Shown: positions 1 through 64,000 of the stretch, one piece after another
How positions within the stretch are numbered: the first letter of the stretch is position 1
Layout of the letters: each line of letters opens with the position of its first letter
DNA from: a virus
Lineage: Duplodnaviria > Caudoviricetes
Length of the DNA: 64,000 nt
Reading direction: 5' to 3' (one strand)
IMG/VR virus record: IMGVR_UViG_3300033072_001141
Coordinates: 1 to 64,000 of that record
Translations under genes and position numbers: made by a program
Notes under the pieces: generated by a model
What the model was told of the DNA's origin: nothing
What the model saw: the letters and a program-made list of their open reading frames with translations, nothing else
Database searches by the model: none

Positions 1-10
1 TTGTCCTCGG

Positions 11-316
11 TCACTTCGGTTCGCGCCGATGCTTCGCCCCGGCGCCCTCCTGGTGAGCGTAGCCGTCGTCGCCGTCGTCCGCGTCGGGCCGGTCCTCCAC
101 GTCGGCCTCGCCGGGATCCCGGCCGTGGGCACGGTCGAACGACGGGATGCGGGCGGCGATGCCCGCGTCGGGCCGGGTGATGTGGGGGAAGTTCGTCTTG
201 TACTGGGCGACGATGTCCTTCTTGGACAGCCCGCTCCGCCTGGCCATGGCGAGGAAGTCGTCCTCCTCCTTGGTCCAGCGCGGACGCTGCTTCTTCTGCT
301 CCTGATCCTGCTCCAT
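11..316 (-). CDS. Small protein with Myb/SANT-like N-terminus
   Basis: GAAGGAG RBS before ATG at 316; PRWTKEEDDFL...AGIAARI resembles a Myb repeat. Confidence 0.55.
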   Translation of the reverse strand: MEQDQEQKKQRPRWTKEEDDFLAMARRSGLSKKDIVAQYKTNFPHITRPDAGIAARIPSFDRAHGRDPGEADVEDRPDADDGDDGYAHQEGAGAKHRREPK

Positions 317-410
317 GGCGACTCCTTCTGCGGCTACGAGAGGATGACAGAGGGGGGTATGGCCATGTTTTTGCCGCCCACATTCTGCCATTAGCTGACC
401 GTCTAGCACC

Positions 411-555
411 TCTCATTTGACCGGGAAAGCTAAGATTGTCAAGGGTTGTTGGTATGAGATGACGATTTCCACCCTACAAGAATGGAAAATGGTCATGGTC
501 TCATTTGACCGTGGTGTGATGGTGGAAGGGTGCTGCACCACCATGGTTGGTGGTG
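411..555. repeat. 13-bp direct repeat TCTCATTTGACCG (411-423, 499-511) and inverted repeat CACCACCA/TGGTGGTG (536-555) in an AT-richer intergenic region
   Basis: Read directly from sequence. Confidence 0.8.
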
Positions 556-681
556 TTCCCACCAAGGGTGAAGGCGCTTCGACCTGGGAACTTCTCCCTC
601 TACAGGTGGAAGCTCTCTTCGGGCGCGCGGCCGTTCCCTATCACACGGCGGTCTGGTGTCTGGCCGTGTTCGAGCGAGGCA

Positions 682-1530
682 TCACTCGGGGTCGTTGGGC
701 TCGCCGATCATGTCCTCGCCGTTGTAGGGCTTGGTGGACTCGGCGTGCCGGACGACCACGTCGGTCACTCCCTCGAACCCGGCGATGTCGGCCCGGTGGC
801 CCTCCGCCTCCTCGGGCGAGTAGGGGCCGGCCTTGTGGGCGACTCCCCCGACCATGTAGTGGACCCAGAGCTGCTCTCCCATCGGGACCTCCTTCTGCGG
901 CTCGGCCGCGGCGATGGTCATGTCGAGCTGGATGAACTCGACCGGGGCGGCTTCGACCCTCTCCACGACGATGGTCTCGACCTTCTCGCCGAAGACGGCG
1001 GGGTTGCCGGCGAGGAACCCGTGCGGCGGCGGACCGGCCATCCTGACCCGGTCGAGGAACCTCTGGCGCCTGAGCCGGCGCATGTGGACCACGTGGGTCT
1101 CCGTGTTCATGCCCGGCTGGGTCACGATGTGGATGTCGAGGTTGTCGGTCCCCTCGATGACCTCGACCCTCTCATCGACCGGCGCGGTGAGTGGGCGCCC
1201 GTGCCTCGGCCCGAGGTGCTCGTCCGGCACCTTGAGCGACCTGCACAGGTCCATCATGAGAGCGTCCATCAGTTCGGCGATCGCTCCGTCCGTGTGCAGG
1301 ACCTTGATCTCCGGATCGGGGCGCCGGATCTCGTCCTCCCACATCGCGCCCTGCATCCCGCTCGGCAGGCGGCAGAGGACGGCCTTCCGGTTCGGCACCG
1401 CGGACTCGCACGGCATGACCATGTGCGTCGGCCCCTTGGCGACGGCGAGACGATGGCGCGCGCGGTCGAGCGCTTCCTCGGCTGCCCTCAGCTCCGCCAT
1501 CGCGGCCTGTTGCTCCTCGGACAGCTCCAT
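682..1530 (-). CDS. Hypothetical protein
   Basis: GGAG before ATG at 1530; phage-like codon bias. Confidence 0.6.
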   Translation of the reverse strand: MELSEEQQAAMAELRAAEEALDRARHRLAVAKGPTHMVMPCESAVPNRKAVLCRLPSGMQGAMWEDEIRRPDPEIKVLHTDGAIAELMDALMMDLCRSLKVPDEHLGPRHGRPLTAPVDERVEVIEGTDNLDIHIVTQPGMNTETHVVHMRRLRRQRFLDRVRMAGPPPHGFLAGNPAVFGEKVETIVVERVEAAPVEFIQLDMTIAAAEPQKEVPMGEQLWVHYMVGGVAHKAGPYSPEEAEGHRADIAGFEGVTDVVVRHAESTKPYNGEDMIGEPNDPE

Positions 1531-1556
1531 CGCGCGCTCCTGGCCCCGGGGCCAGA

Positions 1557-1709
1557 TCAGGTGGTCGGCAGGTCGAGCTTGAGGTCGCAGACCGAGCAGT
1601 GGGCCTCCGCCAGCCCCTTCCTCACGTCCTGCGTGGTGCCGCACGTCCGGCACTTCACGCGCACCACTTCGACCGGCTTGCCCTGCTTCGTCGCCTTGAC
1701 CTTGCTCAT
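1557..1709 (-). CDS. 50-aa zinc-ribbon protein (not in ORF track)
   Basis: MSKVKATKQ...CRTC...CSVCDLKLDLPTT; GGAG RBS; lies directly downstream of a promoter. Confidence 0.7.
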   Translation of the reverse strand: MSKVKATKQGKPVEVVRVKCRTCGTTQDVRKGLAEAHCSVCDLKLDLPTT

Positions 1710-1718
1710 GTTCTCCAC

Positions 1719-1746
1719 ATCTTACGGTGTCAGATGCGTCCGTCAA
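1719..1746 (-). promoter_or_regulatory. Sigma70-type promoter TTGACG-16-TAAGAT
   Basis: Consensus match; same -10 as the promoter at 5885. Confidence 0.65.
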
Positions 1747-1948
1747 GCTGAACGTCGATGTCCTGGCTCTTGCCTCGGTTCAGTTCGTCCCGAAGCGTCG
1801 CAACGGCCAGGTCGGCGGCCTCTGGCGATGTGCCTTGGTCCGGCGCGACGATGACGAGCTTCTCCCGGATCGAGACGATCCGAAGACCGCGCCGCTCGGC
1901 CAGCTTGGTGATGATCATGCGCGACAGCGGGTTCGTGATCTCGGTCAT
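1730..1948 (-). CDS. Hypothetical protein
   Basis: ATGA overlap with upstream stop. Confidence 0.6.
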   Translation of the reverse strand: MTEITNPLSRMIITKLAERRGLRIVSIREKLVIVAPDQGTSPEAADLAVATLRDELNRGKSQDIDVQLDGRI

Positions 1949-2295
1949 GGGCGATCACCGCGCATGGCCTTCGAGATGCGCTCCCGGTAGCGGTGGTCTG
2001 GCTCGGCGAACATGCGCTTGACCCCGCAGCTCTCGCCGAGTCGATCGAGGTTCTCCCCTCGCAGGTGCCACTGCTTCTCGTCCTGCCTCCGCAGGAACGC
2101 GAAGAAGCCCATGAGGCTCGTGAGCGCGATCGACGCGACCAGCGCGACCGATGCCACCTGGAAGGCGATGACGGCGAAGACCGGAACCAGGGCGCCCACC
2201 GCCATGATCCCCAAGAGCCCGGTGGCGATGGAGCTGGCGAGAAGAAGAAAGCATCCGATCTGCTCAGACGGGCTCGGTCCGTTTGACTTCGACAT
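1945..2295 (-). CDS. Membrane protein, two predicted TM helices
   Basis: GGAG RBS; long hydrophobic stretch; C-terminal GENLDRLG...YRERI motif. Confidence 0.65.
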   Translation of the reverse strand: MSKSNGPSPSEQIGCFLLLASSIATGLLGIMAVGALVPVFAVIAFQVASVALVASIALTSLMGFFAFLRRQDEKQWHLRGENLDRLGESCGVKRMFAEPDHRYRERISKAMRGDRP

Positions 2296-2956
2296 CGTGC
2301 TCCAGCCTCTCGGCCCAGTATGCCGCGTGTGCCACGTGGTCGTACGCCGGGATGCCCGCACGGTCGAGGTACCTGCGCAGCGCGTCCCTTCCCTCGTTCC
2401 AGAGCACCGCTGCCCACTGCATCGCGATGGGAAGAGGGATCATGCCCACCGGCAGGCCCGCCTCTTCGGCGGCGCGCGCGGTGTGGATGTAGACGTGCCG
2501 GAACGCCGGGCGGTGGTCCGCGCGCTTCACGGTCAGATCCGTCGCCTCGGGCCGGCAGTTGTCGGCCGTGTCGAGGGCGACGAGCGTCCGACACTGGAAC
2601 GGCCGACGCTCGTAGACCGCGCAGTCGTTCGCGTCGGTCAGGAAGACGCACCGCTGCCCCGTCTTGAACCACTGGCGCGAGGTCATGCCGCGACCGATCG
2701 CGAGCGCCTGGGCGTCGCACCACTGGCTCACTCTGGAGACCAGGAACCTGTTCTCCATGGCGGCGAGGTAGAGGTCGAACGCCTCCGGCATCGTGACGGT
2801 CACGAGCTGGTGGCAGCAGTGCGCGCACCCCTTCCGGCACGCCACCTTCTCACCCAGGTCCGCCTCGATCTTGAGCGGGTGGAACGCGTGGTCGATCGTG
2901 TCTCTCACGACCGGCAGCTTTCGCACCGCCCGCCTGAGGCTGCTCCGCTCGCTCAT
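2264..2956 (-). CDS. YkgJ-family (CxxCxxCC) cysteine-cluster protein
   Basis: CRKGCAHCC, CVFL, CAVYERRPFQCR. Confidence 0.85.
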   Translation of the reverse strand: MSERSSLRRAVRKLPVVRDTIDHAFHPLKIEADLGEKVACRKGCAHCCHQLVTVTMPEAFDLYLAAMENRFLVSRVSQWCDAQALAIGRGMTSRQWFKTGQRCVFLTDANDCAVYERRPFQCRTLVALDTADNCRPEATDLTVKRADHRPAFRHVYIHTARAAEEAGLPVGMIPLPIAMQWAAVLWNEGRDALRRYLDRAGIPAYDHVAHAAYWAERLEHDVEVKRTEPV

Positions 2957-3216
2957 CTCGGCCTCATGAGCCACGCGACGAACGCGTCGTTGGTCAGCGC
3001 CTTGTGCCTGGCGGTCTGGATGGTCGCGATCACCTTCTCCGCGGAGCCCCATCCGGTCTGGATCAGGTGCTCGGCGATGACGATGCCCGACCTGTTGCGG
3101 CCCGCGGCGCGAACGTCGGGCGCCATCTCGGCGTAGCCCTCGATCCAGCCGGCGACATCGGGATGCAGCCTCTTCCGTGTCTCGTCCGGCAGCTTGAACC
3201 CCTCGTCGTCCATCAT
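2953..3216 (-). CDS. Hypothetical protein
   Basis: GGAG RBS; stop/start overlaps on both sides. Confidence 0.6.
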   Translation of the reverse strand: MMDDEGFKLPDETRKRLHPDVAGWIEGYAEMAPDVRAAGRNRSGIVIAEHLIQTGWGSAEKVIATIQTARHKALTNDAFVAWLMRPR

Positions 3217-3446
3217 TGGCTCTCCAGGAGGTCGAGGGCTTCCCACCTCTCGACGTACTCTCGAATGTCCTCGCAGGCTTGGCACTGCGCCACGCGCTGC
3301 TCCTCGCAGCGAATCACTTCGCGCTCCACGCTCTCGGTCCACCCCTGGGAGTAGCCGTCGTTGAACACGACCCAGTAGTTCGCTGCCGATGCGGCGAAGC
3401 CGAACACGATCCCCAACAGGATCGCCACTGCGTCGCGCCTGGTCAT
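3213..3446 (-). CDS. Small protein with N-terminal TM helix
   Basis: VAILLGIVFGFAASAANYWVV; ATGA coupling. Confidence 0.6.
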   Translation of the reverse strand: MTRRDAVAILLGIVFGFAASAANYWVVFNDGYSQGWTESVEREVIRCEEQRVAQCQACEDIREYVERWEALDLLESQ

Positions 3447-3817
3447 CGGCTCTCCGGCTTCACGAGCAGCTCGAACATCTGCTCGAAGTCCACCGCGGTG
3501 ACCATGCGCGCGCCCGCCAGCTCCCACCGAAAGTGGGGGCTCCGATCGCTCGGCTTGGTGAGCCAGTAGAACGGCTTCTGGCCTCCGTGCTCCAGCCACG
3601 CGCGGCCCGCCGGTCCCCAGTACGCGGCCCACCCCTTCCACTCCTCGGCGTGCTCGGGCCGAAGGAACGGGATCGGGTCGAGCAGACGGACGCGCGGGAC
3701 CGGGAGCTTGTCGTTCGCAGCGCGGACGATGACTCCGACGTTCCTGGTCTCTCCGCGCAGATCGTCGGCGATGTATCTCGCCAAATACCATTGGTGCTCC
3801 ACCGGAGGCGGCGTCAT
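3443..3817 (-). CDS. DUF3037-like protein
   Basis: WYLARYIADDLRGETRNVGVIV matches the RYxPDxxRxExxNVGV pattern. Confidence 0.6.
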   Translation of the reverse strand: MTPPPVEHQWYLARYIADDLRGETRNVGVIVRAANDKLPVPRVRLLDPIPFLRPEHAEEWKGWAAYWGPAGRAWLEHGGQKPFYWLTKPSDRSPHFRWELAGARMVTAVDFEQMFELLVKPESR

Positions 3818-4332
3818 CGCACGACTCCGGTGGCGATCTTGACGAGTTGGCCGTGTGAGATGCCGTAGCGCTTCGCCATCGATCGGACGCCATCGGAGCG
3901 GTTCGGGTACTCGGCCCTGATCCGATCCACGTCGGCGTCGGACAGCTTCGCTCGCGGGTGTGTCTCACCTGGATGCGAGAGGCGCGCCGTCCCTGCGTCG
4001 ATCGCGTCCTGGAGGTTCTCTCGAACGGTACCGATCACCAGGTGCGCCGGATTGCAGCACGGCGGGTTGTTGCACGTGTGCCGGACGACCATACCGTCAG
4101 GCACCGCTTGCTGGTCCGTGATGGCGCGGACAGCGATGTGCGTGTAGCGCATTTTCCCATCGAACCGGATCTGGCCATAGCCTCCGCGTGTCTCTCGCGG
4201 GCCATGCTTCCCGGTACGCCCGCGCTTCCACGGCCAGCACTCGTCCGGACCTCGACGATCCACTCCGGCCCAGAGCTTCTCGATGAAGCTGGGGGCCAGG
4301 AACCACTGGTGCTCGACAGGCGGACCGCTCAT
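3814..4332 (-). mobile_element. Free-standing HNH homing endonuclease with C-terminal HTH
   Basis: DECWPW, GYGQI, VRHTCNNPPCCNPAHL, HPRAKLS. Confidence 0.9.
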
Positions 4333-4730
4333 CGCCGCTCCATCGGGATGATGTCGTCGAGCGTGTGACACGCGGTGCAGATCACATCTCCGCCGGTGGA
4401 CTTCTCCGGCGCGAAGACCGGCGTGATCGCGAGGGTGACGTGGAACCCGTGCTTGCAGCCTTGGTAGTTGCAGATCGGGCGCTGGCACCTGGAGCACTTG
4501 CCCGTGATCGGGTGAGCATTCGAGCAGAACCCGGCGGCCTTGAGGCAGGCGCCGCACCACCGGTTTCCTTCCTTCATCCGGTTGGACCCGAACGCCGCGA
4601 GATAGTGATCCAACTCGGCGACGAACGCGCCCTCCGAATCGGTGCCGCAGAGCGGCTTCTGATCGTCGTCGTCCGGCTTGCAGACGTGGACGACCTGGTC
4701 GGCGAACGGCGCCTCGATGACGTTGCTCAT
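4329..4730 (-). CDS. Cys-rich zinc-binding hypothetical protein
   Basis: Several CxxC pairs; ATGA coupling. Confidence 0.65.
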   Translation of the reverse strand: MSNVIEAPFADQVVHVCKPDDDDQKPLCGTDSEGAFVAELDHYLAAFGSNRMKEGNRWCGACLKAAGFCSNAHPITGKCSRCQRPICNYQGCKHGFHVTLAITPVFAPEKSTGGDVICTACHTLDDIIPMERR

Positions 4731-5149
4731 CGGTCCCTCGGGTTGGCCTGGAGCCAGGCTTCCTCCAGCTCGGCGTCGGCGAACGGTTCCACCCTCGACG
4801 CGGTCTCCCACCTGGCGTCCACGAACCACTGCGACGCGAGGTAGGCCCAGGCCGCCTCCTTGTGCTCGTGCTTGATGTCGCGGGCGCCGATCAGCACCTC
4901 CAGCGCGCGCCACGCTTCCGCAGCGACGACGCCCTTCTCCTTGTTGGGCAGCAGGCCGAACCGCTTCCAGTCCATGCCCGGCTCCATGCCGAAGCAGGCG
5001 TCGAAGAGTCGGTTCCAGCGCGTCCTGCCGCTCGACCTGAGCGTCCCGAACCCCTCCGGGATCTGATCCCATCCTGGGATCGATCCTTTCAGCGCCGAGG
5101 TGGTCGGGAACGCGCGATCGGCATCGCAAACGATGGGCACAGGGATCAT
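4727..5149 (-). CDS. Conserved-type phage hypothetical protein
   Basis: KHEHKEAAWAYLASQWF motif recalled from phage hypotheticals. Confidence 0.65.
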   Translation of the reverse strand: MIPVPIVCDADRAFPTTSALKGSIPGWDQIPEGFGTLRSSGRTRWNRLFDACFGMEPGMDWKRFGLLPNKEKGVVAAEAWRALEVLIGARDIKHEHKEAAWAYLASQWFVDARWETASRVEPFADAELEEAWLQANPRDR

Positions 5150-5156
5150 GTTGGTC

Positions 5157-5879
5157 TCACGAGTAGTCCGGCTGGGGGAACCAGTCGGGGAAGAGAGGCT
5201 CGAACCTCGCGTGCTCGGCTGGCGAGCAGCTCGACGACGCGCACGTTCCGCGAACGCGGTAGATGGTGACGACCTTGGCCCAGTGCGCGACCGGCTTGTA
5301 GGAGCGCCTCCACGAGAACGCGACCCAGTTCCCGTACGGGAGATCGCCGTCGAGCGACCCGAAGATCGGACGGAAGACGACTCCCCACGGCTCGATGACC
5401 GGAGGACCATCCGGTACAGGGTCGTTCCAGATCTCCGGCTCGCGAGAGACGATCTGGAAGATCGCCGACTGGTTCTCGCGCCTGGCGTAGGTGTCCAGCG
5501 TCACGCGCCGGACCATGTCCGCCAGCTCCTTGGATGCCTCCGCCTGCCTGACCGCGTCGGCCAGGCTGACGCACCTCCCATTCGCCTCCGCGAACGGGAA
5601 CACGAACGGCGTCTCGTACCCGGCACCGAACTGCACCGATGCCCACCAGCGTGACGGCCGAAGGCGCCCGTCCCTCCTGAATCCGTGGATGCGGAGCCGG
5701 ATCGTCGTGATCAGCGGACGGCTCCTACTCCATGGGCCGCCGATGCTCTTGGTCGCCGTCCACGAGTCGGCGGTGCGGTACTCGCCGGTGTGGTCCTGGT
5801 ACGAGTCGCGATGGACCATCCAGTCCCCGTAGAGCGACTCGCGAGGCTCCGCCATCTCGACGCCGTCGGTGTTCATCAC
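5157..5879 (-). CDS. Hypothetical Trp-rich protein
   Basis: 240-aa ORF starting 5-8 nt after a -10 box. Confidence 0.65.
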   Translation of the reverse strand: MMNTDGVEMAEPRESLYGDWMVHRDSYQDHTGEYRTADSWTATKSIGGPWSRSRPLITTIRLRIHGFRRDGRLRPSRWWASVQFGAGYETPFVFPFAEANGRCVSLADAVRQAEASKELADMVRRVTLDTYARRENQSAIFQIVSREPEIWNDPVPDGPPVIEPWGVVFRPIFGSLDGDLPYGNWVAFSWRRSYKPVAHWAKVVTIYRVRGTCASSSCSPAEHARFEPLFPDWFPQPDYS

Positions 5880-5884
5880 TTCTG

Positions 5885-5913
5885 ATCTTACGCTATCGTT
5901 TCGCGCTAGTCAA
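5885..5913 (-). promoter_or_regulatory. Sigma70-type promoter TTGACT-17-TAAGAT, probably leaderless
   Basis: Near-consensus; GTG/ATG follows 5-8 nt later. Confidence 0.75.
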
Positions 5914-6291
5914 CCCGCTTCGCCACTTGGCCATCACCTCGATCTCTTCGTCGGGACCGATGACCTCCAGGCGCTCTGGGTAGACCCTCAGGGAGTAGCC
6001 GTGGGTGGCGTCGAGCTGCTTCGACAGGCCCACGTCACCCATGCGGCTGGTCATCACGACGCGCGCCACGTCGCCCGACTTCCATCCGCGCTCTCGGGCG
6101 TGCGCGAGGATGGCTGCCCGAATGTCGTCATCCGATCCGAGCGGCGGCATCGGCGCCTTCACCGTCTCGGCGATCCTGGTCACCTCCTCGCGGTAGAGCG
6201 CCAGGTCCGTCCGCTCCGGGAAGACGCGGACGAGTTTCATGTGAAACGGGTACGGGCTCAGCGCCGCCATCTGCCGCACCGAATGGACCAC
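5893..6291 (-). CDS. Hypothetical protein (start uncertain)
   Basis: ORF track; codon bias. Confidence 0.55.
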   Translation of the reverse strand: MVHSVRQMAALSPYPFHMKLVRVFPERTDLALYREEVTRIAETVKAPMPPLGSDDDIRAAILAHARERGWKSGDVARVVMTSRMGDVGLSKQLDATHGYSLRVYPERLEVIGPDEEIEVMAKWRSGLTSAKR

Positions 6292-6791
6292 GCCCTCGCG
6301 CCGTCGGCGGTCGCTGGGTGAACGATGATCCCGTAGACGAAGAACACCGTGGCCTTGGCCATGAGGTCGCGGACGGTCTCCCGCGCGCGGCGCACGAAGC
6401 TGTCGTCGGAGACGCTGTCGTTCTGGATGGCCATGGTGTGGGTGGCCATCACCACCGGGTGGAAGTCTTCCGTCGGCTCGGGCTCCGACGGCTCGGGGCC
6501 TTCTGTCGGCTCGGACTCCGACGGCTCGGGGCAGACGAGCCGTTGCTCGATCTCTTCGTCTCGGAACGGCTTGCCTCCGAGGAGGCCCTCGATGGGGTAG
6601 CGCGCGAGATGGGCGGTCTGGCCGCTGCCCACGCGAACACCGTCCAGGATCTCGCGCAGAAGACGCGCGTTCCGCTCGTCGAGCGGGGACACACCGTCGT
6701 CCATGCGACGAGCTTGCGCGTAGGCGAGCAGGCCGTCGCCGAACACGGCGAGCGTCTGCCCTTCCACCGCGGAGAGTCGGGGGCGCTCCAT
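6258..6791 (-). CDS. Hypothetical protein with PEPSE(S/P)EPTE repeat
   Basis: TGATG coupling to the Gp157 stop. Confidence 0.6.
   Translation of the reverse strand: MERPRLSAVEGQTLAVFGDGLLAYAQARRMDDGVSPLDERNARLLREILDGVRVGSGQTAHLARYPIEGLLGGKPFRDEEIEQRLVCPEPSESEPTEGPEPSEPEPTEDFHPVVMATHTMAIQNDSVSDDSFVRRARETVRDLMAKATVFFVYGIIVHPATADGARAWSIRCGRWRR
6472..6531. repeat. Two 27-bp near-identical copies at 33-bp period
   Basis: 6472-6498 and 6505-6531, one mismatch. Confidence 0.85.
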
Positions 6792-7288
6792 CACTTCACC
6801 GTGAGGGACGGCTGGCCGTCTTCGAGGTGAGCCCCGGGGACCTGGCCGCCTTCCTCCAGGACCTTCTTGATGGCGACCTTGTCGGCCTCCTTCTTGGTCC
6901 TGACGAACTCCGGCGGAAGCATCTCCAGGTCGCCGACGACCACGGACTTCCGCGGCTTGTTGACCGTGATCCCGAAGAGCTTCGTCTTGAGCTTGTCGAT
7001 GCCGGCCGCCACGAGCTGGGCCAGCAGGTAGCCGCGGACGGAATCGGCGCGGTTCTCCAGCGCCTTCCTCCGCTTCGCGAGTCTGGCCTCCTCGGTCTTG
7101 AGCGCCTCGGCCTCTGCCTCCCACTCCCGGGCGAGCACCACGATGCTCTGGGCCTTGTTCTCGATGCCGTCCTCGATGGAGTCGAGCGCGGCCTTGAGGA
7201 CCACGTCCTCCGCCGTCTCACTGCCCTCCGTCTCCTCGATGCGACGGTTGATCAGCCGGTATGCTTCGCCCAGCTCGTAGAGCTTCAT
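6791..7288 (-). CDS. Siphovirus Gp157-family protein
   Basis: MKLYEL...IENKA...EEARL..RRKALEN...DKVAIKKVL..G..VPGAHL. Confidence 0.9.
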   Translation of the reverse strand: MKLYELGEAYRLINRRIEETEGSETAEDVVLKAALDSIEDGIENKAQSIVVLAREWEAEAEALKTEEARLAKRRKALENRADSVRGYLLAQLVAAGIDKLKTKLFGITVNKPRKSVVVGDLEMLPPEFVRTKKEADKVAIKKVLEEGGQVPGAHLEDGQPSLTVK

Positions 7289-7314
7289 CGCTTCACCTCA
7301 AAGTGTGAAAGGCG

Positions 7315-7342
7315 ATGATACACGCTCACGACTGACAGTCAA
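7315..7342 (-). promoter_or_regulatory. Sigma70-type promoter TTGACT-16-TATCAT; near-palindrome GACTG-A-CAGTC (7330-7340) overlaps the -35
   Basis: Consensus match upstream of the Gp157 RBS. Confidence 0.7.
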
Positions 7343-7345
7343 TGC

Positions 7346-7561
7346 TTACTTGACGCGACGAAGATGCGGCGTCTTCTTGACGCTCCTGCACTCGCTGCAC
7401 TGCGGCTGGTTCCTCACCACGTCGCCTTCGGCCCTCAGGCCGAACTTGGCGCCCGGCTTCCACCTTCGGCACTTCGTGCAGCGGAACATCACAGAGGTCA
7501 AGACAACGTTCATCGGGTACTCGACGCGGTACTCCGGACCGAGATCCTCGACCTCTTTCAT
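7346..7561 (-). CDS. Small zinc-finger protein
   Basis: CTKC...CSEC; ATGA overlap with the Endo VII stop (alternative start 7513). Confidence 0.6.
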   Translation of the reverse strand: MKEVEDLGPEYRVEYPMNVVLTSVMFRCTKCRRWKPGAKFGLRAEGDVVRNQPQCSECRSVKKTPHLRRVK

Positions 7562-8019
7562 GTGACACCAACGTAGTCCGAAACGCGACGAAGCAGTCCC
7601 ATCGCGCTCAGCTTCTCGTACTGGCCAACCATGAGGTTGCACGACTGACAGAGCAGGCCGCGGACCCTTCCGGTCGCGTGACAGTGATCCACGACCAACG
7701 TCGGACCCTTGCGCGGCTGAGGCGGCGTCTGCTGACATACGAGGCATCTGCCTCCCTGCGCGACGACCATCTCGTCGTATCCGTCCAGCGACATCCCGTA
7801 CTTGCGAAGGAGGTGGTTGGACCTGCTGCTCCGACGAACCTTGTCGGGGTTCCGCTCACGCCACTCCTTCGTCCTGGCCTTCGCTGCTTCTGGATTCTCT
7901 TGGTATCTCTTCTGGTTCCGAGACTTGTTGTAACCAGCCAACCTCTGGCGCTCCGCGAGCCTCTGCTCGTCCGTCATCTGAGCGCGCTTCTTGGCCTGGT
8001 ACTTCGCCTGCGGAGTCAT
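7558..8019 (-). mobile_element. Endonuclease VII-family free-standing endonuclease
   Basis: KYG...QGGRCLVC...VVDHCHATGRVRGLLCQSCN. Confidence 0.9.
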
Positions 8020-8059
8020 CCGCTATGTGTATCGTACTGGCAGTCGATGAGCACCACGT

Positions 8060-8572
8060 TTACGTTCTCCTCGTCCGCCTCAGGTGTTGGAGGCCGTCGA
8101 GCGGCATCGTGACCGCCTCCACAGCGCCATACCCCTCCCTCATCCTGGCGTACACGGTGGTCAGGTCGATGCCGCGGCTCTCCGCGTGCTCCCTCAGCGT
8201 GGCTCGCACGCCATCGATCTCGAACTCGGCAGGCTCCTTCCGTGCCCTCTGCCTGCACCTGGGAGAGCAGTAGAGCCTGCCGGCCAGGCACGGCTGACCG
8301 CAGTCCTCGAACGCGCACGTAGAAAAGCCCCTCCCGATGGGACGGGAGAGGCCGACGGCTACGATGTCGAGGTCGTTGTCCTCGCTCGGACCGATGATCT
8401 CAGGCGCGCGGCGCGCACTGCGGTGCGCCCGCCTGTGATCGACGCAGTAGACGTTGCCCGGATGGGCCAGTTCACCGCATCCCATCACCGCGCACGGATG
8501 AGGGAACCCGCCTAGCCCTCGCCACTTCCTGGCTTGGGGCTGGGACGGCTCTGTAGCGACTCGTTCCACCAT
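8060..8572 (-). CDS. Zinc-finger plus HTH DNA-binding protein
   Basis: CAVMGC..C..H, CAFEDC..CSPRC; C-terminus resembles the endonuclease HTH tails in this window. Confidence 0.6.
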   Translation of the reverse strand: MVERVATEPSQPQARKWRGLGGFPHPCAVMGCGELAHPGNVYCVDHRRAHRSARRAPEIIGPSEDNDLDIVAVGLSRPIGRGFSTCAFEDCGQPCLAGRLYCSPRCRQRARKEPAEFEIDGVRATLREHAESRGIDLTTVYARMREGYGAVEAVTMPLDGLQHLRRTRRT

Positions 8573-8817
8573 GTCCTCTTGGGATCCTCGATGCGCCTGT
8601 CGATCTCCCGATCCAGCTCCGACCGGTCCTTCATGACGAGGTAGATCGTCTTCTGGAGCGGCGTCGCATGGGCGACCACGGGCGCGTAGTTGCACGCCAC
8701 CTCACGAAGGATGGCACACCCTTCGAGGAGGATCTCGTTCTCGACGCGGAGCCTGGCGTTCTCAGCCTCCAGCGCCTCGATGTACTTCTTCTGCGGGTTG
8801 TCCCTGGGCCCCGTCAC
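8512..8817 (-). CDS. Hypothetical coiled-coil protein
   Basis: AGGAGG before GTG at 8817. Confidence 0.6.
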   Translation of the reverse strand: MTGPRDNPQKKYIEALEAENARLRVENEILLEGCAILREVACNYAPVVAHATPLQKTIYLVMKDRSELDREIDRRIEDPKRTWWNESLQSRPSPKPGSGEG

Positions 8818-8884
8818 TCGAACCTCCTGAAAGCACACGTGCCCCAGACCCTTCCACTGAGTCGGGAGCAACGATCTGAGGCGC

Positions 8885-9250
8885 CTACTCGGAACTGTCC
8901 AGCCGTCGCCGCGTCTCCTCGAACAGCGAATCGAAGCTCGGCTGGGCCGGAGGTCTCACCTTCGCCTTCCAGTAGCTCTCGATCGCCACGACCGTTCGCG
9001 ACGGAACCGCCACCAGCGCTTCCTCGACGAGCGCCACGAACAGTTCAGGGGTCTCGGGCCGAACGCTCGCTCGGCTCATCCCGACGACCGCGACGTAGGT
9101 GTCGATCGGCAGCTTGCCGCTGTCGTACGCCTCGGTGACGAGCCTCACGCGCTCGGCATGGCTGGCGGTGGCCGCGAGCATCCTCAGGAGCTTCGCGCCG
9201 CTCGGCGCCTGCTCCTGCAAGGATGCCCGCAGCTCATCCGCGATGCTCAC
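8885..9250 (-). CDS. Hypothetical protein with shared leader (MSIADELRASLQE)
   Basis: GTGA coupling. Confidence 0.65.
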   Translation of the reverse strand: MSIADELRASLQEQAPSGAKLLRMLAATASHAERVRLVTEAYDSGKLPIDTYVAVVGMSRASVRPETPELFVALVEEALVAVPSRTVVAIESYWKAKVRPPAQPSFDSLFEETRRRLDSSE

Positions 9251-10632
9251 TTCTTGCCGCCCTTGCGCATGACGACGAACTTGCTCTTGTCGTAGTTGCC
9301 CTTCTCGTCCTTCGGCCAGACGAGGGTCGCGTTGCCGGTCCACGCGCCACCGACCCCCATGAGGGACGGGAGGTACTTCTTCACGGCCTTGCCCGCCGGA
9401 CCGCCCATCGTCTTCGCGAAGTCGGCCAGGTCCACGACGTGCCTGTCCGGCGCGTCCTGGATCATCATGTTGATGAGGTCCTTGACCGCCGCGATCTCCT
9501 GCTGGGACTCGCTGGAGAACTGCTTGTACTTCTCCGGGTCCCACCACGGCTTCTTGCCCTCGGAGAGGAGCGCCTCCAGCTCTCCCGACAGGCCCTCGCC
9601 GCGCATCTGGGCGTCGACGTGGGCCTTCTTGCCCGAACGCTGGGCCTTGTTGAACTTCTTCTTGTCGTCCTTCTTGCCGGTCGGGCCTTGCGACCAGAAC
9701 TCGCCGGCAGCCGCCGTCTCGCCCCTGCCGTAGCCGGTGCCCTTCGACCGCGCACCCTCGGTCGCGCCCTCGGCCATGCCCCCCTTGCGCTTCTTCTTGC
9801 CGCCGCACCCGCACGCCTCGCAGGTGTCGCCGTCCTCGTCCTCGTCGTCTTCCTCGTCGTCGTCTTCCTCGTCGTCGTCTTCCTCGTCCTCGTCGTCCTC
9901 TTCTTCTTCGCGCAGCTCGCCGACCTTCACCGCGTGATCGGCCGCCTTGCCGGCGAACTGCTCCAGCTCGCGGAGCTTGCGCACGATGGGGGTCAGGAGG
10001 GTCCCCGCCTCGGTGTTGCCGGCGCCGACGCGCCGCAACCCGTCCATCTGCTTCTGCGCGTCCTTGAACGCCTTGAGGATGTCGTCCAGGCGCGACTGGA
10101 ACATCTTGTTCAGGGCGCCCTCCGCACCCTGCTTGATGAGCGTGGCCGCCTCGTCCGCCGGATCCGCGGCGCGCTCGAAGAAGCGGTCCTCGCCGATGGA
10201 GAACGTGGACTTCCCGTGGCGCGCGACGCCGCGCTTGACGGCGTTCACGGTGTCGATGACCCACTTGGTGGGATCGTTCGCTGGCACGAACGCAGACGAC
10301 ACGAGCGCCTTCCCCACGGTCACGGCGACGTTGAACCGCCCGGCCTGCTCCTCCGTGTCGATGACGACGGCGAAGTCGTTGCCTCCCATGCCGCCGGAGA
10401 CCGAGATCACGCCGCCCTTCGCGGTCACCTTGACGCCGGACACCCCGTCTTCCTTCGCGAGCGCCGTCTTGAGGGAGGTCGCGAAGGTCTTGCCGGCGTC
10501 CGGCTCGCCGTACGCGCCCTCGGGGTCGCCGTAGTGGATGGAGGACCCAGCGCCGAAGCCGGACCGACGCCTCCCCTCGTCGAGAGGACCGTCGGTGATG
10601 GTTCGCAGTTCTTCGAGAAGGTTCATGGTCAT
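9247..10632 (-). CDS. Putative internal head/scaffold-like polyprotein with acidic tract
   Basis: Leader MNLLEEL...PLDE; D/E tract; Lys-rich segments; several x-x-E linkers. Confidence 0.7.
   Translation of the reverse strand: MTMNLLEELRTITDGPLDEGRRRSGFGAGSSIHYGDPEGAYGEPDAGKTFATSLKTALAKEDGVSGVKVTAKGGVISVSGGMGGNDFAVVIDTEEQAGRFNVAVTVGKALVSSAFVPANDPTKWVIDTVNAVKRGVARHGKSTFSIGEDRFFERAADPADEAATLIKQGAEGALNKMFQSRLDDILKAFKDAQKQMDGLRRVGAGNTEAGTLLTPIVRKLRELEQFAGKAADHAVKVGELREEEEDDEDEEDDDEEDDDEEDDEDEDGDTCEACGCGGKKKRKGGMAEGATEGARSKGTGYGRGETAAAGEFWSQGPTGKKDDKKKFNKAQRSGKKAHVDAQMRGEGLSGELEALLSEGKKPWWDPEKYKQFSSESQQEIAAVKDLINMMIQDAPDRHVVDLADFAKTMGGPAGKAVKKYLPSLMGVGGAWTGNATLVWPKDEKGNYDKSKFVVMRKGGKK
9832..9909. 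repeat. Low-complexity repeat encoding a poly-Asp/Glu tract
   Basis: TCCTCGTCGTCGTCT tandem at 9851-9880. Confidence 0.9.
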
Positions 10633-11123
10633 GGCCTCAGCTCCGCGATGATAGCGCCCACGGCGACGGAAAGGACGATCCCGATGCCCAGACCGAGGAA
10701 GAGCGAGAACTCGTCCCCGTTCTCCTCCCACCACGTCCTCTGGGCTCGGGTGCGCCAGGTGGTGATCTCCTCGTCGGCGAGCTGGAGGTAGCGCTCGTAG
10801 ACGGCGCGCTCACGCGCCCATGTCCGCAGATCGATCTGGTACAGGCCGCGCAGCTCGTCGTACGCGATGCGCAGGCGCGCGGCGCGCGCGGCTCTGGCGT
10901 CCGAGAGAAGGATGCCGCTGCGTCGATCGCCAGGAGCCACCTCCGCGTCCTCGACCGGCGCGACCCAGTCGTCCTCGGGGGCGATCTCTTCTCGGGTCGG
11001 ATCCTCGGGAAGCTCCGCGAACGCGACTGGCTCTGGCATCATGCGGGAGGTCGCCTCCGGCAGCGCTGCCGCGCCGCATCCGGAGACGTACGCCACAAGA
11101 ACCAGGACCGACACGAAGCGCAT
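10629..11123 (-). CDS. Putative unimolecular spanin (lipoprotein with C-terminal TM helix)
   Basis: Signal MRFVSVLVLVAYVSG-C; C-terminal FSLFLGLGIGIVLSVAVGAII. Confidence 0.65.
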   Translation of the reverse strand: MRFVSVLVLVAYVSGCGAAALPEATSRMMPEPVAFAELPEDPTREEIAPEDDWVAPVEDAEVAPGDRRSGILLSDARAARAARLRIAYDELRGLYQIDLRTWARERAVYERYLQLADEEITTWRTRAQRTWWEENGDEFSLFLGLGIGIVLSVAVGAIIAELRP

Positions 11124-11194
11124 GGATCCTCCGACAGAGAAACGCCCGCCCGCGGTGTACCACGAGCGGGCGCTCCGAACTCGCGCTCGAACGA

Positions 11195-11443
11195 TCAGGC
11201 GTTGCGCGCCCGGTCGTACGTGTCGCGGGTCGCCGCGTCGTCGGCGTAGGCGACGGCGATCTGGCCCTTCTTGATCATGTTGTTGAGGGGCTTCCACGCC
11301 GGGTTGCCCTTCTCCTCGCCGTTGTTCAGGTCGGCGAGGTTCACACCGAGCGCGAACGAGCCCGAGGGCGCGAGCGTCCGGTTGAAGGGGAACGGGACAT
11401 CGACCGAGGCGGTGGCGGAGAGGTTCGTGACGGTGGCAATCAC
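11195..11443 (-). CDS. Small putative virion protein, paralogue of the 54420-54839 N-terminus
   Basis: MIATVTNL vs MDATVTNL. Confidence 0.65.
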   Translation of the reverse strand: MIATVTNLSATASVDVPFPFNRTLAPSGSFALGVNLADLNNGEEKGNPAWKPLNNMIKKGQIAVAYADDAATRDTYDRARNA

Positions 11444-11871
11444 TGTTCATGCTCCTTCGTCTCTACCGTGCGCTGGTGGGGACAGTACCCGTAGCGACCC
11501 AGAGACATATTGCAGTTGTGACAGAGTACCCGGTACCCATCCGGGAAGCCATTTTTCTTGAGCCACCTGGGCATCGGCATCCTGATCTGCTTTCGATGCT
11601 GTGCGCCGCCGCCTTCGATGTGGTCGATCGCCAGGAACTCGTACCTGCTTTCTCCGCAACAGGCGCAAGATCCACCGTAGTGACGGAGCACCTCTTCGCG
11701 CAGCCTGCGCTGCCACCTGGCTACGTTCGCTCGCGTCTGCGGGCGCCTCTCTTCCCTGTACCTGCGATCACAATCTTTGCAGTGACTTAGCCGGCCGTCC
11801 GCGAACTTGTTGTTGACGTGAAAGTCCGTCTCCGGCCTGGTGGCACCACACTTCACGCACTTCTTCTCCAC
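11440..11871 (-). mobile_element. Free-standing HNH endonuclease with N-terminal zinc finger
   Basis: CVKC..CKDC; YGGSCACCGE...LAIDHI...LCHNCN. Confidence 0.88.
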
Positions 11872-11911
11872 CCGGAGAAGGGTGCCATGATCGTTATCCA
11901 GCGATCATGGC
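11863..11911. promoter_or_regulatory. Two hairpins: 7-bp stem containing the HNH GTG, and a 10-bp stem just upstream
   Basis: CTTCTCC/GGAGAAG (11863-11880); GCCATGATCG/CGATCATGGC (11884-11911). Confidence 0.7.
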
Positions 11912-11916
11912 GGCAA

Positions 11917-12360
11917 TCAGCTCCCCTCGCCGCTCGAAGCCTCCGAACCAGGGTCGGACGGCGGTTCCGATGGCGTGGAGCTGGATCCACCGCCCGCATC
12001 ACCGCCCGGAGCACCCCTGGACTGGATGGCCCTGAGGATGGTCGAGACCATCGTGTCGTACCCGATCTTGCAGACGATGCCGGCCAAGCCGTACGTGCCG
12101 ACGCGCGCCGCCAGCTCGTAGCCCTCCTTCTCCAGGCCATCGGCCGGGGGGAGCCACGGGATGAGCCCGATCAGGGCGCCGGCCACCACCGGGTGCGCAG
12201 GCAGCGTGACGTAGTAGATGCGCCTCCACCCGGTCGCCGCCTTCTGGCGCTCCTTGTTCGCGCCGAGCACCAAGCGCTTGGTCACCTCGCCGAGCGCCCC
12301 GATGATCAGGGCGGCGATGATGATCGGTGGAGACAGGAGCAGGTCGGTCCAATACCGCAT
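11917..12360 (-). CDS. Putative holin
   Basis: 2-3 hydrophobic helices, hydrophilic tail; GAGGGG RBS; TGgTACCAT extended -10 at 12393-12401. Confidence 0.6.
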   Translation of the reverse strand: MRYWTDLLLSPPIIIAALIIGALGEVTKRLVLGANKERQKAATGWRRIYYVTLPAHPVVAGALIGLIPWLPPADGLEKEGYELAARVGTYGLAGIVCKIGYDTMVSTILRAIQSRGAPGGDAGGGSSSTPSEPPSDPGSEASSGEGS

Positions 12361-12370
12361 GAGGCACCCC

Positions 12371-12592
12371 TCAGTTGTCGGATGACGACTGGATGGTACC
12401 ATGGCTCACGCACGGAGGGACCTTCACCTTGCACTCCCCGACCGGCTCTCCGTCCGGTCCTGGAACGCATCGGCACGAAGGGTCGAGCGACATGCACTCC
12501 TCGTGAGGGTCGTCGATCCCGCAGGTGGTGCAGAAGTTCCCCGGCCAGGAGAGCTTCCATGTGTGCCGGGGCGGTGCCGCCCCGTCGCTCAC
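12371..12592 (-). CDS. Small Cys-rich protein
   Basis: CTTC, C..C..C; GTGA coupling. Confidence 0.55.
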   Translation of the reverse strand: MSDGAAPPRHTWKLSWPGNFCTTCGIDDPHEECMSLDPSCRCVPGPDGEPVGECKVKVPPCVSHGTIQSSSDN

Positions 12593-12810
12593 CGGTCGCC
12601 CGGACCGTAGATGAACATCCGGTCGCCGTTGTGGTCCTTCGACGACTCCCGCTTCTTCATCTCGGCCTGCGCCTCCTCCTTCGAGAGGAAGTTGCCGATC
12701 AGGTAGAGCTGCTCGCCCGGGGCCTCGAAGTCGTCGAGACCGACGAGGTTGTAGCCCGACTCGGGCACGTGCTTGGCCTTGTCCGCGGCCATCTTGTCCA
12801 TGAGACCCAT
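12589..12810 (-). CDS. Small hypothetical protein; candidate partner of the RelA/SpoT-like enzyme
   Basis: AAGGAG RBS; has its own promoter. Confidence 0.65.
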   Translation of the reverse strand: MGLMDKMAADKAKHVPESGYNLVGLDDFEAPGEQLYLIGNFLSKEEAQAEMKKRESSKDHNGDRMFIYGPGDR

Positions 12811-12833
12811 GGTCACTTCTCCTTCACATCCTC

Positions 12834-12867
12834 AAGTTAGCAGGTGGTAACCGTTGGTCAACGGTTA
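12834..12867 (-). promoter_or_regulatory. Promoter TTGACC-16-TAACTT overlapped by perfect inverted repeat TAACCGTT-ggtc-AACGGTTA
   Basis: -10 at 12834-12839, -35 at 12856-12861, palindrome at 12848-12867. Confidence 0.7.
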
Positions 12868-13710
12868 TGCTGCCATGGGGATGCAGCCGATGGCGCTCTT
12901 GACAGCTTCCGGACACGGTGGCGGCATGTTTCCGCTCTTCCCGGAATCCTTCTGGAAGAAGAAGTCGGCCATCTGCTTGGCGTACTGCGAGATGGTGTCC
13001 TTGTTCTTCTCCACGAGCTTGGCCTGGAGCGGAGTCGTCGGCTTGTAGGCGTCGTGGAACCAGTCGGCCCACACGTCCTGGTTGGCCGTCCTGACCTGGA
13101 TCTCCTTCGGGAGACCGTCGTCGTCCACGATGACCAGGTGGTGGGACCGGTACCCCTCCTCCTTGGGGTTGTTGATGTAGTCCTCCTCGTCCTCGGAGAG
13201 GGTCTTGTACTTGGCCTTGATGGCCGCGACCGTCCGCTTCACCTCGGCGACCGTCTTGTGGACGATGCGCGCGCCGGTGCCGTCCTTGAGCTGGTCCGCG
13301 CGCTTGTACTTCGGCTTCCGGACCATCTTCCCGAGCATCGACTCCAGGTTCTTGGTCCTGGCCTTGACCTTGGCTCCGGGTCCGGCGATGTCGGTCAGAG
13401 ACCCCAGCAGCTTCTTGGCGCCAGCCTCGTGCTGAGACCGGAACGCCTTCGCGAGCTTGACGTGCTCGCCGAAGGACATGCTCTGATCGAAGCTGCCTCC
13501 CTTGAGCGCCTTCTGGAAGTCGCCGACGGTCCCGGCCACCTTCTCCAGGTTGCGCTGGTGCTTGGAAGCAGCCTCAGCGTCGCCCTTCACGCGCTCCCAC
13601 TCGCCCTTGGCGGTCTTGATGAAGTCGCCCGCCTTCCGCTTCCTGACGGTCCCGGTGGGGTACGCGGCGCGCTCGTTGAGCGCCTGGTCGAGGTCCTCGC
13701 TGAGCTTCAT
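12865..13710 (-). CDS. RelA/SpoT-type nucleotidyltransferase (small alarmone synthetase-like)
   Basis: RTKNLESMLGK, DGTGARI, DYINNPKEEGYRSHH, EIQVRT, WADWFH; ATGA coupling. Confidence 0.9.
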   Translation of the reverse strand: MKLSEDLDQALNERAAYPTGTVRKRKAGDFIKTAKGEWERVKGDAEAASKHQRNLEKVAGTVGDFQKALKGGSFDQSMSFGEHVKLAKAFRSQHEAGAKKLLGSLTDIAGPGAKVKARTKNLESMLGKMVRKPKYKRADQLKDGTGARIVHKTVAEVKRTVAAIKAKYKTLSEDEEDYINNPKEEGYRSHHLVIVDDDGLPKEIQVRTANQDVWADWFHDAYKPTTPLQAKLVEKNKDTISQYAKQMADFFFQKDSGKSGNMPPPCPEAVKSAIGCIPMAA

Positions 13711-14453
13711 GGTCTCTCCGGCCACTTCGACGCCAGTGGCATCATGCTCACCTTGAGCCTGGCCGCGTCGTCGTCCTGCATCTTGTCACCGCTCACGGCG
13801 GCGGAGAAGGCTTCCGCGAACCGATCGACCTGGTCGGCCCAGACCTCGCGCTCCTTCGCCTTGAACATGGACGCCCACACCGCGCGACCCAGTTCTGTCG
13901 CCAGCGCTGCCACGGATCCAGATGGCCCTGGGGCCAGCGCGATCGTGTCCCAGTCGCGGTCGTAGACCGCCCACTTCCCGGTGCCGCTCCACGTCGGGTC
14001 GAGCACCATCGTCAGCTCGGACACATCGAGCCCCCACTCCGAGAGCTTCCGAACGGCGACTCGAACCGTCTCCACGGTCCTGGCCGCCTCGGCTTCCGTG
14101 TACCCCCATGGGTTGCCCACGGCGAAGTCGCCGACGACCTTGATGAGCGGGTCCGCCACCCCGATGCCATCCCGAACCTTCGCGAGGGCTCGCTCAAGCT
14201 CGTCGCGTAGAGCCTCCAGAGCCTCGGCGGCAGTCCGATCGTGCCTCGACACGCGCACGTCGTGGATGCGCTGGCGAAGCCCGGTGACCATCCGGCGCAC
14301 CTCTGGGCGATCGCCGTGGAGACGGCCAGAAATCGTCTGCGCGAGGTCCGCCAACTCCAGCAGCTTCGCGCGCCGGGTGCCAACGACGGAGACCGCGACC
14401 GACACCTGGCCGATCTCCTTGGCAGCCCGCTGAATCTGCGTCGCGAGGTCCAT
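13707..14453 (-). CDS. Protein with degenerate zincin-like C-terminal domain
   Basis: AVYD..DTIAL...TELGR...FAEAF; HExxH is replaced by TELGR. Confidence 0.55.
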   Translation of the reverse strand: MDLATQIQRAAKEIGQVSVAVSVVGTRRAKLLELADLAQTISGRLHGDRPEVRRMVTGLRQRIHDVRVSRHDRTAAEALEALRDELERALAKVRDGIGVADPLIKVVGDFAVGNPWGYTEAEAARTVETVRVAVRKLSEWGLDVSELTMVLDPTWSGTGKWAVYDRDWDTIALAPGPSGSVAALATELGRAVWASMFKAKEREVWADQVDRFAEAFSAAVSGDKMQDDDAARLKVSMMPLASKWPERP

Positions 14454-14462
14454 GGAGAACGG

Positions 14463-15062
14463 TCAGAGGTTCCGGCCGAGCGCCACTTCGGCCGGCTTAC
14501 CAGAGGCAAGGCGCCAAGAGATGGTGTGGCGCTTGATCCCCGTCTCCCGCGACCATTCGGCCAACGTCATCTCCTTACCGAACGCGGCGATACGGCGGTT
14601 CGTTGACTGGTTGTTGCATTGCTCCCGCTGAGTGGCCCACCGACAGTTCTCCGGAGAGTAAGGGCCGTCGTTGTTGCGTCTGTCGAGGGAAGTTCCGTTG
14701 GGTCGCGGTCCCATGTCGTTCAAGAAGTTCTGGAACCCCATCGGACCGCACCATCGCTCGTCCACGAAGATCCCGCGCCCACTGTAGCGGGACGCCTTGG
14801 CCCTGTTCGCGTCAGAGCACCGCTGGTGCATCGCCGTCCAGGACTGGTACTCCGGCGTCAGCGCTGCGCTGACGCCATGGGTGGTTGCCGAACAGGTCCG
14901 GCACGCAATAGTCGATCGAAAGTGCGTCAGGTAGCAGACGGATTCGCGGCCACAGTCGCACCTAACATGGACCCTGGTGCATCCGCGGATCGGAGCCGCC
15001 TCGGCAACCACGACCCTGGTTCCGTAACGCTCTCCAATGACGACATTGGCCTTGGCCGGCAT
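14463..15062 (-). mobile_element. Free-standing HNH-type endonuclease (RCDCG / SLDRxxNDGxY family)
   Basis: RCDCG, EYQSWTAMHQRC, SLDRRNNDGPYSPENCRWAT. Confidence 0.9.
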
Positions 15063-15064
15063 GG

Positions 15065-15391
15065 CTACAAACTCCGCTGGAGCCACCCGGCGAGCTGGCG
15101 CCGAGCCTCCTTGGGGTCGGTCTTGCCGACTTCCTCGATGCGCTCGATCTCGGAGCGCTGCGCCTCGGCCGTCGCCGTGACCTTGGCCTTCTCGACCTCA
15201 CCTTCGAGGTGGACGCGCTCGACCTCTTGCTTCGCCCGATCGGCGAGCGTGGGAGGAAGCGGATCCGTCCCGCCACCTCCAGTGCCCTTGCCCGGCCTGG
15301 TGGTGAACCTCCAGACGACGAAGAACACCGTGGCAGCCACGGCCACGAAGGCCCACCACCACTGCCGGATGAAGCGCCAGGCTGCCGTCAC
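15065..15391 (-). CDS. Putative inner-membrane spanin-like protein
   Basis: N-terminal TM (WWWAFVAVAATVFFVVW) followed by coiled coil. Confidence 0.55.
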   Translation of the reverse strand: MTAAWRFIRQWWWAFVAVAATVFFVVWRFTTRPGKGTGGGGTDPLPPTLADRAKQEVERVHLEGEVEKAKVTATAEAQRSEIERIEEVGKTDPKEARRQLAGWLQRSL

Positions 15392-15951
15392 CGCGCCCTC
15401 GCGCTGATCTCGTTGAAGGTGGGGCGCATCACGATCTTGTAGCCGGCGCCGGTCTTGCCGGTGACCGGCTGGACGGTCACCGACGCCCTGGCCGCCTCCT
15501 GAGAGGCGCGCGCGAGGCGCTGGGCGCGGTCCATCTCGTCGGCCTCGACCGCGTAGCTCTCCTCCTCGGAGAAATGCGCCTCCATGAAGCGGGCGATCTC
15601 CGGAGCGATGCGCTTGGGGTCGATCTCGTAGATCGCGAGCAGGTTCTCCGGGTCGCGGATGAACGCCACGTCCTCCTTCATGAGGATGTAGCCGACCTTG
15701 GCCGCGATGGTCTGGATGAACCATCGACCCTCGGTCCGCTCCCTGGCCACGGACGGATCGATCAGCCCGAGGTCGAGGTACCCCTTGGCGATCGCCGCTT
15801 CGTACCTCGGGCCGATCAGGCCCGTGTACTTCGGCTCCTTCCCACGGCGGCGCACGTAGACATCGTCGCCGGCCTTGACGCCGTACGCTTCGTGGAGGTC
15901 CCACGGGACACTCCCGTCGGCGACGGCTTCTTCGAGCTGGCGAGCGAGCAT
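15388..15951 (-). CDS. Hypothetical protein with leader-like start (MLARQLEEAV)
   Basis: ORF track; codon bias. Confidence 0.65.
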   Translation of the reverse strand: MLARQLEEAVADGSVPWDLHEAYGVKAGDDVYVRRRGKEPKYTGLIGPRYEAAIAKGYLDLGLIDPSVARERTEGRWFIQTIAAKVGYILMKEDVAFIRDPENLLAIYEIDPKRIAPEIARFMEAHFSEEESYAVEADEMDRAQRLARASQEAARASVTVQPVTGKTGAGYKIVMRPTFNEISARAR

Positions 15952-15954
15952 CGG

Positions 15955-16134
15955 TCAGCCCTCCGTGAGAGAGCGCGGCCCGCGCGGAGCGCGCTGCGGC
16001 GCGTCGTCGGTCAGGAGACGCTGGCCCGACTGGTTCTTGATGTCGGCGTGTCCGCACTCCTGGCAGGTCACCCGCGTGGTGTTGGGGCCCGCCGACTCGA
16101 CGAGCACTCGGCCTCCGCACTGGCTGCACTTCAT
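15955..16134 (-). CDS. Zinc-ribbon protein
   Basis: MKCSQCGG...CQECG; ATGA coupling. Confidence 0.65.
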   Translation of the reverse strand: MKCSQCGGRVLVESAGPNTTRVTCQECGHADIKNQSGQRLLTDDAPQRAPRGPRSLTEG

Positions 16135-17924
16135 GACGCTCTCCGATTGCGCTCCTCGGCCACGACGACCTGGAGGTTCTTGCCGATCTTCGAGATCTTG
16201 CCACGGATGCCGCGGTGGCGGAGCCACTTCTCGAAGTCGGCCTCATCCATGTCGTCGGTCGAGACCGTGAAGATCTCGACCGTCGGGTCCATGTAGTCGC
16301 GCGAGTGGCGAACCGGACCCTGGCTTCGCTCGGACAGCGTCTCGACCGACTCGGTCTTGGCGCTGACGAAGTCGGGGTGGTCCTCGAACTTCGACCTCAC
16401 GTCCGCGGGAGGCTCCATCTCCTTCCACATCCTGCGGTCCTGAGCCGAGATGCTCTTCTTCACCGGCTTGGGGAAGCGACCGCTGTCCTTCATGAAGGAC
16501 TGGAGACCCGAGAGGCCGCCGTTCTTCTGGTCCTCCAGCGGGTAGAACCAGCCACGGTTGGTGGGGCCGCCGTCGTAGTAGAGGTAGGTGCCGAGCTTGA
16601 ACGTCTTGAGGTGCGCGAACTTCTTGGCGTTCGCCTCCGCAGAGGCCCGAAGCGCAGCCACGTCCACCGGGACAACGCCCTCCTCGATGGACTCGGTCCG
16701 GTACTTCCGGACCAGCGCCGGCAGCTCGGCGTCGGTCGCGTCCGGGACCTCGCGCTTGAGCTTGATCGCCCCGTTGACGGTCATCATCACGCGACCGCGG
16801 AAGCCGGCGTTCTTCATGCCGGGCCAGAAGACCTCGGCGACGCCGCTCCCACCACCGGTCGCCTTCGGTCCGCCCTTCACGACGATGGCCACCTTCGTCC
16901 CGTCGGCGGTCGCGACGTTCCACGAGGTCACCGGCTCGTCGCCGACGGTGGATGCGTGCATCGACCCACCAGGAACGTCGAACGACTTCGCTCGCTCCGA
17001 GGCCCCCTTCGCGATGTTCTCCGCGAGGCTCTCGCTCTTGAAGCCCCACCGCGTGGCGAGCTGGACGAGCTTCTCGTCCGGGATCTCGTCCATGTAGACG
17101 CCGGTGTAGGACTTGACCCCGAGGACCTGCGCCCAGGTCCCGGCCGGCAGCGTCAGCATCCTGCCGCCCTTCTTCATCTTGGCGTCGGGCGGGAGCTTGG
17201 CGTAGACGAACCGCTCCATGGCGGTTCGGACCTTGGGGGAGAGCGCCTCCGCCTCTTCCGAGACGCCGCCGCCGCCCTTCATCATGAGGTTGCCGAGCCC
17301 GTAGAAGGCGTCGTACTTCTCGGCCGCCGACTGCTGCTTCTCCAGGTAGTCCGTGTCGCCGCCGGGGAACTGCACCCACCCGTTCTGGATGAGCCACTTC
17401 GCGACCTTGACCCAGACCGCACCACTGCCGGACGAGGGCGCCGGGTACGGCGGGTGGATGCCGACCGACGTGCCCTTGACCGTCTTGTGCTGCTTGACGC
17501 TGTAGCCCTTGCCGCCGACCTCACGAACGAAGTCGCGCAGCGCCTTGACCTCGTCCTCGGTCGGGCTGCGCATCGTCGCGCGCTCTTCCTCGACGGCCTG
17601 CGGGTACCCCGGGTCGCTCTTCGGGAGCGGGTCGCCGCGGAGGTTCTTGGACTGGAGGATCCAGTTGAGCGTGTCGTCGTCGAGGTCGTCGAGCACGGCC
17701 GAGACCGCGCGTCCGCGCTGATCGAAGAAGACCACCGCGGTCCTGCCGTCGATGAGCTGGACCTTGTGCCTCTCGGGGGTCGCGCGATCGATGAAGTCGA
17801 TCAGCTCCGCCCTGGACTTGTCGTCGAACGAGGTCTCGCTCGGGCGCGGCGGATCGAACTCGGGTCGGCGGATGGCACCGTCCGCGTTCTGCTGCTCGAC
17901 CAGGCGCATCATCGCCGAGTACAT
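16131..17924 (-). CDS. Putative capsid-internal polyprotein (about six modules)
   Basis: AAGGAGAGGTGA RBS; recurring ES-x-x-E linkers. Confidence 0.75.
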   Translation of the reverse strand: MYSAMMRLVEQQNADGAIRRPEFDPPRPSETSFDDKSRAELIDFIDRATPERHKVQLIDGRTAVVFFDQRGRAVSAVLDDLDDDTLNWILQSKNLRGDPLPKSDPGYPQAVEEERATMRSPTEDEVKALRDFVREVGGKGYSVKQHKTVKGTSVGIHPPYPAPSSGSGAVWVKVAKWLIQNGWVQFPGGDTDYLEKQQSAAEKYDAFYGLGNLMMKGGGGVSEEAEALSPKVRTAMERFVYAKLPPDAKMKKGGRMLTLPAGTWAQVLGVKSYTGVYMDEIPDEKLVQLATRWGFKSESLAENIAKGASERAKSFDVPGGSMHASTVGDEPVTSWNVATADGTKVAIVVKGGPKATGGGSGVAEVFWPGMKNAGFRGRVMMTVNGAIKLKREVPDATDAELPALVRKYRTESIEEGVVPVDVAALRASAEANAKKFAHLKTFKLGTYLYYDGGPTNRGWFYPLEDQKNGGLSGLQSFMKDSGRFPKPVKKSISAQDRRMWKEMEPPADVRSKFEDHPDFVSAKTESVETLSERSQGPVRHSRDYMDPTVEIFTVSTDDMDEADFEKWLRHRGIRGKISKIGKNLQVVVAEERNRRAS

Positions 17925-17926
17925 AC

Positions 17927-18442
17927 TCACCTCTCCTTCGACTCGTGGGCACGCATCCACGCTGCGATGCGGACGTGTTCTTCTGGCGTTCCGTTGCTCT
18001 TGAGCGTGTTGGCGCGACCACTGATCACCGCGATGTTGCCGCACACATAGCCCAGCGACGGCTCAATCCTATCGAGCGTGGGCGAATGGTCACGGCGTCC
18101 CTTACCACGACCCTGCTCCAGCTTGATTCCGAGCACCGGACAGAACTCCGGAACGAAGATGTCATCGACCGAGATCTCGAACGGAACGCCCTTCCGCTTT
18201 GCCCTGGCACGAGCCGACAGCCAAAGCTGTCTTGCTCTCGTCCTGTGAAGCCACTCGCGGCGCCACGCGGTGTACTTCTCGTGGTTTTTCTCTCTGTACT
18301 TGGCGTGCGCTCGCGATCTGCACGCCTTGCACTGGTGGCCGCGTGCCCTCCTCTCGCTCTCCGGCTTGCTCTGCTGGCAGGTCGAGCAAACGAACGTCTG
18401 CTCTTCCGCCGGCTGAACAAGACGAAGATGCGAATCGAACAT
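17927..18442 (-). mobile_element. Free-standing HNH-type endonuclease
   Basis: CSTC..CKAC; FCPVLGI...SPTLDRIEPSLGYVCGNIAVISGRANTLK. Confidence 0.88.
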
Positions 18443-18450
18443 GACCGTCC

Positions 18451-19188
18451 TCACTTCGCGCGGCGCGCGGGCTTCTTGGGGGCTCGACCGTCGCCGCTCT
18501 TGATCTCGCCGTCGTCGGCGAAGACCCGGAACGTCCCTGACCGCTGCCCGTTGTTCACGTCCGGCGGTGCCGAGTTCGGGCTGGTCGATCCTCCGCGCTG
18601 GGACGAGGTCCTCACGGCGAAGTCGATCCCGAAGCGTTCACTCATGGCGCGCGCGGGGACCGGCACGCGGCCCTCACGAAGAGAGCGGATGAGCGATCCC
18701 AGCTCGGGAACCGCCCTGTTCGCCGCCGCCGCCTCCAGCCTGCTGACCCAGCCGCGCCACTCCGTCCACTGCTCGTCGGTGGACTCGAACGCCGGCACGA
18801 CGATGCGGTGCTGAACGAAGCTCTGGAGAAGGTCGATGAGCTTGTCGGTGGCGGGCCCGCGCCTCCAGCGCCCCGCCTCCTTGACCGCCCTGCCCGCCAC
18901 CTCCGCGAGCCGCGACACCCACCGGAGCCAGTCCACCTCCGGGTCGGAGGTGGCCGTGTCGCGCTCCATGAGCGCCGAGAGCCGCACGAACGTCCTCGAC
19001 TCGCCCTTCTGGCCGGCCGCCACGATCTCCTTCGCGGACATCTTCCGGTCGTCGTCTGGAACGCCGCACGCACGCTTGAGCGTGCTGAGCGCGATGGCGA
19101 TAGCCTGCTTCTGCGGCCTCCCGGCCTTCATCTCAGTAGAGATGTTGCGGCTAACAGCGCTGGCTACGCACGACTTGTCAAGCGGCAC
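18451..19188 (-). CDS. Putative head-associated protein
   Basis: SRNISTEMKAGRPQKQAIAIALS motif; internal WVSRL repeat. Confidence 0.7.
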   Translation of the reverse strand: MPLDKSCVASAVSRNISTEMKAGRPQKQAIAIALSTLKRACGVPDDDRKMSAKEIVAAGQKGESRTFVRLSALMERDTATSDPEVDWLRWVSRLAEVAGRAVKEAGRWRRGPATDKLIDLLQSFVQHRIVVPAFESTDEQWTEWRGWVSRLEAAAANRAVPELGSLIRSLREGRVPVPARAMSERFGIDFAVRTSSQRGGSTSPNSAPPDVNNGQRSGTFRVFADDGEIKSGDGRAPKKPARRAK

Positions 19189-19795
19189 GGCGGACCTCCC
19201 CCTTCTGGTTCAGTTCACGGATGTTGGCGATGATCTTCGTCCGTGCTTCAAACTTCTCTTGCCCGATCGGGCCGCCGTTCGCCGCGATGTCGTCGAACTC
19301 GACCACCAGTTCGGCCTGCCTCTTCTTGACCACGAGCATTGAAGCGACCGCATCGAGCAGCCGACGCGCCTGCGCCGACGTGACGGTCCACTGCCAACTT
19401 GTCTTCCACTTCTCGTGGGTCTTCTTCTTGCGACAGACGTGACCACCGATCTTCCGCTTGAGCCACTCGACGAGGGGATAGCTGGTGTTGGTGACGGTCA
19501 CGCGGAGCTGCGCTTTGGCTGCGTTGCCCCAAGTGAACCCAACGCATCCCTCTCCGTCGATGATGCCGGCGATGTAACCGCGCTCCGCGTCCGAAAGGAC
19601 CAGCGGTCCAAGCCTGCGCCGCTGAGCGTTCACCCGCGGAACGCCAGCCTCCTTGAGAGCCGCAGACACCGTCGCGTCACCCACTCGCTGATCCTTGGCG
19701 ATCTTTCGGATCGACCACCCGGCGCGGTAAAGATCCACGATCCGACCACGCCGGTCGTTGGCCATGTGCTCAATGGCGCTCTTATCCAGCGGCAC
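19178..19795 (-). mobile_element. Free-standing LAGLIDADG endonuclease with N-terminal HTH
   Basis: YIAGIIDGEG; flanked by a 21/26 imperfect direct repeat. Confidence 0.9.
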
Positions 19796-20027
19796 GTCGA
19801 GCCTCCTGACGGAGCTTGGCCATGTACTCCTTGACCTGGTCGGATCCGTTGCGCTCGATGTAGTCGCTGACCGCCCGCGAGAGGATGTCGCCGGGCTCGC
19901 ACTTCTCATCGACCGCCTGGAGCCCGAGCACGTCCCAGACGGAACGCGAGATGAGCATCATCATGGCGTCTCCGCCACGTGTCACCTCGCGTTCGAGGGG
20001 GGTCTCGACTGGTTGGGCCTTCGCCAC
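19782..20027 (-). CDS. Hypothetical protein, leaderless
   Basis: TAGATT at 20035-20040, 7 nt before GTG. Confidence 0.65.
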   Translation of the reverse strand: MAKAQPVETPLEREVTRGGDAMMMLISRSVWDVLGLQAVDEKCEPGDILSRAVSDYIERNGSDQVKEYMAKLRQEARRAAG

Positions 20028-20068
20028 GCACCCGAATCTACCGGATGCCCGGCGCCCGGTCTACGCGA

Positions 20069-20848
20069 TCAGCGGTAGCCGCCCTGGGGGATGCGCGGCC
20101 TCAGGTAGGAGGGTAGGACCCTCGACCCGCGCATGTTCTTGCGGTCGTGGAACCGAACCCGGTTCCCGAACTGCACGACCTCCGCGAACTCCAGGCTGAC
20201 CTCCAGGATGCGGGGCACGCCGTTCGGGAACCACGCCTCGTAGGTCACGTCGCACTGGGTCATGACGCACACGACGTAGTCGGATCCGTCGTGCCCGAGC
20301 CTGGTGTTCGGGAGGACCAGGATGGCCTTGGGAGGCTCGTAGGCCCGAAGGTCCGCGCCGTCGCCGTACGACGGGTAGGTGAAGTACCGGAGCCAGTTCA
20401 CGGCCGACCGGATGTCCATGTCCCTGGTGCCCTTCTGGATGGCCGTCAGGAGGGACACGTCGGCGTACGGGTCGTCACGCCCCGAGGTCTCGTCGGGGGG
20501 TGCCGTGTCGGTCGTGAAGACCGCCTGGAAGGAGATCCGGCGCTCGCCGCCGTGGGTCCACTGGTAGATGGGATGCGACCCGCCAGGGATCGACCTCGGG
20601 TTCCACTCGGCGCCCCGGCTGTCCGTCAGGCTCTCGGGCCAGTATTGCAGCGCCAGGTAGGTGTTCCTGGCCGTCTCGAACGAGTCGAACGTCGAGAGGT
20701 CACCTGTCGGCGCGTCGGCGAAGTCGTTTGCCCACGGCACCGTCTCGCCCGGGGCCGTGTCCATCGCTCCGATGAGCGCCTGAGCCAGGCGCGTCTCGTG
20801 CTGGACGTTGAGCGCCTGGGTGATGATGTTCTGCGGGACGGCGACCAC
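20069..20848 (-). CDS. Baseplate/tube-initiator protein (CIS-tube / P2 gpU-like)
   Basis: LQYWPESL..S...W...IPG.SHPIYQW..GGER.ISF. Confidence 0.75.
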   Translation of the reverse strand: MVAVPQNIITQALNVQHETRLAQALIGAMDTAPGETVPWANDFADAPTGDLSTFDSFETARNTYLALQYWPESLTDSRGAEWNPRSIPGGSHPIYQWTHGGERRISFQAVFTTDTAPPDETSGRDDPYADVSLLTAIQKGTRDMDIRSAVNWLRYFTYPSYGDGADLRAYEPPKAILVLPNTRLGHDGSDYVVCVMTQCDVTYEAWFPNGVPRILEVSLEFAEVVQFGNRVRFHDRKNMRGSRVLPSYLRPRIPQGGYR

Positions 20849-20851
20849 GGA

Positions 20852-21043
20852 TCACTCCGTGATGAGTCCGCCGCGGATCGCGAGCTGGCGGAGCAGCTCG
20901 TCCTTCTCGGCCTTGTTCATCGACTCGAACGTCTTCCCGCCCGAAGAGGGCGCGGGGGCGATCCGCTCGTTCATCCTGTCCGTCGCCGCGTCGGCCTGGG
21001 GGTCGATGCCGCGGACTGGGCGCGCAGACTTGGCCATGGTCAC
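20852..21043 (-). CDS. Small tail-associated protein
   Basis: Coupled to the upstream gene. Confidence 0.55.
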   Translation of the reverse strand: MTMAKSARPVRGIDPQADAATDRMNERIAPAPSSGGKTFESMNKAEKDELLRQLAIRGGLITE

Positions 21044-21411
21044 TCCTCCTGCTTCTGCTTCTTCCGCCTGTTGATGATGAGCGTGACCTCGCTCCCGCGC
21101 ACGGAAACCTGCGCCAGCACGAAGTGCCGCCGGAAGGTGCCGATGACGATGCCTCCGATGGGCATGTGACCTGGCTTCACGTGGTCGGCGAGGACCTCGA
21201 CCGCGTTGGTCTCCGTGTTCTGCGCCAGGTAGACGAGATGGTCCCCTTCGGCGGAGCAGTCCACTTCGTAGTCGTCGTCGAGGCCGAGGTCGCGCCCGTC
21301 GGCGATGAAGGAGCCCTTCTTCACGGAGAGAACGGACCCGTTCATGGACACGTCCATGTCCACTTCGAGTCCGGTCAACGCCGGAAGCACGCTTTCCACG
21401 ATCTGCATCAC
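21040..21411 (-). CDS. Putative tail-fibre accessory protein
   Basis: Directly downstream of the fibre gene. Confidence 0.55.
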   Translation of the reverse strand: MMQIVESVLPALTGLEVDMDVSMNGSVLSVKKGSFIADGRDLGLDDDYEVDCSAEGDHLVYLAQNTETNAVEVLADHVKPGHMPIGGIVIGTFRRHFVLAQVSVRGSEVTLIINRRKKQKQEE

Positions 21412-21420
21412 GCGCTCCGA

Positions 21421-23580
21421 TCAGGTCTGAGTCCCGAACAGGATGAAGTTGAACGTCGCCATGCGGCCGGCCACATCGACGGCGAGGCCCGTCGCGGTGT
21501 CGAACATGGCGAAGTAGTGGGCCGTCGGCGACACCTGGACGTACGCGAAGGAGTACCCGAGCGTGTTGGTCGAAGCGAACCCGACCGCGTCATCGATCCC
21601 CACTCCGGTGGTGACCACGATGATGTGGCTGCCGCCCGCGAGCTGCCTCACCTGGGCGAAGTTGTAGCCGCCGACCACCGTCATGAGCGTCGGGAACGCC
21701 ACGCCGGTGTTGGACTTGCCCCACGACTTGCAGATGTTCTTGGCGTAGAGCGTGTTCTTCGCCGTCGTCGAAGTGGGGCTCGGGTTCGACTCGGTCGTGG
21801 ACGGTCTGTAGAAGTGCAGCGAGCCGTTCTCCAGGAGCATCTTCCCGGCGCCCACCTCGTATCCGCCGGGCGAGAACGGCACGCCGCCGATGCCGGCTCC
21901 GCCGAGCATCATGTTCGCGTAGTCCCACCCACGCGGAGAGTCCACGGGGATCGACGTGAGCTGGTCGAGCCAGCCCGCCGCGACGGAGCTGATCATGTTC
22001 ATCTCGAACACGCCGAAGATCGTGTTGCAGAAGGAGAACTTCTGGGCCTTCTGCGCGGCTCCGCTGGTGTTGTCCGCGTACCAGAGCGCGTCCGCGACAT
22101 CCCACCTCGCGTTGATCGTGAACTCGAACCCGATGGCGGTTCCGGCGGAGGTGATGTCCTCGAACCTCGTGAGGTAGAGGCGGCACCTCTCCGTGATGCC
22201 GCTCAGCGTGCCCTCGTAGATGAGGACGCGTCGATCGCCGGTCGTGTCGCCCATGACCAGACGGGGGATCTCCGACTGGTCGGTCCCGGTGAACCCAGAG
22301 AACTCGATCTGACCGTTCAGCAGCACGTCGCGCCAGAGACCCTGGCCGCGCATGAGGCGGAACACCTGCTCGATGACCGGAGGCCCCGCGAGCTGCGACG
22401 CCTTCACCATGAGCGCGGTTCGCTGGAGGAACTCGGCCATGGTCGTCGGCGCGTTGCTGTCGAACCCACCGCCGGGGTTCAGCGCGAGGCTGTCGAACGC
22501 CTGGGTGTCGCCCAGGTGAGCCTGCTCGAACACGTCGTCGATCGGGTGGATGCCCTCCACCCAGCACTTCACGTCGTCGAAGTAGATGGACCCCGCCGCC
22601 AGCGACGCGCCGTTGTTGTTGATGCCGACGTGCGGGCGCATCCAGACCGCGCCGGTGGGCACCTCGACCACACCGTCCACGAGCGTGTACGCGAACGACC
22701 CCGACAGCGTGTTGTCCTCGATCCACACCGTGGAGAGGAGGGTCATGTCGTTGTCGTAGAACAGCAGGGCCATGCCCTGGTGACCGCCCACCGCGATGCC
22801 TGGCCACGCGTTGCCGCGCATCCTCAGGCGCCCGCGCACGTACATGCCCGCGGAGACGCGCACGCGACGGTCGTGGATCAGCAGCCGGTTGTTGACCACG
22901 CCTGGGGCCGGCTGTTCGAGCTGGAACTCGCGGGTCCCCTCGTACGGGGCCGTCGTCGAGATGCGGTAGTTCGGCGTGCCGAACCCCGTGCCGGTCCACC
23001 CCTCGATCCCGAAGAACGACGAGAAGCCGGCAGCGAACGCGCGCTCGAATCCGCCGTTCTTGATGATCTGGTGCCAGGAGTCCGGAGCACGATCGTCCCA
23101 CGCCATCCGACGCGCGGTCGGCGTGATGTTCGCCGCCGGGATCGGACCGACGCCAGGGACGACGACGCGCCCGAGGATGACGACGAACGGCGCCTCGGCC
23201 ACCGGGGCCGTGAACAGCTCGGCCTGCGTGTAGGCGCGCCAGTTCACGACGGTGGTCGAGCCGATCGTGTAGCCGACGAAGAGGCAGATGTAGACCGTCT
23301 GGCCAGCCAGCGCGGCGAGGTCGAGCGAGACGATGCCGTCCTGCCTGACGGTGAACTGGAGGTCGTTCACGTCCTGGTAGGAGTAGATTGAGTCGCCCTC
23401 GACCGAGTCGGGGACGATGTTGATGCCGAACCCGGCGCCGGTCGTCTGGAGCTTGCCGCCCCGAACGACGCCCGAGCCGACGAGGCCGAAGAGCTTCTTG
23501 TTCAAGCCCTGCGAGACGTAGGGCTCCTTGAATCGCACCTGCGCGATGGAGTCCCCGGGGTTGTCGAGCGTCGTCGGCAT
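21421..23580 (-). CDS. Tail fibre / receptor-binding protein with CBM-like domain
   Basis: 719 aa, Gly/aromatic rich, IIKNGGFE motif, follows the baseplate genes. Confidence 0.75.
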   Translation of the reverse strand: MPTTLDNPGDSIAQVRFKEPYVSQGLNKKLFGLVGSGVVRGGKLQTTGAGFGINIVPDSVEGDSIYSYQDVNDLQFTVRQDGIVSLDLAALAGQTVYICLFVGYTIGSTTVVNWRAYTQAELFTAPVAEAPFVVILGRVVVPGVGPIPAANITPTARRMAWDDRAPDSWHQIIKNGGFERAFAAGFSSFFGIEGWTGTGFGTPNYRISTTAPYEGTREFQLEQPAPGVVNNRLLIHDRRVRVSAGMYVRGRLRMRGNAWPGIAVGGHQGMALLFYDNDMTLLSTVWIEDNTLSGSFAYTLVDGVVEVPTGAVWMRPHVGINNNGASLAAGSIYFDDVKCWVEGIHPIDDVFEQAHLGDTQAFDSLALNPGGGFDSNAPTTMAEFLQRTALMVKASQLAGPPVIEQVFRLMRGQGLWRDVLLNGQIEFSGFTGTDQSEIPRLVMGDTTGDRRVLIYEGTLSGITERCRLYLTRFEDITSAGTAIGFEFTINARWDVADALWYADNTSGAAQKAQKFSFCNTIFGVFEMNMISSVAAGWLDQLTSIPVDSPRGWDYANMMLGGAGIGGVPFSPGGYEVGAGKMLLENGSLHFYRPSTTESNPSPTSTTAKNTLYAKNICKSWGKSNTGVAFPTLMTVVGGYNFAQVRQLAGGSHIIVVTTGVGIDDAVGFASTNTLGYSFAYVQVSPTAHYFAMFDTATGLAVDVAGRMATFNFILFGTQT

Positions 23581-23592
23581 CTGCTTCTCCTA

Positions 23593-24210
23593 CTACCTCG
23601 GCGGCGAGAATACCGCATCCTTTGGATCCCACCCAGCCTTGAGCCGCGAGTGGATGGTGACCGCCTTCACGCCGGAGACCTCCGACCAGCCGGCCACGCA
23701 CTTCGCGACCCCGTCGATGGTCAACATGACGTTCGACCGCCGGTTCCGCTGTTGCTGGCGCCACGTCTCCCACCGAACGTTGCCAGGTTCGTAGCCCTTG
23801 TCGTTGTCGATCCTGCCGACCGAAAACCCACTCCCTGGACGCCGACCAATGTGCTCCAGGAACAGCGTGAAGCCGCCCTCGCCAATCCATTCAGCGCACA
23901 CGCCGATCCCACGATCGTGGTAGTCGGCGCGATCACGGTGCCCCGGCTTCGTGCGAGCCAGCATCGCCTGCCAGGCTGCGTACTCCGCTGACCGTCTGTC
24001 CTTCGAGCTTCCTCCAGACTCTCCGTGTCCCACCGACTTGCATCTGGTGCATGAAACCCTCTGCGGAAGCTCGTACGACCGCATCATCTTCTCGGTGCCA
24101 CAGTCGCATCGGCAGAGTTGACGTGTGACGCCGCTGGATCCATCGGGAAGTGACACCACCGTCCACTTCCCAAACCGCGCTCCGACCGGATGCACAACCC
24201 TGTGTCGCAT
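23593..24210 (-). mobile_element. Free-standing HNH-type endonuclease (RCDCG family)
   Basis: RFGKWTVV, CRCDCG, SVGRIDNDKGYEPGNVRW. Confidence 0.9.
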
Positions 24211-24245
24211 CCAGGCGTTGTAACTCAGTCAGAACGATAGCACAA

Positions 24246-24950
24246 CTAGAAGACAATCTGGATTATGTGATTGAGCTGGACGGCGCCCGTCTTCGTCTCC
24301 AGATCGAACGTGATGTAGGCGACCATCACGCCGTTCGAGTCGAACAGACCCAGCTCGAAGAACTCGGGAGGGTTGCCGAGCTGATCGAGGTTCGCCTCGG
24401 CCGCGAGCACGATGGCGTCGATCTCCGTGATCGCCGGCAGCGACGAGAACAGGGTCACGTCGGCGGCGAGGAGCGTCTTGCGGAAGGTGAAGAGGGGCTC
24501 ATCCGCCTTCCTCACCGATCGGCCCGCCAGCGTCGCACCGCCGTACCCGGCCGTCAGAGTGACCTGGAGGTTGTTGTCCACCGTGAGGATCTGACCCCAG
24601 GTGTCCACCTCCGTGCCGGGAGTCCCGGCCGACCCGGGGGACACGCTCGGAGTGGGCCCTGGCTTGATCCAGTCGCCGACCGCGAGGTCCGCGATGAACG
24701 ACGTGCCCACCCCGGTCACGATCGGTGAGCCGTTCGTGAACGTCGCCGTGCCTCCGCCGGCCAGCTCCGCTCCTTCGGATTCGAGGTCCACGCGCGTCGC
24801 GGCGGGAGCGACGGGCTGCTTCGGAGGGACATCGACGAAGCCGCCCTCGCCGATCTTGAAGAAAGTGATCTCGGCCTGCGTGTCGCCGCGGGCGAAGACG
24901 CGCGCGAGGACGGTTCGCCAGACGTTGGGGATGATGCCCTGGACCGCCAC
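24246..24950 (-). CDS. Tail-collar / fibre-attachment protein (DUF3751-like)
   Basis: ITFFKIGEGG...ELGLFDSNGVMVAYITF. Confidence 0.75.
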   Translation of the reverse strand: MAVQGIIPNVWRTVLARVFARGDTQAEITFFKIGEGGFVDVPPKQPVAPAATRVDLESEGAELAGGGTATFTNGSPIVTGVGTSFIADLAVGDWIKPGPTPSVSPGSAGTPGTEVDTWGQILTVDNNLQVTLTAGYGGATLAGRSVRKADEPLFTFRKTLLAADVTLFSSLPAITEIDAIVLAAEANLDQLGNPPEFFELGLFDSNGVMVAYITFDLETKTGAVQLNHIIQIVF

Positions 24951-24971
24951 TTCTTCTGCTCCTGCTCCTGC

Positions 24972-26540
24972 TTACGGGATCGTGAAGACCGTCCCCGTCA
25001 CTACCATGTGATCGGGGTCGATCGGAAGCTCGTCCGCCGGGACGATGTCGTAGTAGTACCCCAACGGGCCGTAGGCGAACACCACCGGGGATGTCGTCAC
25101 GGTCAGCGAGATGTTCATCGGGATCTGGACCGGCCCGATGATGTGGACGATGTCGGTGATCCGCACGTGGACCGGCACCACCTGGAGGATCTTGCGGATC
25201 AGGCGCGTGAGAGCGCCGTCCAGGAGCGCCGTGGGGTCGGACAGCACCTCGACCGGAACCACCTCGATGCGGATGACCGAGGCCGCGCAGAACCCGCACC
25301 CGGTCACCTCTCGGCACTCGTACTCCAGATCCATCGTGGCGCCGAACGTCGGGGCCGTCCCGGCCAGAACCTCGAACTCCCACACGCCCGGAGCGGTCTC
25401 CTCCGGCAGCGTCTCCAGCCAGAGCTGGCTGGCCGGCATCCCGGCGGCCACCGCGTACCACTGCCCGATGCCCACGATGGGCGAAAGATCTGCGCCTGGC
25501 CCCAGGGCCACCCGCCACCGCCCACCGCCCAGGTTCGTGGTCGAGAGGATCGGCGTGGCGTTCATCGTCCAGCCGATGGCCTCCTGGAGCGTGATCCCTG
25601 GAGGCAGGCCGACCGGCGGCGGAACTGGATCGGCGAGGCTGTCTTCGACCTCGAAGGTGCCGGCCTGGTCGAACGATCCGCCGGTTCCATCGTCCGACAC
25701 CTCCCAGCAGAAGGTGTCGAGCGGGATCACGTCGGCCGCGATCTCGTCGAACCGCGGGAGCATCGGCTCCACCCGCGTGTAGTACCTGCCGCTGCCCGAC
25801 GGCAGCTCGAAGATGTCGGACGGATCGATGGCATCCGGGAACGGAGGCCCGGACAGCGCCCAGAGCTGGAACGGGGTCACCCTGTAGCCGGCGATCTTGC
25901 CGAGGATGTCGTAGCTCTTCGCCGACCCCTTGAGATCGAGCCACTGGACCGCGTTGCGGACCGAGCTGCGCTGGAACGCCTCCGGCTCGTGGAAGTCCAC
26001 CTCGATGCCGTAGTCGGCCCCGAGCAGTTCGATCAGGCTCGGCGGACGGAGCGTGGCGTCCGGCACGCCCGACACGGCGCTGACCGCCGGCAGCTCGGCG
26101 ATGCCGGTCACCTCGACGACGTTCGGCCGGAGCTTGTGGACCGCGTTGACCTTGTACTCCCTGCCCAGCCGATCCTTGAGGATCCAGCCGAGGCTCGTGT
26201 CTCCGAGCGGGACAAACGGGTCGCTGGGATCGGGGTCTCCGAGCGTCACCTCGATGACGCGACCGACGGAAACCGCGCTGGTGATCTCGACGGAGATGTT
26301 CTCGTTGAACTGCGTGCGGACCGTGTCCGAGTCGCGCAGGTCTCCGAAGTGGAGGACCTTCTCGAAGAGGTAGTCGAAGCTCGGTCTGATCGAGTCGGCG
26401 AACTTCTCCAGGCGACCACCGCCCACGTCGATGTCGAGCTGGCGATCGATCTCGGGCAGATCGTTGAAGAGCACCTGCTTCGACCAGTTGAACCGGCCGA
26501 AGGGTCCGTACCCGAAGGGTCCTGCTCCGAAGCCCGGCAT
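24972..26540 (-). CDS. Baseplate wedge protein (P2 gpI / T4 gp7-like)
   Basis: LLGADYG...RSSVRNAVQWLDLKGS..SY.ILG. Confidence 0.75.
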   Translation of the reverse strand: MPGFGAGPFGYGPFGRFNWSKQVLFNDLPEIDRQLDIDVGGGRLEKFADSIRPSFDYLFEKVLHFGDLRDSDTVRTQFNENISVEITSAVSVGRVIEVTLGDPDPSDPFVPLGDTSLGWILKDRLGREYKVNAVHKLRPNVVEVTGIAELPAVSAVSGVPDATLRPPSLIELLGADYGIEVDFHEPEAFQRSSVRNAVQWLDLKGSAKSYDILGKIAGYRVTPFQLWALSGPPFPDAIDPSDIFELPSGSGRYYTRVEPMLPRFDEIAADVIPLDTFCWEVSDDGTGGSFDQAGTFEVEDSLADPVPPPVGLPPGITLQEAIGWTMNATPILSTTNLGGGRWRVALGPGADLSPIVGIGQWYAVAAGMPASQLWLETLPEETAPGVWEFEVLAGTAPTFGATMDLEYECREVTGCGFCAASVIRIEVVPVEVLSDPTALLDGALTRLIRKILQVVPVHVRITDIVHIIGPVQIPMNISLTVTTSPVVFAYGPLGYYYDIVPADELPIDPDHMVVTGTVFTIP

Positions 26541-26543
26541 CGG

Positions 26544-26834
26544 TCAGTCCTGCACCAGTTCGCGGATCTTGACGATCGAGTGCGAGGAGATGGCGCCGGT
26601 GTAGTTCGGCGTCGTCTCCGTAGAGAGCGGGGTCGGATCGACCTCGGTCTTCTCGTAGTAGCACCAGCCGAAGGTGCCCGCGTCCCAGACCCGCTGGAGG
26701 TAGATGAGCGACGGCTCGGGCCACGGATCGAAGCCGCCCGCCGTGGGCGCACCGGTCGTCGTCGTCGCCACCGTGTAGAGCGGCTGGAACGTGCCACCGG
26801 TGAGCGCCTGCGTGTTGGTCCAGACGACGGCCAT
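26544..26834 (-). CDS. Small structural protein
   Basis: Thr/Pro-rich; in the baseplate cluster. Confidence 0.6.
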   Translation of the reverse strand: MAVVWTNTQALTGGTFQPLYTVATTTTGAPTAGGFDPWPEPSLIYLQRVWDAGTFGWCYYEKTEVDPTPLSTETTPNYTGAISSHSIVKIRELVQD

Positions 26835-26838
26835 GGTG

Positions 26839-27924
26839 TCACGCCAGCGGCGTCGTAGCGCCGTCCCAGAGGAGCCAGAGGCCGCCCGTCTGACCCATCC
26901 TGGTCAGCGCGGCGTTCGTGTCGAGGTTGTTGAACCCGGCGGCACTGGAGATGCCCTTGATGAACGGACTCTCCCCCTTGATGAGGCCGATGCTGCCAGG
27001 GTTTCCGAACGGCGGGGTCCCGGTTGCCGGAACCAGGTTCGTCGAAGCCCAGTAGGCGGGCTCGACGATGTCGATGTCGTTGTCGTACGGGTTGTTGCCG
27101 CCAGGGTCGTGAACCTTACCCCCGGTCCAGTACCCAGGACGAAGAATCGTGTGTCGCTGAGCGGCATCGACCCGTGGTGCCATGTGAGCCGGGCGCCCCC
27201 ACGGGCCCTGGTTCGACTGGGTGATGTCGCTGACGCTGCCGACGCCTGCGTCACCGTAGGTCCATCCGGATCGCTGATCCCAGAGCGTACCGGTCGTGGT
27301 CGTGAACGGGTTGCTGTAGCAGCCGGGCGACCAGACGATGTACGGATCGGTGTCGGATACGTGCGGGTTGACCACGCGTTCGTAGAACAAGCCGCCCACG
27401 ATCGCACCCGACGAGTTGCGCAGGTACACGGCGAACGAGTAGCCCTCGGACGCGTCGCCGATGATGTAGTCCACCCTGGTGATGGTGGCCGCGTTCGACC
27501 ACGAGTTGCCCGTCATCGCGAGCGATGGACGCTGCTCGCCGACCGCGATCCATGCGTCGGTCGCGGTGGGCGCAACGACTGCGCCGACGGTCCCATCACC
27601 CGATCCGGTGAAGCCGGCTCCTCGCGAGTAGAGCACCGAGATGTCGTCCGTCGCGACGCCGAACGCGCCGTGCTGGAAGAGCAGCTCGCGAACGCCGGCC
27701 GGGTCGCGCATCCGCCACCAGGCGCGCCGGTTGGTCACCGCACCAGGAACCGCGTCGGCCACGGTCGAGTACGTCGTGAGGATGTCGCCGACGCCCGAGA
27801 ACGTGCCGCCGTTTCCGTCTCCGGATCCGAGGACAGACCACCCGGCCACCTTGAGCCGCTCCTTGAGTTCGTAGAGCGCCTGCTGGGGCGAGTGGACGTT
27901 GTTGAGGCTGAACGTGAAGGCCAT
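26839..27924 (-). CDS. Virion structural protein, paralogue B
   Basis: Shares motifs with 27934-28917 along its length. Confidence 0.7.
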   Translation of the reverse strand: MAFTFSLNNVHSPQQALYELKERLKVAGWSVLGSGDGNGGTFSGVGDILTTYSTVADAVPGAVTNRRAWWRMRDPAGVRELLFQHGAFGVATDDISVLYSRGAGFTGSGDGTVGAVVAPTATDAWIAVGEQRPSLAMTGNSWSNAATITRVDYIIGDASEGYSFAVYLRNSSGAIVGGLFYERVVNPHVSDTDPYIVWSPGCYSNPFTTTTGTLWDQRSGWTYGDAGVGSVSDITQSNQGPWGRPAHMAPRVDAAQRHTILRPGYWTGGKVHDPGGNNPYDNDIDIVEPAYWASTNLVPATGTPPFGNPGSIGLIKGESPFIKGISSAAGFNNLDTNAALTRMGQTGGLWLLWDGATTPLA

Positions 27925-27933
27925 GCTCGCTCC

Positions 27934-28917
27934 TCAGAAGATCGGGATGGTCGAGCCGTCCCACGGGATGCTCACGACGCCGAGGCCCATGCGGGTGCGG
28001 CCCACGTTGGGCCTCATGATCCCAAGTCTCGGCTGGAAGGTCCGGAAGAGACGCGACTTGCCCTTGTAGCCGCGCTCCGTCGCGAACGTGGAACCGCCAC
28101 GCCAGTACCAGACCTGGAGATCCTGGAAGAGCCCAGCGGGGTCCACCGTCTGGCGATCGTTGTTCATCGGAATGGTGGAACCGCCCTCAAGGCCGCCCCA
28201 ATAGACGTTGGGGAATGCGACGAAGGCGGCCCCGCTCAGCCCCTTGCGGTACCAGCCCCGCTGGCACCCGGTCGTCTGCGACACCGCCGTCGCCGATTGC
28301 TGCACATTGGCCGCCTCGGCGAACCCCGCCGCGCCCTGGAGCGTGGTGCCGATGATCGCCGGGTCCGTGTCCGCCGGGTCGGCGTCCGAGATCACGTCGA
28401 GGCTCAGCACCGAGGCGTACGACTGCTCGTTCGTCCTGCGGCATCCCCAGAAGAACGAGAAGCCCTCCGCCGAGTCGCCGACGATGATGTCCTCGCGATA
28501 GGTCGCGTTGGTGGGGAGCCACTGCGTGGCGCCGCTGGGCGTGTTGGTGATCCCCTGCTCGTCAGCCGCGGTGCCGCGCGTGGTCGCGTTGGGCGCGCCA
28601 CCTGTGAATCCGGTGCCGTCCGACGAGTACCACGTCCTCCAGGTGTGCCCGTTCGTGTTGGGGGTCTGGAAGAGGATGGACCGCCTCGGGCTCGCCGCGA
28701 CTGGCTGTCGGATCTCGAACCAGGCGTTAGCCAAGTCGAGCGTGCCGCCATAGGGACCACCCGGCGCGTGAACGTCGCCAGCGCCATTGAACGCGCCGCC
28801 GGTGCCGCTGCCCGACCTGGCAACGACCCATCCCTGTGCGACGAGGAACTCCTTGAGCAGCCAGAGAGCGTGCCCTCCGGTCGTCGGCAGGTTGTTCAGA
28901 GAGAAAGCCCAGGCCAT
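27934..28917 (-). CDS. Virion structural protein, paralogue A
   Basis: MAWAFSLNN...GWVV...IIVGDSAEGFSF...DTDP. Confidence 0.7.
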   Translation of the reverse strand: MAWAFSLNNLPTTGGHALWLLKEFLVAQGWVVARSGSGTGGAFNGAGDVHAPGGPYGGTLDLANAWFEIRQPVAASPRRSILFQTPNTNGHTWRTWYSSDGTGFTGGAPNATTRGTAADEQGITNTPSGATQWLPTNATYREDIIVGDSAEGFSFFWGCRRTNEQSYASVLSLDVISDADPADTDPAIIGTTLQGAAGFAEAANVQQSATAVSQTTGCQRGWYRKGLSGAAFVAFPNVYWGGLEGGSTIPMNNDRQTVDPAGLFQDLQVWYWRGGSTFATERGYKGKSRLFRTFQPRLGIMRPNVGRTRMGLGVVSIPWDGSTIPIF

Positions 28918-28927
28918 CGCGCTCTCC

Positions 28928-30649
28928 TTACTCCTGCACCGTGAGGAGCATGACGCCCTTCACGAGGGCCGTCTCCGCGACGCCGCCCGCGTAGAGGTAG
29001 AAGTCGTACCAGTCGTCGGCGGGGATCGTCACGTCCGCGACGAGCTGCACATCTCCGAGCGCGGCCGTGACCGACCAGGTCGCGATCACTGCGCCGCCGG
29101 TGAACCGACGCAGCTCCAAGGTGGCGGTCTCGGACGGGATGGACCCTCCGAGCATGGCCGCGCTGGCCGCCAAGAGGCGCTGATTGGAAGCCAGCTTCAC
29201 CGATCCGACATGGAGCGCGGTCGTCCCGACCTGCTGCTTGTCGAGGACGATGTCGCGGTACGTCGGCGTGAACAGGAACACCGACCCGGAGAACCCGGAC
29301 TGGGTCTGGAAGATGGTCGTGTCCGGGTCGGTGAACTGGACCGAGATCGAACCGAAGGCTCCGGAGACAGCGTCGCTGTCCAGGCGCGATCTGTCTCGCA
29401 GCTCGAAGTTGCACGCGCCGCCGTTGTTGAGGACCGCGGTCGAGAAGAGCCTGGACTGGCCACGGAGGACGAAGTTGATGCCGCCGGACGCCAGGATGGC
29501 GAGGATGCCGTTCGACGCGACGCCGCCGTCCCAGTCCGCGTCCTCCAGTTCGTACCTGGAGAAGCCGCTTCCGAAGAAGGTGATGGGCGAAGCGGCGCCA
29601 GCGGCGAGCTGGAGCACCAGCCTCGTCGTCCGGAAGTTGCCGGTGATGGTGGCGCCGTTCTGGATCTGGATCGTCGGCCTGCTGCCGGTGAAGGTGTTGT
29701 AGGCGCCGACCAGTTCCACGTCGTCGAGGTTGTATGGGCCTCCGGCCGAGATCACCGGGGAACCGAGCGCGTCGCTGACCCTCACGATCTTGGGCCCAGC
29801 GACCGCGCTGATCGCCGCGTAGAGCGTGGCCCAGGTGTTGTAGACGTTGCCGGTCTCGACCCCGCCCTCCTCGTACACGAAGACGGCCGTCGAGCCTCCC
29901 GGAGCCGGCGACGAGACCCACTGCGTCCCGTCCCACAGGAGCACGTCGTTCAGCGCCGGAGCGATGCTCGGATCGATGGGGTCTCCGCGCAGCGCGACGA
30001 CCGACACCGCGGTGATCGGGCCAGAGATGTCTCCGCCGATGGTCACCGGCGTCCAGTTGGGGCTGACGAACGCGAGGAGCTGGTTCGCGGTGGGGGCCGT
30101 CCCGACGACGTTCGTCCCCCGGATCCTCTCCACCACGTTCGTGCCCGAGGGCCCGGTCACGTCGCCGGCCAGGGTCACCGCTCCGCCGCCCTGCGTCGAT
30201 CCGATGCCGGAGACGGTGTCTCCGTTCGACATGAGCAGGCCGTTCCGCCAGAAGAGCTGCGTTCCGCGGCGGATGCAGAGAACGACGGAGTTGTCGTTCG
30301 AGAGAGCGAAGCCGGCCGACGAGACGGCCATGGAGGCGTTCGCTCCGAGCGCGCGCGCGACGTTGCCGCGCACGACCTGGCCGTCCGCGATGGTCACGCT
30401 GCCCGCTGGGATCTGGTTCAGGAAGCCCGTGTTGGGGCTGAGGAACTCGATGGCAGAGGACCAGCTCAGCACGCCGGTGCCGGAGTTCCACGCGACGGTC
30501 CCGCCGCCCATGATGAGGAGGTTGCGGTCTTCGCGCGCGGCGTAGCCCGACGCATCCATCCCACGGATGAGATCGACGAACCTCTCCCACCACGGATCTT
30601 CGTTCTCCGATGGGTAGGACCACTGCATCCTGGGGGAGGACTCGGTCAT
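28928..30649 (-). CDS. Tail fibre/spike-like protein
   Basis: LAGDVTGP fibre motif; probable beta-helical middle region. Confidence 0.7.
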   Translation of the reverse strand: MTESSPRMQWSYPSENEDPWWERFVDLIRGMDASGYAAREDRNLLIMGGGTVAWNSGTGVLSWSSAIEFLSPNTGFLNQIPAGSVTIADGQVVRGNVARALGANASMAVSSAGFALSNDNSVVLCIRRGTQLFWRNGLLMSNGDTVSGIGSTQGGGAVTLAGDVTGPSGTNVVERIRGTNVVGTAPTANQLLAFVSPNWTPVTIGGDISGPITAVSVVALRGDPIDPSIAPALNDVLLWDGTQWVSSPAPGGSTAVFVYEEGGVETGNVYNTWATLYAAISAVAGPKIVRVSDALGSPVISAGGPYNLDDVELVGAYNTFTGSRPTIQIQNGATITGNFRTTRLVLQLAAGAASPITFFGSGFSRYELEDADWDGGVASNGILAILASGGINFVLRGQSRLFSTAVLNNGGACNFELRDRSRLDSDAVSGAFGSISVQFTDPDTTIFQTQSGFSGSVFLFTPTYRDIVLDKQQVGTTALHVGSVKLASNQRLLAASAAMLGGSIPSETATLELRRFTGGAVIATWSVTAALGDVQLVADVTIPADDWYDFYLYAGGVAETALVKGVMLLTVQE

Positions 30650-30665
30650 CGCTCACTTCCCGTCT

Positions 30666-32780
30666 TCATGCTGCCGCCACCTGTCCGGTCAGGGTGACGG
30701 TTCCCTTGGTCACCACCTGCTTCGACTCGATGACGAGGTTGCCGTCTCCATCGACGAGCAGAGCGGGTCCGGTGATGCGGAAGATCGCGTACATGATTCC
30801 GTCCACGCCCTTCTGACCGGTCGATGGATCGGGGACGATCGAAGCGTAGAGGTCGCTGAGGCGCAAGGACTTCCCGAACGGGCGGACCTGGAGGAGGCCG
30901 TCGAGCGCCTTGCGGACGTTCGAGAGAACGGTCGCCTGGACGTACCCGTCCCGGATGCCGATCGTGCCCGTGATGTCCGCGCGGACCAGGTACGGGCCGC
31001 CGGAGACAACCTCCACCACCTGGGTGACCTCCTTCCGCTCTTCGAGGTACGCCTCCAGGCTGCGCATGAGGGCGATCGGGGGCTCGGTGAGGAAGCCGTC
31101 CACGTCCCGGGTGAGGATGGGCACCTGGACGAGGTTCGCCTGGCAGTCGGCCGCGAGGAAGGCATCGACGTGATCGAAGATCGCTTGCAGCTCGTCCTCG
31201 ACCAGGTTCTCGAACTGGGTCGTGACCCTCGTGATGATGGCGGCGATCGTCGTCTGCTGCGCGGCCAGCTCGGTCGTCTGGACGGAGAGCGCGTTGGTCA
31301 CGTCCACGATCGAGGCGTTCGCGTCCGCCGTCGCCTGCTCGATGTTCCCGGTCGCCGTGACGATTGCCTGGACCTGAGCTTCGACGTTCGAGAGCTGCGT
31401 CTTGATGTCGTTGAACGCCGCGTCCTTGAGCAGAAGCGTGGCCGCAGCAAGCCCCTCGTCGGCTCGCACCGACGCGTTGTTCGCGATGACGCGGATGGAC
31501 TGTGCCGCCGACCGCGCGTCGATGGCGTCGCCCGCCGCGCTCGGCGTCTGCGGAGCAGTCACGATGGCGTCCAGCGACGCCTGGATGTCGGTCGTGACGG
31601 CCGTGTCGATGTCCCCGCGCGCGCCGTCGATGGCGACGCGGTTGGCCTCGGCGGAGTTGGCCAGCGCCGTCACGTCGTCCGCGACCGGCTGCACCAGCCC
31701 GCGGATGTTGTTCAGGAGCGCCTGGAGTCCAAGGTCGTTGTCGGCTCCACGAGCCACGAACGCCTGCGCCACGGCCACGGAGCCGGCGAGAGGGTCGCTG
31801 AACGTCTGCGAGAGGCCGACGTAGTCCTCCTGCGTCACGGCGACGTTGCGGGCCTTGAAGAACCGCGGCGCGTTCGCCTTGGCGGTGGTCGTGTCCTCGG
31901 GGTCGGCTCCACCCGAGCTGGGCGCCGGGTTCGTGATGGTGAGGGGGATGGCCTGGAACATCACCACCAGAGGCGCGACCACATCGGTGATCGTTCCGTT
32001 CAACACGAGGCCGCTCTTGCCAGAGGTCGCGGTGTAGACCACCACGATGCTCGCGCCGGAGGCGGGCACGTTGCCGGCGACGCCGTCTCCGAAACGAACG
32101 GTCGTGGGGTCCGAGTTGAAGTCCACCTCGACCTGGTTGGTCTGATCGAAGGTGATCAGGTCCGTGATGTCCCACGGCACCCCGGCCACCGTGACCGAGA
32201 CGGTGCCCTCCGCGACGAACTTCCCGTCGCCCGGGTTCAGCCGGAAGACCTGGTTCTTGGACCCGTTGGACGTGAACGTCTCGGTCCTGGTCGTGCCCTC
32301 GCGGCAGGCGATGGTCCTGGCTGGCGAGAGGGGGCCCTCTCCGGCCAGGAAGGTCACCGCCTCGGTCGCCTCGAACACCAGGCCGGACGGGCCCTCGAAC
32401 TGGAAGCCGACGGGGACGGGGACGTTGAAGGCGTAGATCTGCCGGAGGTTCACCTCCAGATCCACGGAGGCGGCGATGCCGCCAGCCATCTTGTAGCCGA
32501 TCTGCCGACAGAGCCGGTTGACGGCCTTCCTGGTCCGCGCCGTCAGGAGATAGCTCTCCGACGCCTGGCGATCGATGTAGAAGCTCAGCGTCTCCGCGGC
32601 CCACGCCACGATGTCGATGAGCATCTGGCCGGTCCCCGAGACGACGAAGTCGTTGAACTCGGTGACGAAAAGGGTCTGAATCCTCGCGACGATGTCATCG
32701 ACGAAGCTGAAAAAGTCCTTGCCGGCGAAGCGGGCCCTGTTGATCTGCGCGGCAGGGCTCTCGATCTGGATCGGATCCAT
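30666..32780 (-). CDS. Baseplate wedge protein (baseplate J / T4 gp6-like) with coiled-coil insertion
   Basis: GKDF..., YLLTAR, TVRFGDG..G.VP, GGADPE, AVTQEDY. Confidence 0.9.
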   Translation of the reverse strand: MDPIQIESPAAQINRARFAGKDFFSFVDDIVARIQTLFVTEFNDFVVSGTGQMLIDIVAWAAETLSFYIDRQASESYLLTARTRKAVNRLCRQIGYKMAGGIAASVDLEVNLRQIYAFNVPVPVGFQFEGPSGLVFEATEAVTFLAGEGPLSPARTIACREGTTRTETFTSNGSKNQVFRLNPGDGKFVAEGTVSVTVAGVPWDITDLITFDQTNQVEVDFNSDPTTVRFGDGVAGNVPASGASIVVVYTATSGKSGLVLNGTITDVVAPLVVMFQAIPLTITNPAPSSGGADPEDTTTAKANAPRFFKARNVAVTQEDYVGLSQTFSDPLAGSVAVAQAFVARGADNDLGLQALLNNIRGLVQPVADDVTALANSAEANRVAIDGARGDIDTAVTTDIQASLDAIVTAPQTPSAAGDAIDARSAAQSIRVIANNASVRADEGLAAATLLLKDAAFNDIKTQLSNVEAQVQAIVTATGNIEQATADANASIVDVTNALSVQTTELAAQQTTIAAIITRVTTQFENLVEDELQAIFDHVDAFLAADCQANLVQVPILTRDVDGFLTEPPIALMRSLEAYLEERKEVTQVVEVVSGGPYLVRADITGTIGIRDGYVQATVLSNVRKALDGLLQVRPFGKSLRLSDLYASIVPDPSTGQKGVDGIMYAIFRITGPALLVDGDGNLVIESKQVVTKGTVTLTGQVAAA

Positions 32781-33286
32781 TAGGCCACCTGCTTCCAGGT
32801 CCGCCCGACCACGATGTGGTTGACGGTCTGCTCGGCCACCCCGAACTCACGCGCGAGTTCGCGCTGAGTGGAGCCCTCGCGAACCCTCGACTTGATGACC
32901 GATACCTGAGCCTCGGTCAGCCTGGCGCGAACGTGAGCGCTTCCGCGAGGTCTTGCTTCCGGCTTCGTCCTGGCGCCGCTACGGTCCCCTGCGGCGGTTC
33001 TGCCCTTGGCACCTCGGTCAGCCGCGTTGTCCGCATCGGACCCGGCGAAAAGGTGGTCGGGACGAACGCAGCCGGGGTTGTCGCACTTGTGAAGAGCGCA
33101 CATCCCATCTGGAAGCGGACCGTTCGTCAGCTCGAACGAAAACCTGTGCGCCCGTACGGTCTTGCGCCTGGTGATCGCGAAGCGGCCATAGCCCTTCGAT
33201 GTGGCACCAAGCCAGATCCAGCAGGTGTCGGTCTTGCTGACCTTCGACCAGAACCGGTCTTCGATGGCTTGCGTCTTGACGAACAC
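32780..33286 (-). mobile_element. Free-standing HNH endonuclease with C-terminal HTH
   Basis: RFWSKV, CWIW, AHRFSF, LHKCDNPGCVRPDHL; 7-bp hairpin at 33305-33321 beside the RBS. Confidence 0.92.
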
Positions 33287-33338
33287 GGTGCCGCTGCTCC
33301 TTCACTCCCTGGACCAGGGAGCACTGCTTCTTCGACGA

Positions 33339-33707
33339 TCACGCGCTGAACGAAGTGCTCGCCCGTCGGATGACTCCTACCACCTCGAAGGTCACATCGA
33401 CCAGGATCTCCACCCCGTCCGAGGTCTCGCGCTCGGTCACCTCGACGAAGAGGATGCGCGCCCGCGGCTCTCCAGCCGAGATCGCGCGGCGAACTTCGTG
33501 GTCTACCCGCGCCCGAAGCAGGGGCCCGGAGTTCTCGAAGATGAAGCTGTAGGTGTCCGACCCTGCGTCCGGTCGCATGACCCTGGATCCACGGGGGGTC
33601 TGGAGGATGCGGGCGATGTTGTCCGCGACCACGTCCTCGTCGGTCCTCGGAGCTGGCAGCCCGAACGCCGAACGGGTGAACGGGAAGGCAATCCCTCTGA
33701 TCGTCAC
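33339..33707 (-). CDS. Baseplate wedge gp25 / gpW-like protein
   Basis: GIAFPF...ILQTPRGSRVMRPDAGS...GEPRARI. Confidence 0.9.
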   Translation of the reverse strand: MTIRGIAFPFTRSAFGLPAPRTDEDVVADNIARILQTPRGSRVMRPDAGSDTYSFIFENSGPLLRARVDHEVRRAISAGEPRARILFVEVTERETSDGVEILVDVTFEVVGVIRRASTSFSA

Positions 33708-34216
33708 GCCGCCCTCCAGTTACGGCCCGCCAGGGCCATCCAGATTGCCCCCTGTGACACGCCGTATTCGGCCGCAAGCGCCCTCTGCGTCACCCCTCCC
33801 TCGACGTATCGCGATCGAATCTTCGCGACCTGCTCCTCCGTAAGCCTCGACCTTCCGTTCTTCCCCCCCGCGTTTGAGGTGCCCTTGTAAGAGGCTCGGC
33901 CCTTGGAGGCCATGTCCCTCATATTGTCTCGCTGCGTACCGATGAACAGGTGGTCGGGTCTCACGCACCTCGGGTTGTCGCAGCGGTGGAGCACGCTCAT
34001 TCCCGGCGGAAGCTCACCGTTCGTCAGTTTCCACGCGATCCTGGCCGCTCCCTCCGGTCGCCTGGATCCATCCGCCTTCGACCCAACGTTGAGGAACCCA
34101 TAGCCGTTGCCGAAGTAGGCGCCATCCCACTCCCAGCAGTCGCTCGGACCGGCTCCGCAGAAGCGGACCTTCTCCCAGAACCGCGTCTCTAGCGGAGTGG
34201 TGAACCGGATGGTCAT
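33704..34216 (-). mobile_element. Free-standing HNH endonuclease with C-terminal HTH
   Basis: RFWEKV, CWEW, VLHRCDNPRCVRPDHL. Confidence 0.92.
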
Positions 34217-34389
34217 GCCGCCGCCTCGACGGGACGGAAGGTCTTGCCCGAGAGCACCTGCCAGATGGCCATCTGCGAGACGCCGTACTTCTCGGCGAGC
34301 GCACGCTGGCTCACTCCACCCTGGCTGTACTCCGCCCGGATGATGTCTGCCTGCTCGACGGTGAGCTTCGCTCGTCCTCGCTTCTTCAC
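34213..34389 (-). CDS. 58-aa stand-alone HTH resembling the adjacent HNH C-terminus (not in ORF track)
   Basis: MKKRGRAKLTVEQADIIRAEYSQGGVSQRALAEKYGVSQMAIWQVLSGKTFRPVEAAA. Confidence 0.7.
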   Translation of the reverse strand: MKKRGRAKLTVEQADIIRAEYSQGGVSQRALAEKYGVSQMAIWQVLSGKTFRPVEAAA

Positions 34390-34401
34390 GGCGCCCTAAG
34401 T

Positions 34402-34914
34402 CTACAGGATCGTCTGCGTGACGGGAGCCGCCGGAGCCACCACCGTCTGGATGGTCCCGCCGATGTTCGCCAGCGACAGGACCCTGGCGACGGCCTGAGC
34501 GGCCGACTCCAGCGTCATGCGACCGCTGGTGTTGGAAAGGAACTCGGAGGTCAGGACGGCAGCGATCGTTCCGACGCCGGGGGGCGGGATGAGCGTTCCC
34601 GGTACGATGACGGCAGGTCCGGGCAGCACCCAGATCGCCGAGGCGAGCGGGCTGCACGCCAGCCAGAACGCCGCGACCGCCGCCTGGATCTGCACTGGCG
34701 CCACGTTGGCCTGGGAGAAGCCCTGGAGCGCCGCGCTGAACGCTGCCTTGGGCGCGGTGTCGAGGATGGGCCTGGCTGCCGGAACCCCGAGCAGCGATGC
34801 TCCTTGGAAGTAGTCCAGCCACGCGCGCGTGAGCGTGTCGATGGCCACGCTCTCCTGGTCCGTGCCCACCATGCGCGAGAGACCGTTCGCCAGAACTCCC
34901 GTGACGAGCGGCAT
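34402..34914 (-). CDS. Spike-associated hypothetical protein
   Basis: Directly follows the spike gene. Confidence 0.65.
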   Translation of the reverse strand: MPLVTGVLANGLSRMVGTDQESVAIDTLTRAWLDYFQGASLLGVPAARPILDTAPKAAFSAALQGFSQANVAPVQIQAAVAAFWLACSPLASAIWVLPGPAVIVPGTLIPPPGVGTIAAVLTSEFLSNTSGRMTLESAAQAVARVLSLANIGGTIQTVVAPAAPVTQTIL

Positions 34915-35643
34915 CTACTTCACCTTGACGGTGCCCGAGAGGAAGTTCCTCCAGCGCGCCTTGATCCCCTGGAACTGCGCCGCGTTGATGGGCGTGCCCG
35001 ACGGGCCCATGCCGGTGGGCACGGTGAGCGCGTTGATGGCGTCGATCAGCTCGTCGAGCAGGCCCTTGAGCGTGTCGCCGAGCACTGCCGCCTCGTTCGC
35101 GTCGAGCCCGATGTAGACGGTCTTCCCGCTCGCGTTGAACGCGCGCACGTTGCCGTCGTTGTCCATCTCGACGTAGGCGCCGTTCGCGTGCTCGATCCGC
35201 ACCTTCTTGGCGTTGTCGCGCCCGTCGAGCGTGATCTTGTGCCCGTGAGGCGTCCACCATCCCCACGTGTCCGGGTCGCGGAGGTCCTCGGGGATCTGAT
35301 CTCGTCCCCAGACGCCCGCCTCCCAGACCGGCATGTCGAGCTTGCCGTTCTCGAAGGTGACCCAGACGATTGAGTCCACCGGCGGTGGCGCGCGGAACCC
35401 GTACCCGTTTCCAGCTCCACCTGGGAGCTTGGGGTACGCGATCCGCGAGACACCCTCCGCGTCGCCCACGGATGGAACGCGGACCCTGATCCGGCCCTGG
35501 TTGTTGTCGTCGGTGTTGCCGACGACGATGCCCCTGTAGACGCCGTAGTAGAGCCGGAACGACTCCAGCCCGTGCATCATGAGTTGGTCGAGGAACCGGA
35601 GGAACCCGGTGGCCGTGTAGGCGGGACCCGCACGCGTACCCAT
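34915..35643 (-). CDS. Baseplate spike protein (gp5 OB-fold / gpV)
   Basis: YGVYRGIVV.N.D...GRIRVRVP...PPVDSIVWVTFENG...PVW. Confidence 0.92.
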   Translation of the reverse strand: MGTRAGPAYTATGFLRFLDQLMMHGLESFRLYYGVYRGIVVGNTDDNNQGRIRVRVPSVGDAEGVSRIAYPKLPGGAGNGYGFRAPPPVDSIVWVTFENGKLDMPVWEAGVWGRDQIPEDLRDPDTWGWWTPHGHKITLDGRDNAKKVRIEHANGAYVEMDNDGNVRAFNASGKTVYIGLDANEAAVLGDTLKGLLDELIDAINALTVPTGMGPSGTPINAAQFQGIKARWRNFLSGTVKVK

Positions 35644-37052
35644 CACCCCTCCTCTACCGGATCGACCTCGACGGCCCCTCCGCCAACTGCGTCTCCGGAC
35701 GGCTCTGGCGGCGTGGATGTATTGACAACGGCTGGCGAAAAGGAGATCACGGACGACATCATTCTGGCACTGGTGGCGTTATTCAACAGCTCCAATGTCA
35801 TCGTCCATTCTTCGGCGGACACCCTGTGTGTTACTTTCTGAACACCATACACACCGTCGAACACTCCTGTCCCGATAATAGTCACCGTCACACCCGGAAA
35901 CAGATCCGGGATTCCGATGGTGGTGATCGTTACCTGGATACCGCCACCCCTTATCGCAGACTCGGACAAGTGGGAGCGCGCCGCGATCAGCGGCCTTCGC
36001 GGGTCTCGCTCCGATACGTATAGATGTGTTCCTACTGTGTCATCTGTTGGATCGTGAGCTACGCGTACAGACGTGTCTTCTACCGTTGTCCCGCCCGGGA
36101 CCGCGACAGACTCGCCGGTAGCAGTGGTCGTGTCGTCCTCTCGACGAACCACCACCGTGGTCGCAGTGAGATCGTCGGGACTAACGCCACCGATGCGCAC
36201 GCTGGTGGCATCGCCTGGTAGCCACGTGCCTTCCGCGGAAGTCTCGAACTCCAGGATTGGGAAGTATACGTCGAAATCAGGGTTCCCCCTCATAACGAAT
36301 CCGTATCTCGGAACAGCTCCAGTTAGTGAGTCTCGTGTCAGTATCTTTAGCGTCTGCCTCCCCTCTGTCAGCCTAGACGGCTCCATCCACGCATCGCAGT
36401 CTGCGGACCTAACAAGGTGCTGAATGAAAAACCAGTCGGACTGATTTTGCTGAGATACAGACGGTCTTCTCTCCAAAAGCGGATGGTCCGACCTAAGAAT
36501 CGACGGAGGTTCCAGGTCGATGTGTTCGTAGCCTGGGCGATCAAGGATTGATTCGATGATGTCGAGGTATGACCTGTTAGTGTACTCCGCGGATCTGGAT
36601 CCGCGGAGGGCGATGAACGCACCGCCTTCTCCGTTCAGCGTCACTGACAGCCCCTCGTCCGGAGTGATCCGGACATCGGGCCTTTGCGACATAGAGGAAA
36701 TCCACGGAACAAACCTTCCGATTCTCGGATAGCCGACCTGGCACTCGATCACGTTGCCGATCCTCAGCAGAGGAGAAGCAAGCACACCCATCCCGATGTC
36801 GAATGGAGTGGCCAATGAAACAGTCACCTTACTGTTCATCCCCAGCGACACCTCAATATCAACCGATTCAACGCACGGGAGTCCAGCGATCAGGGTGTCC
36901 CCGTCCAAGCCAAGCGCGGCATCAACGATCGCAAGCGTGTCAGCCGTATGCGCACCTGGGCTGCCTGGGCTCATCCACAGTGGATACACATCGCCATCTG
37001 TGGTCACGATGCGGATAGAGATCTGAAACCCAGACGGATCGATCACAGGCAC
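35643..37052 (-). CDS. Baseplate hub protein (gp27 / gpD-like), visibly lower GC
   Basis: QQNQSDWFFIQHL; GIPDLFPG...G.G.FDG.Y.V.KVTH; lies between LysM and spike genes. Confidence 0.85.
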   Translation of the reverse strand: MPVIDPSGFQISIRIVTTDGDVYPLWMSPGSPGAHTADTLAIVDAALGLDGDTLIAGLPCVESVDIEVSLGMNSKVTVSLATPFDIGMGVLASPLLRIGNVIECQVGYPRIGRFVPWISSMSQRPDVRITPDEGLSVTLNGEGGAFIALRGSRSAEYTNRSYLDIIESILDRPGYEHIDLEPPSILRSDHPLLERRPSVSQQNQSDWFFIQHLVRSADCDAWMEPSRLTEGRQTLKILTRDSLTGAVPRYGFVMRGNPDFDVYFPILEFETSAEGTWLPGDATSVRIGGVSPDDLTATTVVVRREDDTTTATGESVAVPGGTTVEDTSVRVAHDPTDDTVGTHLYVSERDPRRPLIAARSHLSESAIRGGGIQVTITTIGIPDLFPGVTVTIIGTGVFDGVYGVQKVTHRVSAEEWTMTLELLNNATSARMMSSVISFSPAVVNTSTPPEPSGDAVGGGAVEVDPVEEG

Positions 37053-37056
37053 GACA

Positions 37057-37386
37057 TCACCTTCCTTCCAAGCCGCGCGTGGGACGCCGCAGGATCTCGG
37101 AGAAGACGCGCCGACCAGACGGGATGCGGATGGTGTCGCCGCTGTTCAGGTCGTTGGGAAGCAGCTCGAACCCGTTCGCGATGGCGATGATCCACCACAG
37201 CTCGGGCGAGCCGTAGAACCTGGTCGCGATCTTGTCGATGCGGTCGTTCCGATCGACCTTGTACTTGATGTCGTCGGGCGCCACGTCGATCACCGGGTAC
37301 TCGGGGTACTCCCAGTGCTCGACGCCGTCGATGGTGATGAGCCTCGCGTTCTTGAGCCGGCTGGTCTCTCGTAGAGAGACGGTCAT
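37057..37386 (-). CDS. LysM-domain baseplate protein (gp53 / gpX-like)
   Basis: DRIDKIATRFYGSPELWWIIAIAN...GDTIRIP. Confidence 0.9.
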   Translation of the reverse strand: MTVSLRETSRLKNARLITIDGVEHWEYPEYPVIDVAPDDIKYKVDRNDRIDKIATRFYGSPELWWIIAIANGFELLPNDLNSGDTIRIPSGRRVFSEILRRPTRGLEGR

Positions 37387-40300
37387 CTAGTCATCTCCTC
37401 GCCGGACCCACCAGCGCGACTGCCCCTTGCTCTAGTAGGCCCGCCGCCCCTGGCCAGCGCCGACCCGAGCTGGCGAACGGCCTCTGGGCCGAACGCGGAG
37501 ACGACCATCTCCCTGGCGATGTCGCGCGCGCGCTCGCGCCCAGTCGCTTCTTCCGCCGCGGCTGCTGCTTCCATGCGCGCACGTGCTCTCGTGCGCGGAG
37601 CGCCGATGTCCGCGCCTCCACCAGCTCCGCCGGCCGCATCCTCGACGGTGCGCGCCGCGACCGGCGGTCTCGTGTCGTCGTCCTCCGTTACCGGGGTGAC
37701 CACGGTGGTCCCGGTCTCCGTGGTCGTGGTCGCCACGTCCGGCAGCGCCCCTTCGAGGTCCTGCACGTCGGTGCCGATAGCGCCCAACCGTTCTGCCGCA
37801 CGCTCCAATGTTGAGTCGAGACGTTCTCCGAAGGAGTCGATCCCGGCAAGCTCGCGGGTCATGGCCGCAGCCGCTTCGGACCTCTCGCGGGCCGCGCGGG
37901 CCCGGTTCTCCGCCACCACCGCCGCCAGGGCCGCTTCCGCCGCCACCACTTCGGCGTCCTGCGCCGCCACGGCCGCCGCGCGCTCTCTGCGCTCGTTCTC
38001 GATCTCAGCCCTAGCCGCAGTGATGCGACTCTCCTCCCTGGTCACCTCGGCGTTGAGTGAGGAGACTGCCGCGTCGAGGGAGTCACCCACCAGACCCATC
38101 GCGGATCGAAGCGGCTCAGGGATGGCGTTGAACGCTGTCTGGATCCCGCTGACGAGCGACTGGATGATCTGCAAGAACGAGATCCGGAGACCGGCCACGG
38201 TCATCTGGATGTTCTCGAAGATGGTCATGAACGAGTCGCCGGCCTGGAGGATCGGCTGCGTGAAGAACCGCCTCACCCTGGTGCCGATGAGCTGCCAACC
38301 CGCAGCAAGAGTGTCACGCGCTCCCTCGAAGGTCGTCCGGAAGTTCCGGATGGCGGAGTTGATAGCAAAGAACGACCTGACGGCGAACCGAGCGACGGAC
38401 TGGAAAACAGGAATCCACCCTCTGAACCTGTTGATCGCGTCTGCCTGAGAACGGACGAACGCGTACAGGGCGGGCCGGATGAAGCGCTGCCACATCATCC
38501 GGAACGAATCGCCGGTGCTGATGATCTGCTCCTGAGCGCCTTCCTGGCCATCCACGAAGTCCACGGTCCACCACTCGCCGACCAGATCAAGGATCGGCTG
38601 AATGGTCTCGGACCACAGATCCGCGAACGCGGACCCCACCTCAGAGGTCACGTCCCACGCGATCTCCGCCATCGGCGCGATCACGTCGTCCCACGCGTCG
38701 CCCATCACTTCGAATGTCGCCACGACGAAGTCGTAAAAGTCGTAGAAGATGGCCATCACACCGCCCTGGTGGAACAGCATGGAAATCTGGTCGGAGCCGA
38801 AAACCTGCTCGAACGGCCACAGCATGATGCCAAGGATCCCGTTCACCTGGTCCATCATGCGGCTCGGCAACGACGCAATACCCTCGATAACTGAGTCCAC
38901 CACTTCCTCGCCGAAAAGCCCGCCGAGGATGCCTCTCGCGATCGTCGGAATCTGCCCGATCGTCTCTGAAAAGATGTCACCGAGCAGACCGAGAATGGTT
39001 GGTACGATCTCGTCTGCCGGCATGTCGAATGCGTCTGCGAAGAAGTTCGCGATGTCCCCGTTGAACTCGCCCGTGAATAGGTTCGCGACGAACTCGAACG
39101 CCTGGCGGAACCCGTCGCCGATGGTTTGACCGACGCTGACCCAGTCCACCGACCGGATCCAGGCGCCAATGTTGAATGCGCCTGCGGCAAGCCATTCGAG
39201 CCCACCCATGAACGACTGCGCAGCCTCGTGCGCGATCCCGGCCCAGTCGATGCTCTCGAAGAGGTTGGAGATGTCCTCCCAGTAGTAGGTGATCAGCCCA
39301 GCACCAGCCGCGACACCTGCAACAAGCAGCCCCCATGGGCCGAGGAATCCGACAATGGAGGAGGCGCCGGAACGCAGCCACCTGAACGCCGAACCGATTC
39401 CAAGCTGGTTCATCGCAAGCAGCATCGGAACGAGCGTGGGTGCGATCTCGGCAAACGCGCTACCCAGTTCTCCTACGAACGGAAGCGCGTCCCGAAGGTG
39501 GCTGGACAAGGATGGAAGGTATCGGTCGGTCACCTCGGTGACCGATTCGACGAATCCTTGCATACCGTAGCGACGGACGTTCAAAAACGCCCTCGTGAGC
39601 AAACCAAGACCTCCATCGCGTGAAGCAAGGTTCCTAACCGTGCCTGCGACACGATCGTAAGCTTCCCGCTGCCGCTGCATCATGACGCGGTCCATGTTCA
39701 TGCCGCGCTGGTGCCTCGTGATCGAGTTGAGGCTTGTCTCGAACCCGTCGCGCAGCCGGTCCATCGACTCGGAGAACGTGCGCGCGGTGCCAGCTCCAGA
39801 CCTGGCCATGCGGTTGAACGCGCCCTCGAACTCGCCGACCGGCTGCGTCGCCGCTTCCAGCGCCGCAGAAGCCTCTTCTCCTCCTGTCACGAGAAACTGA
39901 AATTGCTCCGGCATCTGAGCGAGTGCCGTTTGAAGCCGATTGTAGGCGGGACTAGACCTGTCCATCGTAGACACGAGACCACGCAAGCTCTCTGCGAACC
40001 TGATGGGGTCCGACATGAGCATGTTCATGGCCCCATCCACGTCCCCCGATGCGATGGCCAGTTCTTCGAGGAGCGGAGACAGTTCGGATCCGGTTCCCGT
40101 CACCAGTTCCGTCATGGCGCCACGAACGTCCGCCAATCCAGTGAATACGCCAATGGCGGCCTGAGATGCGTCCTCAAAAGATCCGCCAAGGTACCTTTGC
40201 ATCGCCAAGGAGAGACGGGTCACCGATTCAGTCGTCTGCTCGATGGAGAGACCAGAAAACCTTGCTAGCACCGGGTCCGCCGCCGAGATGATCTCAGGAA

Positions 40301-40949
40301 GCCTCCTGACCGCGTCTGCCCCGAACCCAAACGCCTCGCCGATGGCCGTCACACGATCCACCAGCGCCGACGCGCCGTCTGCCCCCAGTTCGTAGCCCTC
40401 GGAGAGCCTGGTGAGCAGGGATGCGAGCTGCTCGCCGGAGAGGATGTTCGCCTGGATGCTGCCCGCCACGGTGCGCAGCGAGATCCCGAAGTCGTCGAGG
40501 CTGTTGCCGCTTCTGGCGATCCCGGTGACCGCGGAGATCATCTCGTTCGCGTCGATGTCGAGCGAGTAGGCGAGGCCGGAGATCTCGCCACGCATCCCTT
40601 CCACCTGGTCACGCAGCGGACCAAGTCCGACCGTCGCTCGTCTCCACGTGTTCGAGAACTCGACGCCGAACGACTCCAGACCCGTGTCGCTCGGGTCGAT
40701 GCCAGCGCGATCGGCCAGGCCCTCCAGCGAGTCGCCGATCCGATCGAGCTGGGCAAGGCTGATCGCTCCGATCGCGTTGCCGAGCCGCTGGAGCGAGCTG
40801 GATGCACGGCCCGCCTCCTCCACGGAGGTGGCAACACGGTCCATGCCCTCGGCGACGTTGCCGGCGGCGCGAGACGCTCCCGCGTCCCTGGCTCCGAAGA
40901 CGAAGCCGAGACCCAGGAGGCGCCCCATGCCAGAGCCAACTCCAGCCAT
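37383..40949 (-). CDS. Tape measure protein
   Basis: 1188 aa, Ala-rich helical, hydrophobic middle, follows the chaperone. Confidence 0.9.
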   Translation of the reverse strand: MAGVGSGMGRLLGLGFVFGARDAGASRAAGNVAEGMDRVATSVEEAGRASSSLQRLGNAIGAISLAQLDRIGDSLEGLADRAGIDPSDTGLESFGVEFSNTWRRATVGLGPLRDQVEGMRGEISGLAYSLDIDANEMISAVTGIARSGNSLDDFGISLRTVAGSIQANILSGEQLASLLTRLSEGYELGADGASALVDRVTAIGEAFGFGADAVRRLPEIISAADPVLARFSGLSIEQTTESVTRLSLAMQRYLGGSFEDASQAAIGVFTGLADVRGAMTELVTGTGSELSPLLEELAIASGDVDGAMNMLMSDPIRFAESLRGLVSTMDRSSPAYNRLQTALAQMPEQFQFLVTGGEEASAALEAATQPVGEFEGAFNRMARSGAGTARTFSESMDRLRDGFETSLNSITRHQRGMNMDRVMMQRQREAYDRVAGTVRNLASRDGGLGLLTRAFLNVRRYGMQGFVESVTEVTDRYLPSLSSHLRDALPFVGELGSAFAEIAPTLVPMLLAMNQLGIGSAFRWLRSGASSIVGFLGPWGLLVAGVAAGAGLITYYWEDISNLFESIDWAGIAHEAAQSFMGGLEWLAAGAFNIGAWIRSVDWVSVGQTIGDGFRQAFEFVANLFTGEFNGDIANFFADAFDMPADEIVPTILGLLGDIFSETIGQIPTIARGILGGLFGEEVVDSVIEGIASLPSRMMDQVNGILGIMLWPFEQVFGSDQISMLFHQGGVMAIFYDFYDFVVATFEVMGDAWDDVIAPMAEIAWDVTSEVGSAFADLWSETIQPILDLVGEWWTVDFVDGQEGAQEQIISTGDSFRMMWQRFIRPALYAFVRSQADAINRFRGWIPVFQSVARFAVRSFFAINSAIRNFRTTFEGARDTLAAGWQLIGTRVRRFFTQPILQAGDSFMTIFENIQMTVAGLRISFLQIIQSLVSGIQTAFNAIPEPLRSAMGLVGDSLDAAVSSLNAEVTREESRITAARAEIENERRERAAAVAAQDAEVVAAEAALAAVVAENRARAARERSEAAAAMTRELAGIDSFGERLDSTLERAAERLGAIGTDVQDLEGALPDVATTTTETGTTVVTPVTEDDDTRPPVAARTVEDAAGGAGGGADIGAPRTRARARMEAAAAAEEATGRERARDIAREMVVSAFGPEAVRQLGSALARGGGPTRARGSRAGGSGEEMTR

Positions 40950-41425
40950 TACGAGACCCTCCCAAAGACCGCTTCGGCGTCAGGCCATCCACGAATCAAA
41001 CGCCCCCACACGCGCTTCGGATCCACGCCCGCTTCTTCGGCCCATTCGACTAGCAGCGCCGTCCTTCCTCCAATGGTCAGCGACCGACTGTTTCGCCGGT
41101 TCCGGTTTTGCTCGACGGACGTGGCCCACCGCACGTTGCCCGGCTCATACCCACGGTTCACGTCGATGCGATCGAGCGAATGCTTGGAGCTGGGGCGCCT
41201 ACCGATGTGCGCAAGGAACGCCGCAAACCCGTCCGTGCCACGCCATTCGTCTGCGACCCGAACACCGCGTCCGCCGTAGAGCGCCCGCTTGGGGTGGTTC
41301 TCGTTGTGGCATCGGGCCTGCATCTCCGACCCGTACATGAGGTTGCCGGACTGGATCCGCGGCGACGTGGACAGGACGGACCACTGCCCGACCGAAGACG
41401 GAACCGCCTTGCGATGTGCAGGCAT
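40949..41425 (-). mobile_element. HNH-type endonuclease (RCDCG family) with apparent N-terminal deletion
   Basis: YGGRGVRV, SLDRIDVNRGYEPGNVRWAT; lacks the RCDCG...EY..W segment of its paralogues. Confidence 0.8.
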
Positions 41426-41464
41426 CTACCGTACCTCCATTCCGCCGCCGACACCACCAGCCAC
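41426..41464 (-). pseudogene. 12-codon relic of the tape-measure 5' end (MAGGVGGGMEVR*)
   Basis: Resembles the TMP start MAGVGSGM; preceded by AAGAGG. Confidence 0.6.
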
Positions 41465-41467
41465 CGA

Positions 41468-41656
41468 TCACCTCTTGCCCTTGCCCTTCGGCTTGTTCGC
41501 CGCGACGTACCTGTCGAGGTGTTCCTTCTCCTGACAGAACCGCTTCCGCCTGCCCGCCGGCATCGACATGATCGCGTCGTACGGCTGGCGGAGCCGCTCC
41601 ATTAGGTAAAAGACCTCCTGTTCGAGTGCTTCCGCTGAGCCGATGGGAAGAAAAAA
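41468..41656 (-). CDS. Frameshift extension of the tail assembly chaperone (GT-like)
   Basis: -1 frame after the slippery site reads LPIGSAEALEQEVFYLMERLRQPYDAIMSMP. Confidence 0.7.
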   Translation of the reverse strand, partial: FFLPIGSAEALEQEVFYLMERLRQPYDAIMSMPAGRRKRFCQEKEHLDRYVAANKPKGKGKR

Positions 41657-42576
41657 CTGCGCTGCCCCAGGTCGAGACGACCGATGAACGACTTCTTGCA
41701 CTTGGGGCAGTCGAAGTCGATGTCGGTCTCCACGCCCGGCTCATGCCTCATGAACTCGTCGCGGAGGTACTGCCGATCGTTCACCGGGAGGTTCTTGATG
41801 ACCTGCCGGATCTCAGCGAGGCGCCGCGCCATGTTCTTGAGCATCTTCCCCTTGTCGGGGTCGATCACCTCGCTGGGCCGCACGTCCACCTTCATGCCGT
41901 TCAGCATCGTCAGGCGGATGAGGATGCCCCAGGTGAACATCTCGTGCTGAGCCATGTCGTTCTGGATCACGGCCGAGAGGATCTGGTCCTGGTCGAACGA
42001 GGTGACGCGCCACGAGTAGTCGAAGCCCGAGTCCGGGAGCTTCCCCTCGAAGCTCCTCTGGGTCGGGTCCTCCATCTCGTACAGCTCCAGGTCCGAGAGG
42101 TCGATCTTGAAGTCCGAGTCGGCCCCGCACTTCGGGCACTCGACCCGCATGTCGTAGATGTCCTTCGTCGTCCTCCAGTGGCTCACGCGCCGGAGGCAGA
42201 TGAGGAGATGCTGTCGCGACCCGGCCGGAAGACTCCGGATGGCCTTGATGATCTGCTGCTTCTCCGTGAACGTCCCGAAGCGCTCGCAGCACTGCGTGAG
42301 GACGCCGGTCATGCGGGTGAAGAAGGGGACCGCGTCGTTGGAGAGAAGGTCCTCCTCGTGACCCGTCATCGCTCGGAGCTGGACCTCGGTGTGGACGATC
42401 CCTTCGTCGTCGAGGTAGCCGCCGACGATGTGGAAGACCCCCTTCTCGGCTGCCCCGTCCGTGATCGGCTGATAGCCGTCGTCGGTGTCGAGGATGCCGC
42501 CCTCGGCCTGCGAGAGGTACTTCGACTTCTGACCGCGCTCACCGCCGCCATCGGCGACTTCGTCCTTGCCTGCCAT
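41602..42576 (-). CDS. Tail assembly chaperone (T4 gp26-like)
   Basis: LRAMTGHEEDLL, ECPKCG, DCPKC...SFFFP. Confidence 0.8.
   Translation of the reverse strand: MAGKDEVADGGGERGQKSKYLSQAEGGILDTDDGYQPITDGAAEKGVFHIVGGYLDDEGIVHTEVQLRAMTGHEEDLLSNDAVPFFTRMTGVLTQCCERFGTFTEKQQIIKAIRSLPAGSRQHLLICLRRVSHWRTTKDIYDMRVECPKCGADSDFKIDLSDLELYEMEDPTQRSFEGKLPDSGFDYSWRVTSFDQDQILSAVIQNDMAQHEMFTWGILIRLTMLNGMKVDVRPSEVIDPDKGKMLKNMARRLAEIRQVIKNLPVNDRQYLRDEFMRHEPGVETDIDFDCPKCKKSFIGRLDLGQRSFFFPSAQRKHSNRRSFT
41650..41656 (-). other. -1 ribosomal frameshift heptamer T TTT TTC
   Basis: In-frame X XXY YYZ near the chaperone 3' end. Confidence 0.75.
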
Positions 42577-42616
42577 CTTCTTCTCCTTCTGCTGCGCAGC
42601 CACGGGCTGCGCCACT

Positions 42617-43285
42617 TCACGCGCCCATCGAGCGCGAGAGCCTGTCCATCCACTTCTTCCGCTTCTTGCCGTCCATGGGCATCCGCCGAACCATCGGCGT
42701 GCCGATCGGCCTCGGGAAGGCCGCAACGTTCGCGGTCGTGGTGTCCTCGTCGATCTTCCTCACGTAGACGACCTCGCCGTCGCCGACGGTGTCGTTCTTC
42801 TTGATGGTCGCCCGCCCCTTGTCCTCGTGCTCGTCGCACACCGGAACGTACGCGCGCCCCTCGGCCCAGATGAGGCTCTTGCTCGCCTGGTGGGCGCAGA
42901 ACGCGCACTTCTGGGGCTTCGACGCCGTGCCGGTGAACTGCTCCGCCTCGCCGAGGTCCTTGCGCGGCTTGGCCTTCGGCCTGGGCCCCTTGAGGGCCGT
43001 CGTCCGATGCTTCTCGGACGCGTCGAAGTGCATCGGCCCCAGCGGCTTGTCGCCGGCTGTCTTGGCCCTCTTGGCCTTGTCCTTCTCGACGTAGCCCTGG
43101 ATCTGACCTTCGCCGTCCTGCCCGTCCTCGCCGGCCAACTGGAGGAAGAAGACCGAGAGCGGAACGAACTTCGATCCCGGGACAGCTCGACTGGCCGCCC
43201 CCGCGCTGGCCATGCCGTACGGCGCAGCGGCGCCAGCCGTGCCGATGGGGGACGAGATCGCGCGCGTGGAATGACCGAGGGGCAC
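42617..43285 (-). CDS. Basic hypothetical protein, possibly head-internal
   Basis: CAFC..VCDEH; KIDE-DTTTANV; leaderless TAGTCT box. Confidence 0.65.
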   Translation of the reverse strand: MPLGHSTRAISSPIGTAGAAAPYGMASAGAASRAVPGSKFVPLSVFFLQLAGEDGQDGEGQIQGYVEKDKAKRAKTAGDKPLGPMHFDASEKHRTTALKGPRPKAKPRKDLGEAEQFTGTASKPQKCAFCAHQASKSLIWAEGRAYVPVCDEHEDKGRATIKKNDTVGDGEVVYVRKIDEDTTTANVAAFPRPIGTPMVRRMPMDGKKRKKWMDRLSRSMGA

Positions 43286-43294
43286 GTCCCGAGA

Positions 43295-43762
43295 CTACTC
43301 GATCCCGGCCGCGGTTGCCCTACGCGACTGGTATGCGCGCTCGCACGCCCGGCAGACACGCCATCCGTTTCTCCGGATCCTGGTGTTCTCCTCGGTGTAC
43401 GGATGCCCGTTGGCGCAGTGGGTTCGCGCCGCCGGTTCGGAGAACGGCTTCCTCGCGGCCATGTGCAGGCGGTGCGTCCGGATCCGGTGGCAGTTCGCGC
43501 ACACCACGTCGCACTTCGCGACCTCCTTCAAGATCTCCGTCTCGTTGAACTTTCCAGACGAGACGGCTCCACCGAGCGCGATGCGCTTCGTCGATGGATC
43601 CCGATGGTCGAAATCCATGACGTACGGCGGGTATTTGATTCCACAGTCAGCGCAAGGCTTGTCCTTGAGCGCGTACAGAAACTCGCGACGCCGCGCCCTC
43701 AGCCTCCGCAAGCTCTCGGCGACCGCGGCCTTCCGCGCTGGGCTGGCGTCGTACGCGCTCAC
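43295..43762 (-). mobile_element. Free-standing HNH endonuclease
   Basis: KPCADCG...DFDHRDP...KCDVVCANCHR; THCANGHPY...CRAC. Confidence 0.9.
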
Positions 43763-44139
43763 GCGAACTCGGTCACCGAGTCCTCGACGTGCAGCTCGGC
43801 ATACTGCACGACCGGATGTCGTACCGGAGGGCTCGTCCCGTGCGCCGGGAACTCGACCCAGATGTCGTACCTGTACGTTCCGGCCTGTAGCTGCGCCGTG
43901 TCCGTCGTATCGAGGGTGACGACCGCCACCCCCTTGAACGGATCCGTCACCACGATCCCGCTTCCAGTGGTCTTCGAGATCAGCACCGGCGACCCAGCCG
44001 TCTTGCGGACGCTCATGTAGAGCGTCGCGCCCTCAAGCCTGGCCTCTCGCCCCTCCTTGGTCTTCACTCGGACGGAAAACGTCTTCGTCTGGCCCTGGAC
44101 CAGACGAAGCGCGTTGAGTCTGTTCGGGGGGTGGGGCAC
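43759..44139 (-). CDS. BppU N-terminal-like (Ig-like) structural protein
   Basis: GQTKTFSV...GVAVVTL...T..L.AGTYRYDIWV; TAGGAT 7 nt before GTG. Confidence 0.7.
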   Translation of the reverse strand: MPHPPNRLNALRLVQGQTKTFSVRVKTKEGREARLEGATLYMSVRKTAGSPVLISKTTGSGIVVTDPFKGVAVVTLDTTDTAQLQAGTYRYDIWVEFPAHGTSPPVRHPVVQYAELHVEDSVTEFA

Positions 44140-44165
44140 AGATCACATCCTACCCGGAGGCGCGA

Positions 44166-44468
44166 TCAGCATCCAGGATCCTCGTCCTCGACAACGGCAA
44201 CCAGATCGCTGTCAGCCGCCACGAGCGCGTCCAGCTCGGCATCCTCGTACACGGCGGCCTGCAACGAGAACACGGCGTGCTCCTCGACGACCGCTTCGAG
44301 GTCCAGATCGTCGATGATGCCGATGACCCAGCCATCCTCGACGTACCCGCCGCTCGGGAACGCCGGGACGATGTCAGGCAGGACGATGTAGCCGCGGGTG
44401 GCGATCCCGTACTCACCGTCGAGCCGGCCCCTCGTTGCGATATGAAGGGGCTGGATCAGCACGATCAC
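44166..44468 (-). CDS. Small structural protein
   Basis: GTGA coupling. Confidence 0.55.
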   Translation of the reverse strand: MIVLIQPLHIATRGRLDGEYGIATRGYIVLPDIVPAFPSGGYVEDGWVIGIIDDLDLEAVVEEHAVFSLQAAVYEDAELDALVAADSDLVAVVEDEDPGC

Positions 44469-45277
44469 TCCTGACGCTGAACGCGGACCGTCTTGCCCAC
44501 CTCTGTCTGAACGAGGGTGATGTCGCCGGCCGTCTGGCCAGACTTGGCGACGCAGAGAGGCGCTTCTGGATCGAGACCAAGGATCCGGTGGATCTCGGCC
44601 AGCTTCACGGCGAACTCGGTGTCCATGGCGATGGCCACCTGGCCGAGGTGACCAAGCACGATGACCTGGTTGCCCACCGCCGGAACGAACGGAAGATCTG
44701 GCTCCAGCGTGAAGGCACCACCAGCGTACGCCGCGATGCGGCGCGCGACCGCCCCAGAGGCGCTTCGCACAACCACTACCAGGCCATCATAGAAGCCGTT
44801 CGGCTGCCCGGCAGCAGTGTTGACCACGGAAGCCGTGGAGCCCGCCGTGGCCGTCAGGTTGGCCATCACGAGGGCCTGGCCAAGCAGTTCCACACGGTCG
44901 TCGGTAGACGCCAGGCGCTCGCCAGCCGACCCCGCCGGGTAGATGCCAGGGAGGGGTTCCGACCACACCGCGTCAGCGATGTCCTCCACGATGTCCGCCG
45001 GGAGCGGACCGACCTGCACCTCGAAGGCGTAGGTGTCCTCCTCCGGGGTGGTGACCTCGACGTACCAGAGACCGTCGGCGTTCGGCGTGAACTGAATGTA
45101 GTACCGGCCGAGACTGATCTCCGTGACGACCGATGCGACACCGGAGACGGATCCGTTGACGGCGATGTACCGGCCAAACGCTCCGTCAAGCAGACCCGAC
45201 ACCGGCGTCACACCGTCCACGTCGTACGCGGGGAACTGTAGCTGGACTGGGACGCCCTGTGAGCCGAGGATCGCCAT
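44465..45277 (-). CDS. Virion structural protein, leaderless
   Basis: TAAGCT 6 nt before ATG at 45277. Confidence 0.7.
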   Translation of the reverse strand: MAILGSQGVPVQLQFPAYDVDGVTPVSGLLDGAFGRYIAVNGSVSGVASVVTEISLGRYYIQFTPNADGLWYVEVTTPEEDTYAFEVQVGPLPADIVEDIADAVWSEPLPGIYPAGSAGERLASTDDRVELLGQALVMANLTATAGSTASVVNTAAGQPNGFYDGLVVVVRSASGAVARRIAAYAGGAFTLEPDLPFVPAVGNQVIVLGHLGQVAIAMDTEFAVKLAEIHRILGLDPEAPLCVAKSGQTAGDITLVQTEVGKTVRVQRQE

Positions 45278-45309
45278 GGGCACAGCTTACCCTGACGAGG
45301 TCGCGAGCG

Positions 45310-45510
45310 TTACGCCGGCCGCTTGAAGCCCATCGTTTCGAGGACCTCCCACAGCGCAAGGTAGGCACGCCCCTCGTACTTCGTCGCCTCTTCCTCGGAC
45401 GCGAACGTCATCCCATGGCTGACCAGAAGGTCGAACTTCTTGATCGTCCAGACTACGTGAAACTGATCTCTGTCCAACCGGTGCTCACTGATCCGAATCA
45501 GATCCTCCAT
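45310..45510 (-). CDS. Small hypothetical protein
   Basis: GAGGG RBS before MEDLIRI. Confidence 0.5.
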   Translation of the reverse strand: MEDLIRISEHRLDRDQFHVVWTIKKFDLLVSHGMTFASEEEATKYEGRAYLALWEVLETMGFKRPA

Positions 45511-45521
45511 AAAGCACCCTC

Positions 45522-46808
45522 TCAGAAGTCCGTCTCCAGATACAACGAAACAAGATCGAGTCCCACAGCAAGAGCCGTGGCGTTGTTCGTTCTCCACGCC
45601 TGAACCGCGAGCAGCGTGGTGCTAGTAGGAATGTCGGTGGTCCACGTTCCCTCTGACACGTCTCCAGTGTTGAGTCGCTCCACTCTATATCCGACCTGTC
45701 CATCGCCACTGTTGGAGAACAGGATCAGCTCGTAAGCGTCAGCACTCAGTGTCGCTGCTGGAAAGTTGGCGCCAAGATCAACGGTGGTGGCAGTTCCGGA
45801 ACCATCGTTGCGGATAAGATGGAGGTTCGTCGAGGTGGAGAGCTGGCATACGCCGAGCACGTTGGTCAACGTATTCGGCTCTACGTTGGTGGGCGCTCCG
45901 GTCGCGGTGCTCAGGCCGCAGAACATTCTCGCCCCGGACACGGTGGCGGCGTCGCTCGGTACGAATCTCATGACAAGCATGAATCCGCCACCGACGCCAT
46001 CGCCGATGTAGATCTGAGCCGCAGCCAACCTCGCACCGGCAAGAGACCCAGCCGCAGCCGCGGACACGTACCCGAGTCTACGCATGGACGTAGCCATGTT
46101 CGTCACGGCTACCGTTCTCGATGTTGCCGTTCCGGTGGCCGTTGGAGCAGCGATCCCATCGGCCAATGGAGCGATTGTAGCGTTACCAATAGGCTTCCAC
46201 TCGCCAATCCTGTTTCGACCCAAAAACGGCTGTAGACTCGTGTTTCTGCCGCTTGGACCAATGGCGGCTGGAAGCACTCGACCGGCGAGACCTCTACCGA
46301 ACAGCTTCACCCGACTCGCCGCTGGCGGTGCCGGCGTCGCGATTGATTGAAGCGCCAGCTCGGATCCGTCGATGAGCGCATTCCCAGCAGCGGCAGGTGA
46401 CCCTGCTGACACGTACAGGATCGATCCGTCTGAGCCGCTGAACCCAAAACTCCTTTCGCCACCGTTCGCCTCGATGACCTTCCAACCCTCTCCTCTGACG
46501 TACCAGATACCGCTTCCGGCGGGAACCGCGTACGTCCTCGTGAGTCTGGTATTGGTAGTGTCGAACTGGTGAATCGTGACGTTGTGGGTGATCGAGTCGC
46601 GGTTCACGATCTCGACGTATGTGATTACCCTATTCCCGGACCCAGGCGCCGAGACAATCGTTACCGGGGTCGTTCCGTTGCTGCTTCCTCGTTCGTTGAC
46701 GTACGAAAGCGTCGTCCCGGAGTCATCCACGCTGTGCGTGACGAAGTCCACCGACGTACCGGCGGCGCCGAGAAGCATTCTGAGCTGCCACGGGGACGTG
46801 AGAATCAT
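45522..46808 (-). CDS. Fibre-like structural protein, lower GC
   Basis: Gly/Thr/Ala rich; ATGA coupling. Confidence 0.7.
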   Translation of the reverse strand: MILTSPWQLRMLLGAAGTSVDFVTHSVDDSGTTLSYVNERGSSNGTTPVTIVSAPGSGNRVITYVEIVNRDSITHNVTIHQFDTTNTRLTRTYAVPAGSGIWYVRGEGWKVIEANGGERSFGFSGSDGSILYVSAGSPAAAGNALIDGSELALQSIATPAPPAASRVKLFGRGLAGRVLPAAIGPSGRNTSLQPFLGRNRIGEWKPIGNATIAPLADGIAAPTATGTATSRTVAVTNMATSMRRLGYVSAAAAGSLAGARLAAAQIYIGDGVGGGFMLVMRFVPSDAATVSGARMFCGLSTATGAPTNVEPNTLTNVLGVCQLSTSTNLHLIRNDGSGTATTVDLGANFPAATLSADAYELILFSNSGDGQVGYRVERLNTGDVSEGTWTTDIPTSTTLLAVQAWRTNNATALAVGLDLVSLYLETDF

Positions 46809-47761
46809 GACTTGCTCCCGAACATGAGAAGGCGCCTTGCCACATCGTATGTGGTGAGTCCTCCGCCTCCGTACGGCGTGTAACCACCCATATCCGCCAC
46901 TGGAAGCCTGACGCTGATTCCGGTTGGTGATCCGACCTTCGTCAGATTTCCCGTTCCTACGGCAGGTGTCACCGTGGCTGGCACCGTGAAGAACGATGCG
47001 CCGGTGTACGCGAGAGTCCACGACACAACGTCGGTAGGCAACTCTCTCCTGCTCAGGGCCGTGCCAATCGCCGTTCTGAGCTGATCGTCGGTCAGGGTGC
47101 CGGACAGATAGCCAAGTCCGAAGTATCCAGACCTAGCGTCTCTCTCGTCAGTGAACGCGGTTGTCCACCCGATCCTCAGCGTACCGGCTGACGCTGGGCT
47201 CACCGCTCCCGACTGAGATGCCGTGAACTCGTGAGGACCAGGCCCGACCCACACACTCACCGTGGTCGTTCCAGCGCTCTCTGTGACCCTAAGCGCCACG
47301 GCAAAGAACGAACCGACACGAATGTTCGAGAACAGAAGGTTCTGCGGAATCTGTAGCGCCGTTTCGACGCCACCGACATAGACGCGCGCCTGGAACTGTC
47401 CGTACTGCCACCACATCTCCCATCCGGTGGTTCCGTTGATGTTCCTGGCAATCGGATGAACCTTCGACACATCGAGGTTTCTGGCCGGTGAGAAAAGCAC
47501 CAGTACGATGAACTGCGTTGCCCCTGGGGCCAGCCCGGTCGTCGCGCCTTCGTAGTAGTTCGACAGCGAGTCCGTGAAGAACCCTCGGGCGAGAGGAGCC
47601 TCTCCCTCGCGAGGATCGAACACACCCGACCCGTCGCGCATCCGGAACGCGTTTCCGTTCCTTCGGATGCCACCCAGAGCAGACGGATCCGCCAAAGCAT
47701 CGTCCAGGATGATGCCCTCTTCGTCCGACTCTCCAGGTCTCCTGTCAGGAGTCTGAGCCAC
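46805..47761 (-). CDS. Structural protein with LamG/ConA-like domain, lower GC
   Basis: GWEMWW, FFAVAL, LRIGW, LTDDQL pattern. Confidence 0.65.
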   Translation of the reverse strand: MAQTPDRRPGESDEEGIILDDALADPSALGGIRRNGNAFRMRDGSGVFDPREGEAPLARGFFTDSLSNYYEGATTGLAPGATQFIVLVLFSPARNLDVSKVHPIARNINGTTGWEMWWQYGQFQARVYVGGVETALQIPQNLLFSNIRVGSFFAVALRVTESAGTTTVSVWVGPGPHEFTASQSGAVSPASAGTLRIGWTTAFTDERDARSGYFGLGYLSGTLTDDQLRTAIGTALSRRELPTDVVSWTLAYTGASFFTVPATVTPAVGTGNLTKVGSPTGISVRLPVADMGGYTPYGGGGLTTYDVARRLLMFGSKS

Positions 47762-48332
47762 GCTTCACGCGTCTCCTGGTCGCCTGGACCGCTCTCTTGG
47801 CTACCGGAGATGACGGCACCGCCTGAGCATCCGCCTGAGCATCCTCAGACATGGCCTCGCGGAGACGCTGCTCCTTGATGGACACTGGGGCGCGCCTTCC
47901 CTCCGGCCTGCCCTCCGACGCAGCATCGAGCACCGGCTGCTCGGATGCCTCCTTCTCCAGCTCGATCAGCTTGGCGCGTTCGGCGTCGAAGCGCTTCTTC
48001 ACCAGACCCACGAGCTTCTCGGTCTGCAACACCGCTCCGCTCTTGGCGATGACGGCGTTGGTAGCCTGCGCGTGCAACGTGGTGCAGACGCCCATGGCAC
48101 GCTGCACCCACTTGGAAACAACCGACGCCGTCTCCATCGGGATTTTGCCGTCGTTGAGGTCCTGCTGTAGGTGCGGGAGGAGCTGCCCGATCAACTTCTC
48201 CGCCGTCGCATAGGCCGCCTTGGCACCTTCCTGCTGCTGCACCTCGACCTTCGCCGCTTCGAGCTGGTCGTCGAGGTCCGCGCCGATGTCGTTGGTGACC
48301 GCGACGCGAATCTGCTGCTTGAGCACACTCAC
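47745..48332 (-). CDS. Coiled-coil hypothetical protein
   Basis: GAGGTGA RBS; heptad pattern. Confidence 0.65.
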   Translation of the reverse strand: MSVLKQQIRVAVTNDIGADLDDQLEAAKVEVQQQEGAKAAYATAEKLIGQLLPHLQQDLNDGKIPMETASVVSKWVQRAMGVCTTLHAQATNAVIAKSGAVLQTEKLVGLVKKRFDAERAKLIELEKEASEQPVLDAASEGRPEGRRAPVSIKEQRLREAMSEDAQADAQAVPSSPVAKRAVQATRRRVKRGSDS

Positions 48333-48350
48333 CTCATGCCTCCATCTGAA

Positions 48351-49931
48351 TCAGGTGTAGCGCGCGTACGGGACGACGCAGATCACATCGGGCGTGGCAC
48401 CGGTTCCCTTGAGGGCGAACTCGAACCGGAGCTGGCCGTTGGCCAGCGACGTGCCGGGGTAGTAGTCGTTGTTCGCCGCCGCGTTCGCGCCAGGCCGGAG
48501 GAGCTGTCCGTTCAGGAACACGTCGTAGTCGGTGAGGAAGTCGCCGATGCTCATGTCGGGTAGCTGCGCGCTGAGGTTCGCACCTCCTCCGACGCCACCC
48601 ACGTCCGTGTCGGCCGCCGTGTTCGCCGTAACGGCGGCATACACCTTCGGCCGACGGCGCGCCTGGGCGATCGCGCGCAGGAGCGAGACCTCGCCGAAGG
48701 CGGTCTCGAACCTGTCCCACTCCGCCGTGGTGTCGGAGAGCTTGATGCCGGCCGTCTGCGCCCAGGTGGAGCCGGCCTGGTTGCCGTCGTCGAGGTACAG
48801 TTCGGCGAAGCCGCGCACCTCCAGGTCGCCGGCCGTCGTCGCGAGCACGCCGTCCGTGACGCCGACCGCGATGGGCCTGGTGCCGCCGGACCGGATGGTC
48901 GCGCCCGCCGCGAAGTCGTTCACGACCGCGTCGTTGTTGAACATGTCCACGTCCGTGCCGAACTGGATCTGAGACGTGCCGCCGCCGCTTCCCTCCAGGA
49001 CGCGGAAGAGCAACGCGTTCGTGAGGTCGCGGATGCGCCACGCGATGCCGGCGCTGTTGAGGTCCAGGTCGGCGTTGGTGGTCAGCTCGACGGGCGTGGT
49101 GCCCTGGTTGTCGTAGGCCACCTGGCGGGTGACGGTGGATCCCGAGGGGGTGTCCACGATCGCTCCACGGAGGAAGTCCTGCTCGTTGAGGTCCTCCAGC
49201 GCCTTGCGCTCGACCGACGCGTAGTTGACCGTCCGACCCTCGATGTCGGAGACCGGACACGCCTCCAGGTCGTCTCCCGCCGCGTTGATGCGCACGAACG
49301 AGAGCTGCGCCCTGTTCGGCGTGGTGCCCGTCATCGTGTGGCCGTCGGTCGCGGTCTCGGTCTGGAAGAGCGCGTAGACCGTGCGGCCAGAGGAAACGAT
49401 GGGATCGCGAGACGCACCGTCCACCACCTCGCAGAGGTTCTTCGGGCTGATCGCCGTCGATCCGGACACCTCGGTCAGCGAGTGCGAGGTGCCGAACGAG
49501 CCGCCATGAGCTGCCGCCACCGTGCCGCGCGTCGTGACCGCGCCGACCGCCGCCGTGGTGTTGCTCGGAAGCTGGGCGAGCGAAAGGACGACGTAGTTCT
49601 GGGTCGCCGGAACCGCCACGTCGGAGAGGTTCGTGACCGTCACGAGAACGCGCTTGCGCTCCAGCGCGTGGAGGTCGTCCGCGATGGTCTGGACGCCACG
49701 AACTGCGCCCTCGGACGGAAACACCGGCGGAGCCGTGAAGGCGTCGTACCAGTTCCCGGTCTGGAGGTCGTTGAAGTACGACAGCATCGACCGGATGTTG
49801 TTCAGGTCATCTGCGAGGCTGACCGCTCCCGACTCCATGGTCGCCGCGGGAGCCACGTTGTCCACGAAGCCGACATCCGACTGGTTCGTCGAGCTGACCT
49901 GAGCATCCTGACGAATGAAGGTGCGGGCCAT
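48351..49931 (-). CDS. Virion structural protein (fibre/collar-like)
   Basis: AGGAG RBS; TGgTAGGCT extended -10 at 49953-49961. Confidence 0.7.
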   Translation of the reverse strand: MARTFIRQDAQVSSTNQSDVGFVDNVAPAATMESGAVSLADDLNNIRSMLSYFNDLQTGNWYDAFTAPPVFPSEGAVRGVQTIADDLHALERKRVLVTVTNLSDVAVPATQNYVVLSLAQLPSNTTAAVGAVTTRGTVAAAHGGSFGTSHSLTEVSGSTAISPKNLCEVVDGASRDPIVSSGRTVYALFQTETATDGHTMTGTTPNRAQLSFVRINAAGDDLEACPVSDIEGRTVNYASVERKALEDLNEQDFLRGAIVDTPSGSTVTRQVAYDNQGTTPVELTTNADLDLNSAGIAWRIRDLTNALLFRVLEGSGGGTSQIQFGTDVDMFNNDAVVNDFAAGATIRSGGTRPIAVGVTDGVLATTAGDLEVRGFAELYLDDGNQAGSTWAQTAGIKLSDTTAEWDRFETAFGEVSLLRAIAQARRRPKVYAAVTANTAADTDVGGVGGGANLSAQLPDMSIGDFLTDYDVFLNGQLLRPGANAAANNDYYPGTSLANGQLRFEFALKGTGATPDVICVVPYARYT

Positions 49932-49964
49932 CTTTTCTCCTGCGGTTGTGGGAGCCTACCACGC

Positions 49965-50651
49965 TCATGGAGCGGGCACGTAGTCGATCACCAGCTTGTC
50001 CGTTGAGCGCGGAGGGAACTGCATGTGGATCGTGTCGTACCCGGTCCCGATGCCACCGCTCTCCTCGGCCACGTAGTCGTTGCCTGCGCCCTCGTCGAGC
50101 AACACCCCGTTGAGGTACACCGACTCGCGCTCGTAGCCCACGTGGACGAACTTGGCGCCCACGGTGAAGATGAGGTTCACCGAGTTCTTCGTGCCGAGGA
50201 CCGGCTCCCGGTATCTCCGCACGGCGGATCCATCGGGTCCGCCGAAGGCCACGTCCTGCGGCGAGACCAGCAGCTCGTTCGAGCTGGTCGCCACCGCCAT
50301 CTGCTGGAAGAAGACGGATCCGGACGGGTAGGTCAGGTCTCCGACCTTTGCCAGACGCCCATCGGTGCCTACCAGGTACGCCACACCGGCGACGAGACCG
50401 GTGTAGATGCCCACCATCGGACCGTGGAACTGCACAACGCAGAGCGTCGGGCTGTCCTTTCGGACAATGACGCCGACCGCCGGTGGGCTGCCGGGGACCG
50501 TGATGTCCACCCTGGCGACCTGGTATCGGTTCGCGACCTTCGGCCCGGTGATGCGAACGCAGTCGCCGACGAGATCTCCGGCCAAGCAGTTGGCCTTGCC
50601 CAAGATCTTCTGCGCGCGGGGAATCGAGGCTGCGTTCACCTTCGCGGTCAT
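49965..50651 (-). CDS. Virion structural protein
   Basis: GLVAGVAYLVGTDG; VYLNGVLL..G..NDY motif shared with the 48351 C-terminus. Confidence 0.65.
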   Translation of the reverse strand: MTAKVNAASIPRAQKILGKANCLAGDLVGDCVRITGPKVANRYQVARVDITVPGSPPAVGVIVRKDSPTLCVVQFHGPMVGIYTGLVAGVAYLVGTDGRLAKVGDLTYPSGSVFFQQMAVATSSNELLVSPQDVAFGGPDGSAVRRYREPVLGTKNSVNLIFTVGAKFVHVGYERESVYLNGVLLDEGAGNDYVAEESGGIGTGYDTIHMQFPPRSTDKLVIDYVPAP

Positions 50652-50665
50652 CGGGCCCCAGCCTA

Positions 50666-51301
50666 TCAGAGCCGCGCGTCGTCGTTCCTCGTCACGGCGC
50701 TCACGATCTCGACCGCCGCGGAAGTTGCGCGCGCGGCCACCGGGCTGACCGTCGCCAGCGTCAGTTCGGCCACATGCTCTGGCTGGACCTCAAGCTCCTG
50801 GATGGACACGTCCGAGGAGGTCGCGTCGAAGTCGGAGCCCGCCTTGTACCTCGTCGGCAGGCAGTCGTAGAGGATCCACCCGCGGCCTGGAGTTCGTAGT
50901 GCTGCCTGGAGGAACGCCGTGTCGGGGAACGAGAGATTCGAGCCTGTGACCTGCGACTGCACCTTCCAGCCGAGGAAGTGGACGATCACGAGCGTGCGCC
51001 GAATCGGCTGCCGCCCGACGATGGCCCCGGTGATCCAGTTGTAGAAGTCGGAGTCGTAGAAGCGCGCCCCCCTGGACATCGAGACCGGACCTGCCTCGGC
51101 CTTCTTCACGATCCGGCGCTTGTACTCCCAGTTCCCCGGTTGCACATCGCGCAGCTCGACGGAGATCTCCGGAGCGGTGCAGGCCGAGAAGCCGAGCGCC
51201 GGATCGAAGATGCTGAGCAGCGAGTTCCCGCTGGGTCCCGACGCATCGAAGACCCAGAACGGGAACGCCTGCATCATGTCGAGAAGCCGCGCTCTCGCCA
51301 A
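50666..51301 (-). CDS. Tail tube-like protein, paralogue 2 (gp19/gp54-like)
   Basis: GFSACTAPEI, GPVSMSRG, P.RYKAGSDFDATSSDVSIQELEV; TTG start. Confidence 0.85.
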   Translation of the reverse strand: MARARLLDMMQAFPFWVFDASGPSGNSLLSIFDPALGFSACTAPEISVELRDVQPGNWEYKRRIVKKAEAGPVSMSRGARFYDSDFYNWITGAIVGRQPIRRTLVIVHFLGWKVQSQVTGSNLSFPDTAFLQAALRTPGRGWILYDCLPTRYKAGSDFDATSSDVSIQELEVQPEHVAELTLATVSPVAARATSAAVEIVSAVTRNDDARL

Positions 51302-51304
51302 AAC

Positions 51305-52117
51305 CTACCGTCCTTCCGAGAAGATACCGAACTTGCGTTCGCAACGGATGCCGAGGCTGTCAGCGTAGATTGCAAGCCCAAGCGCGTCCACGTTCTGACC
51401 GAAGAACCGGAGCTGTCCGATGCCGGTCTTCAACATCGACCTCGTACCCTTCGCACCATACTCCATCGCGAGTGCCTGAGCGTCGTCGAGCATCCGAACG
51501 CTCTTCGATGTCAGCGCGCCAACCAGGTACGACCTCGTGCGTCGCTTGTCCGCCCAGCGGTTCCACGACCCATCGGAGTCCCAGAGTCCGCGAAGGAAGT
51601 GGGTGCGGTGGCCGCCGGCCTGGGGGATGCGGATCCTCTCTGCCTTGTTGCCGTAGCTGAGGCCCAACATCTCCTCGGCCAGCTCCACCAACGTGATGCC
51701 GCCGAGGTAGACGCTGACGCAGCCCTTGCGCTCGTAGAGGGAGCCGCCGCCGCTGAGGTCGCGAACACGCTCGCACACCTCCCGCGTCCCGCACAGATGG
51801 ACCGCCCTCCGCTCGATCCACCCGTCGCCGGAGATGAGGCCCCATGCCCACGCGCTGGCCGGCGTCCACGTCGCCCAAAACTCGCTCTTGAACGGCAAGA
51901 CGCGGTTCATGCGCCCGTTGGCCGAGCGGTAGTCCTCCGGCGTCCGAAGAACCCCGCGCGCCTCTAGGAAGCGCCTTGCACGGTCGCGAGGGAACCCTGT
52001 GACCCTCGATGCCGCCGCGCTGGAGCCCAGTTCCTCGTAGGCACGAAGGAGCGCTGACTCCATCTCTGGAGTTACCTCACGTCGGTTCCAGGCAGCGGCG
52101 CCGACTACGAACACCAC
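51305..52117 (-). mobile_element. Free-standing LAGLIDADG (intein-type, double-motif) endonuclease with HTH
   Basis: WGLISGDG, FLRGLWDSDGS; own TGcTAGGAT box 6 nt before GTG. Confidence 0.88.
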
Positions 52118-52139
52118 GCCTGCATCCTAGCACAAGAGG

Positions 52140-52415
52140 CTAGGACTGGGCGACGATCTCCATGGCGCGCGGAAGCGGATCCGAGCACCGAGGGAAGTGC
52201 ATGGCGCTGGTCTCCGGGTACGCGGCCGTGCCGAACTCGGCGACCATCACGCCGTCTCGCCATGCGCGAGACCGGCCCGGGTACTTCCGGTCCTTTCCGC
52301 CGGGCACCGTCACAGTGATGATGTCCACGGTGACCTCGTCGGCCTCGATCACCTCTCCCGATTCGAGTCTGACCTGCATGAGCGCCTCCATGTCGAGCAG
52401 CCGCGGACGAGCCAC
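52140..52415 (-). CDS. Small ORF carrying the duplicated tube-2 N-terminus
   Basis: MARPRLLDM vs MARARLLDM. Confidence 0.6.
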   Translation of the reverse strand: MARPRLLDMEALMQVRLESGEVIEADEVTVDIITVTVPGGKDRKYPGRSRAWRDGVMVAEFGTAAYPETSAMHFPRCSDPLPRAMEIVAQS

Positions 52416-52445
52416 AGGGAGACCCCCTACGGGAGGATCCCGTGG

Positions 52446-53015
52446 TCAGACGCCGATGCGGGTGCCGTCCGGGCGGATGACGCCCCAGCGCTCGACGGCC
52501 ACGTCCATCTCCATGATGCCCACGTCCGAGGTGGAGGCGTCGAGGTCGCCCGCGATCTTCACGCGGATGGGGAACGCCTCGAAGAGGAAGTAGCGCTTCG
52601 CCTCGTTGTTCGGGAACGAGGTCGCGAGGTCGTGCGGGAACGACCGGCCGGCGCGCGTCGCGTGGAACACCGTGATGTCCGTGCGGTACTCGCGACCCTC
52701 GATGGCCGCCAGGACCCAGCTCAGGAACGCCGTGTCGTTCCTGCCGACGCCGCGGGAGAAGGTGCAGTCGTTCACCGTGGGGACGCCCGGGTACTTCTCG
52801 GTGTAGGTCTTGATGCCCTCCCGGTACTCGGCCGCCTCGACCGTGAACTCCGGGGTGGTGACCGCCGTGAAGCCCGCCTCGGACGTGTCACCCACGCCTG
52901 GCGAGGGAACACCACCGGGCTGCATCGCGTCGATGGCCGCGAGTCCGTCGATCGCGCCAGCGCGCGCGTGGAAGCGGAAGTTGTGCAGCGGATCCGTCGC
53001 CTGAGCCCTCGCCAT
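52446..53015 (-). CDS. Tail tube protein (T4 gp19-like)
   Basis: DPLHNFRF, GFTAVTTP, YREG, KYPG, FLFEAFP...GDLDASTSDV. Confidence 0.92.
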   Translation of the reverse strand: MARAQATDPLHNFRFHARAGAIDGLAAIDAMQPGGVPSPGVGDTSEAGFTAVTTPEFTVEAAEYREGIKTYTEKYPGVPTVNDCTFSRGVGRNDTAFLSWVLAAIEGREYRTDITVFHATRAGRSFPHDLATSFPNNEAKRYFLFEAFPIRVKIAGDLDASTSDVGIMEMDVAVERWGVIRPDGTRIGV

Positions 53016-53033
53016 GTGCCTGCTCCTTCTTCG

Positions 53034-53582
53034 TCAGTAGCTCGGAGTCAGAACCACGTTCCGACCGATGATGTCACCCAGGGTGGTGAACCTTCCCTCG
53101 CCCAGTTCGAGTGGGGTGGGAAGCTGGGACACCCGGTTGATGAACTCTCGGAGGGTCATGTCCTCCTCGGCCATCTCCGTAGCGATCAGGTTGTACAACG
53201 ACGGCCACTTCTCGACCATGGCCAGCACGTACAGCCCGCGGTTGAGGGACCAGTGGTTGCGCGACTCGCTCCTCCACCCACCGGAAGAACGCAGCGCGCG
53301 ACCGAAAGCCCTGGTCGGATCCATCTCTCGCAGGTCGATACCCTGCTGCGCGAACCTCTCCGCCGCGGACAGACCGTAGGCCGACGCCGCGTTCTCGCGG
53401 ATCCATCGGCGCCAGCTCGCCTGGTCCAGACCCTCGTGGCCCATGACCATGACTGGCAGGACGCCCTGCGCCTCCTGCGCCGGCCGAGATGCGTTGTCGA
53501 GACGCACGACACGCACGATCAGCCCCTCGTCGTCCGGAGGGGCGAAGGCGAGCGCGGAATCGAGCTGCTCGGAGAGCTTCAT
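53034..53582 (-). CDS. Hypothetical protein with shared leader (MKLSEQLDSAL), leaderless mRNA
   Basis: TGaTACGGT 7 nt before ATG. Confidence 0.7.
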   Translation of the reverse strand: MKLSEQLDSALAFAPPDDEGLIVRVVRLDNASRPAQEAQGVLPVMVMGHEGLDQASWRRWIRENAASAYGLSAAERFAQQGIDLREMDPTRAFGRALRSSGGWRSESRNHWSLNRGLYVLAMVEKWPSLYNLIATEMAEEDMTLREFINRVSQLPTPLELGEGRFTTLGDIIGRNVVLTPSY

Positions 53583-53595
53583 GGTCTGAACCGTA

Positions 53596-54378
53596 TCACG
53601 CGGCTGGCCGCGCGGTCACTCGGGCGAGCATCGCTGCCGCCGCTCCGGCGGTGACGAGACGAAGTCGCTCGTCGCCGCCCAGCATGATGGGCGAGCTGAT
53701 CAGGATCACTCCGCCGGCACCCGTCTGGATCGTGGCCGCCGTGCCATCTGGCAGGACGGTGGAGAGGGTGTAGCTGGCCGCGCCGGTCACCTGGAGCAGG
53801 ACCCTGTCCACCCTCCACAGGGCCGGCTTGGACACGGGCTGACCGTCCACGAGCTTCTTGACTGTGAAGTCGAAGTCGAAGACGCCGCCGAACGTCGCCT
53901 CGGGGAAGAGACGCACACCATCCACATCCACCGGCTCCGACGGAAGATTGGCACCTCCGGTCAGCGACGACACAACGAAGCCGGCGTTCACCACCGTGTC
54001 TGGCAGCGCCGGCAGGTTACCAGCGGCACCTCCCAGCGCGTTCAGCAGGTTCACCTGGTTGCCGCCGCCGACCGACGCGTAGAGCGCGATACCCGGCGTG
54101 CGGTTGATGGCGGCGATGATGGCGTCGCGGACCGCCGATGCCGACATCGCGTCGGTGACGAAGACGCGCCTCGTCGTGGTCGTCTCCTGGACGCCGCCGG
54201 CCGGGTTCTTGTCGAAGACGAAGGTGAAGACCTCCTTCGCGCGCGCACGCAGCTTGAAGGTCTCCCCCTGCGCCAACAAGAGACCGGCGACGGTGGTGAT
54301 CGTGCCCGACGAACCGCCGTTGGCTCCCGTGAACTGGGAGCCCGCTGCGATTCGCTGCTCGATGGTCAGAAAGCTCAC
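53596..54378 (-). CDS. Virion structural protein
   Basis: TFVFDKN...VRDAIIAAIN; lies between sheath and tube genes. Confidence 0.65.
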   Translation of the reverse strand: MSFLTIEQRIAAGSQFTGANGGSSGTITTVAGLLLAQGETFKLRARAKEVFTFVFDKNPAGGVQETTTTRRVFVTDAMSASAVRDAIIAAINRTPGIALYASVGGGNQVNLLNALGGAAGNLPALPDTVVNAGFVVSSLTGGANLPSEPVDVDGVRLFPEATFGGVFDFDFTVKKLVDGQPVSKPALWRVDRVLLQVTGAASYTLSTVLPDGTAATIQTGAGGVILISSPIMLGGDERLRLVTAGAAAAMLARVTARPAA

Positions 54379-54419
54379 CTGCGTCTCCGATCAGACCGCC
54401 CCGAGGAGCGGGCCAGAAA

Positions 54420-54839
54420 TCAGACCGCGACCGCCGCGTCCGTCGAGAACACGCGCCAGGCACCGTTGTCGTAGTACACGGGAACGCCCGTGCCGGCACC
54501 GGCCCCCTGCCCCACCTTCCGTCCGTTGGTGCAGAAAGCGACGAGCCCATCGACGGCGTCCGGAGCGACCGGAAGGTCGGCGAACGCGTAGCGGGGAAGC
54601 ATGTCGATCCGCATCGACCCGCGGGTTGGGGCCGCCCTGTCGGGGATCTCGTCGCCGACAGAGACGCTCACCTTGCCGGCGACGACGAGGCTCTTGAGCT
54701 GGGTGTCGCCGTCCAAGTCGGCGATGGTGAGGCCGGCCAGGACGACCGACTGCCCTGCCTTGACCTCCACCTTGGGGGTGGTCAGGAAGACATCGTCGTC
54801 GGGGGACGTGGTTCCGAGGTTCGTGACTGTCGCATCCAT
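54420..54839 (-). CDS. Small structural protein
   Basis: GGAGGAG RBS; FCTNGRK..GAGAGTGVPVYYD. Confidence 0.65.
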   Translation of the reverse strand: MDATVTNLGTTSPDDDVFLTTPKVEVKAGQSVVLAGLTIADLDGDTQLKSLVVAGKVSVSVGDEIPDRAAPTRGSMRIDMLPRYAFADLPVAPDAVDGLVAFCTNGRKVGQGAGAGTGVPVYYDNGAWRVFSTDAAVAV

Positions 54840-54863
54840 GTTCGCGCTCTCCTCCGAGGGGGT

Positions 54864-55184
54864 TCAGATCTGTCCGGACTTGCGTCCGATGTAGGCACAC
54901 AGGGCCTTGGGGTCCTTCACCCCCTTGCAGCACTCCGTGAACATCTTCTCGCACGACGAGAACTCCTGCCCCGTCGCGTTCTTGCCCTTGAACGAGCCGT
55001 CCGCGTCCATGTACTTCTTGCGGCACTCGTTGTCGCAGCTCATCGCTTCGAGCAGCGCTTCCTCCTGGAGACCCGAGGAGCGAGCGAGCGTGCGGATGAC
55101 CTCGTTGAGGTCCCCGCAGCACGGCCTGGCGGCGCCCCCTTCGAGGACGCCGTTCAGCTCTTCGCTCAGCTCCCTGAGTCCCAT
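54864..55184 (-). CDS. Cys-rich protein with leader-like start
   Basis: AGGAG RBS; ELSEELNGVLE. Confidence 0.65.
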   Translation of the reverse strand: MGLRELSEELNGVLEGGAARPCCGDLNEVIRTLARSSGLQEEALLEAMSCDNECRKKYMDADGSFKGKNATGQEFSSCEKMFTECCKGVKDPKALCAYIGRKSGQI

Positions 55185-55210
55185 TCGGTCTTCTCCTGGT
55201 CAGCGGTCGA

Positions 55211-57706
55211 TCAGCCGGTCGAGCTGAACTTCTGCTGGATGCGGAAGATGATGAACTCGCCCGGCTTGTTGGGCGCGATGTAGATGTCGCAGATGACCTC
55301 GCCCGCCTCCTCGTTGTCCGCCGTGTTGTTCGACTCGTCGCAGATGACCGAGACGGCGTCCGTGAAGGTGGTGCCGGCGAAGTAGCCCTGGTTGAAGAGG
55401 TTCCGGAGGAACGACTCGACCGAGACCTGGATGCGCTGCCGGAGCGACGCGCCCACGTTCTCGAAGACGAAGCCGTGCGTGCCGTTGTAGATGCTGCTCT
55501 TGAGGAAGTTGAAGAGCCGGCGCACCTGGACGTAGCGGAAGTCGTCCGGCGGGTTCTCCAGCGTGCGCGCGCCCCAGACCGCGCGGCCGGTCTGCGGGGT
55601 GTCCACCAGGGCGTTGACCTGGCTCTGGAAGAACGTGTCGATCTCGGCGAACTCCAGCCGGCGCTCCAGGCCCTCCGAGAAGAGCAGGCGTCCGTCCTCG
55701 GTTCCCGCGGGGGCCTTGGCGACGTTCTTGTTCGTGTCCGTGCGCGCGTACACGCCCGCGACGTGTCCGATCGGCGGGATGTTGGCGCCGCGCTCCGTGA
55801 ACGGATCGGTCACGCGGATGTACGGGTAGTAGAGCGCGCCGTAGCTCGACGAGATGCCGAGCGTGAAGCGCCTCCAGTCGCGCACCTGCTGGGGCGTCAT
55901 GCCCGGCGGGCTCGCGAGGATGATGAACCACTTCTGGTTCGTCTCGGCCTCGGCGATCTGGTCGCTGGCCATCGTCACGTCGCCGGCCGCGTCCGGGATG
56001 CCGACGTTCAGCAGCTCGTCGGTGGTGAGCAGCGCGTACATGCCGCGCCGATCGGACTTGAGGGCCGGGCTGGTCATCTCGGCGCGACCGATGCCCGCCA
56101 CACCGTCCGACCCGCCGGTGAGGGCGTCGGAGGTGGCCGTGTCCGCCGGGGTGACACGCGACGAGATCTGGATGATCGAGCCGGGGCGCGCACCGGTCGG
56201 GACCGCGAGGTTCGAGGTCTCCGCCTCCGAGACCGCCGCCACGGTCCGGAAGGCGATCTTGCCGGACGTGTAGTTGACCCGGTTGTAGCCGGTGGGGGGC
56301 GCCGGATCGACATCGCCGACCAGGTTGCCGTTGCCGTCGTCCGTGATCGTGCGCGAGACGCCGGCCACGTCGGTGTAGGTGATCGAGACCGAGCCCGGCT
56401 GCACCGGCGTCGCCAGCGCGTCCGTGCGGAACCCGACCGGGATCGACGGGAAGCCGTCCGGGTCGGCCGCCGCGGTCGAGCCCCAGTTCTGGTTCGAGCC
56501 GTTGCCCGAGCCGCCGGAGCGGGTGCGCAGCTTGCCGTTGAGCGACGACGGGATGACCGGCTCGTTCGCGGGATCGACCAGCGTGATGAGGTCCGACCCC
56601 TGGGTGGGATCGTTGATGGCGGTGATGACGTAGTCCGGGTCGGACGGGTCCGTCATCGAGAGGTTCAGGAAGGTCTCCTGGACCTCGCCGTCGAGGAGAA
56701 CCTGCACGTCCGCGCGCGAGTAGGTCGCGGTGGAGCGCGTGAAGGAGTCCTCGTTGCCCCGGACCTGGACCTCCAGGTCGTTGCCCCACGCGCCCTTCGA
56801 GATCGGATCGATGTCGAAGGCGCGGCACGTGTAGGCCGCGAGGACCGAGTTCCCGCGGGCCGGCGTCGCGGGGACCGTGGTGGTGAACGCGTAGGCGCCC
56901 GTCGCGTAGTCGATGGTGCCGGGCGCAGCGAGGTCGGCACCGGTCAGCGCGCCAGATCCATCGTCCGTGATCGTCGAGAGCGCGCCCTCCGGCGTGTAGC
57001 TCATCGTGATCGCGGTCGCGTTGTCCGGAGCCTGCCCCGTCTCCGCCGACAGCGCCCAGTGGCCGGTCTTGTAGTCGATGAAGCCGCGCGTGTCGCCCGC
57101 GCCGTCCTTGAGGATGCCGTCGAAGGCCGGGTCCGTGTAGGTGTACGGCGCGGCGGCGACGGTCGTCGTCAGCGTGACCGTGCCAGGGACGATCTTGGCT
57201 CCGCCAGCGACGGATACACGACCGGCGAAGTCGAGCAGGACGCTGTCCGTGGCCGGGGAGTTGTTGGTGGCCGCCGCGACGACCGGCGTGCCGAGCCGGC
57301 GCCAGGTGATCGACACCGACGACGCCTGGACCTGCGGCGCCTGCGCGAGAGACCCGGCGAACGCCACGACCGTTCCGTCGCCGGTCTCGATGGCCTCCTC
57401 GGTCACGTCGCTGGTGATGAAGCCGTCGGCCGCCACGGCGTCCGAGGCGACCACGCGCACGACGTACGCACGCCGACCGCCGTTCGCGAAGAACGCGAAG
57501 AGGTGCAGCGGCACGCCGCTCTGGTCGGTGAAGTCGCCGAAGGTCCGCGTGAACTGCTCGAACGACGACACCAGGACGGCCTCGTCGGTCGGACCGCGGA
57601 GCGTGAATCCGACGGTGCCGAAGGTGCTCGTGGACACGCCCGTGATGGGGGCGACGCCACGACGCCGCTCCTCGACGTAGACGCCCGGGTGCAACCTTTC
57701 GACCAT
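55211..57706 (-). CDS. Tail sheath protein
   Basis: HPGVYVEE, PPIGHVAGVYARTD...V.KAPAG, WGARTL, YVQVRRL, PNKPGEFI.FRI. Confidence 0.96.
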   Translation of the reverse strand: MVERLHPGVYVEERRRGVAPITGVSTSTFGTVGFTLRGPTDEAVLVSSFEQFTRTFGDFTDQSGVPLHLFAFFANGGRRAYVVRVVASDAVAADGFITSDVTEEAIETGDGTVVAFAGSLAQAPQVQASSVSITWRRLGTPVVAAATNNSPATDSVLLDFAGRVSVAGGAKIVPGTVTLTTTVAAAPYTYTDPAFDGILKDGAGDTRGFIDYKTGHWALSAETGQAPDNATAITMSYTPEGALSTITDDGSGALTGADLAAPGTIDYATGAYAFTTTVPATPARGNSVLAAYTCRAFDIDPISKGAWGNDLEVQVRGNEDSFTRSTATYSRADVQVLLDGEVQETFLNLSMTDPSDPDYVITAINDPTQGSDLITLVDPANEPVIPSSLNGKLRTRSGGSGNGSNQNWGSTAAADPDGFPSIPVGFRTDALATPVQPGSVSITYTDVAGVSRTITDDGNGNLVGDVDPAPPTGYNRVNYTSGKIAFRTVAAVSEAETSNLAVPTGARPGSIIQISSRVTPADTATSDALTGGSDGVAGIGRAEMTSPALKSDRRGMYALLTTDELLNVGIPDAAGDVTMASDQIAEAETNQKWFIILASPPGMTPQQVRDWRRFTLGISSSYGALYYPYIRVTDPFTERGANIPPIGHVAGVYARTDTNKNVAKAPAGTEDGRLLFSEGLERRLEFAEIDTFFQSQVNALVDTPQTGRAVWGARTLENPPDDFRYVQVRRLFNFLKSSIYNGTHGFVFENVGASLRQRIQVSVESFLRNLFNQGYFAGTTFTDAVSVICDESNNTADNEEAGEVICDIYIAPNKPGEFIIFRIQQKFSSTG

Positions 57707-57709
57707 GAC

Positions 57710-58252
57710 TCAGCCTCCTGCGACGTTGGCGAGCCTGAAAGCCCGCTGATCCTGGATCCGACCCACCAGCGACACGACGTTGTCTACATGCTCAGGGAAT
57801 CGACGAATCCATCCCTTTTTGCCGTGGAGGTTCTGGTGGATGAACACCACGAGCTGCCTCCAGAGAGCGTAGTCGAGCGACTTCTTGCTCTGGAGCGGAA
57901 AGCGATCGAAGTGGGGAATGACCTTCTCGACGAGTGAGTCGATATCCTCCACGCGCAGCGACACGGACGGGTTGGCACCTGGAACCGAAGCCCTGCGTTT
58001 GGACGAAACGGGCTTCTCCCTGACGGTGCCGGCCCCGAAGTACGCGACCAGCTTGTCGAGCGTCCGTCTGTCGTCGGCGCGAAGCTGGACTTGCAGTCCT
58101 ACGTACTGATTGAAACACCGGTGGATCCGTCCCGACTGGGCCAGCTTCTCCTTGGCGGAGTACGAGGCGTAGAAGCATCCCTCGCCATCGATCAGGCCGG
58201 TGACCCACCAGCCGAACGACGGATCGTCGGGAAGCCTCAGACGCTCGACCAT
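57710..58252 (-). mobile_element. Free-standing LAGLIDADG endonuclease
   Basis: WVTGLIDGEGCF, VIPHFDRFPLQSKKSLDYALW. Confidence 0.92.
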
Positions 58253-58288
58253 GACAGTGACCTCCGTCCCAGTGGGATGAGAAGAAAC

Positions 58289-58726
58289 TCAGCGGCGCCT
58301 TCGGCGCCTTCCGCTGCTCTGCTTCTCCTGCTCCACCGGCGGACTGGCCCCTGGGCCATCCTCCGAACCTGCTTCTACTTCTGCCTGGGCAGCCTGCGAT
58401 GCCGACCCTACCACATCCTGATCGACATCCGACCCATCGTCCTTGACGATCGGTTCGGCCTCGACCTGCGCCTCTTCTTCTTGGGGCGCCTCCGGAGCTG
58501 CCGGCGCTGACGCCACCGGCTGCTCTGACACCGCGTCGGACCGCGGATCGACCGGATCCGTCGTCGGCTTCGCGTCCTTCACCCGGACCACCATGTTGGA
58601 CCGCAAGAGGTGCGAGACCGAGGCGATGGGTGCCTCGAACCTGGCCTTGGGCCGGATCACCACAGATCCACGGCCGGGGATCTCGACCGGGGTGGGAGAC
58701 GTGCCCTTGTAGTGCCAGGTGGCCAT
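58289..58726 (-). CDS. Hypothetical protein with acidic low-complexity tail
   Basis: Lies between terminator and sheath genes. Confidence 0.6.
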   Translation of the reverse strand: MATWHYKGTSPTPVEIPGRGSVVIRPKARFEAPIASVSHLLRSNMVVRVKDAKPTTDPVDPRSDAVSEQPVASAPAAPEAPQEEEAQVEAEPIVKDDGSDVDQDVVGSASQAAQAEVEAGSEDGPGASPPVEQEKQSSGRRRRRR

Positions 58727-58728
58727 CG

Positions 58729-59433
58729 TCACCGGATCCTTGCCAGCTTCGTCCTCAGAGGTCCAGTCCTGACGGTCAGATTCGGAGAAGTGGGGGCCTC
58801 GAACGGCTCCTCGAAGTCCAGTTCGCCCTCGACCCTGACCGGGATGGTGTGCCCGTGCATCCGTTCGGCGACGCCGCCGATCTCCGCCAGGTTCTCGTAG
58901 CTGTCCACGAACGCGTGGTAGCCGCGCTTGTCGCCCTCGGAGTCGGTCAGGAACACCTGGCCGTAGGCCGGCAAGCGCCTTCCCACGACCCGCAGGATCC
59001 GATCGGCCTGCCCCCGCAGACGCGCGCGTAGGTGTACGTCGTAGGAGATGTCGAAGGGGTACGTCCAGCCCTTGATCTCGACACGGCTCGGACCCTTGAG
59101 CCCGCCCGACGAAGTGACCTCCCGTGCGCCCTGCGCGGGGACCATGTACTCGTGGCCGCCGCCGAACCATCTCGCCATCGCCGGCTGGATCGAGCCGCGA
59201 GAGATGACGATCTGGGGCAGTAGTTCGTCCGAGAACGCGTCCTCGGCGTCCGACATGACGATCGGGACGAGACCGCTGTACTGGTCCGGTCCGGTCACGT
59301 TCGGGACGCGCAGCGCGTAGACCTCGGCGATCTCGCCATCCAGCTCGATCTGGACCTTCTCGCCTCCGATGGTCTCAGCCAGCCCGATGTCGAAGTCTTC
59401 GATGAAGACGGTGCCGGTCCGACCATTCGCCAT
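58729..59433 (-). CDS. Tail terminator / completion protein (gp15-like)
   Basis: LPQIVISRGSI, PFDISYDV; position in the module. Confidence 0.7.
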   Translation of the reverse strand: MANGRTGTVFIEDFDIGLAETIGGEKVQIELDGEIAEVYALRVPNVTGPDQYSGLVPIVMSDAEDAFSDELLPQIVISRGSIQPAMARWFGGGHEYMVPAQGAREVTSSGGLKGPSRVEIKGWTYPFDISYDVHLRARLRGQADRILRVVGRRLPAYGQVFLTDSEGDKRGYHAFVDSYENLAEIGGVAERMHGHTIPVRVEGELDFEEPFEAPTSPNLTVRTGPLRTKLARIR

Positions 59434-59506
59434 CGGGTGACCTCACGTCAGCGCGCGCCGCCCGGAACCGATGTCCCGAGCGGCGCGACCCACGAAGGAG
59501 GAGCGA

Positions 59507-59971
59507 TCAGCCGACGCCGCCGCCGACGTTCTGCGTGATGTCGCCGGCCGCATCGAGGCAGGCGCGAATCACCTCGGCGCCGAGCTGGGCGGTCTTGGCC
59601 GCGCCGGCCCACGCCGACAGATCCTCCGCCGAGGCCGAGTCGGGGTCGGGCATCGCGGGGATGAGCCCCTGCTCGGCCATCTCGTCGGCGACCGTCACGA
59701 GCATGTCGAGCGCGTCGTCCATCGACACGTCGCACCGAGCCGAGACCGCCATCATGGTCTGCTCGATGTAGGACTCGAACGCCTCGGCGTCCGAGTTCAT
59801 GTTGTTGACGCCGCCGTCGCCACCGCGCAGCGGATCGCCCGACGGCGCCGTGTCGGGCGCGCCGAAGCTGCCACCGGTCCCGGTGTACATCTCGATGAGC
59901 CCGTGGTTCTCCGTCATCTGGAAGACGCTGAGGCCCTTGAGAAGGGCACCGTTGACTCGATGGACGTTCAT
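59507..59971 (-). CDS. Acidic hypothetical protein
   Basis: GGAGG RBS. Confidence 0.65.
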   Translation of the reverse strand: MNVHRVNGALLKGLSVFQMTENHGLIEMYTGTGGSFGAPDTAPSGDPLRGGDGGVNNMNSDAEAFESYIEQTMMAVSARCDVSMDDALDMLVTVADEMAEQGLIPAMPDPDSASAEDLSAWAGAAKTAQLGAEVIRACLDAAGDITQNVGGGVG

Positions 59972-59997
59972 GACCTTGTTCCTCCGCAGATCGTCGC

Positions 59998-60804
59998 TCA
60001 GGCCCGGATGTAGCGCTGGAAGCGCTGGACCTTTCGGATGTCTGAGACCTTACCAGTTTTCGCGACCAGCGGCCTCTTCCATCGCCTCTCGGAGGGGACC
60101 GCCAGCCACCGGAGGTACTTCTTGAGCTGCTGCTTGGCAAGCACCGTCTTCACGTAGCGGACGGCCGGCCTCCAGTGGGACACATGGGGTGCATCCCCGA
60201 GACCGAACTCCCTGCGGAGGACCTCGTACGCCAGATCCACGGTGACCCTCTGGTCGAGGAGCACCTTGTTCCTTCGGAAACTCTCGATCCCATGGGTCCT
60301 CAGCTCGGCCTCGATCCGCGGTCGCTCGGCCATCCTCATGGCCTCGATCTTCTCCGCGTCCTTGAGCGAGACCCTCCTGGAGATGATCTGCGCCACCCTC
60401 TTGGACGGCTCGTACGGGAGGGTGTCCATGGTCCACGGGTTGGACCTCCAGAGGGTCACGGCAGCCGGATCCATCGTCTTGCCCCCTGCGAGCTTGGGCT
60501 TGACGTAGAGCACGGTGCGGGGAGCGTCCGCCTGGGTCAGCCTCCTCCGGTGGGCGTACGCGGGCAGCCCGATCATGGCCACCCCCGCCATCCCGCGAAG
60601 CCTCACTCGACGAACCGTCAGGAGCTTCGCGTAGTTCGGGATGTCGGACGGCGCCATCCCTCTCAGGATCGGGAGCAGCGCCTTCGCGAGGTCGAAGGAG
60701 TAGTTCTCCTCGATCGCCTCGACGCGCCGACGCATCTCGTCCGCGAGCTTGTAGATGCGCTGGTTCTGCGCATGCTGGGTGACCTGGAACGAAAGCCCCG
60801 TCAC
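59998..60804 (-). CDS. Basic neck/tail-completion-type protein
   Basis: GTGA coupling; HWRPAVR; position in the module. Confidence 0.6.
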   Translation of the reverse strand: MTGLSFQVTQHAQNQRIYKLADEMRRRVEAIEENYSFDLAKALLPILRGMAPSDIPNYAKLLTVRRVRLRGMAGVAMIGLPAYAHRRRLTQADAPRTVLYVKPKLAGGKTMDPAAVTLWRSNPWTMDTLPYEPSKRVAQIISRRVSLKDAEKIEAMRMAERPRIEAELRTHGIESFRRNKVLLDQRVTVDLAYEVLRREFGLGDAPHVSHWRPAVRYVKTVLAKQQLKKYLRWLAVPSERRWKRPLVAKTGKVSDIRKVQRFQRYIRA

Positions 60805-61178
60805 CTCTCCACCCCCGTGTGCGAGTCGATCGGCTTCCACGGGTCGTCGCCAGACTCCATGACCCGCGTCAGCACCGGCAGGTGCTTCTTGCACACGCCG
60901 ACCAGCCCGGGTCCCTTGTTCCCCTCGACGATCTTCGAGGCTGGCTGACCGCACCGGAAGCAGAGCTTCGCGATCATGTCCCGCGTGAGCGGCCCCTCGT
61001 ACTCCGGGAACCCCATGCCTCCCAGCGGTCCGGCGCAAGCCTTCTTCTCGAAGGCCGCGCGACACTGGTCAAGACCTCGGTCGAGTCCCCAGTGGAGCTT
61101 CACGCACATCGCGCACGGGAAGGCGTAGCCCTTGGCGAGCGCCGACTGAACCTGGTCCTTCGGGATGGTGTAGATCAC
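60801..61178 (-). CDS. Cys-rich hypothetical protein
   Basis: CAMC, CFRCG...CKKH. Confidence 0.65.
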   Translation of the reverse strand: MIYTIPKDQVQSALAKGYAFPCAMCVKLHWGLDRGLDQCRAAFEKKACAGPLGGMGFPEYEGPLTRDMIAKLCFRCGQPASKIVEGNKGPGLVGVCKKHLPVLTRVMESGDDPWKPIDSHTGVER

Positions 61179-61498
61179 TGGCCGGCCGTGCTGTGCGCCC
61201 ACTGCCTTCCGTACGGGCCGGGCTTGTTCGACCTGACGAAGAGGTTCGGTGGGTCCGATCCCTGGGGCGCCCCGAACTCCGGCGGCGTGACCCAGAGCTT
61301 GTAGAGCGAGGTGTCCACGTCGAAGTTCACGTCGGTGCCGTCCTCGTTGGACCTCACACGCACAAGACCGCGCTTCGGATCCACGTCCTCGACGTAGCCG
61401 CTGGTCACCACCTCTCCGCCCGGCGTGCGCACGACGACGAGCTGCCCCACGTGGATGGAGACCTTGATGGCATTTTCGAGCTGCTCGGAGATCCGCAC
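61175..61498 (-). CDS. Small beta-barrel-like protein with shared leader (MRISEQLENAI)
   Basis: ORF track; codon bias. Confidence 0.65.
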   Translation of the reverse strand: MRISEQLENAIKVSIHVGQLVVVRTPGGEVVTSGYVEDVDPKRGLVRVRSNEDGTDVNFDVDTSLYKLWVTPPEFGAPQGSDPPNLFVRSNKPGPYGRQWAHSTAGQ

Positions 61499-61499
61499 G

Positions 61500-62078
61500 T
61501 CAGATCCTCGTGTTCTCGGTCTTGCGCGCCGGGTCGAACGTGGTCCTCGCCTCCAGACCGATCTTCCACTGCACGAAGACCTCCGACGACATGATGTTGC
61601 CGTCCGGGTTGGCCTTCACGATGTCCCAGAACTGGAACTTCCCCGCGCGCGCGTAGGGCTGGAGATCCCAGAACTCGATCACGTCGCCGATCTTGGGGTC
61701 GGGCGACCCGGCGTCCTCCAGCTCCTTGCGCGCGAGCCACAAGGTGGCGGTCGCCGTCTTCTTGAGGCCCTCGGAGCCCGACTGCGTGTCGATGTCGTCG
61801 CCCTGGCTGAACTCGACGGCGCCCATCATCTGCCACGGGCCCTGGAACGACCAGTCCTTGGCCTCGGCGCTGGGCTCCCTGTAGAGGGGGTGCATGTTCT
61901 TGGCGCGCCGGATCGAGTAGAGCTTGATGGGCGTGCCCGACAGGCGCGCCGGCTCCTGGGCGACCGAGTCCCAGAGCGGGCGCTCCACCGTGACCTCGGC
62001 CTCGTCCGGGAAGATCCTGCGGATCCGGTCGATGCCTCCGTCTCGGTAGAGCGTGTCGAGCTTCGGCTTGCTCATCAC
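61500..62078 (-). CDS. Neck/head-closure protein (T4 gp14-like)
   Basis: HPLYRE, PKIGDVIEF; follows the gp13-like gene. Confidence 0.75.
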   Translation of the reverse strand: MMSKPKLDTLYRDGGIDRIRRIFPDEAEVTVERPLWDSVAQEPARLSGTPIKLYSIRRAKNMHPLYREPSAEAKDWSFQGPWQMMGAVEFSQGDDIDTQSGSEGLKKTATATLWLARKELEDAGSPDPKIGDVIEFWDLQPYARAGKFQFWDIVKANPDGNIMSSEVFVQWKIGLEARTTFDPARKTENTRI

Positions 62079-62356
62079 CGGCCCTGGAAGAGAACGTCTC
62101 CGACGTTGACGAACCCGGGCGCCGACAGCTCTCCGGCCAGCGCCGCCTTGGTCTTGGCGAGGTTCGCACGGAGGACCGTCTTCATGACGCTCTCGGTCTT
62201 GCCCTTGGCGCGATGCAGCCTTCGGAGCTGCCTCACGACGCGCAGCCTTTCCCCGTTGCGGTTGGCGGTGACCGCCGACGCAGGCGAAGCGAAGCGACCG
62301 TCCTTCCCGTGGTAGGTCGTGCGCGCGATGATCTTGTCCTTGAAGTCCTGGTCCAT
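62075..62356 (-). CDS. Small basic protein, leaderless
   Basis: TACGGT 6 nt before ATG; YHGKDGRFAS. Confidence 0.65.
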   Translation of the reverse strand: MDQDFKDKIIARTTYHGKDGRFASPASAVTANRNGERLRVVRQLRRLHRAKGKTESVMKTVLRANLAKTKAALAGELSAPGFVNVGDVLFQGR

Positions 62357-62358
62357 GG

Positions 62359-63075
62359 TCACACCGTAGGCTCGATGTCCTTGAAGATGCGCCGGAACTT
62401 CTGGAACTTCGAGGGCGGAGACCCCGGGATTCCTCCGTTGAGCGGCTGCTTCTCGTTCGCGTGCTGCATGGCCCGGCGCGCGCCCTTCTGGGTGGGCTTC
62501 ACGTCCTTGACCTTGCCGTCCTCGCGGTACGGCCCCTTGAGGTAGCCGTGCTTCGTGAGGCTCGCCCGGCAGATGTTCCACGCTCCGCGGACGCTCTTCT
62601 TGCGCTTGACCTGGACGGCGAGGATGCAGTGGGCGAGCTGGGCGTTGATCTGCCCGGCCTTGTCCGCCGCCTTCTCGGCCGACTTCTTCATGACCTTCTC
62701 CAGGCTGGCCTTCCTGCGCGCCTGGCGCTCCGACTTCCGGGCCGCCTGGTTCTTCTCCCTCGCCGCCTTCATGGCGGCACGCCGCTGCTTGGCGATGGTC
62801 GCGAGTCGCTTCTCCTGCGAGGTCTTCTCGCGACGCTTCTCGGCCGCCGCTTGGGCCACCGCCTGGGCGGCCTTCTTCTTGGCCGAGGTGGCGTCCCTCT
62901 CGGCCTCCGCCTCGTTGTCCTTGATCGCCTTGGCCACCGGCTTGGGCGGCTCCGGCGGCTCTGGCTCCTTCGGCTTCTTGGCCTCACCGAGACGGCGCAC
63001 CGCGATCTGGCCTCCCGACACCGCGTAGGTCGTCGGCCGATCTGACCTGAACAGTGCGTCGATGGAGACCAGCAC
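62359..63075 (-). CDS. Ala/Lys/Arg-rich basic protein
   Basis: Low-complexity AK-rich core. Confidence 0.65.
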   Translation of the reverse strand: MLVSIDALFRSDRPTTYAVSGGQIAVRRLGEAKKPKEPEPPEPPKPVAKAIKDNEAEAERDATSAKKKAAQAVAQAAAEKRREKTSQEKRLATIAKQRRAAMKAAREKNQAARKSERQARRKASLEKVMKKSAEKAADKAGQINAQLAHCILAVQVKRKKSVRGAWNICRASLTKHGYLKGPYREDGKVKDVKPTQKGARRAMQHANEKQPLNGGIPGSPPSKFQKFRRIFKDIEPTV

Positions 63076-63079
63076 GGAG

Positions 63080-63865
63080 TCACCCCGTGATGAACGGAAC
63101 CGGCTCGCTGAGGGCCTTGATCTCCTCGTTGAGCGCCTCGATCTCCCCCTGAGCTTCACCCAGGAGGGTGTCGCCGTCCATGTTCTTCGACCCGCCGGCA
63201 GACGGCATCCCATCCGTGTACTTCCCTCGGACGCGCGCCAGCATCCACTTCGTCTTGGCGTGCGCGTAGCGAAGGATGATGTCCCGGTCCCGGAAGGTCA
63301 TCCTCCGGCGGAAGTCGTTGACCGGCGTCACGGCCGGCGCGACTGGATCCTCCGTGACCACGACGGTCGAGAGGTAGTACGCGACCATCGCTCCTGACCG
63401 CTGCGCGTTGGGGTAGACGTGGACCGTGTTGGTCCCCTTGTCGTACTCCCACGCGGGCTCCGAGCCGACGATCCGACGGGCCGTCTCCGCGTGCTGGAGG
63501 ATGAGCTTGAAGGTCCCGTAGAAGCTGCCGCCAGGTACGCCGCTGATCGAGCTGCAGGCGACCGGCACCTGATCCACGTCGATGAAGGCGTACGGGTTGA
63601 CGGTCCCGATGATGTCGAGCGCCACGCCTGGGAAGACGACCTGGAAAACCACGTCGCAGTCGTCCGGCATCACGTAGTCCACGATGCCGGGAACGAGGTT
63701 GACGACGGCTCTCCGCTGGATGCCCTTGCGGGCCGCGTACCAGCGGAGAGCGTCGTTGAAGGCCGTGTCGAAGTGCTCCTGGAGCAGTTCGATCACGACC
63801 GAACCGCCACCGAGCTGGAGTTTGAGCCACTCGATGGCCTCGGTCCTGTTCATGGGGTCGGTCAC
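63080..63865 (-). CDS. Neck protein (T4 gp13-like adaptor)
   Basis: EWLKLQLGG..V.IEL...F..AL; ILRYAHAKTK..L...RGKY...P..GG...DG..L..EA..EI..L. Confidence 0.9.
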   Translation of the reverse strand: MTDPMNRTEAIEWLKLQLGGGSVVIELLQEHFDTAFNDALRWYAARKGIQRRAVVNLVPGIVDYVMPDDCDVVFQVVFPGVALDIIGTVNPYAFIDVDQVPVACSSISGVPGGSFYGTFKLILQHAETARRIVGSEPAWEYDKGTNTVHVYPNAQRSGAMVAYYLSTVVVTEDPVAPAVTPVNDFRRRMTFRDRDIILRYAHAKTKWMLARVRGKYTDGMPSAGGSKNMDGDTLLGEAQGEIEALNEEIKALSEPVPFITG

Positions 63866-63894
63866 GATCTACCTCCAGGATGCTTCGGTCTCGG

Positions 63895-63999
63895 TCACTC
63901 CTTGTCGCCAGCTCCGGCGTCGGAGCTGGCCCCGGGGCCAGGCGCCTCCGGATCGGTCTGACCGGTGCTCTCGGTCTTGGGATCCTCGTCGGTCTTGGT
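63895..63999 (-). CDS. 3' end of a gene entering from beyond the window
   Basis: Open frame ...PGASSDAGAGDKE*. Confidence 0.4.
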   Translation of the reverse strand, partial: TKTDEDPKTESTGQTDPEAPGPGASSDAGAGDKE

Positions 64000-64000
64000 C

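Follow-up and report, generated by a model that had tools for sequence, protein, structure and literature searches.

Endonuclease genes behind duplicated gene starts at seven junctions of an uncultured myophage genome

Introduction

Phage homing nucleases are taught as genes that are borne by introns or inteins, or that lie between other genes. In the case of T4 MobA and the gene 60 bypass, a nuclease cassette without intron or intein resides inside the topoisomerase coding sequence; there the gene is split and is read by ribosomal bypass, and no replacement gene end is supplied. The free-standing seg and mob genes of T4-like phages are located between conserved genes, and their translation is often coupled to that of the ORF upstream; they target a neighbouring gene, with co-conversion of flanking markers (PMC2988022).

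In fungal mitochondria, the so-called mORFs are LAGLIDADG or GIY-YIG ORFs that are inserted into a protein gene without any intron, leaving one end of that gene present twice (PMC3630166). The element-borne end is the one expressed, with a DNA identity of 64-81% and the protein kept, while the displaced native end is closer to relatives, and in many cases nuclease ORF and host gene share a reading frame (PMC3630166). Such mORFs form gene hybrids in atp6 of Allomyces macrogynus and in atp6, atp9, cox2 and nad3 of Glomus sp. (PMC3630166). Similarly, the WHO unit at FBA1 in yeast consists of a nuclease gene and a target-gene end that confers resistance (Coughlan et al. 2020, PMC7282813). The displaced native end remains in place and acts as a homology arm, one site was repeatedly invaded by diverged nucleases, and allele-specific cleavage and resistance were shown experimentally for Who6 (PMC7282813). 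In the literature that we searched, intron-free invasion with replacement of a gene end was found for fungal mitochondria and yeast, and none was found for phages.

Here, we analysed a 64-kb stretch (the window) of an 82-kb record from an uncultured myophage with a GC content of 66%, whose genes lie on the minus strand, and we identified seven nuclease cassettes behind duplicated gene starts. Like the mORFs, these cassettes are intron-free, reside in a protein gene and duplicate one of its ends, with the element-borne copy in use. Unlike the mORFs, which replace the 3′ end and thus the C-terminus, they replace the 5′ end, ribosome-binding site and start codon included; their hosts are phage rather than mitochondrial genes, and the tracts comprise 12-39 bases instead of tens to hundreds. 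They share with WHO the repeated invasion of one site, here the start of the tail tube gene. However, WHO replaces the 3′ end, downstream of the gene, with an intein-derived nuclease fused to a zinc finger, and cleavage by the phage nucleases is a prediction from sequence. The putative start-capture design is thereby the mirror image of both mORFs and WHO. As with the T4 seg and mob genes, HNH-type nucleases are located between conserved genes and are present or absent among relatives, and six of our thirteen genes match that description directly; the T4 genes, however, are intergenic, and captured or duplicated gene starts are not described in the review (PMC2988022). The seven cassettes, which come from several families, represent a third arrangement for phage homing nucleases, inside coding sequence and made harmless by a spare gene start, and the logic of mORFs and WHO would reach beyond eukaryotic genomes.

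Nuclease inventory and nuclease-free relatives

Family assignment with Pfam and PHROGs identified thirteen nuclease ORFs in the window, three of which were weak in Pfam and strong in PHROGs. All of them lie on the minus strand, as do all features given below, and each is located between conserved genes, in agreement with the gene junctions named in the original prediction. Three belong to HNH_3, four to other HNH families, three are Endo VII-like and three are LAGLIDADG nucleases. The same prediction spoke of three unrelated folds; several families are indeed present, but HNH and Endo VII nucleases both have the His-Me finger fold, and therefore the unrelated folds are two. A search of the genome with PF01844 gave no match, the nucleases falling under other HNH models. 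An ORF at 8060-8488 was considered as a fourteenth nuclease and left out of the count, as it had a weak HNH match only and is resident in both complete relatives.

These two relatives, G001 and G002 (186 and 191 kb), are syntenic with the window and serve as natural nuclease-free controls: all thirteen nuclease ORFs are missing from both, where the genes that flank them are direct neighbours. A megablast search with 20 kb gave no match among deposited phage genomes. The nuclease-bearing state varies among relatives, since the tail-sheath cassette is present in L001 and absent from at least five others. The Rfam scan of the window identified no family, including no group I or group II intron, and it is on this ground that the claim of an intron-free arrangement holds. 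Moreover, each nuclease ORF is closed by a stop codon of its own, and none forms an in-frame insertion within a host protein.

Seven nuclease genes lie behind a captured gene start

Alignment with insertion-free relatives, which had been proposed as a check, showed for each of the seven duplicated junctions that the upstream copy is continuous with the gene body in the empty allele. At each of them the G001 allele was colinear with the upstream copy of the window up to a sharp breakpoint and from there on with the downstream gene, and three-way alignments placed the breakpoints exactly at the repeat ends at the seven sites. The six peptide pairs reported earlier (PPVEHQW[FY]LA, MPLDKS, MTIR, MAG(G)VG[GS]GM, MAR[PA]RLLDM and MVERL) were all found in their places, and their likeness at the DNA level reaches into the ribosome-binding region or the stop of the upstream gene. 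The seventh duplicated start, at 17927, was spotted by eye and then confirmed against the empty allele.

The HNH_3 nuclease ORF at 3814-4332 (Pfam HNH_3, 1e-7; absent from G001 and G002) continues the frame of the captured start of the gene that follows, 3443-3817. The upstream, native copy at 4294-4332 comprises the start and 12 codons of this gene, and its last 27 nt equal the G001 empty allele. The downstream, cassette-borne copy at 3779-3817, which is the present start of the gene, differs from it mostly synonymously and contains rare codons; the two form direct repeat D1 (41 nt, 71% identity). An Endo VII-like nuclease ORF at 17927-18454 (phrog_3322, 2e-37; absent from G001 and G002) is likewise in frame from a captured start, from which it spans 17927-18442, and its empty allele is seen in G001. 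Here the upstream copy at 18413-18442, with the start and 9 codons of gene 16131-17924, is partly decayed, its first three codons being as in G001, while the downstream copy at 17895-17924 is the present start of a gene whose body aligns with G001 from the junction onward. The third nuclease ORF, at 19178-19795, carries HTH and LAGLIDADG_3 domains (Pfam HTH_23, LAGLIDADG_3; absent from G001 and G002) and is in frame from the captured start of gene 18451-19188. Its upstream copy at 19781-19806 covers the end of the upstream gene, the overlap and the first 5 codons of gene 18451-19188, and matches the G001 empty site. The downstream copy at 19174-19199 imitates the last codons of the upstream gene and contains the stop codon of the nuclease as well as the start codon now used by gene 18451-19188; together the copies form direct repeat D2 (26 nt, 81% identity).

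At the baseplate gene gp25 (33339-33707; Pfam GPW_gp25), an HNH_3 nuclease ORF at 33704-34216 (Pfam HNH_3, 5e-13; absent from G001 and G002) is in frame from the captured start. The upstream copy at 34205-34216 holds the first 4 codons of gp25 (direct repeat D2), and the same four residues begin gp25 in G001 and G002; the downstream copy at 33696-33707 is the present start. A 58-aa ORF upstream of gp25 was considered as the mark of a 190-nt duplication and rejected; because all three HNH_3 nucleases share its HTH domain, it is more likely a relic or a stand-alone HTH domain. The 1188-aa, tape-measure-like gene 37383-40949 has its present start in the downstream copy at 40926-40949, as identified by junction comparison. 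Its HNH nuclease ORF at 40949-41425 (phrog_3377, 2e-39; absent from G001 and G002) begins with an ATG immediately after the stop of a stub ORF at 41426-41464. Comparison with the G001 and G002 alleles showed that this stub opens with the native start of the 1188-aa gene and 8 of its codons, continues with three foreign codons and ends in a stop directly adjoining the nuclease ATG.

The cassette at the tail tube gene (50666-51301; Pfam Phage_T4_gp19) contains two ORFs. A 91-aa ORF at 52140-52415, with no family match in Pfam or PHROGs, is in frame from the captured start, and the LAGLIDADG_3 nuclease ORF at 51305-52117 (27 bits in Pfam, above the cut-off; absent from nine relatives) comes second. 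The first 9 codons of the tube gene are present as an upstream copy at 52389-52415 and as a downstream copy, the present start, at 51275-51301 (direct repeat D1, 26 nt, 81% identity), and the upstream copy matches better than the downstream copy in eight of the nine empty relatives. In L001, a relative with 94% identity, the tail tube start holds another LAGLIDADG gene that is only 33% identical to that of the window, so that this start has been invaded at least twice. This L001 gene was not called a capture, since the 'VA' that it shares with the tail tube start is too short. Finally, the captured start of tail sheath gene 55211-57706 opens, in frame, a LAGLIDADG_1 nuclease ORF at 57710-58252 (Pfam LAGLIDADG_1, 8e-15). 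This nuclease is present in L001 and absent from G001, G002, L094 and others, and its protein has one relative only among viral contigs. The upstream copy at 58238-58252 comprises the first 5 codons of the sheath gene, preceded by the native upstream region; 14 of its 15 nt are those of the empty allele in G001, with which the intergenic sequence further upstream also aligns. In the downstream copy at 57692-57706, the present start, three of the four codons after the start codon are synonymously changed, and this copy is identical in L001.

The seven cassettes thus share one anatomy. The insertion point lies after the first 4 to 13 codons of the downstream gene, so that the native ribosome-binding site, start codon and first codons of the host gene lie upstream of the insertion. 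This native start opens the nuclease ORF in five cases, an ORF of no known family before the nuclease at the tail tube gene, and a 12-codon stub at the 1188-aa gene. The captured start is therefore in frame with a long ORF in six of seven cases (P = 0.007), and in the seventh the stop of the stub touches the nuclease ATG. At its 3′ end, partly within the last codons of the nuclease, the cassette carries a second Shine-Dalgarno-like motif, a start codon and the respelled first 4-13 codons, and therefore the host gene stays whole. Every cassette has its own Shine-Dalgarno-like motif and host-gene start, in line with the idea that ribosome-binding site and N-terminus are rebuilt. The duplicated end is the 5′ end of the host gene, including ribosome-binding site and start codon, in all seven.

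Six nuclease genes without a confirmed start capture

The remaining six nuclease genes are probably ordinary free-standing homing genes, of which four are plain intergenic insertions, one has only a ribosome-binding-region duplicate and one is uncertain. The Endo VII nuclease ORF at 7558-8019 (Pfam Endonuclease_7, 1e-20; absent from G001) is a plain insertion without start duplication, preceded by a 13-codon stub ORF. Two HNH nuclease ORFs without duplication are intergenic, at 14463-15086 (phrog_374, 8e-47; absent from G001 and G002) and at 43295-43762 (phrog_3106, 1e-24), while a further HNH nuclease ORF at 23593-24210 (phrog_374, 2e-38) directly follows the upstream stop and has an AT-rich, promoter-like spacer and no duplication. 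At the HNH_3 and HTH nuclease ORF at 32780-33286 (Pfam HNH_3, 6e-11), three-way alignment showed that the ribosome-binding region of the downstream gene alone is duplicated. The uncertain case is the Endo VII/HNH-like nuclease ORF at 11440-11871 (phrog_2255, 2e-18), where 11894-11920 may hold a short stub that copies the downstream start. It was not accepted as a confirmed capture, because the match anchored at the downstream start codon is 10 of 12 nt only and the ATG after the stub opens a tiny ORF instead of the nuclease.

Start capture had originally been claimed for all thirteen genes; seven of these, perhaps eight, are real, and the others have no captured start. The overall interpretation is supported in part, in that the empty alleles, the lack of introns and the cassette-borne starts stand, whereas the thirteen captures do not.

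A proposed homing cassette inside the downstream gene

Our alignments and counts establish the anatomy, the empty alleles, the in-frame capture bias and the divergence pattern of the two copies. Based on these results, we propose that the seven nuclease genes are probably homing cassettes that reside inside the downstream gene, without intron or intein, and that a cassette-borne start keeps this gene working. In a mixed infection, the nuclease would cut the uninterrupted allele at or near the junction, and repair would then copy the cassette in, using the upstream gene and the native start as one homology arm and the gene body as the other. The cassette-borne start would be different enough that the right-hand junction does not rebuild the cut site, and the nuclease would be translated from the captured start. 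If this mechanism is true, it would explain how selfish nucleases enter tight structural operons (sheath, tube, baseplate and tape measure) without splicing, and would provide seven pairs of enzyme and target for which the sensitive and the resistant sites are already predicted. Systematic mistakes in annotation would also be traced to such cassettes, as stub ORFs, odd start codons and nuclease proteins whose N-terminus is borrowed.

At least four nuclease families in two folds share the layout, which points to convergence rather than to one element copied around. Start capture may be envisaged, as a tentative extension, as a general and convergent phage homing strategy, in which a nuclease of any fold would settle exactly at its own cut site in an essential gene, like a nuclease carried by an intron, with a short duplicated start in place of splicing, the translation signals of the target taken for expression and immunity conferred by resistant first codons. 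In that event, selfish DNA would fight one of its main battles over the first few codons of conserved phage genes, and this conflict would drive their synonymous divergence.

Divergence of the two copies and the origin of the replacement start

Between the copies of the six pairs we counted 19 synonymous and 3 non-synonymous codon changes. The downstream copy, described earlier as usually the AT-richer one, is so in five of the seven cases; the two are equal in one case and reversed in another. When both copies were compared with the empty alleles, positions matching only the upstream copy stood against those matching only the downstream copy at 22:8 in six cases (P about 0.016). With the case at 17927 added, in which the upstream copy is the more diverged one, the count became 25:16, which is not significant (P = 0.21). 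The downstream copy is further from relatives than the upstream copy in five of seven cases, and 12 of its 47 codons are rare (26%), compared with 13% in host N-termini (P = 0.013).

These differences could also have arisen without any selection against cleavage. The cassettes may be scars of one-sided or illegitimate double-strand-break repair at the first invasion, by which the start of the recipient was left behind and the donor allele was brought along; ordinary lineage divergence would then account for the differences, and the use of the captured start would be incidental. One-sided homing with illegitimate repair at microhomologies has been described in T4 (PMC2988022), and the six other nuclease genes of the window have no confirmed start duplication. 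Downstream copies differ from G001 by 28%, near the gene-body background of 24%, and therefore the apparent recoding need not be selected. Sheath starts of relatives were collected by a protein-anchored metagenome scan, and the AT-rich start, expected from the original prediction to be lacking in nuclease-free relatives, was found there in part: L094, L110 and L003 have AT-richer codons 3 and 4. Because nuclease-free relatives already carry part of the sheath codons, the replacement copy may be a natural foreign allele rather than a purpose-made recoding. The sheath polarity against relatives is mixed, and at the tail tube gene the nine bases adjoining the junction are identical in both copies, so that destruction of a junction-centred site fits poorly there. 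Support for target destruction by recoding is modest at the sequence level. However, the in-frame bias and the stop-start abutment of the seventh case suggest selection on nuclease expression, and the enrichment of rare codons in the downstream copies exceeds that of host N-termini. We therefore regard a purely neutral footprint as unlikely. Since it concerns the origin of the cassettes and is compatible with a foreign allele that confers resistance, it overlaps with the homing-cassette explanation that we prefer.

Flanking repeats and similarity controls

An independent repeat finder identified four cassettes flanked by direct repeats of 16-41 nt with 71-81% identity, as might be left by a transposition-like insertion that copied a short target stretch on both sides, with later drift of the copies. 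Yet the duplicated tracts of the seven cassettes vary from 12 to about 41 nt, and the same layout occurs in unrelated nuclease families. No transposase family was found among the cassette ORFs with Pfam and PHROGs, nor were terminal inverted repeats found at the cassette ends. Moreover, the protein-constrained downstream copy being the one further from relatives in most cases is the opposite of what drift after an exact duplication would give. Target-site duplication is thus very unlikely.

Unanchored local DNA alignment of upstream and downstream junctions, performed for every gene, made only two cassettes stand out. As shared ribosome-binding motifs raise the noise floor of such an alignment, anchored peptide scores and three-way alignments were adopted. 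N-terminal similarity scores reached 35 and 28 in the strong cases, above the 99.9th percentile of 21 in the cross-locus null, and chance similarity is excluded for these. The same N-terminal test detected start duplication at none of 61 HNH_3 loci in other phages, none of 45 loci of the family of gene 18451 and none of the three HNH_3 genes of G002, and the nuclease proteins show no likeness to the downstream proteins beyond the duplicated start. With these controls and with breakpoints exactly at the repeat ends at seven sites, chance or compositional N-terminal similarity in a GC-rich genome, or paralogy of neighbouring genes, is largely rejected and hardly credible, even if the pairs at gp25 (four residues) and at the sheath gene (five residues) are individually too short for significance. 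A RusA-like resolvase outside the window was tried as an eighth capture and rejected, being resident in G001. Similar N-termini, which would speak for chance or paralogy, were also seen in two pairs of non-nuclease neighbours, 27934/26839 and, outside the window, 78430/77585.

Nuclease genes in the tail module

The record of this uncultured virus is 81.8 kb long, and its first 64 kb, the window, have a GC content of 66% and carry essentially all genes on the minus strand. Judged by the tail genes present (sheath, two tube-like proteins, baseplate gp25, a gpD-like hub and a 1188-aa tape-measure-like protein), the window is a predicted myophage tail module, and no close deposited phage was found at the DNA level. 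Gene 52446-53015, just upstream of the tail tube gene 50666-51301, is its paralog (29% identity); the phage carries two tandem tube-like genes, and the same pair is present in all relatives.

ORFs of low coding potential were scanned against Pfam and PHROGs, and thirteen nuclease genes were identified in the window, all on the minus strand and together covering 6.9 kb of a 54.5-kb span. Three are HNH_3 nucleases (3814-4332, 32780-33286, 33704-34216), four match other HNH PHROGs (14463-15086, 23593-24210, 40949-41425, 43295-43762), three are Endo VII-like (7558-8019, 11440-11871, 17927-18454) and three belong to the LAGLIDADG type (19178-19795, 51305-52117, 57710-58252). HNH and Endo VII have the His-Me finger fold in common, so the genes represent two unrelated folds rather than the three originally claimed. 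A weak HNH-like ORF at 8060-8488 was left out, as it is resident in both nuclease-free relatives described below. Within the LAGLIDADG_1 gene, near both ends, lies a 20-nt direct repeat of 85% identity (57760-57779 and 58202-58221). The same 8-nt motif was found at 24238-24245 and 52128-52135 (minus strand), just 5′ of two nuclease ORFs with their own spacer (2 matches, 0.18 expected), and could be a promoter element of the nuclease cassettes.

Empty alleles in nuclease-free relatives

A search with the sheath protein retrieved one relative at 94% identity (L001) and two complete genomes with terminal repeats, G001 (186 kb, sheath identity 83%) and G002 (191 kb, 70%). The minus strand of the window was syntenic with approximately 60.5-119.7 kb of G001, where all thirteen nuclease ORFs lack a counterpart and their neighbours are adjacent; the same was found in G002. 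The genes beyond the window gave no nuclease-like signal, and all but one have a G001 counterpart. Eight ORFs spanning about 6.5 kb (44166-50651), in part of low GC, likewise have no counterpart in G001 or G002, where they would lie between the tube gene and the homolog of 43759; this stretch looks like a variable module, possibly tied to host range.

At each junction, we aligned G001 with the upstream and the downstream junction of the window, and the breakpoints were sharp. An empty allele joining the upstream copy to the body of the downstream gene had been predicted, and we found it in G001 at seven sites: the allele tracks the upstream copy across the start codon and the initial 4-13 codons, and then switches to the downstream gene at the codon right after the downstream copy. 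The shared stretch is 4 codons at gp25, 5 at the sheath gene and at gene 18451, 8-9 at the 1188-aa gene (37383-40949), 9 at the tail tube, 10 at gene 16131 and 13 at gene 3443, where G001 and the upstream copy agree exactly over the last 27 nt of that copy. The site of 3814-4332 is not simply empty in G001, because an unrelated ORF of about 58 aa (117631-117805, DNA record L026) sits there between the same two flanking genes.

Duplicated gene starts and their controls

The six peptide pairs named in the original prediction all exist, on the minus strand, and a seventh, at the Endo VII gene 17927, was spotted by eye. Three-frame views placed the similarity of the six pairs at the DNA level, taking in the upstream stop or the ribosome-binding region. 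An independent repeat finder identified direct repeats of 41, 26, 16 and 26 nt (71-81% identity) flanking four cassettes and no terminal inverted repeats at the cassettes. The other junctions have a different structure: 23593, 43295, 7558 and 14463 are plain insertions that lie between a stop and the next ribosome-binding site, and at 32780 the ribosome-binding region alone is duplicated. At 11440, a stub matching at 10 of 12 nt is anchored at the downstream start codon, making this a possible further case of start capture. A 13-codon stub ORF (8016-8057) and the beginning of the Endo VII gene 7558-8019 overlap via a shared stop-start; the stub resembles neither the start of the downstream gene nor the G001 allele.

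Anchored N-terminal similarity scored 35 and 28 at the two best cassettes, compared with a 99.9th percentile of 21 and a maximum of 27 in a cross-locus null. The top score in this test among 61 HNH_3 loci of unrelated phages was 13, three HNH_3 genes elsewhere in G002 scored at most 10, and 45 loci with the conserved N-terminal domain of gene 18451 gave nothing over the reverse-strand null. Two non-nuclease neighbour pairs in the genome also scored high. The adjacent genes 26839-27924 and 27934-28917 (361 and 327 aa, without a family match) have clearly similar N-termini, with a score as high as those of the cassettes, and probably represent a tandem paralog pair within the tail-fibre region. 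Outside the window, a RusA-like resolvase gene (78430-78861, DNA record L165) and the next gene (77585-78433) have a common junction sequence and several first residues in common, as the nuclease cassettes do; the resolvase is resident in G001 and was rejected as a nuclease-type cassette, and the likeness probably reflects chance or something older.

Cassette anatomy and spelling of the downstream copy

At five sites, the native start reads in frame into the nuclease ORF. The tail tube start reads in frame into a 91-aa ORF of no assigned function 5′ of the LAGLIDADG_3 ORF, and that of the 1188-aa gene begins a stub of 12 codons, the stop of which directly abuts the nuclease ATG. Capture in frame at six of seven sites departs from the expectation of one in three (P = 0.007; by our own arithmetic, P ~0.045 for the five direct nuclease fusions alone). 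Every cassette ends in a Shine-Dalgarno-like motif 6-11 nt 5′ of the new start, largely within the last nuclease codons, and the nuclease stop overlaps or almost touches that start. The cassettes were said to be intron-free, consistent with zero intron-model matches across the whole window.

Over 36 codons of six pairs, 28 of 108 nt separate the two copies; of the codon changes, 19 are synonymous and 3 are non-synonymous. Divergence from G001 is 15% in upstream copies, 28% in downstream copies and 24% in the 120 nt of gene body that follow; at 22 sites only the upstream copy matches G001, and at 8 only the downstream copy does. With 17927 added, an older case with a decayed upstream copy, the ratio was 25:16 and not significant. 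Of 47 codons in downstream copies, 12 are rare (relative usage under 0.10), versus 12.8% in host codons 2-10 (P = 0.013) and 14.6% in nuclease ORF bodies. Among further nuclease-free relatives from a metagenome scan, eight of nine fit the upstream tail-tube copy better than the downstream one. At the sheath gene, the AT-richer third and fourth codons already occur in three nuclease-free relatives, so that the absence of the AT-rich start from such relatives, on which the original prediction relied, holds only in part. From these comparisons, we conclude that the downstream copy moves together with the cassette and has a foreign spelling, which may reflect either selected resistance or simply the allele of the donor lineage.

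Likely origin of the cassettes and known systems

Altogether, the duplicated starts are confirmed, and the G001 empty alleles fully support the proposed structure for seven cassettes, not for all thirteen. These seven are partly supported as start-capturing homing elements, with their function still putative. If the donor carried its nuclease gene upstream and spread it by ordinary intronless homing, no upstream copy would remain. The layout is consistent with a first invasion at which a cut recipient kept its own start codons at the left end, illegitimately joined to the nuclease gene, with repair at the right end drawing on gene-body homology. Afterwards, the start that was kept, running on from the upstream gene, would give homology right up to the break, the role that exon sequence plays for an intron.

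Free-standing nuclease genes of T4 are intergenic and often translationally coupled, and one-sided, illegitimate repair is described as a route to new sites; the same review has no mention of duplicated gene starts (PMC2988022). Nor is the design described in a study of ICP1 nucleases at recombination boundaries, a phage pangenome tool paper or a Xanthomonas phage comparison. No phage report of start capture was found in the full-text literature searched, whose limited coverage does not prove absence. The closest published systems are the mobile endonuclease ORFs of fungal mitochondria (PMC3630166) and the yeast WHO elements (PMC7282813). Compared with these, the window cassettes form a mirror image on the 5′ side of the gene, where the signals for translation start, too, are captured and replaced. 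What sets the window apart is how many cassettes it carries, how wide a range of nuclease families they come from, and that complete relatives show clean empty alleles.

Signs of repeated invasion

The window and L001 are colinear (88% nucleotide identity) and have the sheath cassette in common, its downstream copy being identical in the two. The tail tube start of L001, however, is occupied by a different LAGLIDADG_3 gene (6663-7320, only 33% identity to that of the window); this gene comes directly after the upstream stop and brings a tube start of its own in another spelling. Moreover, a 58-aa helix-turn-helix ORF (34213-34389, minus strand) lies just upstream of gp25 and has a homolog in G001 (13011-13184 of DNA record L024). 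Its identity is 58% to the C-terminal DNA-binding domain of the neighbouring HNH_3 nuclease and about 30% to those of the two other HNH_3 nucleases. The ORF may have been left behind by an earlier invader, as the relic of an older nuclease gene, or may be a domain that stands alone. Both observations call to mind the cycles of invasion and decay in WHO clusters (PMC7282813).

Follow-up and report, generated by a model that had tools for sequence, protein, structure and literature searches.

The Locus and Its Leader-Bearing Genes

The window, by which is meant the whole stretch of 64,000 nucleotides that was analysed, is part of the genome of an uncultured phage of ~190 kb with a T4-type head. 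Genes were called with a home-made caller (codon model plus RBS), and all genes of the 81.8-kb contig were found on the minus strand. Since a tail sheath gene is present (match to phrog_23 tail sheath, 5e-58), the phage is a myovirus. For comparison, three complete relatives of 186–198 kb (G001, G002 and G003), which together with the genome of the window make up clade A, and G004 from a sister clade were used.

Several proteins encoded in the window begin with a common leader, which has the consensus M-x-[LI]-[SA]-x-Q-L-x-E-A-hydrophobic(-x-E) and is an acidic, amphipathic N-terminal stretch of 12–14 residues (Table 1). A preliminary description of the window had listed eight such N-termini, and each of them was found to be a true minus-strand gene start; for carrier 10632 the protein had been taken to begin two residues too late. 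A ninth candidate, carrier 1530, was absent from that list. Neither Pfam nor PHROG gave a match for it; it forms a singleton family and could be a false positive arising from a coiled-coil-like N-terminus.

Table 1. Carriers of the leader in the window, with the tail sheath and prohead protease genes (PSSM, position-specific model)
Feature	Coordinates	Strand	Length (aa)	N-terminus	Leader position	Leader sequence	PSSM score
Carrier 1530 (ninth candidate; leader-like N-terminus)	682..1530	(-)	282		1489-1530	MELSEEQQAAMAEL	19.4
Carrier 9250 (GTG start overlapping upstream stop codon)	8885..9250	(-)	121	MSIADELRASLQE	9209-9250	MSIADELRASLQEQ	16.3
Carrier 10632 (no assigned function)	9247..10632	(-)	461	MTMNLLEELRTI	10585-10632	MTMNLLEELRTITDGP	14.0
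Carrier 10632, second leader-like copy near C-terminus					~9556-9591	LSGELEALLSEG	10.9
Carrier 13710 (RelA/SpoT-type nucleotide pyrophosphokinase)	12865..13710	(-)	281	MKLSEDLDQALNE	13669-13710 (codons 1-14)	MKLSEDLDQALNER	20.1
Carrier 14453 (no assigned function)	13707..14453	(-)	248	MDLATQIQRAAKE	14412-14453	MDLATQIQRAAKEI	14.0
Carrier 15951 (ORFan)	15388..15951	(-)	187	MLARQLEEAV	15913-15951	MLARQLEEAVADG	22.2
Carrier 53582 (between sheath and tube-like genes)	53034..53582	(-)	182	MKLSEQLDSAL	53541-53582	MKLSEQLDSALAFA	25.3
Carrier 55184 (adjoins tail sheath gene, downstream)	54864..55184	(-)	106	MGLRELSEELNGVLE	55134-55184	MGLRELSEELNGVLEGG	17.9
Tail sheath gene (leader absent)	55211..57706	(-)
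Carrier 61498 (GTG start)	61175..61498	(-)	107	MRISEQLENAI	61457-61498	MRISEQLENAIKVS	20.4
Prohead protease gene (beyond the window)	66023-67627 (genome)		534

Carrier 13710 has a RelA/SpoT body (Pfam RelA_SpoT, 2e-23), and L-N-E at residues 11–13 of the leader is followed by a basic patch. Its orthologs in G001 and G002 retain the leader, and in G003 the RelA/SpoT domain is fused behind another protein via a degenerate leader-like junction. The leader of the neighboring 14453 is the weakest of those originally cited; its body showed no direct BLASTP match to that of 13710, and only homologs in the relatives connect it with the RelA/SpoT body family. In 15951, the body of which is a singleton family, the leader is in register −1 and contains L-E-E followed by A. 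Carrier 9250 has L-Q-E at residues 11–13, and its orthologs in G001 and G002 begin with MSISSLLSESMSER and MGIADLLIESMGER, respectively. Carrier 10632 is not alone in having a second copy: strong C-terminal copies are also present in the families of G001_107765 and G002_84908 (scores of 11.4 and 20.1).

Carrier 53582 belongs to the best-conserved family, which is present in all four clade-A genomes and in which, among 39 homologs, the leader is retained down to 46% identity. The leader is followed by an indel-prone linker, in which the indels between orthologs exactly fall, and by a folded body from about residue 21. In the AF2 model the leader helix (residues 3–11) has a pLDDT below 50 and is followed by coil and by a body with 70–90, for which no known fold was found. 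Many orthologs have Ser, Thr or Gly at column 7 of the leader. In 55184 the motif begins only at residue 5, and the density of [LI]-x-E sites is the highest in the proteome (4.7 sites per 100 aa versus a median of 0.83); the ortholog in G001 begins with MGIKALSKELDTVLEG. The orthologs of 61498 begin with MSISEELQGAVKIA in G002 and with MALSDQLKDATKT in G001, the latter after correction of a mis-called start. The earlier view that the cargo genes are scattered among late genes is only partly right: three carriers lie in the tail/neck region, and five are clustered at 8.9–16 kb.

Enrichment of the Leader at N-Termini

The core regular expression on which the preliminary description was based occurs 21 times in the 22,104 proteome positions of the window's genome, and 8 of the 21 occurrences begin within the first 8 residues, where 0.47 would be expected. 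This expression is degenerate and was defined post hoc on the window alone, and therefore motif-free tests were run. Pairs of N-terminal windows with a BLOSUM62 score of at least 24 numbered 11–12. Internal windows gave 3.1 ± 1.7 such pairs and N-termini shuffled by column 2.6 ± 1.6; none of the 400 null sets matched the observed count, and none contained a hub of degree 5 or a triangle with all scores at least 25. In the test that the preliminary description had itself named as a refutation, the motif was far commoner at protein starts than inside proteins or in shuffled sequence.

N-terminal matches to the regular expression recur in the relatives (10 in G001, 11 in G003 and 11 in G002; 0.5–0.7 expected). 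With the position-specific model, which was iterated on the same four clade-A genomes on which it was scored (threshold 9.6), 55 of 858 proteins carry the leader, where 1.4 would be expected, and 40 of the 55 have it in the exact register M-x-[LI]. This corresponds to approximately 14–16 carriers per complete genome or ~6% of the genes.

One Peptide on Many Bodies

That the same leader stands on otherwise unrelated proteins, as had been claimed, is borne out: the carriers of the four genomes fall into 39 unrelated body families, of which 25 are singletons, and the leader has been gained or lost on homologous bodies. In one such case, G002_13820, which has the leader, and G001_179009, which does not, share 84% identity beyond the first 37 residues, with unrelated N-termini. 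Among the carriers of the window, BLASTP revealed no paralogy past residue 20, the exception being the indirect link between 13710 and 14453. The cargo consists mostly of fast-turnover ORFans. Recognizable bodies are few (RelA/SpoT-like, SprT-like and S-AdoMet-lyase-like) and would fit a part in host takeover or anti-defence, as played by Alt and IPI* in T4. Carrier bodies are slightly more basic than the other proteins (pI 6.8 versus 6.1).

Within the leader, information is found only at codon positions 1 and 2, that at the third position being equal to background, and the leaders use a mixture of synonymous codons (Ser: TCG 7, AGC 8, TCC 15 and TCT 3; Leu: CTC 24, CTG 8 and CTT 15). Upstream of the carrier starts there is no conservation except for an ordinary RBS. 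As judged from these codon patterns, selection acts on the leader peptide and not on the RNA.

Head Module, Protease and Candidate Cleavage Sites

The leader co-occurs with a T4-type head module: proteins of the T4 gp23, gp20 and gp21 families are encoded just beyond the window (Pfam Gp23, 1e-60; Portal_T4, 4e-62; Peptidase_S77, PF03420, 3e-18), and the capsid protein matches the T4 gp23 structure in the PDB at 1e-19. The gp21-like protease that had been predicted to lie outside the window was thus found. It matches PDB 5jbl (T4 gp21) at 2e-10, and its GELDHP and GVSSRG align with GELNHP and GVSSRG of the wild-type T4 enzyme, the His and Ser of these motifs, which we take to be the catalytic residues, being kept. 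Peptidase_S77 is found in all five genomes. The protease has a 360-aa L-x-E-rich C-terminal extension and adjoins a protein of 295 aa in the position of the scaffold, which has 11 [LI]-x-E sites where 3.2 would be expected; Pfam and PHROG gave no match for this scaffold-position protein, and BLASTP revealed no similarity between it and T4 gp22. In the proteome, [LI]-x-E sites are densest in three carriers, in the scaffold-position protein and in the C-terminal extension of the protease.

In T4, gp21 cleaves after L/I-x-E (PMC9026906). The leader has the form of a periodic L-x-E helix. Of the 55 leaders, 46 contain [LIVM]-x-E whose Glu stands at column 7 and/or columns 10–11. A column-7 Glu is followed by Ala (P1′) in 26 of 30 leaders. 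It should be noted that the remaining 9 leaders, including those of the 53582 family, have no [LIVM]-x-E with Glu at these columns and that processing of the leader may therefore not be universal. The capsid protein contains a conserved Q-L-[QS]-E followed by D-T-L (residues 59–62) near the aligned cut in T4 gp23, and this Q-L-x-E, which is the same as the leader core, is a candidate maturation site.

Sister Clade and T4 as Controls

In G004, whose capsid protein is 49% identical, 11 proteins share a different leader, [LI]-[VI]-E-x-[VI]-D-x-L-L-E-A-R. Between the two leader models there were no cross-matches in one direction and one marginal match in the other, and when G004 was used as negative control for the clade-A leader (same caller, similar GC) there was only 1 weak match in 243 genes. 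By this comparison of sequences the leader code is clade-specific, with the same format in both clades. As a positive control, the same method applied to T4 recovered IPII and IPIII (MKTYQEFIAE), with gp22 as neighbor. The N-termini of T4 IPIII, Alt, gp24 and gp22 scored from −3.9 to 4.9 with the clade model, which is below the threshold of 9.6; the leader was therefore regarded as one that would work like the capsid-targeting sequence (CTS) of T4 with a new code, and not as the same CTS. Apart from the format, T4 shares with it only L-[KS]-E-Q-L, in which gp22 is partially similar.

Interpretation and Alternatives

We consider it probable, by analogy with T4, that the leader is a CTS-type capsid-targeting propeptide, expanded and clade-specific, in uncultured myoviruses of ~190 kb, and that the carriers are loaded into the head for injection. 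Each prediction of the preliminary description that can be tested computationally came out as foreseen. In the mechanism that we propose, the leader helix would bind to the scaffolding core during prohead assembly and so bring the attached protein inside the shell; the gp21-family prohead protease would then cleave after an L-x-E located inside the leader or at its end, likely at Q-L-x-E before Ala or at A-L-x-E before Arg; and the mature protein would stay with the packaged DNA and enter the host at infection. Each of these steps, from core binding through encapsidation and cleavage to ejection, is inferred.

The leader could instead be an address or interaction tag for another phage-encoded partner, such as a chaperone or a system for import or compartmentation, or it could be a degron for timed degradation or a zymogen-type propeptide by which enzymes are kept inactive up to clipping; we regard this as rather unlikely. 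Portability, fixed register, selection at the protein level and a clade-specific code suit any phage-encoded receptor equally; some carriers do not have a clean terminal L-x-E, three lie in the tail gene region, and the presumed receptor, the scaffold-position protein, shows no detectable similarity to T4 gp22. However, such a tag would leave unexplained why the leader has the gp21-type L-x-E make-up with Ala at P1′, why its Q-L-x-E is that of the candidate maturation site of the capsid protein, and why carriers have, beside the scaffold-position protein, the top L-x-E densities. Moreover, format and length match those of T4 CTS-type N-termini, and no alternative machinery was seen. A leader serving as recognition sequence of a RiPP-like modifying enzyme appears very improbable: Radical_SAM (PF04055) was found only in G003 and is absent from G000 (the genome of the window), G001, G002 and G004, although G001, G002 and G004 have leaders, and beside the carrier clusters no gene for another such enzyme was noticed.

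The position of the leader directly at the start codon would also be compatible with an RNA-level element or a recombination hotspot. In T4, numerous genes with no relation to one another have a RegA recognition sequence that overlaps the start codon. A RegA-type operator is ruled against here by the lack of conservation at synonymous positions and upstream, where only the RBS is found, and an origin of the similarity at the RNA level is hardly credible. Finally, acidic helical N-termini are common, 5′ codon bias favors K, S, T and E after Met, the original motif was degenerate and post hoc, and 1530 may be a coiled-coil false positive, all of which could speak for chance or a generic amphipathic helix. 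This explanation is nevertheless highly unlikely in view of the motif-free tests against internal windows and column-preserving shuffles, the replication in three genomes outside the motif definition, the almost empty negative control and the retention of the leader by distant orthologs.

Comparison with Known Systems

The proposed capsid-targeting propeptide resembles the T4 CTS in being a short (10–20 aa), acidic, amphipathic N-terminal leader on unrelated, fast-evolving proteins, in containing or ending in L/I-x-E, and in being found together with genes of the gp23, gp20 and gp21 families. The scaffold-position protein is L-x-E-rich as in T4, one cargo is, like T4 Alt, a nucleotide-transferring enzyme, and one carrier family here has leader-like copies at both termini, much as Alt is processed at both ends. 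The differences are that the code is L-S-E-Q-L-x-E-A-L rather than MKTYQEFIAE; that there are 14–16 carriers per genome and 39 families, whereas the same method yields a hub of 4–5 in T4; that the carriers are distributed over several islands and the tail region, where the internal-protein genes of T4 are not found; that the bodies are not markedly basic, unlike the strongly basic internal proteins of T4; and that the protease has 534 aa versus 212 aa in T4 gp21. In contrast to the T4 system, the one described here is known from sequence alone.

The internal proteins of T-even phages are a diverse defence set with only the CTS in common (PMC3012670, PMC9026906). At their polymorphic loci the cargo varies among close relatives and the leader is kept, as is the case here, but the leader consensus here switches between sister clades (clade A versus G004), for which no T-even description was found in the literature compared (PMC9026906, PMC3012670). 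In phiKZ, 201phi2-1 and SPN3US, proteases related to gp21 remove N-terminal propeptides from head and ejection proteins at [SAG]-x-E or A-x-E (PMC5694885, PMC9026906). In these phages, which are of jumbo size, a diverged homolog of gp21 processes numerous head proteins after Glu, and in this they resemble what is proposed here; paralogs have identical N-termini, which were suggested by the authors to be CTS-like elements (PMC5694885, PMC9026906). Most of their propeptides, however, exceed 100 residues, a short consensus is not shared by unrelated proteins, and P3 of the cutting motif is Ala, Ser or Gly rather than Leu. In phage P1, an N-terminal signal suffices to load the anti-restriction protein DarB into the capsid (PMC9024508). 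An N-terminal packaging signal is thus common to both, but that of DarB has 10–30 residues with no consensus among the Dar proteins, and the head module of P1 is not of the T4 type.

The preliminary description had spoken of a new targeting code. With respect to the sequence this stands, the code being new and clade-specific, but the principle is that of the known T4 CTS, and the mechanism would not be wholly new. These phages would thus apply the CTS principle known from T4 with a new sequence code, in a system that is larger than that of T4.

The Leader at the Cited Gene Starts

The preliminary description had placed a shared N-terminal leader on otherwise unrelated proteins starting at 13710, 53582, 61498, 9250, 55184, 10632, 14453, and 15951 (genes are named by start coordinate), and gene calling confirmed all eight N-termini as genuine gene starts at these positions. 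The start codon is GTG at 61498 and 9250, the N-terminus of the 10632 protein reads MTMNLLEEL, the motif of the 55184 protein begins at residue 5, and the 15951 leader is off register by one residue. The core regular expression of that description has 21 matches among 22,104 proteome positions; 8 fall in the first 8 residues of a protein, where 0.47 are expected. Because this motif was post hoc, motif-free statistics were also run. N-terminal window pairs with a score of at least 24 numbered 11–12, whereas random internal windows gave 3.1 ± 1.7 and column-shuffled N-termini 2.6 ± 1.6, and neither the degree-5 hub nor the triangle formed by 13710, 53582, and 61498 (all scores at least 25) was seen in any of 400 null sets. 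The clustering exceeds both the internal-window and the column-preserving shuffle null, which answers the objection, raised with the original observation, that the motif might be no more frequent than in random acidic helical N-termini.

The pairwise N-terminal test also surfaced near-identical starts that are unrelated to the leader, namely MVERL at 57706 (the sheath) and 58252 (the 180-aa gene upstream of it) and MPLDKS at the neighboring genes 19188 and 19795. The second-best pair of the proteome (score 34) consists of two small proteins (11195–11443 and 54420–54839) with the similar N-terminus (I/D)ATVTNL(S/G)(A/T)T; it lies outside the leader family, and paralogy of the two bodies was not detected.

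Genome, Relatives, and Census

The source contig (81,793 bp, 66% GC, 43% complete according to CheckV), whose first 64 kb form the window, has about 95 genes, on the minus strand throughout, as called over the whole contig with a codon model and ribosome-binding sites. Megablast against GenBank phages found no close cultured relatives, the top capsid match in tblastn being 34% identical. There are at least 26 related contigs in IMG/VR. Complete genomes of 186–198 kb with terminal repeats are G001 and G002 (capsid 89% identical) and G003 (76%), which together with the present phage are called clade A; the sister phage G004 (IMGVR_UViG_3300023202_000142; 185 kb) is more distant, with a capsid 49% identical. 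The tail/baseplate region contains two paralog pairs, one (27934–28917 and 26839–27924) with 31% identity and the starts AFTFSLNN and AWAFSLNN, the other (50666–51277 and 52446–53015, tube-position proteins) with 29% identity.

Features of the head and tail, recognizable carriers (proteins with the leader), and examples of G004 leader genes
Feature	Coordinates	Strand	Evidence or remark
Tail sheath	55211–57706	-	Marks the phage as a myovirus
Capsid protein	Genome 64447–65958, just beyond the window		Pfam Gp23, 1e-60
Prohead protease, 534 aa	Genome 66023–67627, just beyond the window		Peptidase_S77, 3e-18; PDB 5jbl (T4 gp21), 2e-10
Portal	Genome 69783–71627, just beyond the window		Portal_T4, 4e-62
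RelA/SpoT-type carrier	13710		Pfam, 2e-23
SprT-like metalloprotease carrier (L047)	G003 97927–98739		4e-8
S-AdoMet-lyase-like carrier, borderline (L053)	G002 14599–15255		28.2 bits versus a cut-off of 28
G004 leader genes, examples (L063–L072)	G004 44920–50783, 60001–60273, 170480–172272		

The regular expression defined in the window has 10 N-terminal matches in G001, 11 in G003, and 11 in G002 (0.5–0.7 expected), and nearly half of its proteome-wide matches are N-terminal. For the census a 12-column PSSM was used, with a threshold passed by 1 in 5,000 internal positions; this PSSM and the gene caller are home-made. The threshold is passed by 55 of 858 proteins versus 1.4 expected (9 in the present contig, 14 in G001, 16 in G002, and 16 in G003), and 40 of the 55 have the exact register M-x-[LI]. 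The consensus, [LI]-[SA]-x-[QE]-L-x-E-A-[LVMIA]-x-E, describes a helix with the period L-x-E-x. Orthologs are shared among the four genomes, so independent counts are those of the 39 families into which the bodies sort, not of the 55 proteins; 25 of the families are confined to one genome. A Gam-like protein (6791–7288; Sipho_Gp157; phrog_253, Mu Gam-like) starting with MKLYELGEAY is leader-like by eye but fails the model. In G006 and G007 (capsid 32% identical), both of them 15%-complete fragments, no leader signal was found in about 50 genes.

The leader can come and go independently of the body. For example, G002_13820, which has a leader, and G001_179009, which has none, are 84% identical from residue 38 with unrelated N-termini; one seemingly leaderless ortholog proved to be a mis-called start; and in G003 the RelA/SpoT module sits behind another domain, joined to it via a degenerate leader-like junction ending in L-Q-E. 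Together these cases show that the leader is modular.

Leader Structure and Additional Copies

An AF2 model of the 53582 family, a 182-aa carrier present in all four clade A genomes, has the leader as an isolated helix (residues 3–11, pLDDT below 50), followed by coil and by a confident body from about residue 21. Orthologs down to 46% identity retain the leader, and indels fall in the linker. The gene 9247–10632 has, besides its N-terminal leader, a leader-like copy (LSGELEALLSEG, 9556–9591, minus strand) near the C-terminus; the families in G001 and G002 have stronger copies at this end. Leader-like copies at both ends of this family and its orthologs resemble the situation in T4 Alt, which is processed at both termini (PMC9026906). 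Long carriers in the relatives (991, 517, and 555 aa) have strong internal leader-like copies, which suggests that these may be polyprotein-style joints.

Candidate Cleavage Sites and the Head Module

In T4, the prohead protease gp21 cuts after L/I-x-E, and the capsid-targeting sequence (CTS) is an N-terminal propeptide of 10–20 residues that binds the scaffolding core; the internal proteins (IPs) of T-even phages are a diverse defense set with the CTS as sole common feature (PMC9026906; PMC3012670; PMC8442874). A gp21-like protease had been predicted outside the window and is indeed encoded just beyond it. It has the motifs GELDHP and GVSSRG, versus GELNHP and GVSSRG in wild-type T4 gp21, and Peptidase_S77 is found in five of five genomes. 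The gp21-like domain (residues ~8–170) is followed by a helical, charged extension of about 360 residues with 10 [LI]-x-E sites; the protein may be a protease–scaffold fusion.

The leaders contain the corresponding sites, with predicted cuts after Glu at residue 9 (Q-L-x-E, then Ala) or residue 13 (A-L-x-E, then Arg). [LIVM]-x-E with Glu at column 7 and/or columns 10–11 is found in 46 of the 55, and column-7 Glu is followed by Ala in 26 of 30 cases, which matches the Glu-Ala junctions of T4. The T4 CTS ends MKTYQEFIAE (PMC8442874), and in the T4 record Ala comes next in IPII and IPIII, gp22 starts with MLKEQLIAEA, and the 65-residue propeptide of gp23 ends at L-T-E, with Ala next. In the other nine leaders, among them many orthologs of the family with the strongest conservation, the expected columns have no clean L-x-E. 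The leader core Q-L-x-E is also present in the capsid protein, where residues 59–62 are a conserved Q-L-[QS]-E, followed by D-T-L, near the aligned boundary of the gp23 propeptide. The highest [LI]-x-E densities of the proteome are those of three carriers, the C-terminal extension of the protease, and a 295-aa protein in scaffold position (11 sites versus 3.2 expected), for which BLASTP found no similarity to T4 gp22. The capsid N-terminus itself, MSEARQMLREA (MEARQIREAA in G002), is weakly leader-like, and in G002 it scores above the PSSM threshold, a possible hint that the cargo leaders mimic the core-binding end of the capsid propeptide.

A Different Code in the Sister Phage

In G004, 11 otherwise unrelated proteins (0.39 expected) begin with another leader, [LI]-[VI]-E-x-[VI]-D-x-L-L-E-A-R or, with the start, M-x-[LI]-[VI]-E-x-[VI]-D-x-L-L-E-A-[RK]. 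This leader has no match in clade A, and the clade A model has one marginal match in G004. The same format with a different code is what one would expect if the protease rule were constant and the peptide evolved in step with a receptor encoded by the phage. As a positive control, the de novo method was also run on T4, where it recovered IPII and IPIII, with gp22 as neighbor. The T4 hub degree is only 4–5, indicating that the clade A system is larger, and T4's own leaders fail the clade A model.

Alternative Explanations

Similarity by descent of whole proteins was considered and rejected, since BLASTP of the bodies (beyond residue 20) returned only two unrelated paralog pairs. A generic N-terminal bias was rejected, both nulls falling short of the clustering; against such a bias, and against a gene-caller artefact, G004, treated identically, has 1 weak match in 243 genes. 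An RNA operator does not fit either: the first two codon positions hold the information, the third is at background, synonymous codons are mixed, and upstream of carrier starts there is no conservation except the ribosome-binding site. A radical-SAM tag was dropped because the enzyme family occurs in just one of five genomes. The main rival accepts the leader as an address and the receptor as phage-encoded, but has the same tag address a different partner than the head core; we regard this as unlikely.

Proposed Cargo and Meaning

Most carriers are ORFans. In Pfam, 17 of 20 carriers tested were without match, the remaining matches being SprT-like, a borderline S-AdoMet lyase, and a below-cutoff zinc ribbon; the 53582 family has no match in Pfam, PHROG, PDB folds, or GenBank phages. 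Compared with other proteins, the bodies show only a weak shift toward basic character, unlike the strongly basic T4 IPs. The recognizable cargo would fit roles in host takeover or anti-defense.

The observation is confirmed and replicated, and its original interpretation, a targeting code that loads effectors into the head for injection, passes every computational test available. The leader is probably a new, expanded, clade-specific variant of the T4 CTS principle, with packaging, cutting, and ejection putative. The literature that could be searched yielded no account of such a system. The wider reading, to which we give about even chances, is that these distant, uncultured T4-like jumbo phages have a short, sequence-readable capsid-address code that co-evolves with the head core and is mutually exclusive between sister clades. 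The code would label a large arsenal of effectors that the virion delivers and that are exchanged rapidly; a packaged nucleotide pyrophosphokinase of the RelA/SpoT type and an S-AdoMet-lyase-like protein would belong to it and act in the host at DNA entry.

Proteins injected with phage DNA act ahead of any phage gene expression; known cases are IPI* of T4, which counters a restriction enzyme, Alt of T4, which acts on RNA polymerase, and the Dar proteins of P1. To our knowledge, such proteins are usually found only through virion proteomics of cultured phages. A recognizable clade-specific N-terminal address would let metagenomic sequence predict injected cargo and, if the wider reading is true, injected effectors could be catalogued from metagenomes via leaders alone. 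The T4 CTS is already used as a protein-packaging tag for T4, and the leaders could serve likewise in engineering phages of high-GC hosts. The code switch between sister clades would be a natural experiment through which the scaffolding-core receptor could be sought, and by their leaders about 40 unknown protein families, the RelA/SpoT-type enzyme included, would become candidate first-strike effectors.

Follow-up and report, generated by a model that had tools for sequence, protein, structure and literature searches.

An uncultured phage, by its head genes a large T4-like one, encodes a RelA/SpoT-family pyrophosphokinase that stands alone and that sequence evidence predicts to be catalytically intact. 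Gene order conserved among relatives suggests that this enzyme and the protein of about 73 amino acids encoded directly downstream are a two-gene unit. The locus is probably a variant of a known phage toxin-plus-antidote cargo, consisting of a stand-alone enzyme with a small partner. The conserved partner gene, missed in the initial annotation, is the strongest feature of the locus. Phage-carried RelA/SpoT enzymes are toxin-like cargo by prediction and, for MuF-Apk2, this has been partly shown; the present locus can be looked at as a clean two-gene version, an enzyme with a previously unnamed partner family. The window is the whole stretch of 64,000 nucleotides that was analysed. Features at the synthetase gene are as follows, with the basis of each in parentheses.

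12865..13710, minus strand: RelA/SpoT-type small alarmone synthetase gene, 281 aa, product P0001 (open frame, Pfam, AlphaFold, Foldseek)
13672..13710, minus strand: N-terminal leader MKLSEDLDQALNE, residues 1–13, with L-S-E5 and L-N-E13 (model helix, motif count, homologues)
13588..13662, minus strand: basic beta-hairpin module YPTGTVRKRKAGDFIKTAKGEWERV, residues 17–41 (model strands, family count)
13036..13380, minus strand: catalytic core with five synthetase motifs, residues 111–225 (Pfam 118–217, invariant residues, PDB profile ranking)
12868..12945, minus strand: family-specific C-terminal tail, P264-x-C266 ... G275-C276 (alignment A1, 97-sequence alignment)
12834..12861, minus strand: sigma-70-like promoter TTGACC-N16-TAACTT before the partner gene (motif scan, kept in relatives)
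12589..12810, minus strand: small partner gene, 73 aa, candidate inhibitor or immunity protein of the synthetase (conserved adjacency, model)
13707..14453, minus strand: upstream ORF of 248 aa, whose stop overlaps the synthetase start as ATGA (open frame)

The synthetase and its nearest relatives

Translation of the minus strand from 12865–13710 gives 281 amino acids with zero stops. The ATG at 13710 is preceded by a Shine-Dalgarno-like GGAG, and homologues in the alignment begin at the same place. Five synthetase motifs are complete, the catalytic Asp and Glu included: R118-T-K-N-L-E-S-M-L-G-K128, D143-G-T-G-A-R148, D177-Y-I-N-N-P-K-E-E-G-Y-R-S-H-H191 (the G-loop Tyr is Y187), E203-I-Q-V-R-T208 and H219-D-A-Y-K223. 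Invariant in the 97-sequence family alignment are R118, K120, K128, D143, Y187, H191, E203, Q205, T208, H219 and K223. The Pfam family RelA_SpoT (PF04607) matches residues 118–217 (E 2.3e-23, 83.1 bits against a cut-off of 27), and a Pfam search of the 281 residues found no HD hydrolase, no TGS or ACT and no second domain. Frame, motifs and Pfam agree with what the initial annotation had read, namely an intact RelA/SpoT synthetase with every motif and no hydrolase domain.

The AlphaFold model has a mean pLDDT of 95.1 and places the short amphipathic leader, the basic beta-hairpin and two long helices ahead of the catalytic core. The best Foldseek matches of this model are RelP and RelQ (E about 1e-8), and CapRel is structurally nearly as close (TMq 0.52). 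Profile comparison with the PDB gives 78.7 bits for RelP, 70 for RelQ, 54 for RelA, 36 for CapRel and 25.6 for FaRel2. Thus the modelled fold is that of a small alarmone synthetase (SAS), closest to RelP/RelQ. With the NCBIfam RelQ/RelP equivalog GTPPhKinYjbM, P0001 scores 50.2 bits, under the cut-off of 320; by sequence it appears SAS-like and is not a RelQ orthologue. RelP (YwaC) and RelQ (YjbM) are the nearest solved structures by both profile and fold, and all synthetase motifs are common to them and P0001. The phage protein differs from them in adding the leader, the hairpin, the two long helices and a Cys-bearing C-terminal tail, and in being phage-encoded with a dedicated partner gene. 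The tail is nearly invariant in alignment A1, its residues P264 and G275 are at least 90% conserved among the 97 sequences, and the printed RelP and RelA alignments stop at or before query residue 238, short of it.

The partner gene and its promoter

Of 22 contexts examined, 21 have a partner homologue adjoining a RelA/SpoT domain; two of these are convergent (L038 and L030) and one follows a polyvalent fusion. The homologue lies beside the synthetase domain in L002, L004, L005, L006 and G001 and in 12 of 13 IMG/VR loci, and is found behind the polyvalent fusion P0085 (1.2e-30). Look-ups starting from three partner homologues, one of them L038, all led to positions beside a RelA/SpoT gene. The family, previously unnamed, has at least 66 members; none of the 66 homologues carries a Pfam family or a source name. 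From this conserved adjacency the partner looks like an immunity-like inhibitor of the synthetase, i.e. a candidate off-switch.

The partner model (pLDDT 93.6) has the order alpha-beta-beta-alpha-beta, and Foldseek against the PDB returned nothing at E <= 0.001. A C-terminal motif, (F/Y)-(I/V)-Y-G, is conserved in the family. Some phages have the partner domain as the N-terminal part of longer proteins, and one of these has a PI3_PI4_kinase-like part; such an arrangement is unusual for a pure immunity protein. In none of 170 proteins were the partner domain and RelA/SpoT naturally fused. A Cys-rich ORF follows the partner (12371–12592), as one does in L036, and comparison of the two found no similarity.

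The promoter before the partner has its -35 inside an inverted repeat, AACCGTT-GACC-AACGGTT (12849–12866), that overlaps the synthetase stop codon. The pattern TTGACY-N15-18-TANNNT has three matches in the window, all on the coding strand and all in intergenic gaps, and the synthetase gene is just upstream of the first of them; shuffles gave a mean of 0.33 matches, with 0 of 100 reaching three. The same element occupies the same place in L002, L004, L006, L032 and L034. In six phages the partner has a host-type promoter to itself, which suggests that enzyme and partner differ in timing, and the conservation of this promoter suggests a timing circuit.

The phage and other phages with predicted RelA/SpoT cargo

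The phage has head genes of the T4 type, Gp23 (1.3e-60), a gp21-like Peptidase_S77 (3.2e-18) and Portal_T4 (4.5e-62), and these predict a T4-type head. In the phage collection the capsid protein has a best match of 34% identity, and a megablast of 10 kb around the synthetase gene against that collection found no match. A tRNA scan of the window found none. The tail genes are all on the strand of the synthetase.

55211-57706, minus strand: sheath
37383-40949, minus strand: tape measure
30666-32780, minus strand: baseplate
21421-23580, minus strand: fibre

The synthetase gene lies downstream of the tail module. The initial annotation had placed it in the late region, which strand and position bear out in part. 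Its distance from the head genes is about 50 kb, and it is not part of the head module.

It should be pointed out that the 248-aa ORF upstream was considered as a general partner and rejected: it is kept in L002 and L004 alone, the two closest relatives (40–42% identity), and is absent from the complete relative G001. It has no Pfam, PHROG, PADLOC or NCBIfam family. Its structural likeness to LPD1/zincin-like domains is weak, with TM scores of 0.41–0.49 only, and an hhalign comparison with an LPD1-RelA/SpoT fusion was negative.

The catalytic domain of the synthetase is also found in larger proteins. Close family members (E down to 1e-43) have it at the C-terminus of Phage_portal_3 proteins, MuF proteins and InPase/Zeta/LPD1/ParB polyvalent proteins. 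At E <= 1e-30 the family comprises 109 cluster representatives, and in many of them the domain is C-terminal in a protein of 700–1300 aa. Among 37 long members, five carry Phage_portal_3, four InPase, two Zeta_toxin, two Phage_Mu_F, one LPD1 and one ddrB-ParB, and in homologues with E 1e-39 to 1e-43 the fused parts are Phage_portal_3, InPase, Zeta_toxin, LPD1 and ddrB-ParB. Architectures seen include portal(70-441)...RelA_SpoT(830-931) and InPase-Zeta-RelA_SpoT; on a related jumbo contig, Zeta toxin and ParB-RelA/SpoT are neighbouring genes. These fusions bear out the earlier statement that RelA/SpoT domains occur in phage polyvalent and MuF-fused proteins. On the sequence matches, P0001 is assigned to a large phage ‘cargo’ clade, in which a module of enzyme plus Cys tail stands C-terminal in portal, MuF and polyvalent proteins.

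The passages of Iyer, Burroughs, Anand, de Souza and Aravind (2017; PMC5512222) that are drawn on here count RelA/SpoT among the domains of phage-type polyvalent proteins and MuF fusions and regard it as probably packaged. P0001 appears to share the catalytic clade of those systems, and its predicted role would be the same, i.e. carried in the head, injected, and triggering an alarmone-like response (PMC5512222). In contrast to the fusions in those passages, P0001 is a solo protein of 281 aa encoded outside the head module, and a leader-plus-hairpin N-terminus seems to replace the covalent carrier; the small partner family and the common leader are not described there (PMC5512222). By Pfam, P0001 has one catalytic domain only, whereas polyvalent proteins are defined by two or more effector-type domains, and it has no Phage_Mu_F domain.

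The characterized phage-head-linked relatives are the MuF-Apk2 proteins of prophages in S. pneumoniae, M. haemolytica and P. multocida (PMC12226406). These make only (p)ppApp, and their immunity consists of an inhibitor and a hydrolase, IapK and Aph1 (PMC12226406). Common to both systems is a RelA/SpoT-fold domain associated with the phage head (here, in the fusions of the clade), followed by an immunity gene, here a candidate one. One portal fusion of the clade is followed not by the small partner but by an HD_4 gene of the alarmone-hydrolase type, which parallels the Aph1 immunity of Apk2 toxins (PMC12226406). P0001 differs in the lack of a MuF domain and in its guanosine-type rather than adenosine-type signature; no similarity of its partner to a named family was detected, nor was homology to IapK or Tis1 found. 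The present phage is a large T4-like one, whereas the MuF-Apk2 phages are temperate siphophages.

Leader, delivery and alternative explanations

The leader MKLSEDLDQALNE and the basic module YPTGTVRKRKAGDFIKTAKGEW, both noted initially, are present as written and are conserved in homologues. In the AlphaFold model the leader forms a helix at residues 2–11 with lower confidence, and the hairpin has strands at 22–25, 28–32 and 38–40 with pLDDT of about 97. Among the 22,232 coding residues of the genome there are three occurrences of the leader pattern SE.L..A, all of them at protein residues 4–10. The other two bearers are as follows.

53034..53582, minus strand: unrelated 182-aa protein starting with the leader, MKLSEQLDSAL (motif scan, orthologues)
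61175..61498, minus strand: unrelated 107-aa protein starting with the leader, (M)RISEQLENAI, GTG start (motif scan, orthologue)

The three bearers are unrelated to each other and their orthologues keep the motif. Orthologues of the 182-aa protein begin MKLSEQLDSAL in L008 and MRLSEQLDTAL in L009 and G001, and that of the 107-aa protein in L010 begins MSLSEQLEDAI; in the complete relative G001, two proteins both start with MRLSEQL. The leader is therefore a non-random, N-terminus-specific peptide common to three unrelated proteins. The leader Ser is encoded by AGC in the synthetase gene and TCC in the 182-aa protein gene, so it is the peptides that are alike. DNA-level duplication and capture of a start by a homing endonuclease were considered as sources of the leader and are not favoured, given these codons and the retention of the leader in orthologues of other phages; moreover, neither Pfam nor PHROG gives an endonuclease match for the gene that directly precedes the synthetase. 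An Atlas search with the 182-aa protein gave nothing usable.

The hairpin module is found in 37 of 162 family members, and at locus L005 also in the neighbouring Zeta-toxin protein and a third protein. Related short motifs stand 73–106 residues ahead of the first synthetase motif, in fusions too. In 24 of 31 homologues with an N-terminal hairpin, [LI]-x-E lies 3–10 residues before it, against a background of 8.6%. The hairpin as an address common to this phage's proteins was rejected, since it occurs once in the 81.8 kb available.

In T4, cleavage follows L/I-x-E, a 10-residue sequence targets proteins to the capsid, and the enzyme Alt is injected (PMC9026906). Genes of gp20, gp21 and gp23 type are present here as in T4, and unrelated proteins likewise bear a common N-terminal peptide, of about 10 residues and beginning MK (PMC9026906, PMC3012670). 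L-S-E5 and L-N-E13 of the synthetase fit the T4 cleavage rule, and in Alt there is already an example of a host-modifying enzyme that is injected. The present leader differs in sequence from the T4 targeting sequence, it is conserved across many phages along with the hairpin, and two of its three bearers, the 182-aa and 107-aa proteins, one of them in the tail module, have only (L/I)-S-E5 and no L-x-E at the leader end. A T4-style capsid-targeting signal in the leader is plausible, because the leader is common to three proteins and the genome has T4-type portal, protease and capsid genes. Should the leader prove real, the T4 capsid-targeting idea would reach as far as a distant, uncultured, high-GC branch, and there would be a handle for finding other packaged effectors from sequence alone.

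Virion delivery of the enzyme, as had been proposed, is likewise plausible. The portal, MuF and polyvalent fusions, the T4-type head and the common leader lend comparative support, which is tempered by the position of the gene outside the head module and by the single-copy hairpin. The best explanation for the locus may be a packaged and injected alarmone synthetase with a small inhibitor partner; taking all its steps together, we judge it evenly balanced between right and wrong. The enzyme would be made with the structural genes and taken up into the T4-type prohead via its leader and hairpin, where the gp21-like protease may trim it after L-x-E. It would then enter the next host with the DNA and, with ATP as donor, pyrophosphorylate a purine nucleotide, by motif signature and nearest relatives most likely a guanosine one; the resulting (p)ppGpp or pGpp would throttle host transcription and translation. 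The partner, made from its own host-type promoter, might bind and silence the enzyme early in infection and protect the producing cell, as the immunity proteins do for MuF-Apk2 toxins; the conserved adjacency suggests this.

A bolder form of this explanation is that a general capsid-loading code, M-(K/R)-(L/I)-S-E-x-L-x-x-A, injects a (p)ppGpp-type synthetase that is timed by a new inhibitor family from a host-RNA-polymerase promoter at the enzyme stop codon. This we consider decidedly unlikely. If true, code and timed inhibitor would amount to an injected stringent-response pulse with a built-in off-switch.

Perhaps the enzyme is not packaged at all. It would then be an intracellular enzyme whose alarmone reshapes host metabolism or blunts nucleotide-based defence, with the partner as a regulator and the leader and hairpin as part of the fold. 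This is possible, if on the unlikely side. Rather than serving as a phage-specific address, the leader may belong to the N-terminal domain of the enzyme itself, because leader and hairpin are conserved as one unit in the synthetases of many phages; however, the leader is also on two unrelated proteins, at their N-termini only. The model includes the hairpin in the protein fold with high confidence, and its pLDDT and the motif spacing in fusions fit a structural part as well as an address. P0001 is solo, without a MuF or portal domain, and its gene is distant from the head module, but this catalytic module recurs in fusions to portal, MuF and polyvalent cargo proteins. Tight coupling of the partner to the enzyme gene in several phages suggests co-expression, whereas the separate promoter before the partner argues for different timing.

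A second alternative keeps the delivered cargo and its immunity and changes the product: like Tas1 and MuF-Apk2, the enzyme would be an adenosine 3'-pyrophosphokinase, with (p)ppApp as its product and a drain on ATP. Adenosine pyrophosphokinases have RYT, G-x-N and Y-H at syn2, syn3 and syn4 (PMC12226406). This signature is absent from P0001, which at the same positions has GAR, S-x-H (SHH) and V-R, i.e. the guanosine type. The residues concerned are conserved in the family: R148 and R207 in at least 90% of 97 sequences, H191 in all of these, and S189 in all of the 19 closest homologues. In addition, no chain named Tas1 is among the PDB profile matches listed at E <= 10, while RelP and RelQ score 70–79 bits. 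The acceptor is most likely a guanosine nucleotide, to judge from the motif signature and the nearest relatives, giving (p)ppGpp or pGpp. The signature does not fix the substrate, because swapping the signature motifs did not convert the specificity of Apk2 (PMC12226406). This result, together with the production of (p)ppApp alone by the head-linked MuF-Apk2 relatives and their immunity by inhibitor plus hydrolase (PMC12226406), speaks for the adenosine alternative, which we nevertheless regard as unlikely. With the guanosine-type signature, P0001 may be an injected (p)ppGpp synthetase, not an ATP-draining (p)ppApp toxin.

It is highly improbable that the locus is a toxSAS toxin-antitoxin pair for abortive infection or competitor exclusion, in which tRNA 3' ends are pyrophosphorylated once the antitoxin is displaced, as modelled on mycobacteriophage PhRel, the tRNA pyrophosphokinase CapRel, and FaRel2 (PMC11782079, PMC7229694). 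As in the CapRel, FaRel2/ATfaRel2 and PhRel systems, a RelA/SpoT-fold enzyme stands beside a structured protein of about 73 aa (PMC11782079, PMC7229694), the order of toxin and then small protein is strictly conserved, and PADLOC reports a match to the candidate defence family PDC-S33 (6.7e-25). The 73-aa partner has a beta-beta-alpha-beta core as in ATfaRel2/pZFD antitoxins (PMC11782079), and its secondary-structure order and weak fit to the CapRel antitoxin domain (residues 256–345; Z 3.8, rmsd 4.3 over 64 residues) are compatible with a pZFD-like inhibitor. However, this Z score is tied with those of unrelated folds, e.g. ClpS at 4.3, and the partner of this phage has no YXXY motif. The profile scores of CapRel and FaRel2 are far below those of RelP/RelQ, and the phage is a large T4-like one in which no integrase was noticed among the genes scanned. 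Toxin-antitoxin defence modules do not feature fusions to portal, MuF and polyvalent proteins, and the clade to which P0001 is assigned is tied to virion proteins rather than to defence islands.

The small partner gene and its promoter

Of the new features at this locus, the partner gene, 73 codons at 12589-12810 (-), is the strongest. A homologue adjoins a synthetase domain in all four contexts fetched, one of which is from L006, a relative 37% identical with DNA apparently much less GC-rich. The same holds in the complete relative G001 and in 12 of 13 IMG/VR loci, and another homologue (1.2e-30) lies directly 3′ of a polyvalent InPase-Zeta-RelA/SpoT protein. Reverse look-up from partner homologues also leads to an adjoining synthetase domain (3/3). 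In two cases the gene pairs are convergent, and thus the link between synthetase and partner is independent of one shared transcript. At least 66 proteins belong to the partner family, and no Pfam family or source name was found for any of 66 homologues.

Structural modelling of the partner is confident (pLDDT 93.6) and gives the order alpha-beta-beta-alpha-beta. Foldseek found no significant match to this model. In VIA-align it fits the CapRel antitoxin domain (residues 256-345 of this toxSAS enzyme) with Z 3.8 and an rmsd of 4.3 over 64 aligned residues, a score that unrelated folds tie. A pZFD-like inhibitor, such as those reported for FaRel2 and CapRel (PMC11782079), would be compatible with the model. 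After one portal fusion of the synthetase clade, an HD_4 gene (alarmone-hydrolase type) follows instead of the partner; for MuF-Apk2 toxins, an inhibitor and a hydrolase both serve as immunity (PMC12226406). A complication is that in some phages the partner domain is the N-terminus of longer proteins, one with the basic hairpin module of the synthetase and one with a PI3_PI4_kinase-like part. At L027:4097-6250 such a kinase-like part is fused behind the small-partner domain, and a gene of this type recurs near synthetases (the P0087 context, after the HD_4 gene that follows the portal fusion).

A sigma-70-like promoter is found ahead of the partner gene. Its -35 element is inside a perfect 7-bp inverted repeat, which overlaps the synthetase stop codon. 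The pattern TTGACY-N15-18-TANNNT has just three matches in the 64-kb window, all intergenic, on the coding strand and just upstream of genes:

5885-5913 (-), pattern match
7315-7342 (-), pattern match
12834-12861 (-), TTGACC-N16-TAACTT, between synthetase stop and partner start

Shuffled sequences have a mean of 0.33 matches, and none of 100 has three. The matches are probable markers of units transcribed by the host polymerase between 1 and 13 kb of the window. The element is at the same position in five other phages (L002, L004, L006, G001 and L034); other phages instead have the synthetase and partner genes tightly coupled. The promoter fits a scheme in which the partner would be produced early by the host polymerase and the synthetase on a different schedule.

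The synthetase and its acceptor

The synthetase gene consists of 281 open codons at 12865-13710 on the minus strand, where all the long ORFs of high GC3 that cover the sequence are found. GC3 is 0.92 in a sequence of 66% GC overall, and this codon-position bias marks the frame as coding. A GGAG precedes the ATG, which shares an ATGA overlap with the stop codon of the upstream ORF, and homologues begin from the same position. The initial annotation described an intact synthetase lacking a hydrolase domain, and this is borne out: every motif quoted is present, none of the catalytic residues varies across a 97-sequence alignment, and RelA_SpoT (2.3e-23) is the sole Pfam family. An AlphaFold model with that alignment as input (mean pLDDT 95.1) predicts:

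residues 2-11, N-terminal helix, lower confidence
residues 22-40, three-stranded hairpin, pLDDT about 97
residues 45-70 and 80-109, two long helices
after these helices, the synthetase core
after the core, a helical C-terminal part whose final tail carries two conserved cysteines

By fold and by sequence profile alike, RelP and RelQ, two housekeeping small alarmone synthetases, are the solved structures nearest to the protein. Profile bits are 78.7 for RelP, 70 for RelQ, 54 for RelA, 36 for CapRel and 25.6 for FaRel2; no Tas1-named chain is among the profile matches listed at E <= 10. The score is far under the RelQ equivalog cut-off, and the protein is not an orthologue of RelP or RelQ.

Adenosine and guanosine pyrophosphokinases are separated by RYT vs AVR, GxN vs SxH and YH vs IR (PMC12226406). 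The synthetase has GAR, SHH and VR at these positions. Across the 97 sequences of the family alignment H191 never varies, and conservation of R148 and R207 is at least 90%; the 19 closest homologues all have S189. As judged from sequence, the family signature is the guanosine pattern. The odds that the product would be (p)ppGpp/pGpp are nevertheless put at about even, because residue swaps at these positions do not convert specificity (PMC12226406) and because CapRel, a structural neighbour almost as near as RelP/RelQ, acts on tRNA. Synthesis of (p)ppApp and modification of tRNA are both live alternatives.

Proposed virion delivery, leader and hairpin

An exhaustive family search gave 2298 cluster representatives at E <= 0.001, of which 109 reach E <= 1e-30. 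Within the phage collection, the archaeal provirus Pro-Nvie1 supplied the best match, a Rel_Spo-like protein. In many members the synthetase domain, with its Cys tail, is C-terminal in a protein 700-1300 residues long. Pfam analysis of 37 long members found Phage_portal_3 in five, InPase in four, Zeta_toxin and Phage_Mu_F in two each, and LPD1, ddrB-ParB and ParB_N in one each. The fusions include:

portal(70-441)...RelA_SpoT(830-931), portal fusion
InPase-Zeta-RelA_SpoT, polyvalent fusion
LPD1-RelA_SpoT, polyvalent fusion
ddrB-ParB-RelA_SpoT, polyvalent fusion

Domains of this kind were described in phage-type polyvalent proteins by Iyer et al. 2017 (PMC5512222), who already named RelA/SpoT among them and among MuF fusions, and argued for packaging and injection. 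The initial proposal of a virion-delivered enzyme is supported in part. Its main support is fusion to virion proteins, which concerns the clade and not the solo protein itself; the leader is real, and for the solo protein we infer packaging, cleavage, product and timing. Some homologues (P0138, P0154, P0033, P0156) have a CX5R phosphatase-like or ParB_N-like domain C-terminal to the synthetase.

The leader (residues 1-13) contains SE.L..A, which occurs three times in the genome's 22,232 coding residues, each time at protein residues 4-10: in the synthetase, in a 182-aa protein at 53582 and in a 107-aa protein at 61498. Arithmetic from these counts gives a chance of about 6e-8 that three randomly placed occurrences all fall there. 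Orthologues of each bearer keep the leader, and in G001 the synthetase homologue and the 182-aa orthologue both start MRLSEQL. Serine codons vary (AGC vs TCC), and therefore conservation is at the peptide level. In T4 a 10-residue capsid-targeting sequence is found on unrelated internal proteins, and gp21 removes it after L/I-x-E (PMC9026906). The synthetase leader has L-S-E5 and L-N-E13, and among 31 homologues with an N-terminal hairpin, 24 have [LI]-x-E 3-10 residues ahead of it, vs 8.6% of background windows.

Leader and hairpin (residues 17-41) might instead be part of the enzyme rather than a capsid address. They are conserved together as a single unit in many phages, the hairpin is folded in the synthetase model and found only once in this genome, and the 182-aa and 107-aa proteins have no L-x-E at the leader's end. 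Fusions also have equivalent short basic motifs (GPRGGxxY, HKYxxR, HPR..G+F) 73-106 residues before the first synthetase motif, a spacing that refers to fusions with such a motif close to the synthetase domain. A T4-style capsid-targeting role for the leader is plausible.

N-terminal to the synthetase domain, solo and fused family members (P0022-P0170) have short basic motifs of at least four interchangeable kinds: the GTxRxW hairpin, GPRGGxxY, HKYxxR...Y.Y and HPR..G(K/R)F. We found no description of them. In a relative, a 289-kb metagenome contig, three adjacent genes (L005:6712-10300) each have the hairpin GT.R.R..G...K...G.W, encoding a Zeta toxin, a ParB_N-RelA/SpoT protein and a 385-aa protein with an N-terminal small-partner domain. 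The hairpin is thus at least a mobile module of effector-like genes, and the trio looks like a polyvalent protein divided into separate genes.

Known systems and genomic surroundings

Among known systems, two come closest: RelA/SpoT domains in polyvalent, MuF and portal proteins of phages, and toxin-immunity modules of MuF-Apk2 with IapK and Aph1. The locus differs from these in its solo synthetase, the guanosine-type signature, a partner family that is new and has a conserved promoter of its own, and a leader common to unrelated proteins in a T4-like lineage.

The virus record is 81.8 kb (CheckV completeness 43%), and the window is its first 64 kb. A contractile-tail module is inside the window, and just beyond is a T4-type head module with genes for a Gp23 capsid protein, a T4-type portal and a prohead protease (gp21-like Peptidase_S77). 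No cultured phage is close, the top match to the capsid protein being 34% identical. The complete relative G001 has 186,003 bp with direct terminal repeats.

The upstream ORF at 13707-14453 (-), 248 aa, is translationally coupled (ATGA) to the synthetase and kept only in the two closest relatives. It has no family match and no HExxH; Atlas hints weakly (TM 0.41-0.49) at folds of the zincin-like, ATLF and LPD1 types. The gene for an HNH endonuclease (14463-15086, -) is 0.75 kb upstream of the synthetase start, and an Endo VII-like gene (11440-11871, -) is ~1 kb downstream of its end; both belong to the genome's many endonuclease cassettes. Two large ORFs with no assigned function, 9247-10734 and 16131-18044 (-), flank the synthetase-partner pair, in the same order in G001. 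One protein has a long Asp/Glu run, the other is a 600-aa Lys-rich protein, and both could be internal head proteins. The Gp23-like capsid gene is outside the window at 64447-65958 (-), L007:1447-2958 of this phage's own record. The first 62 residues of its product, ahead of the Pfam match, have four L-x-E sites (LRE, LLE, LFE, LQE), and this stretch would fit a propeptide cut by a T4-type protease.
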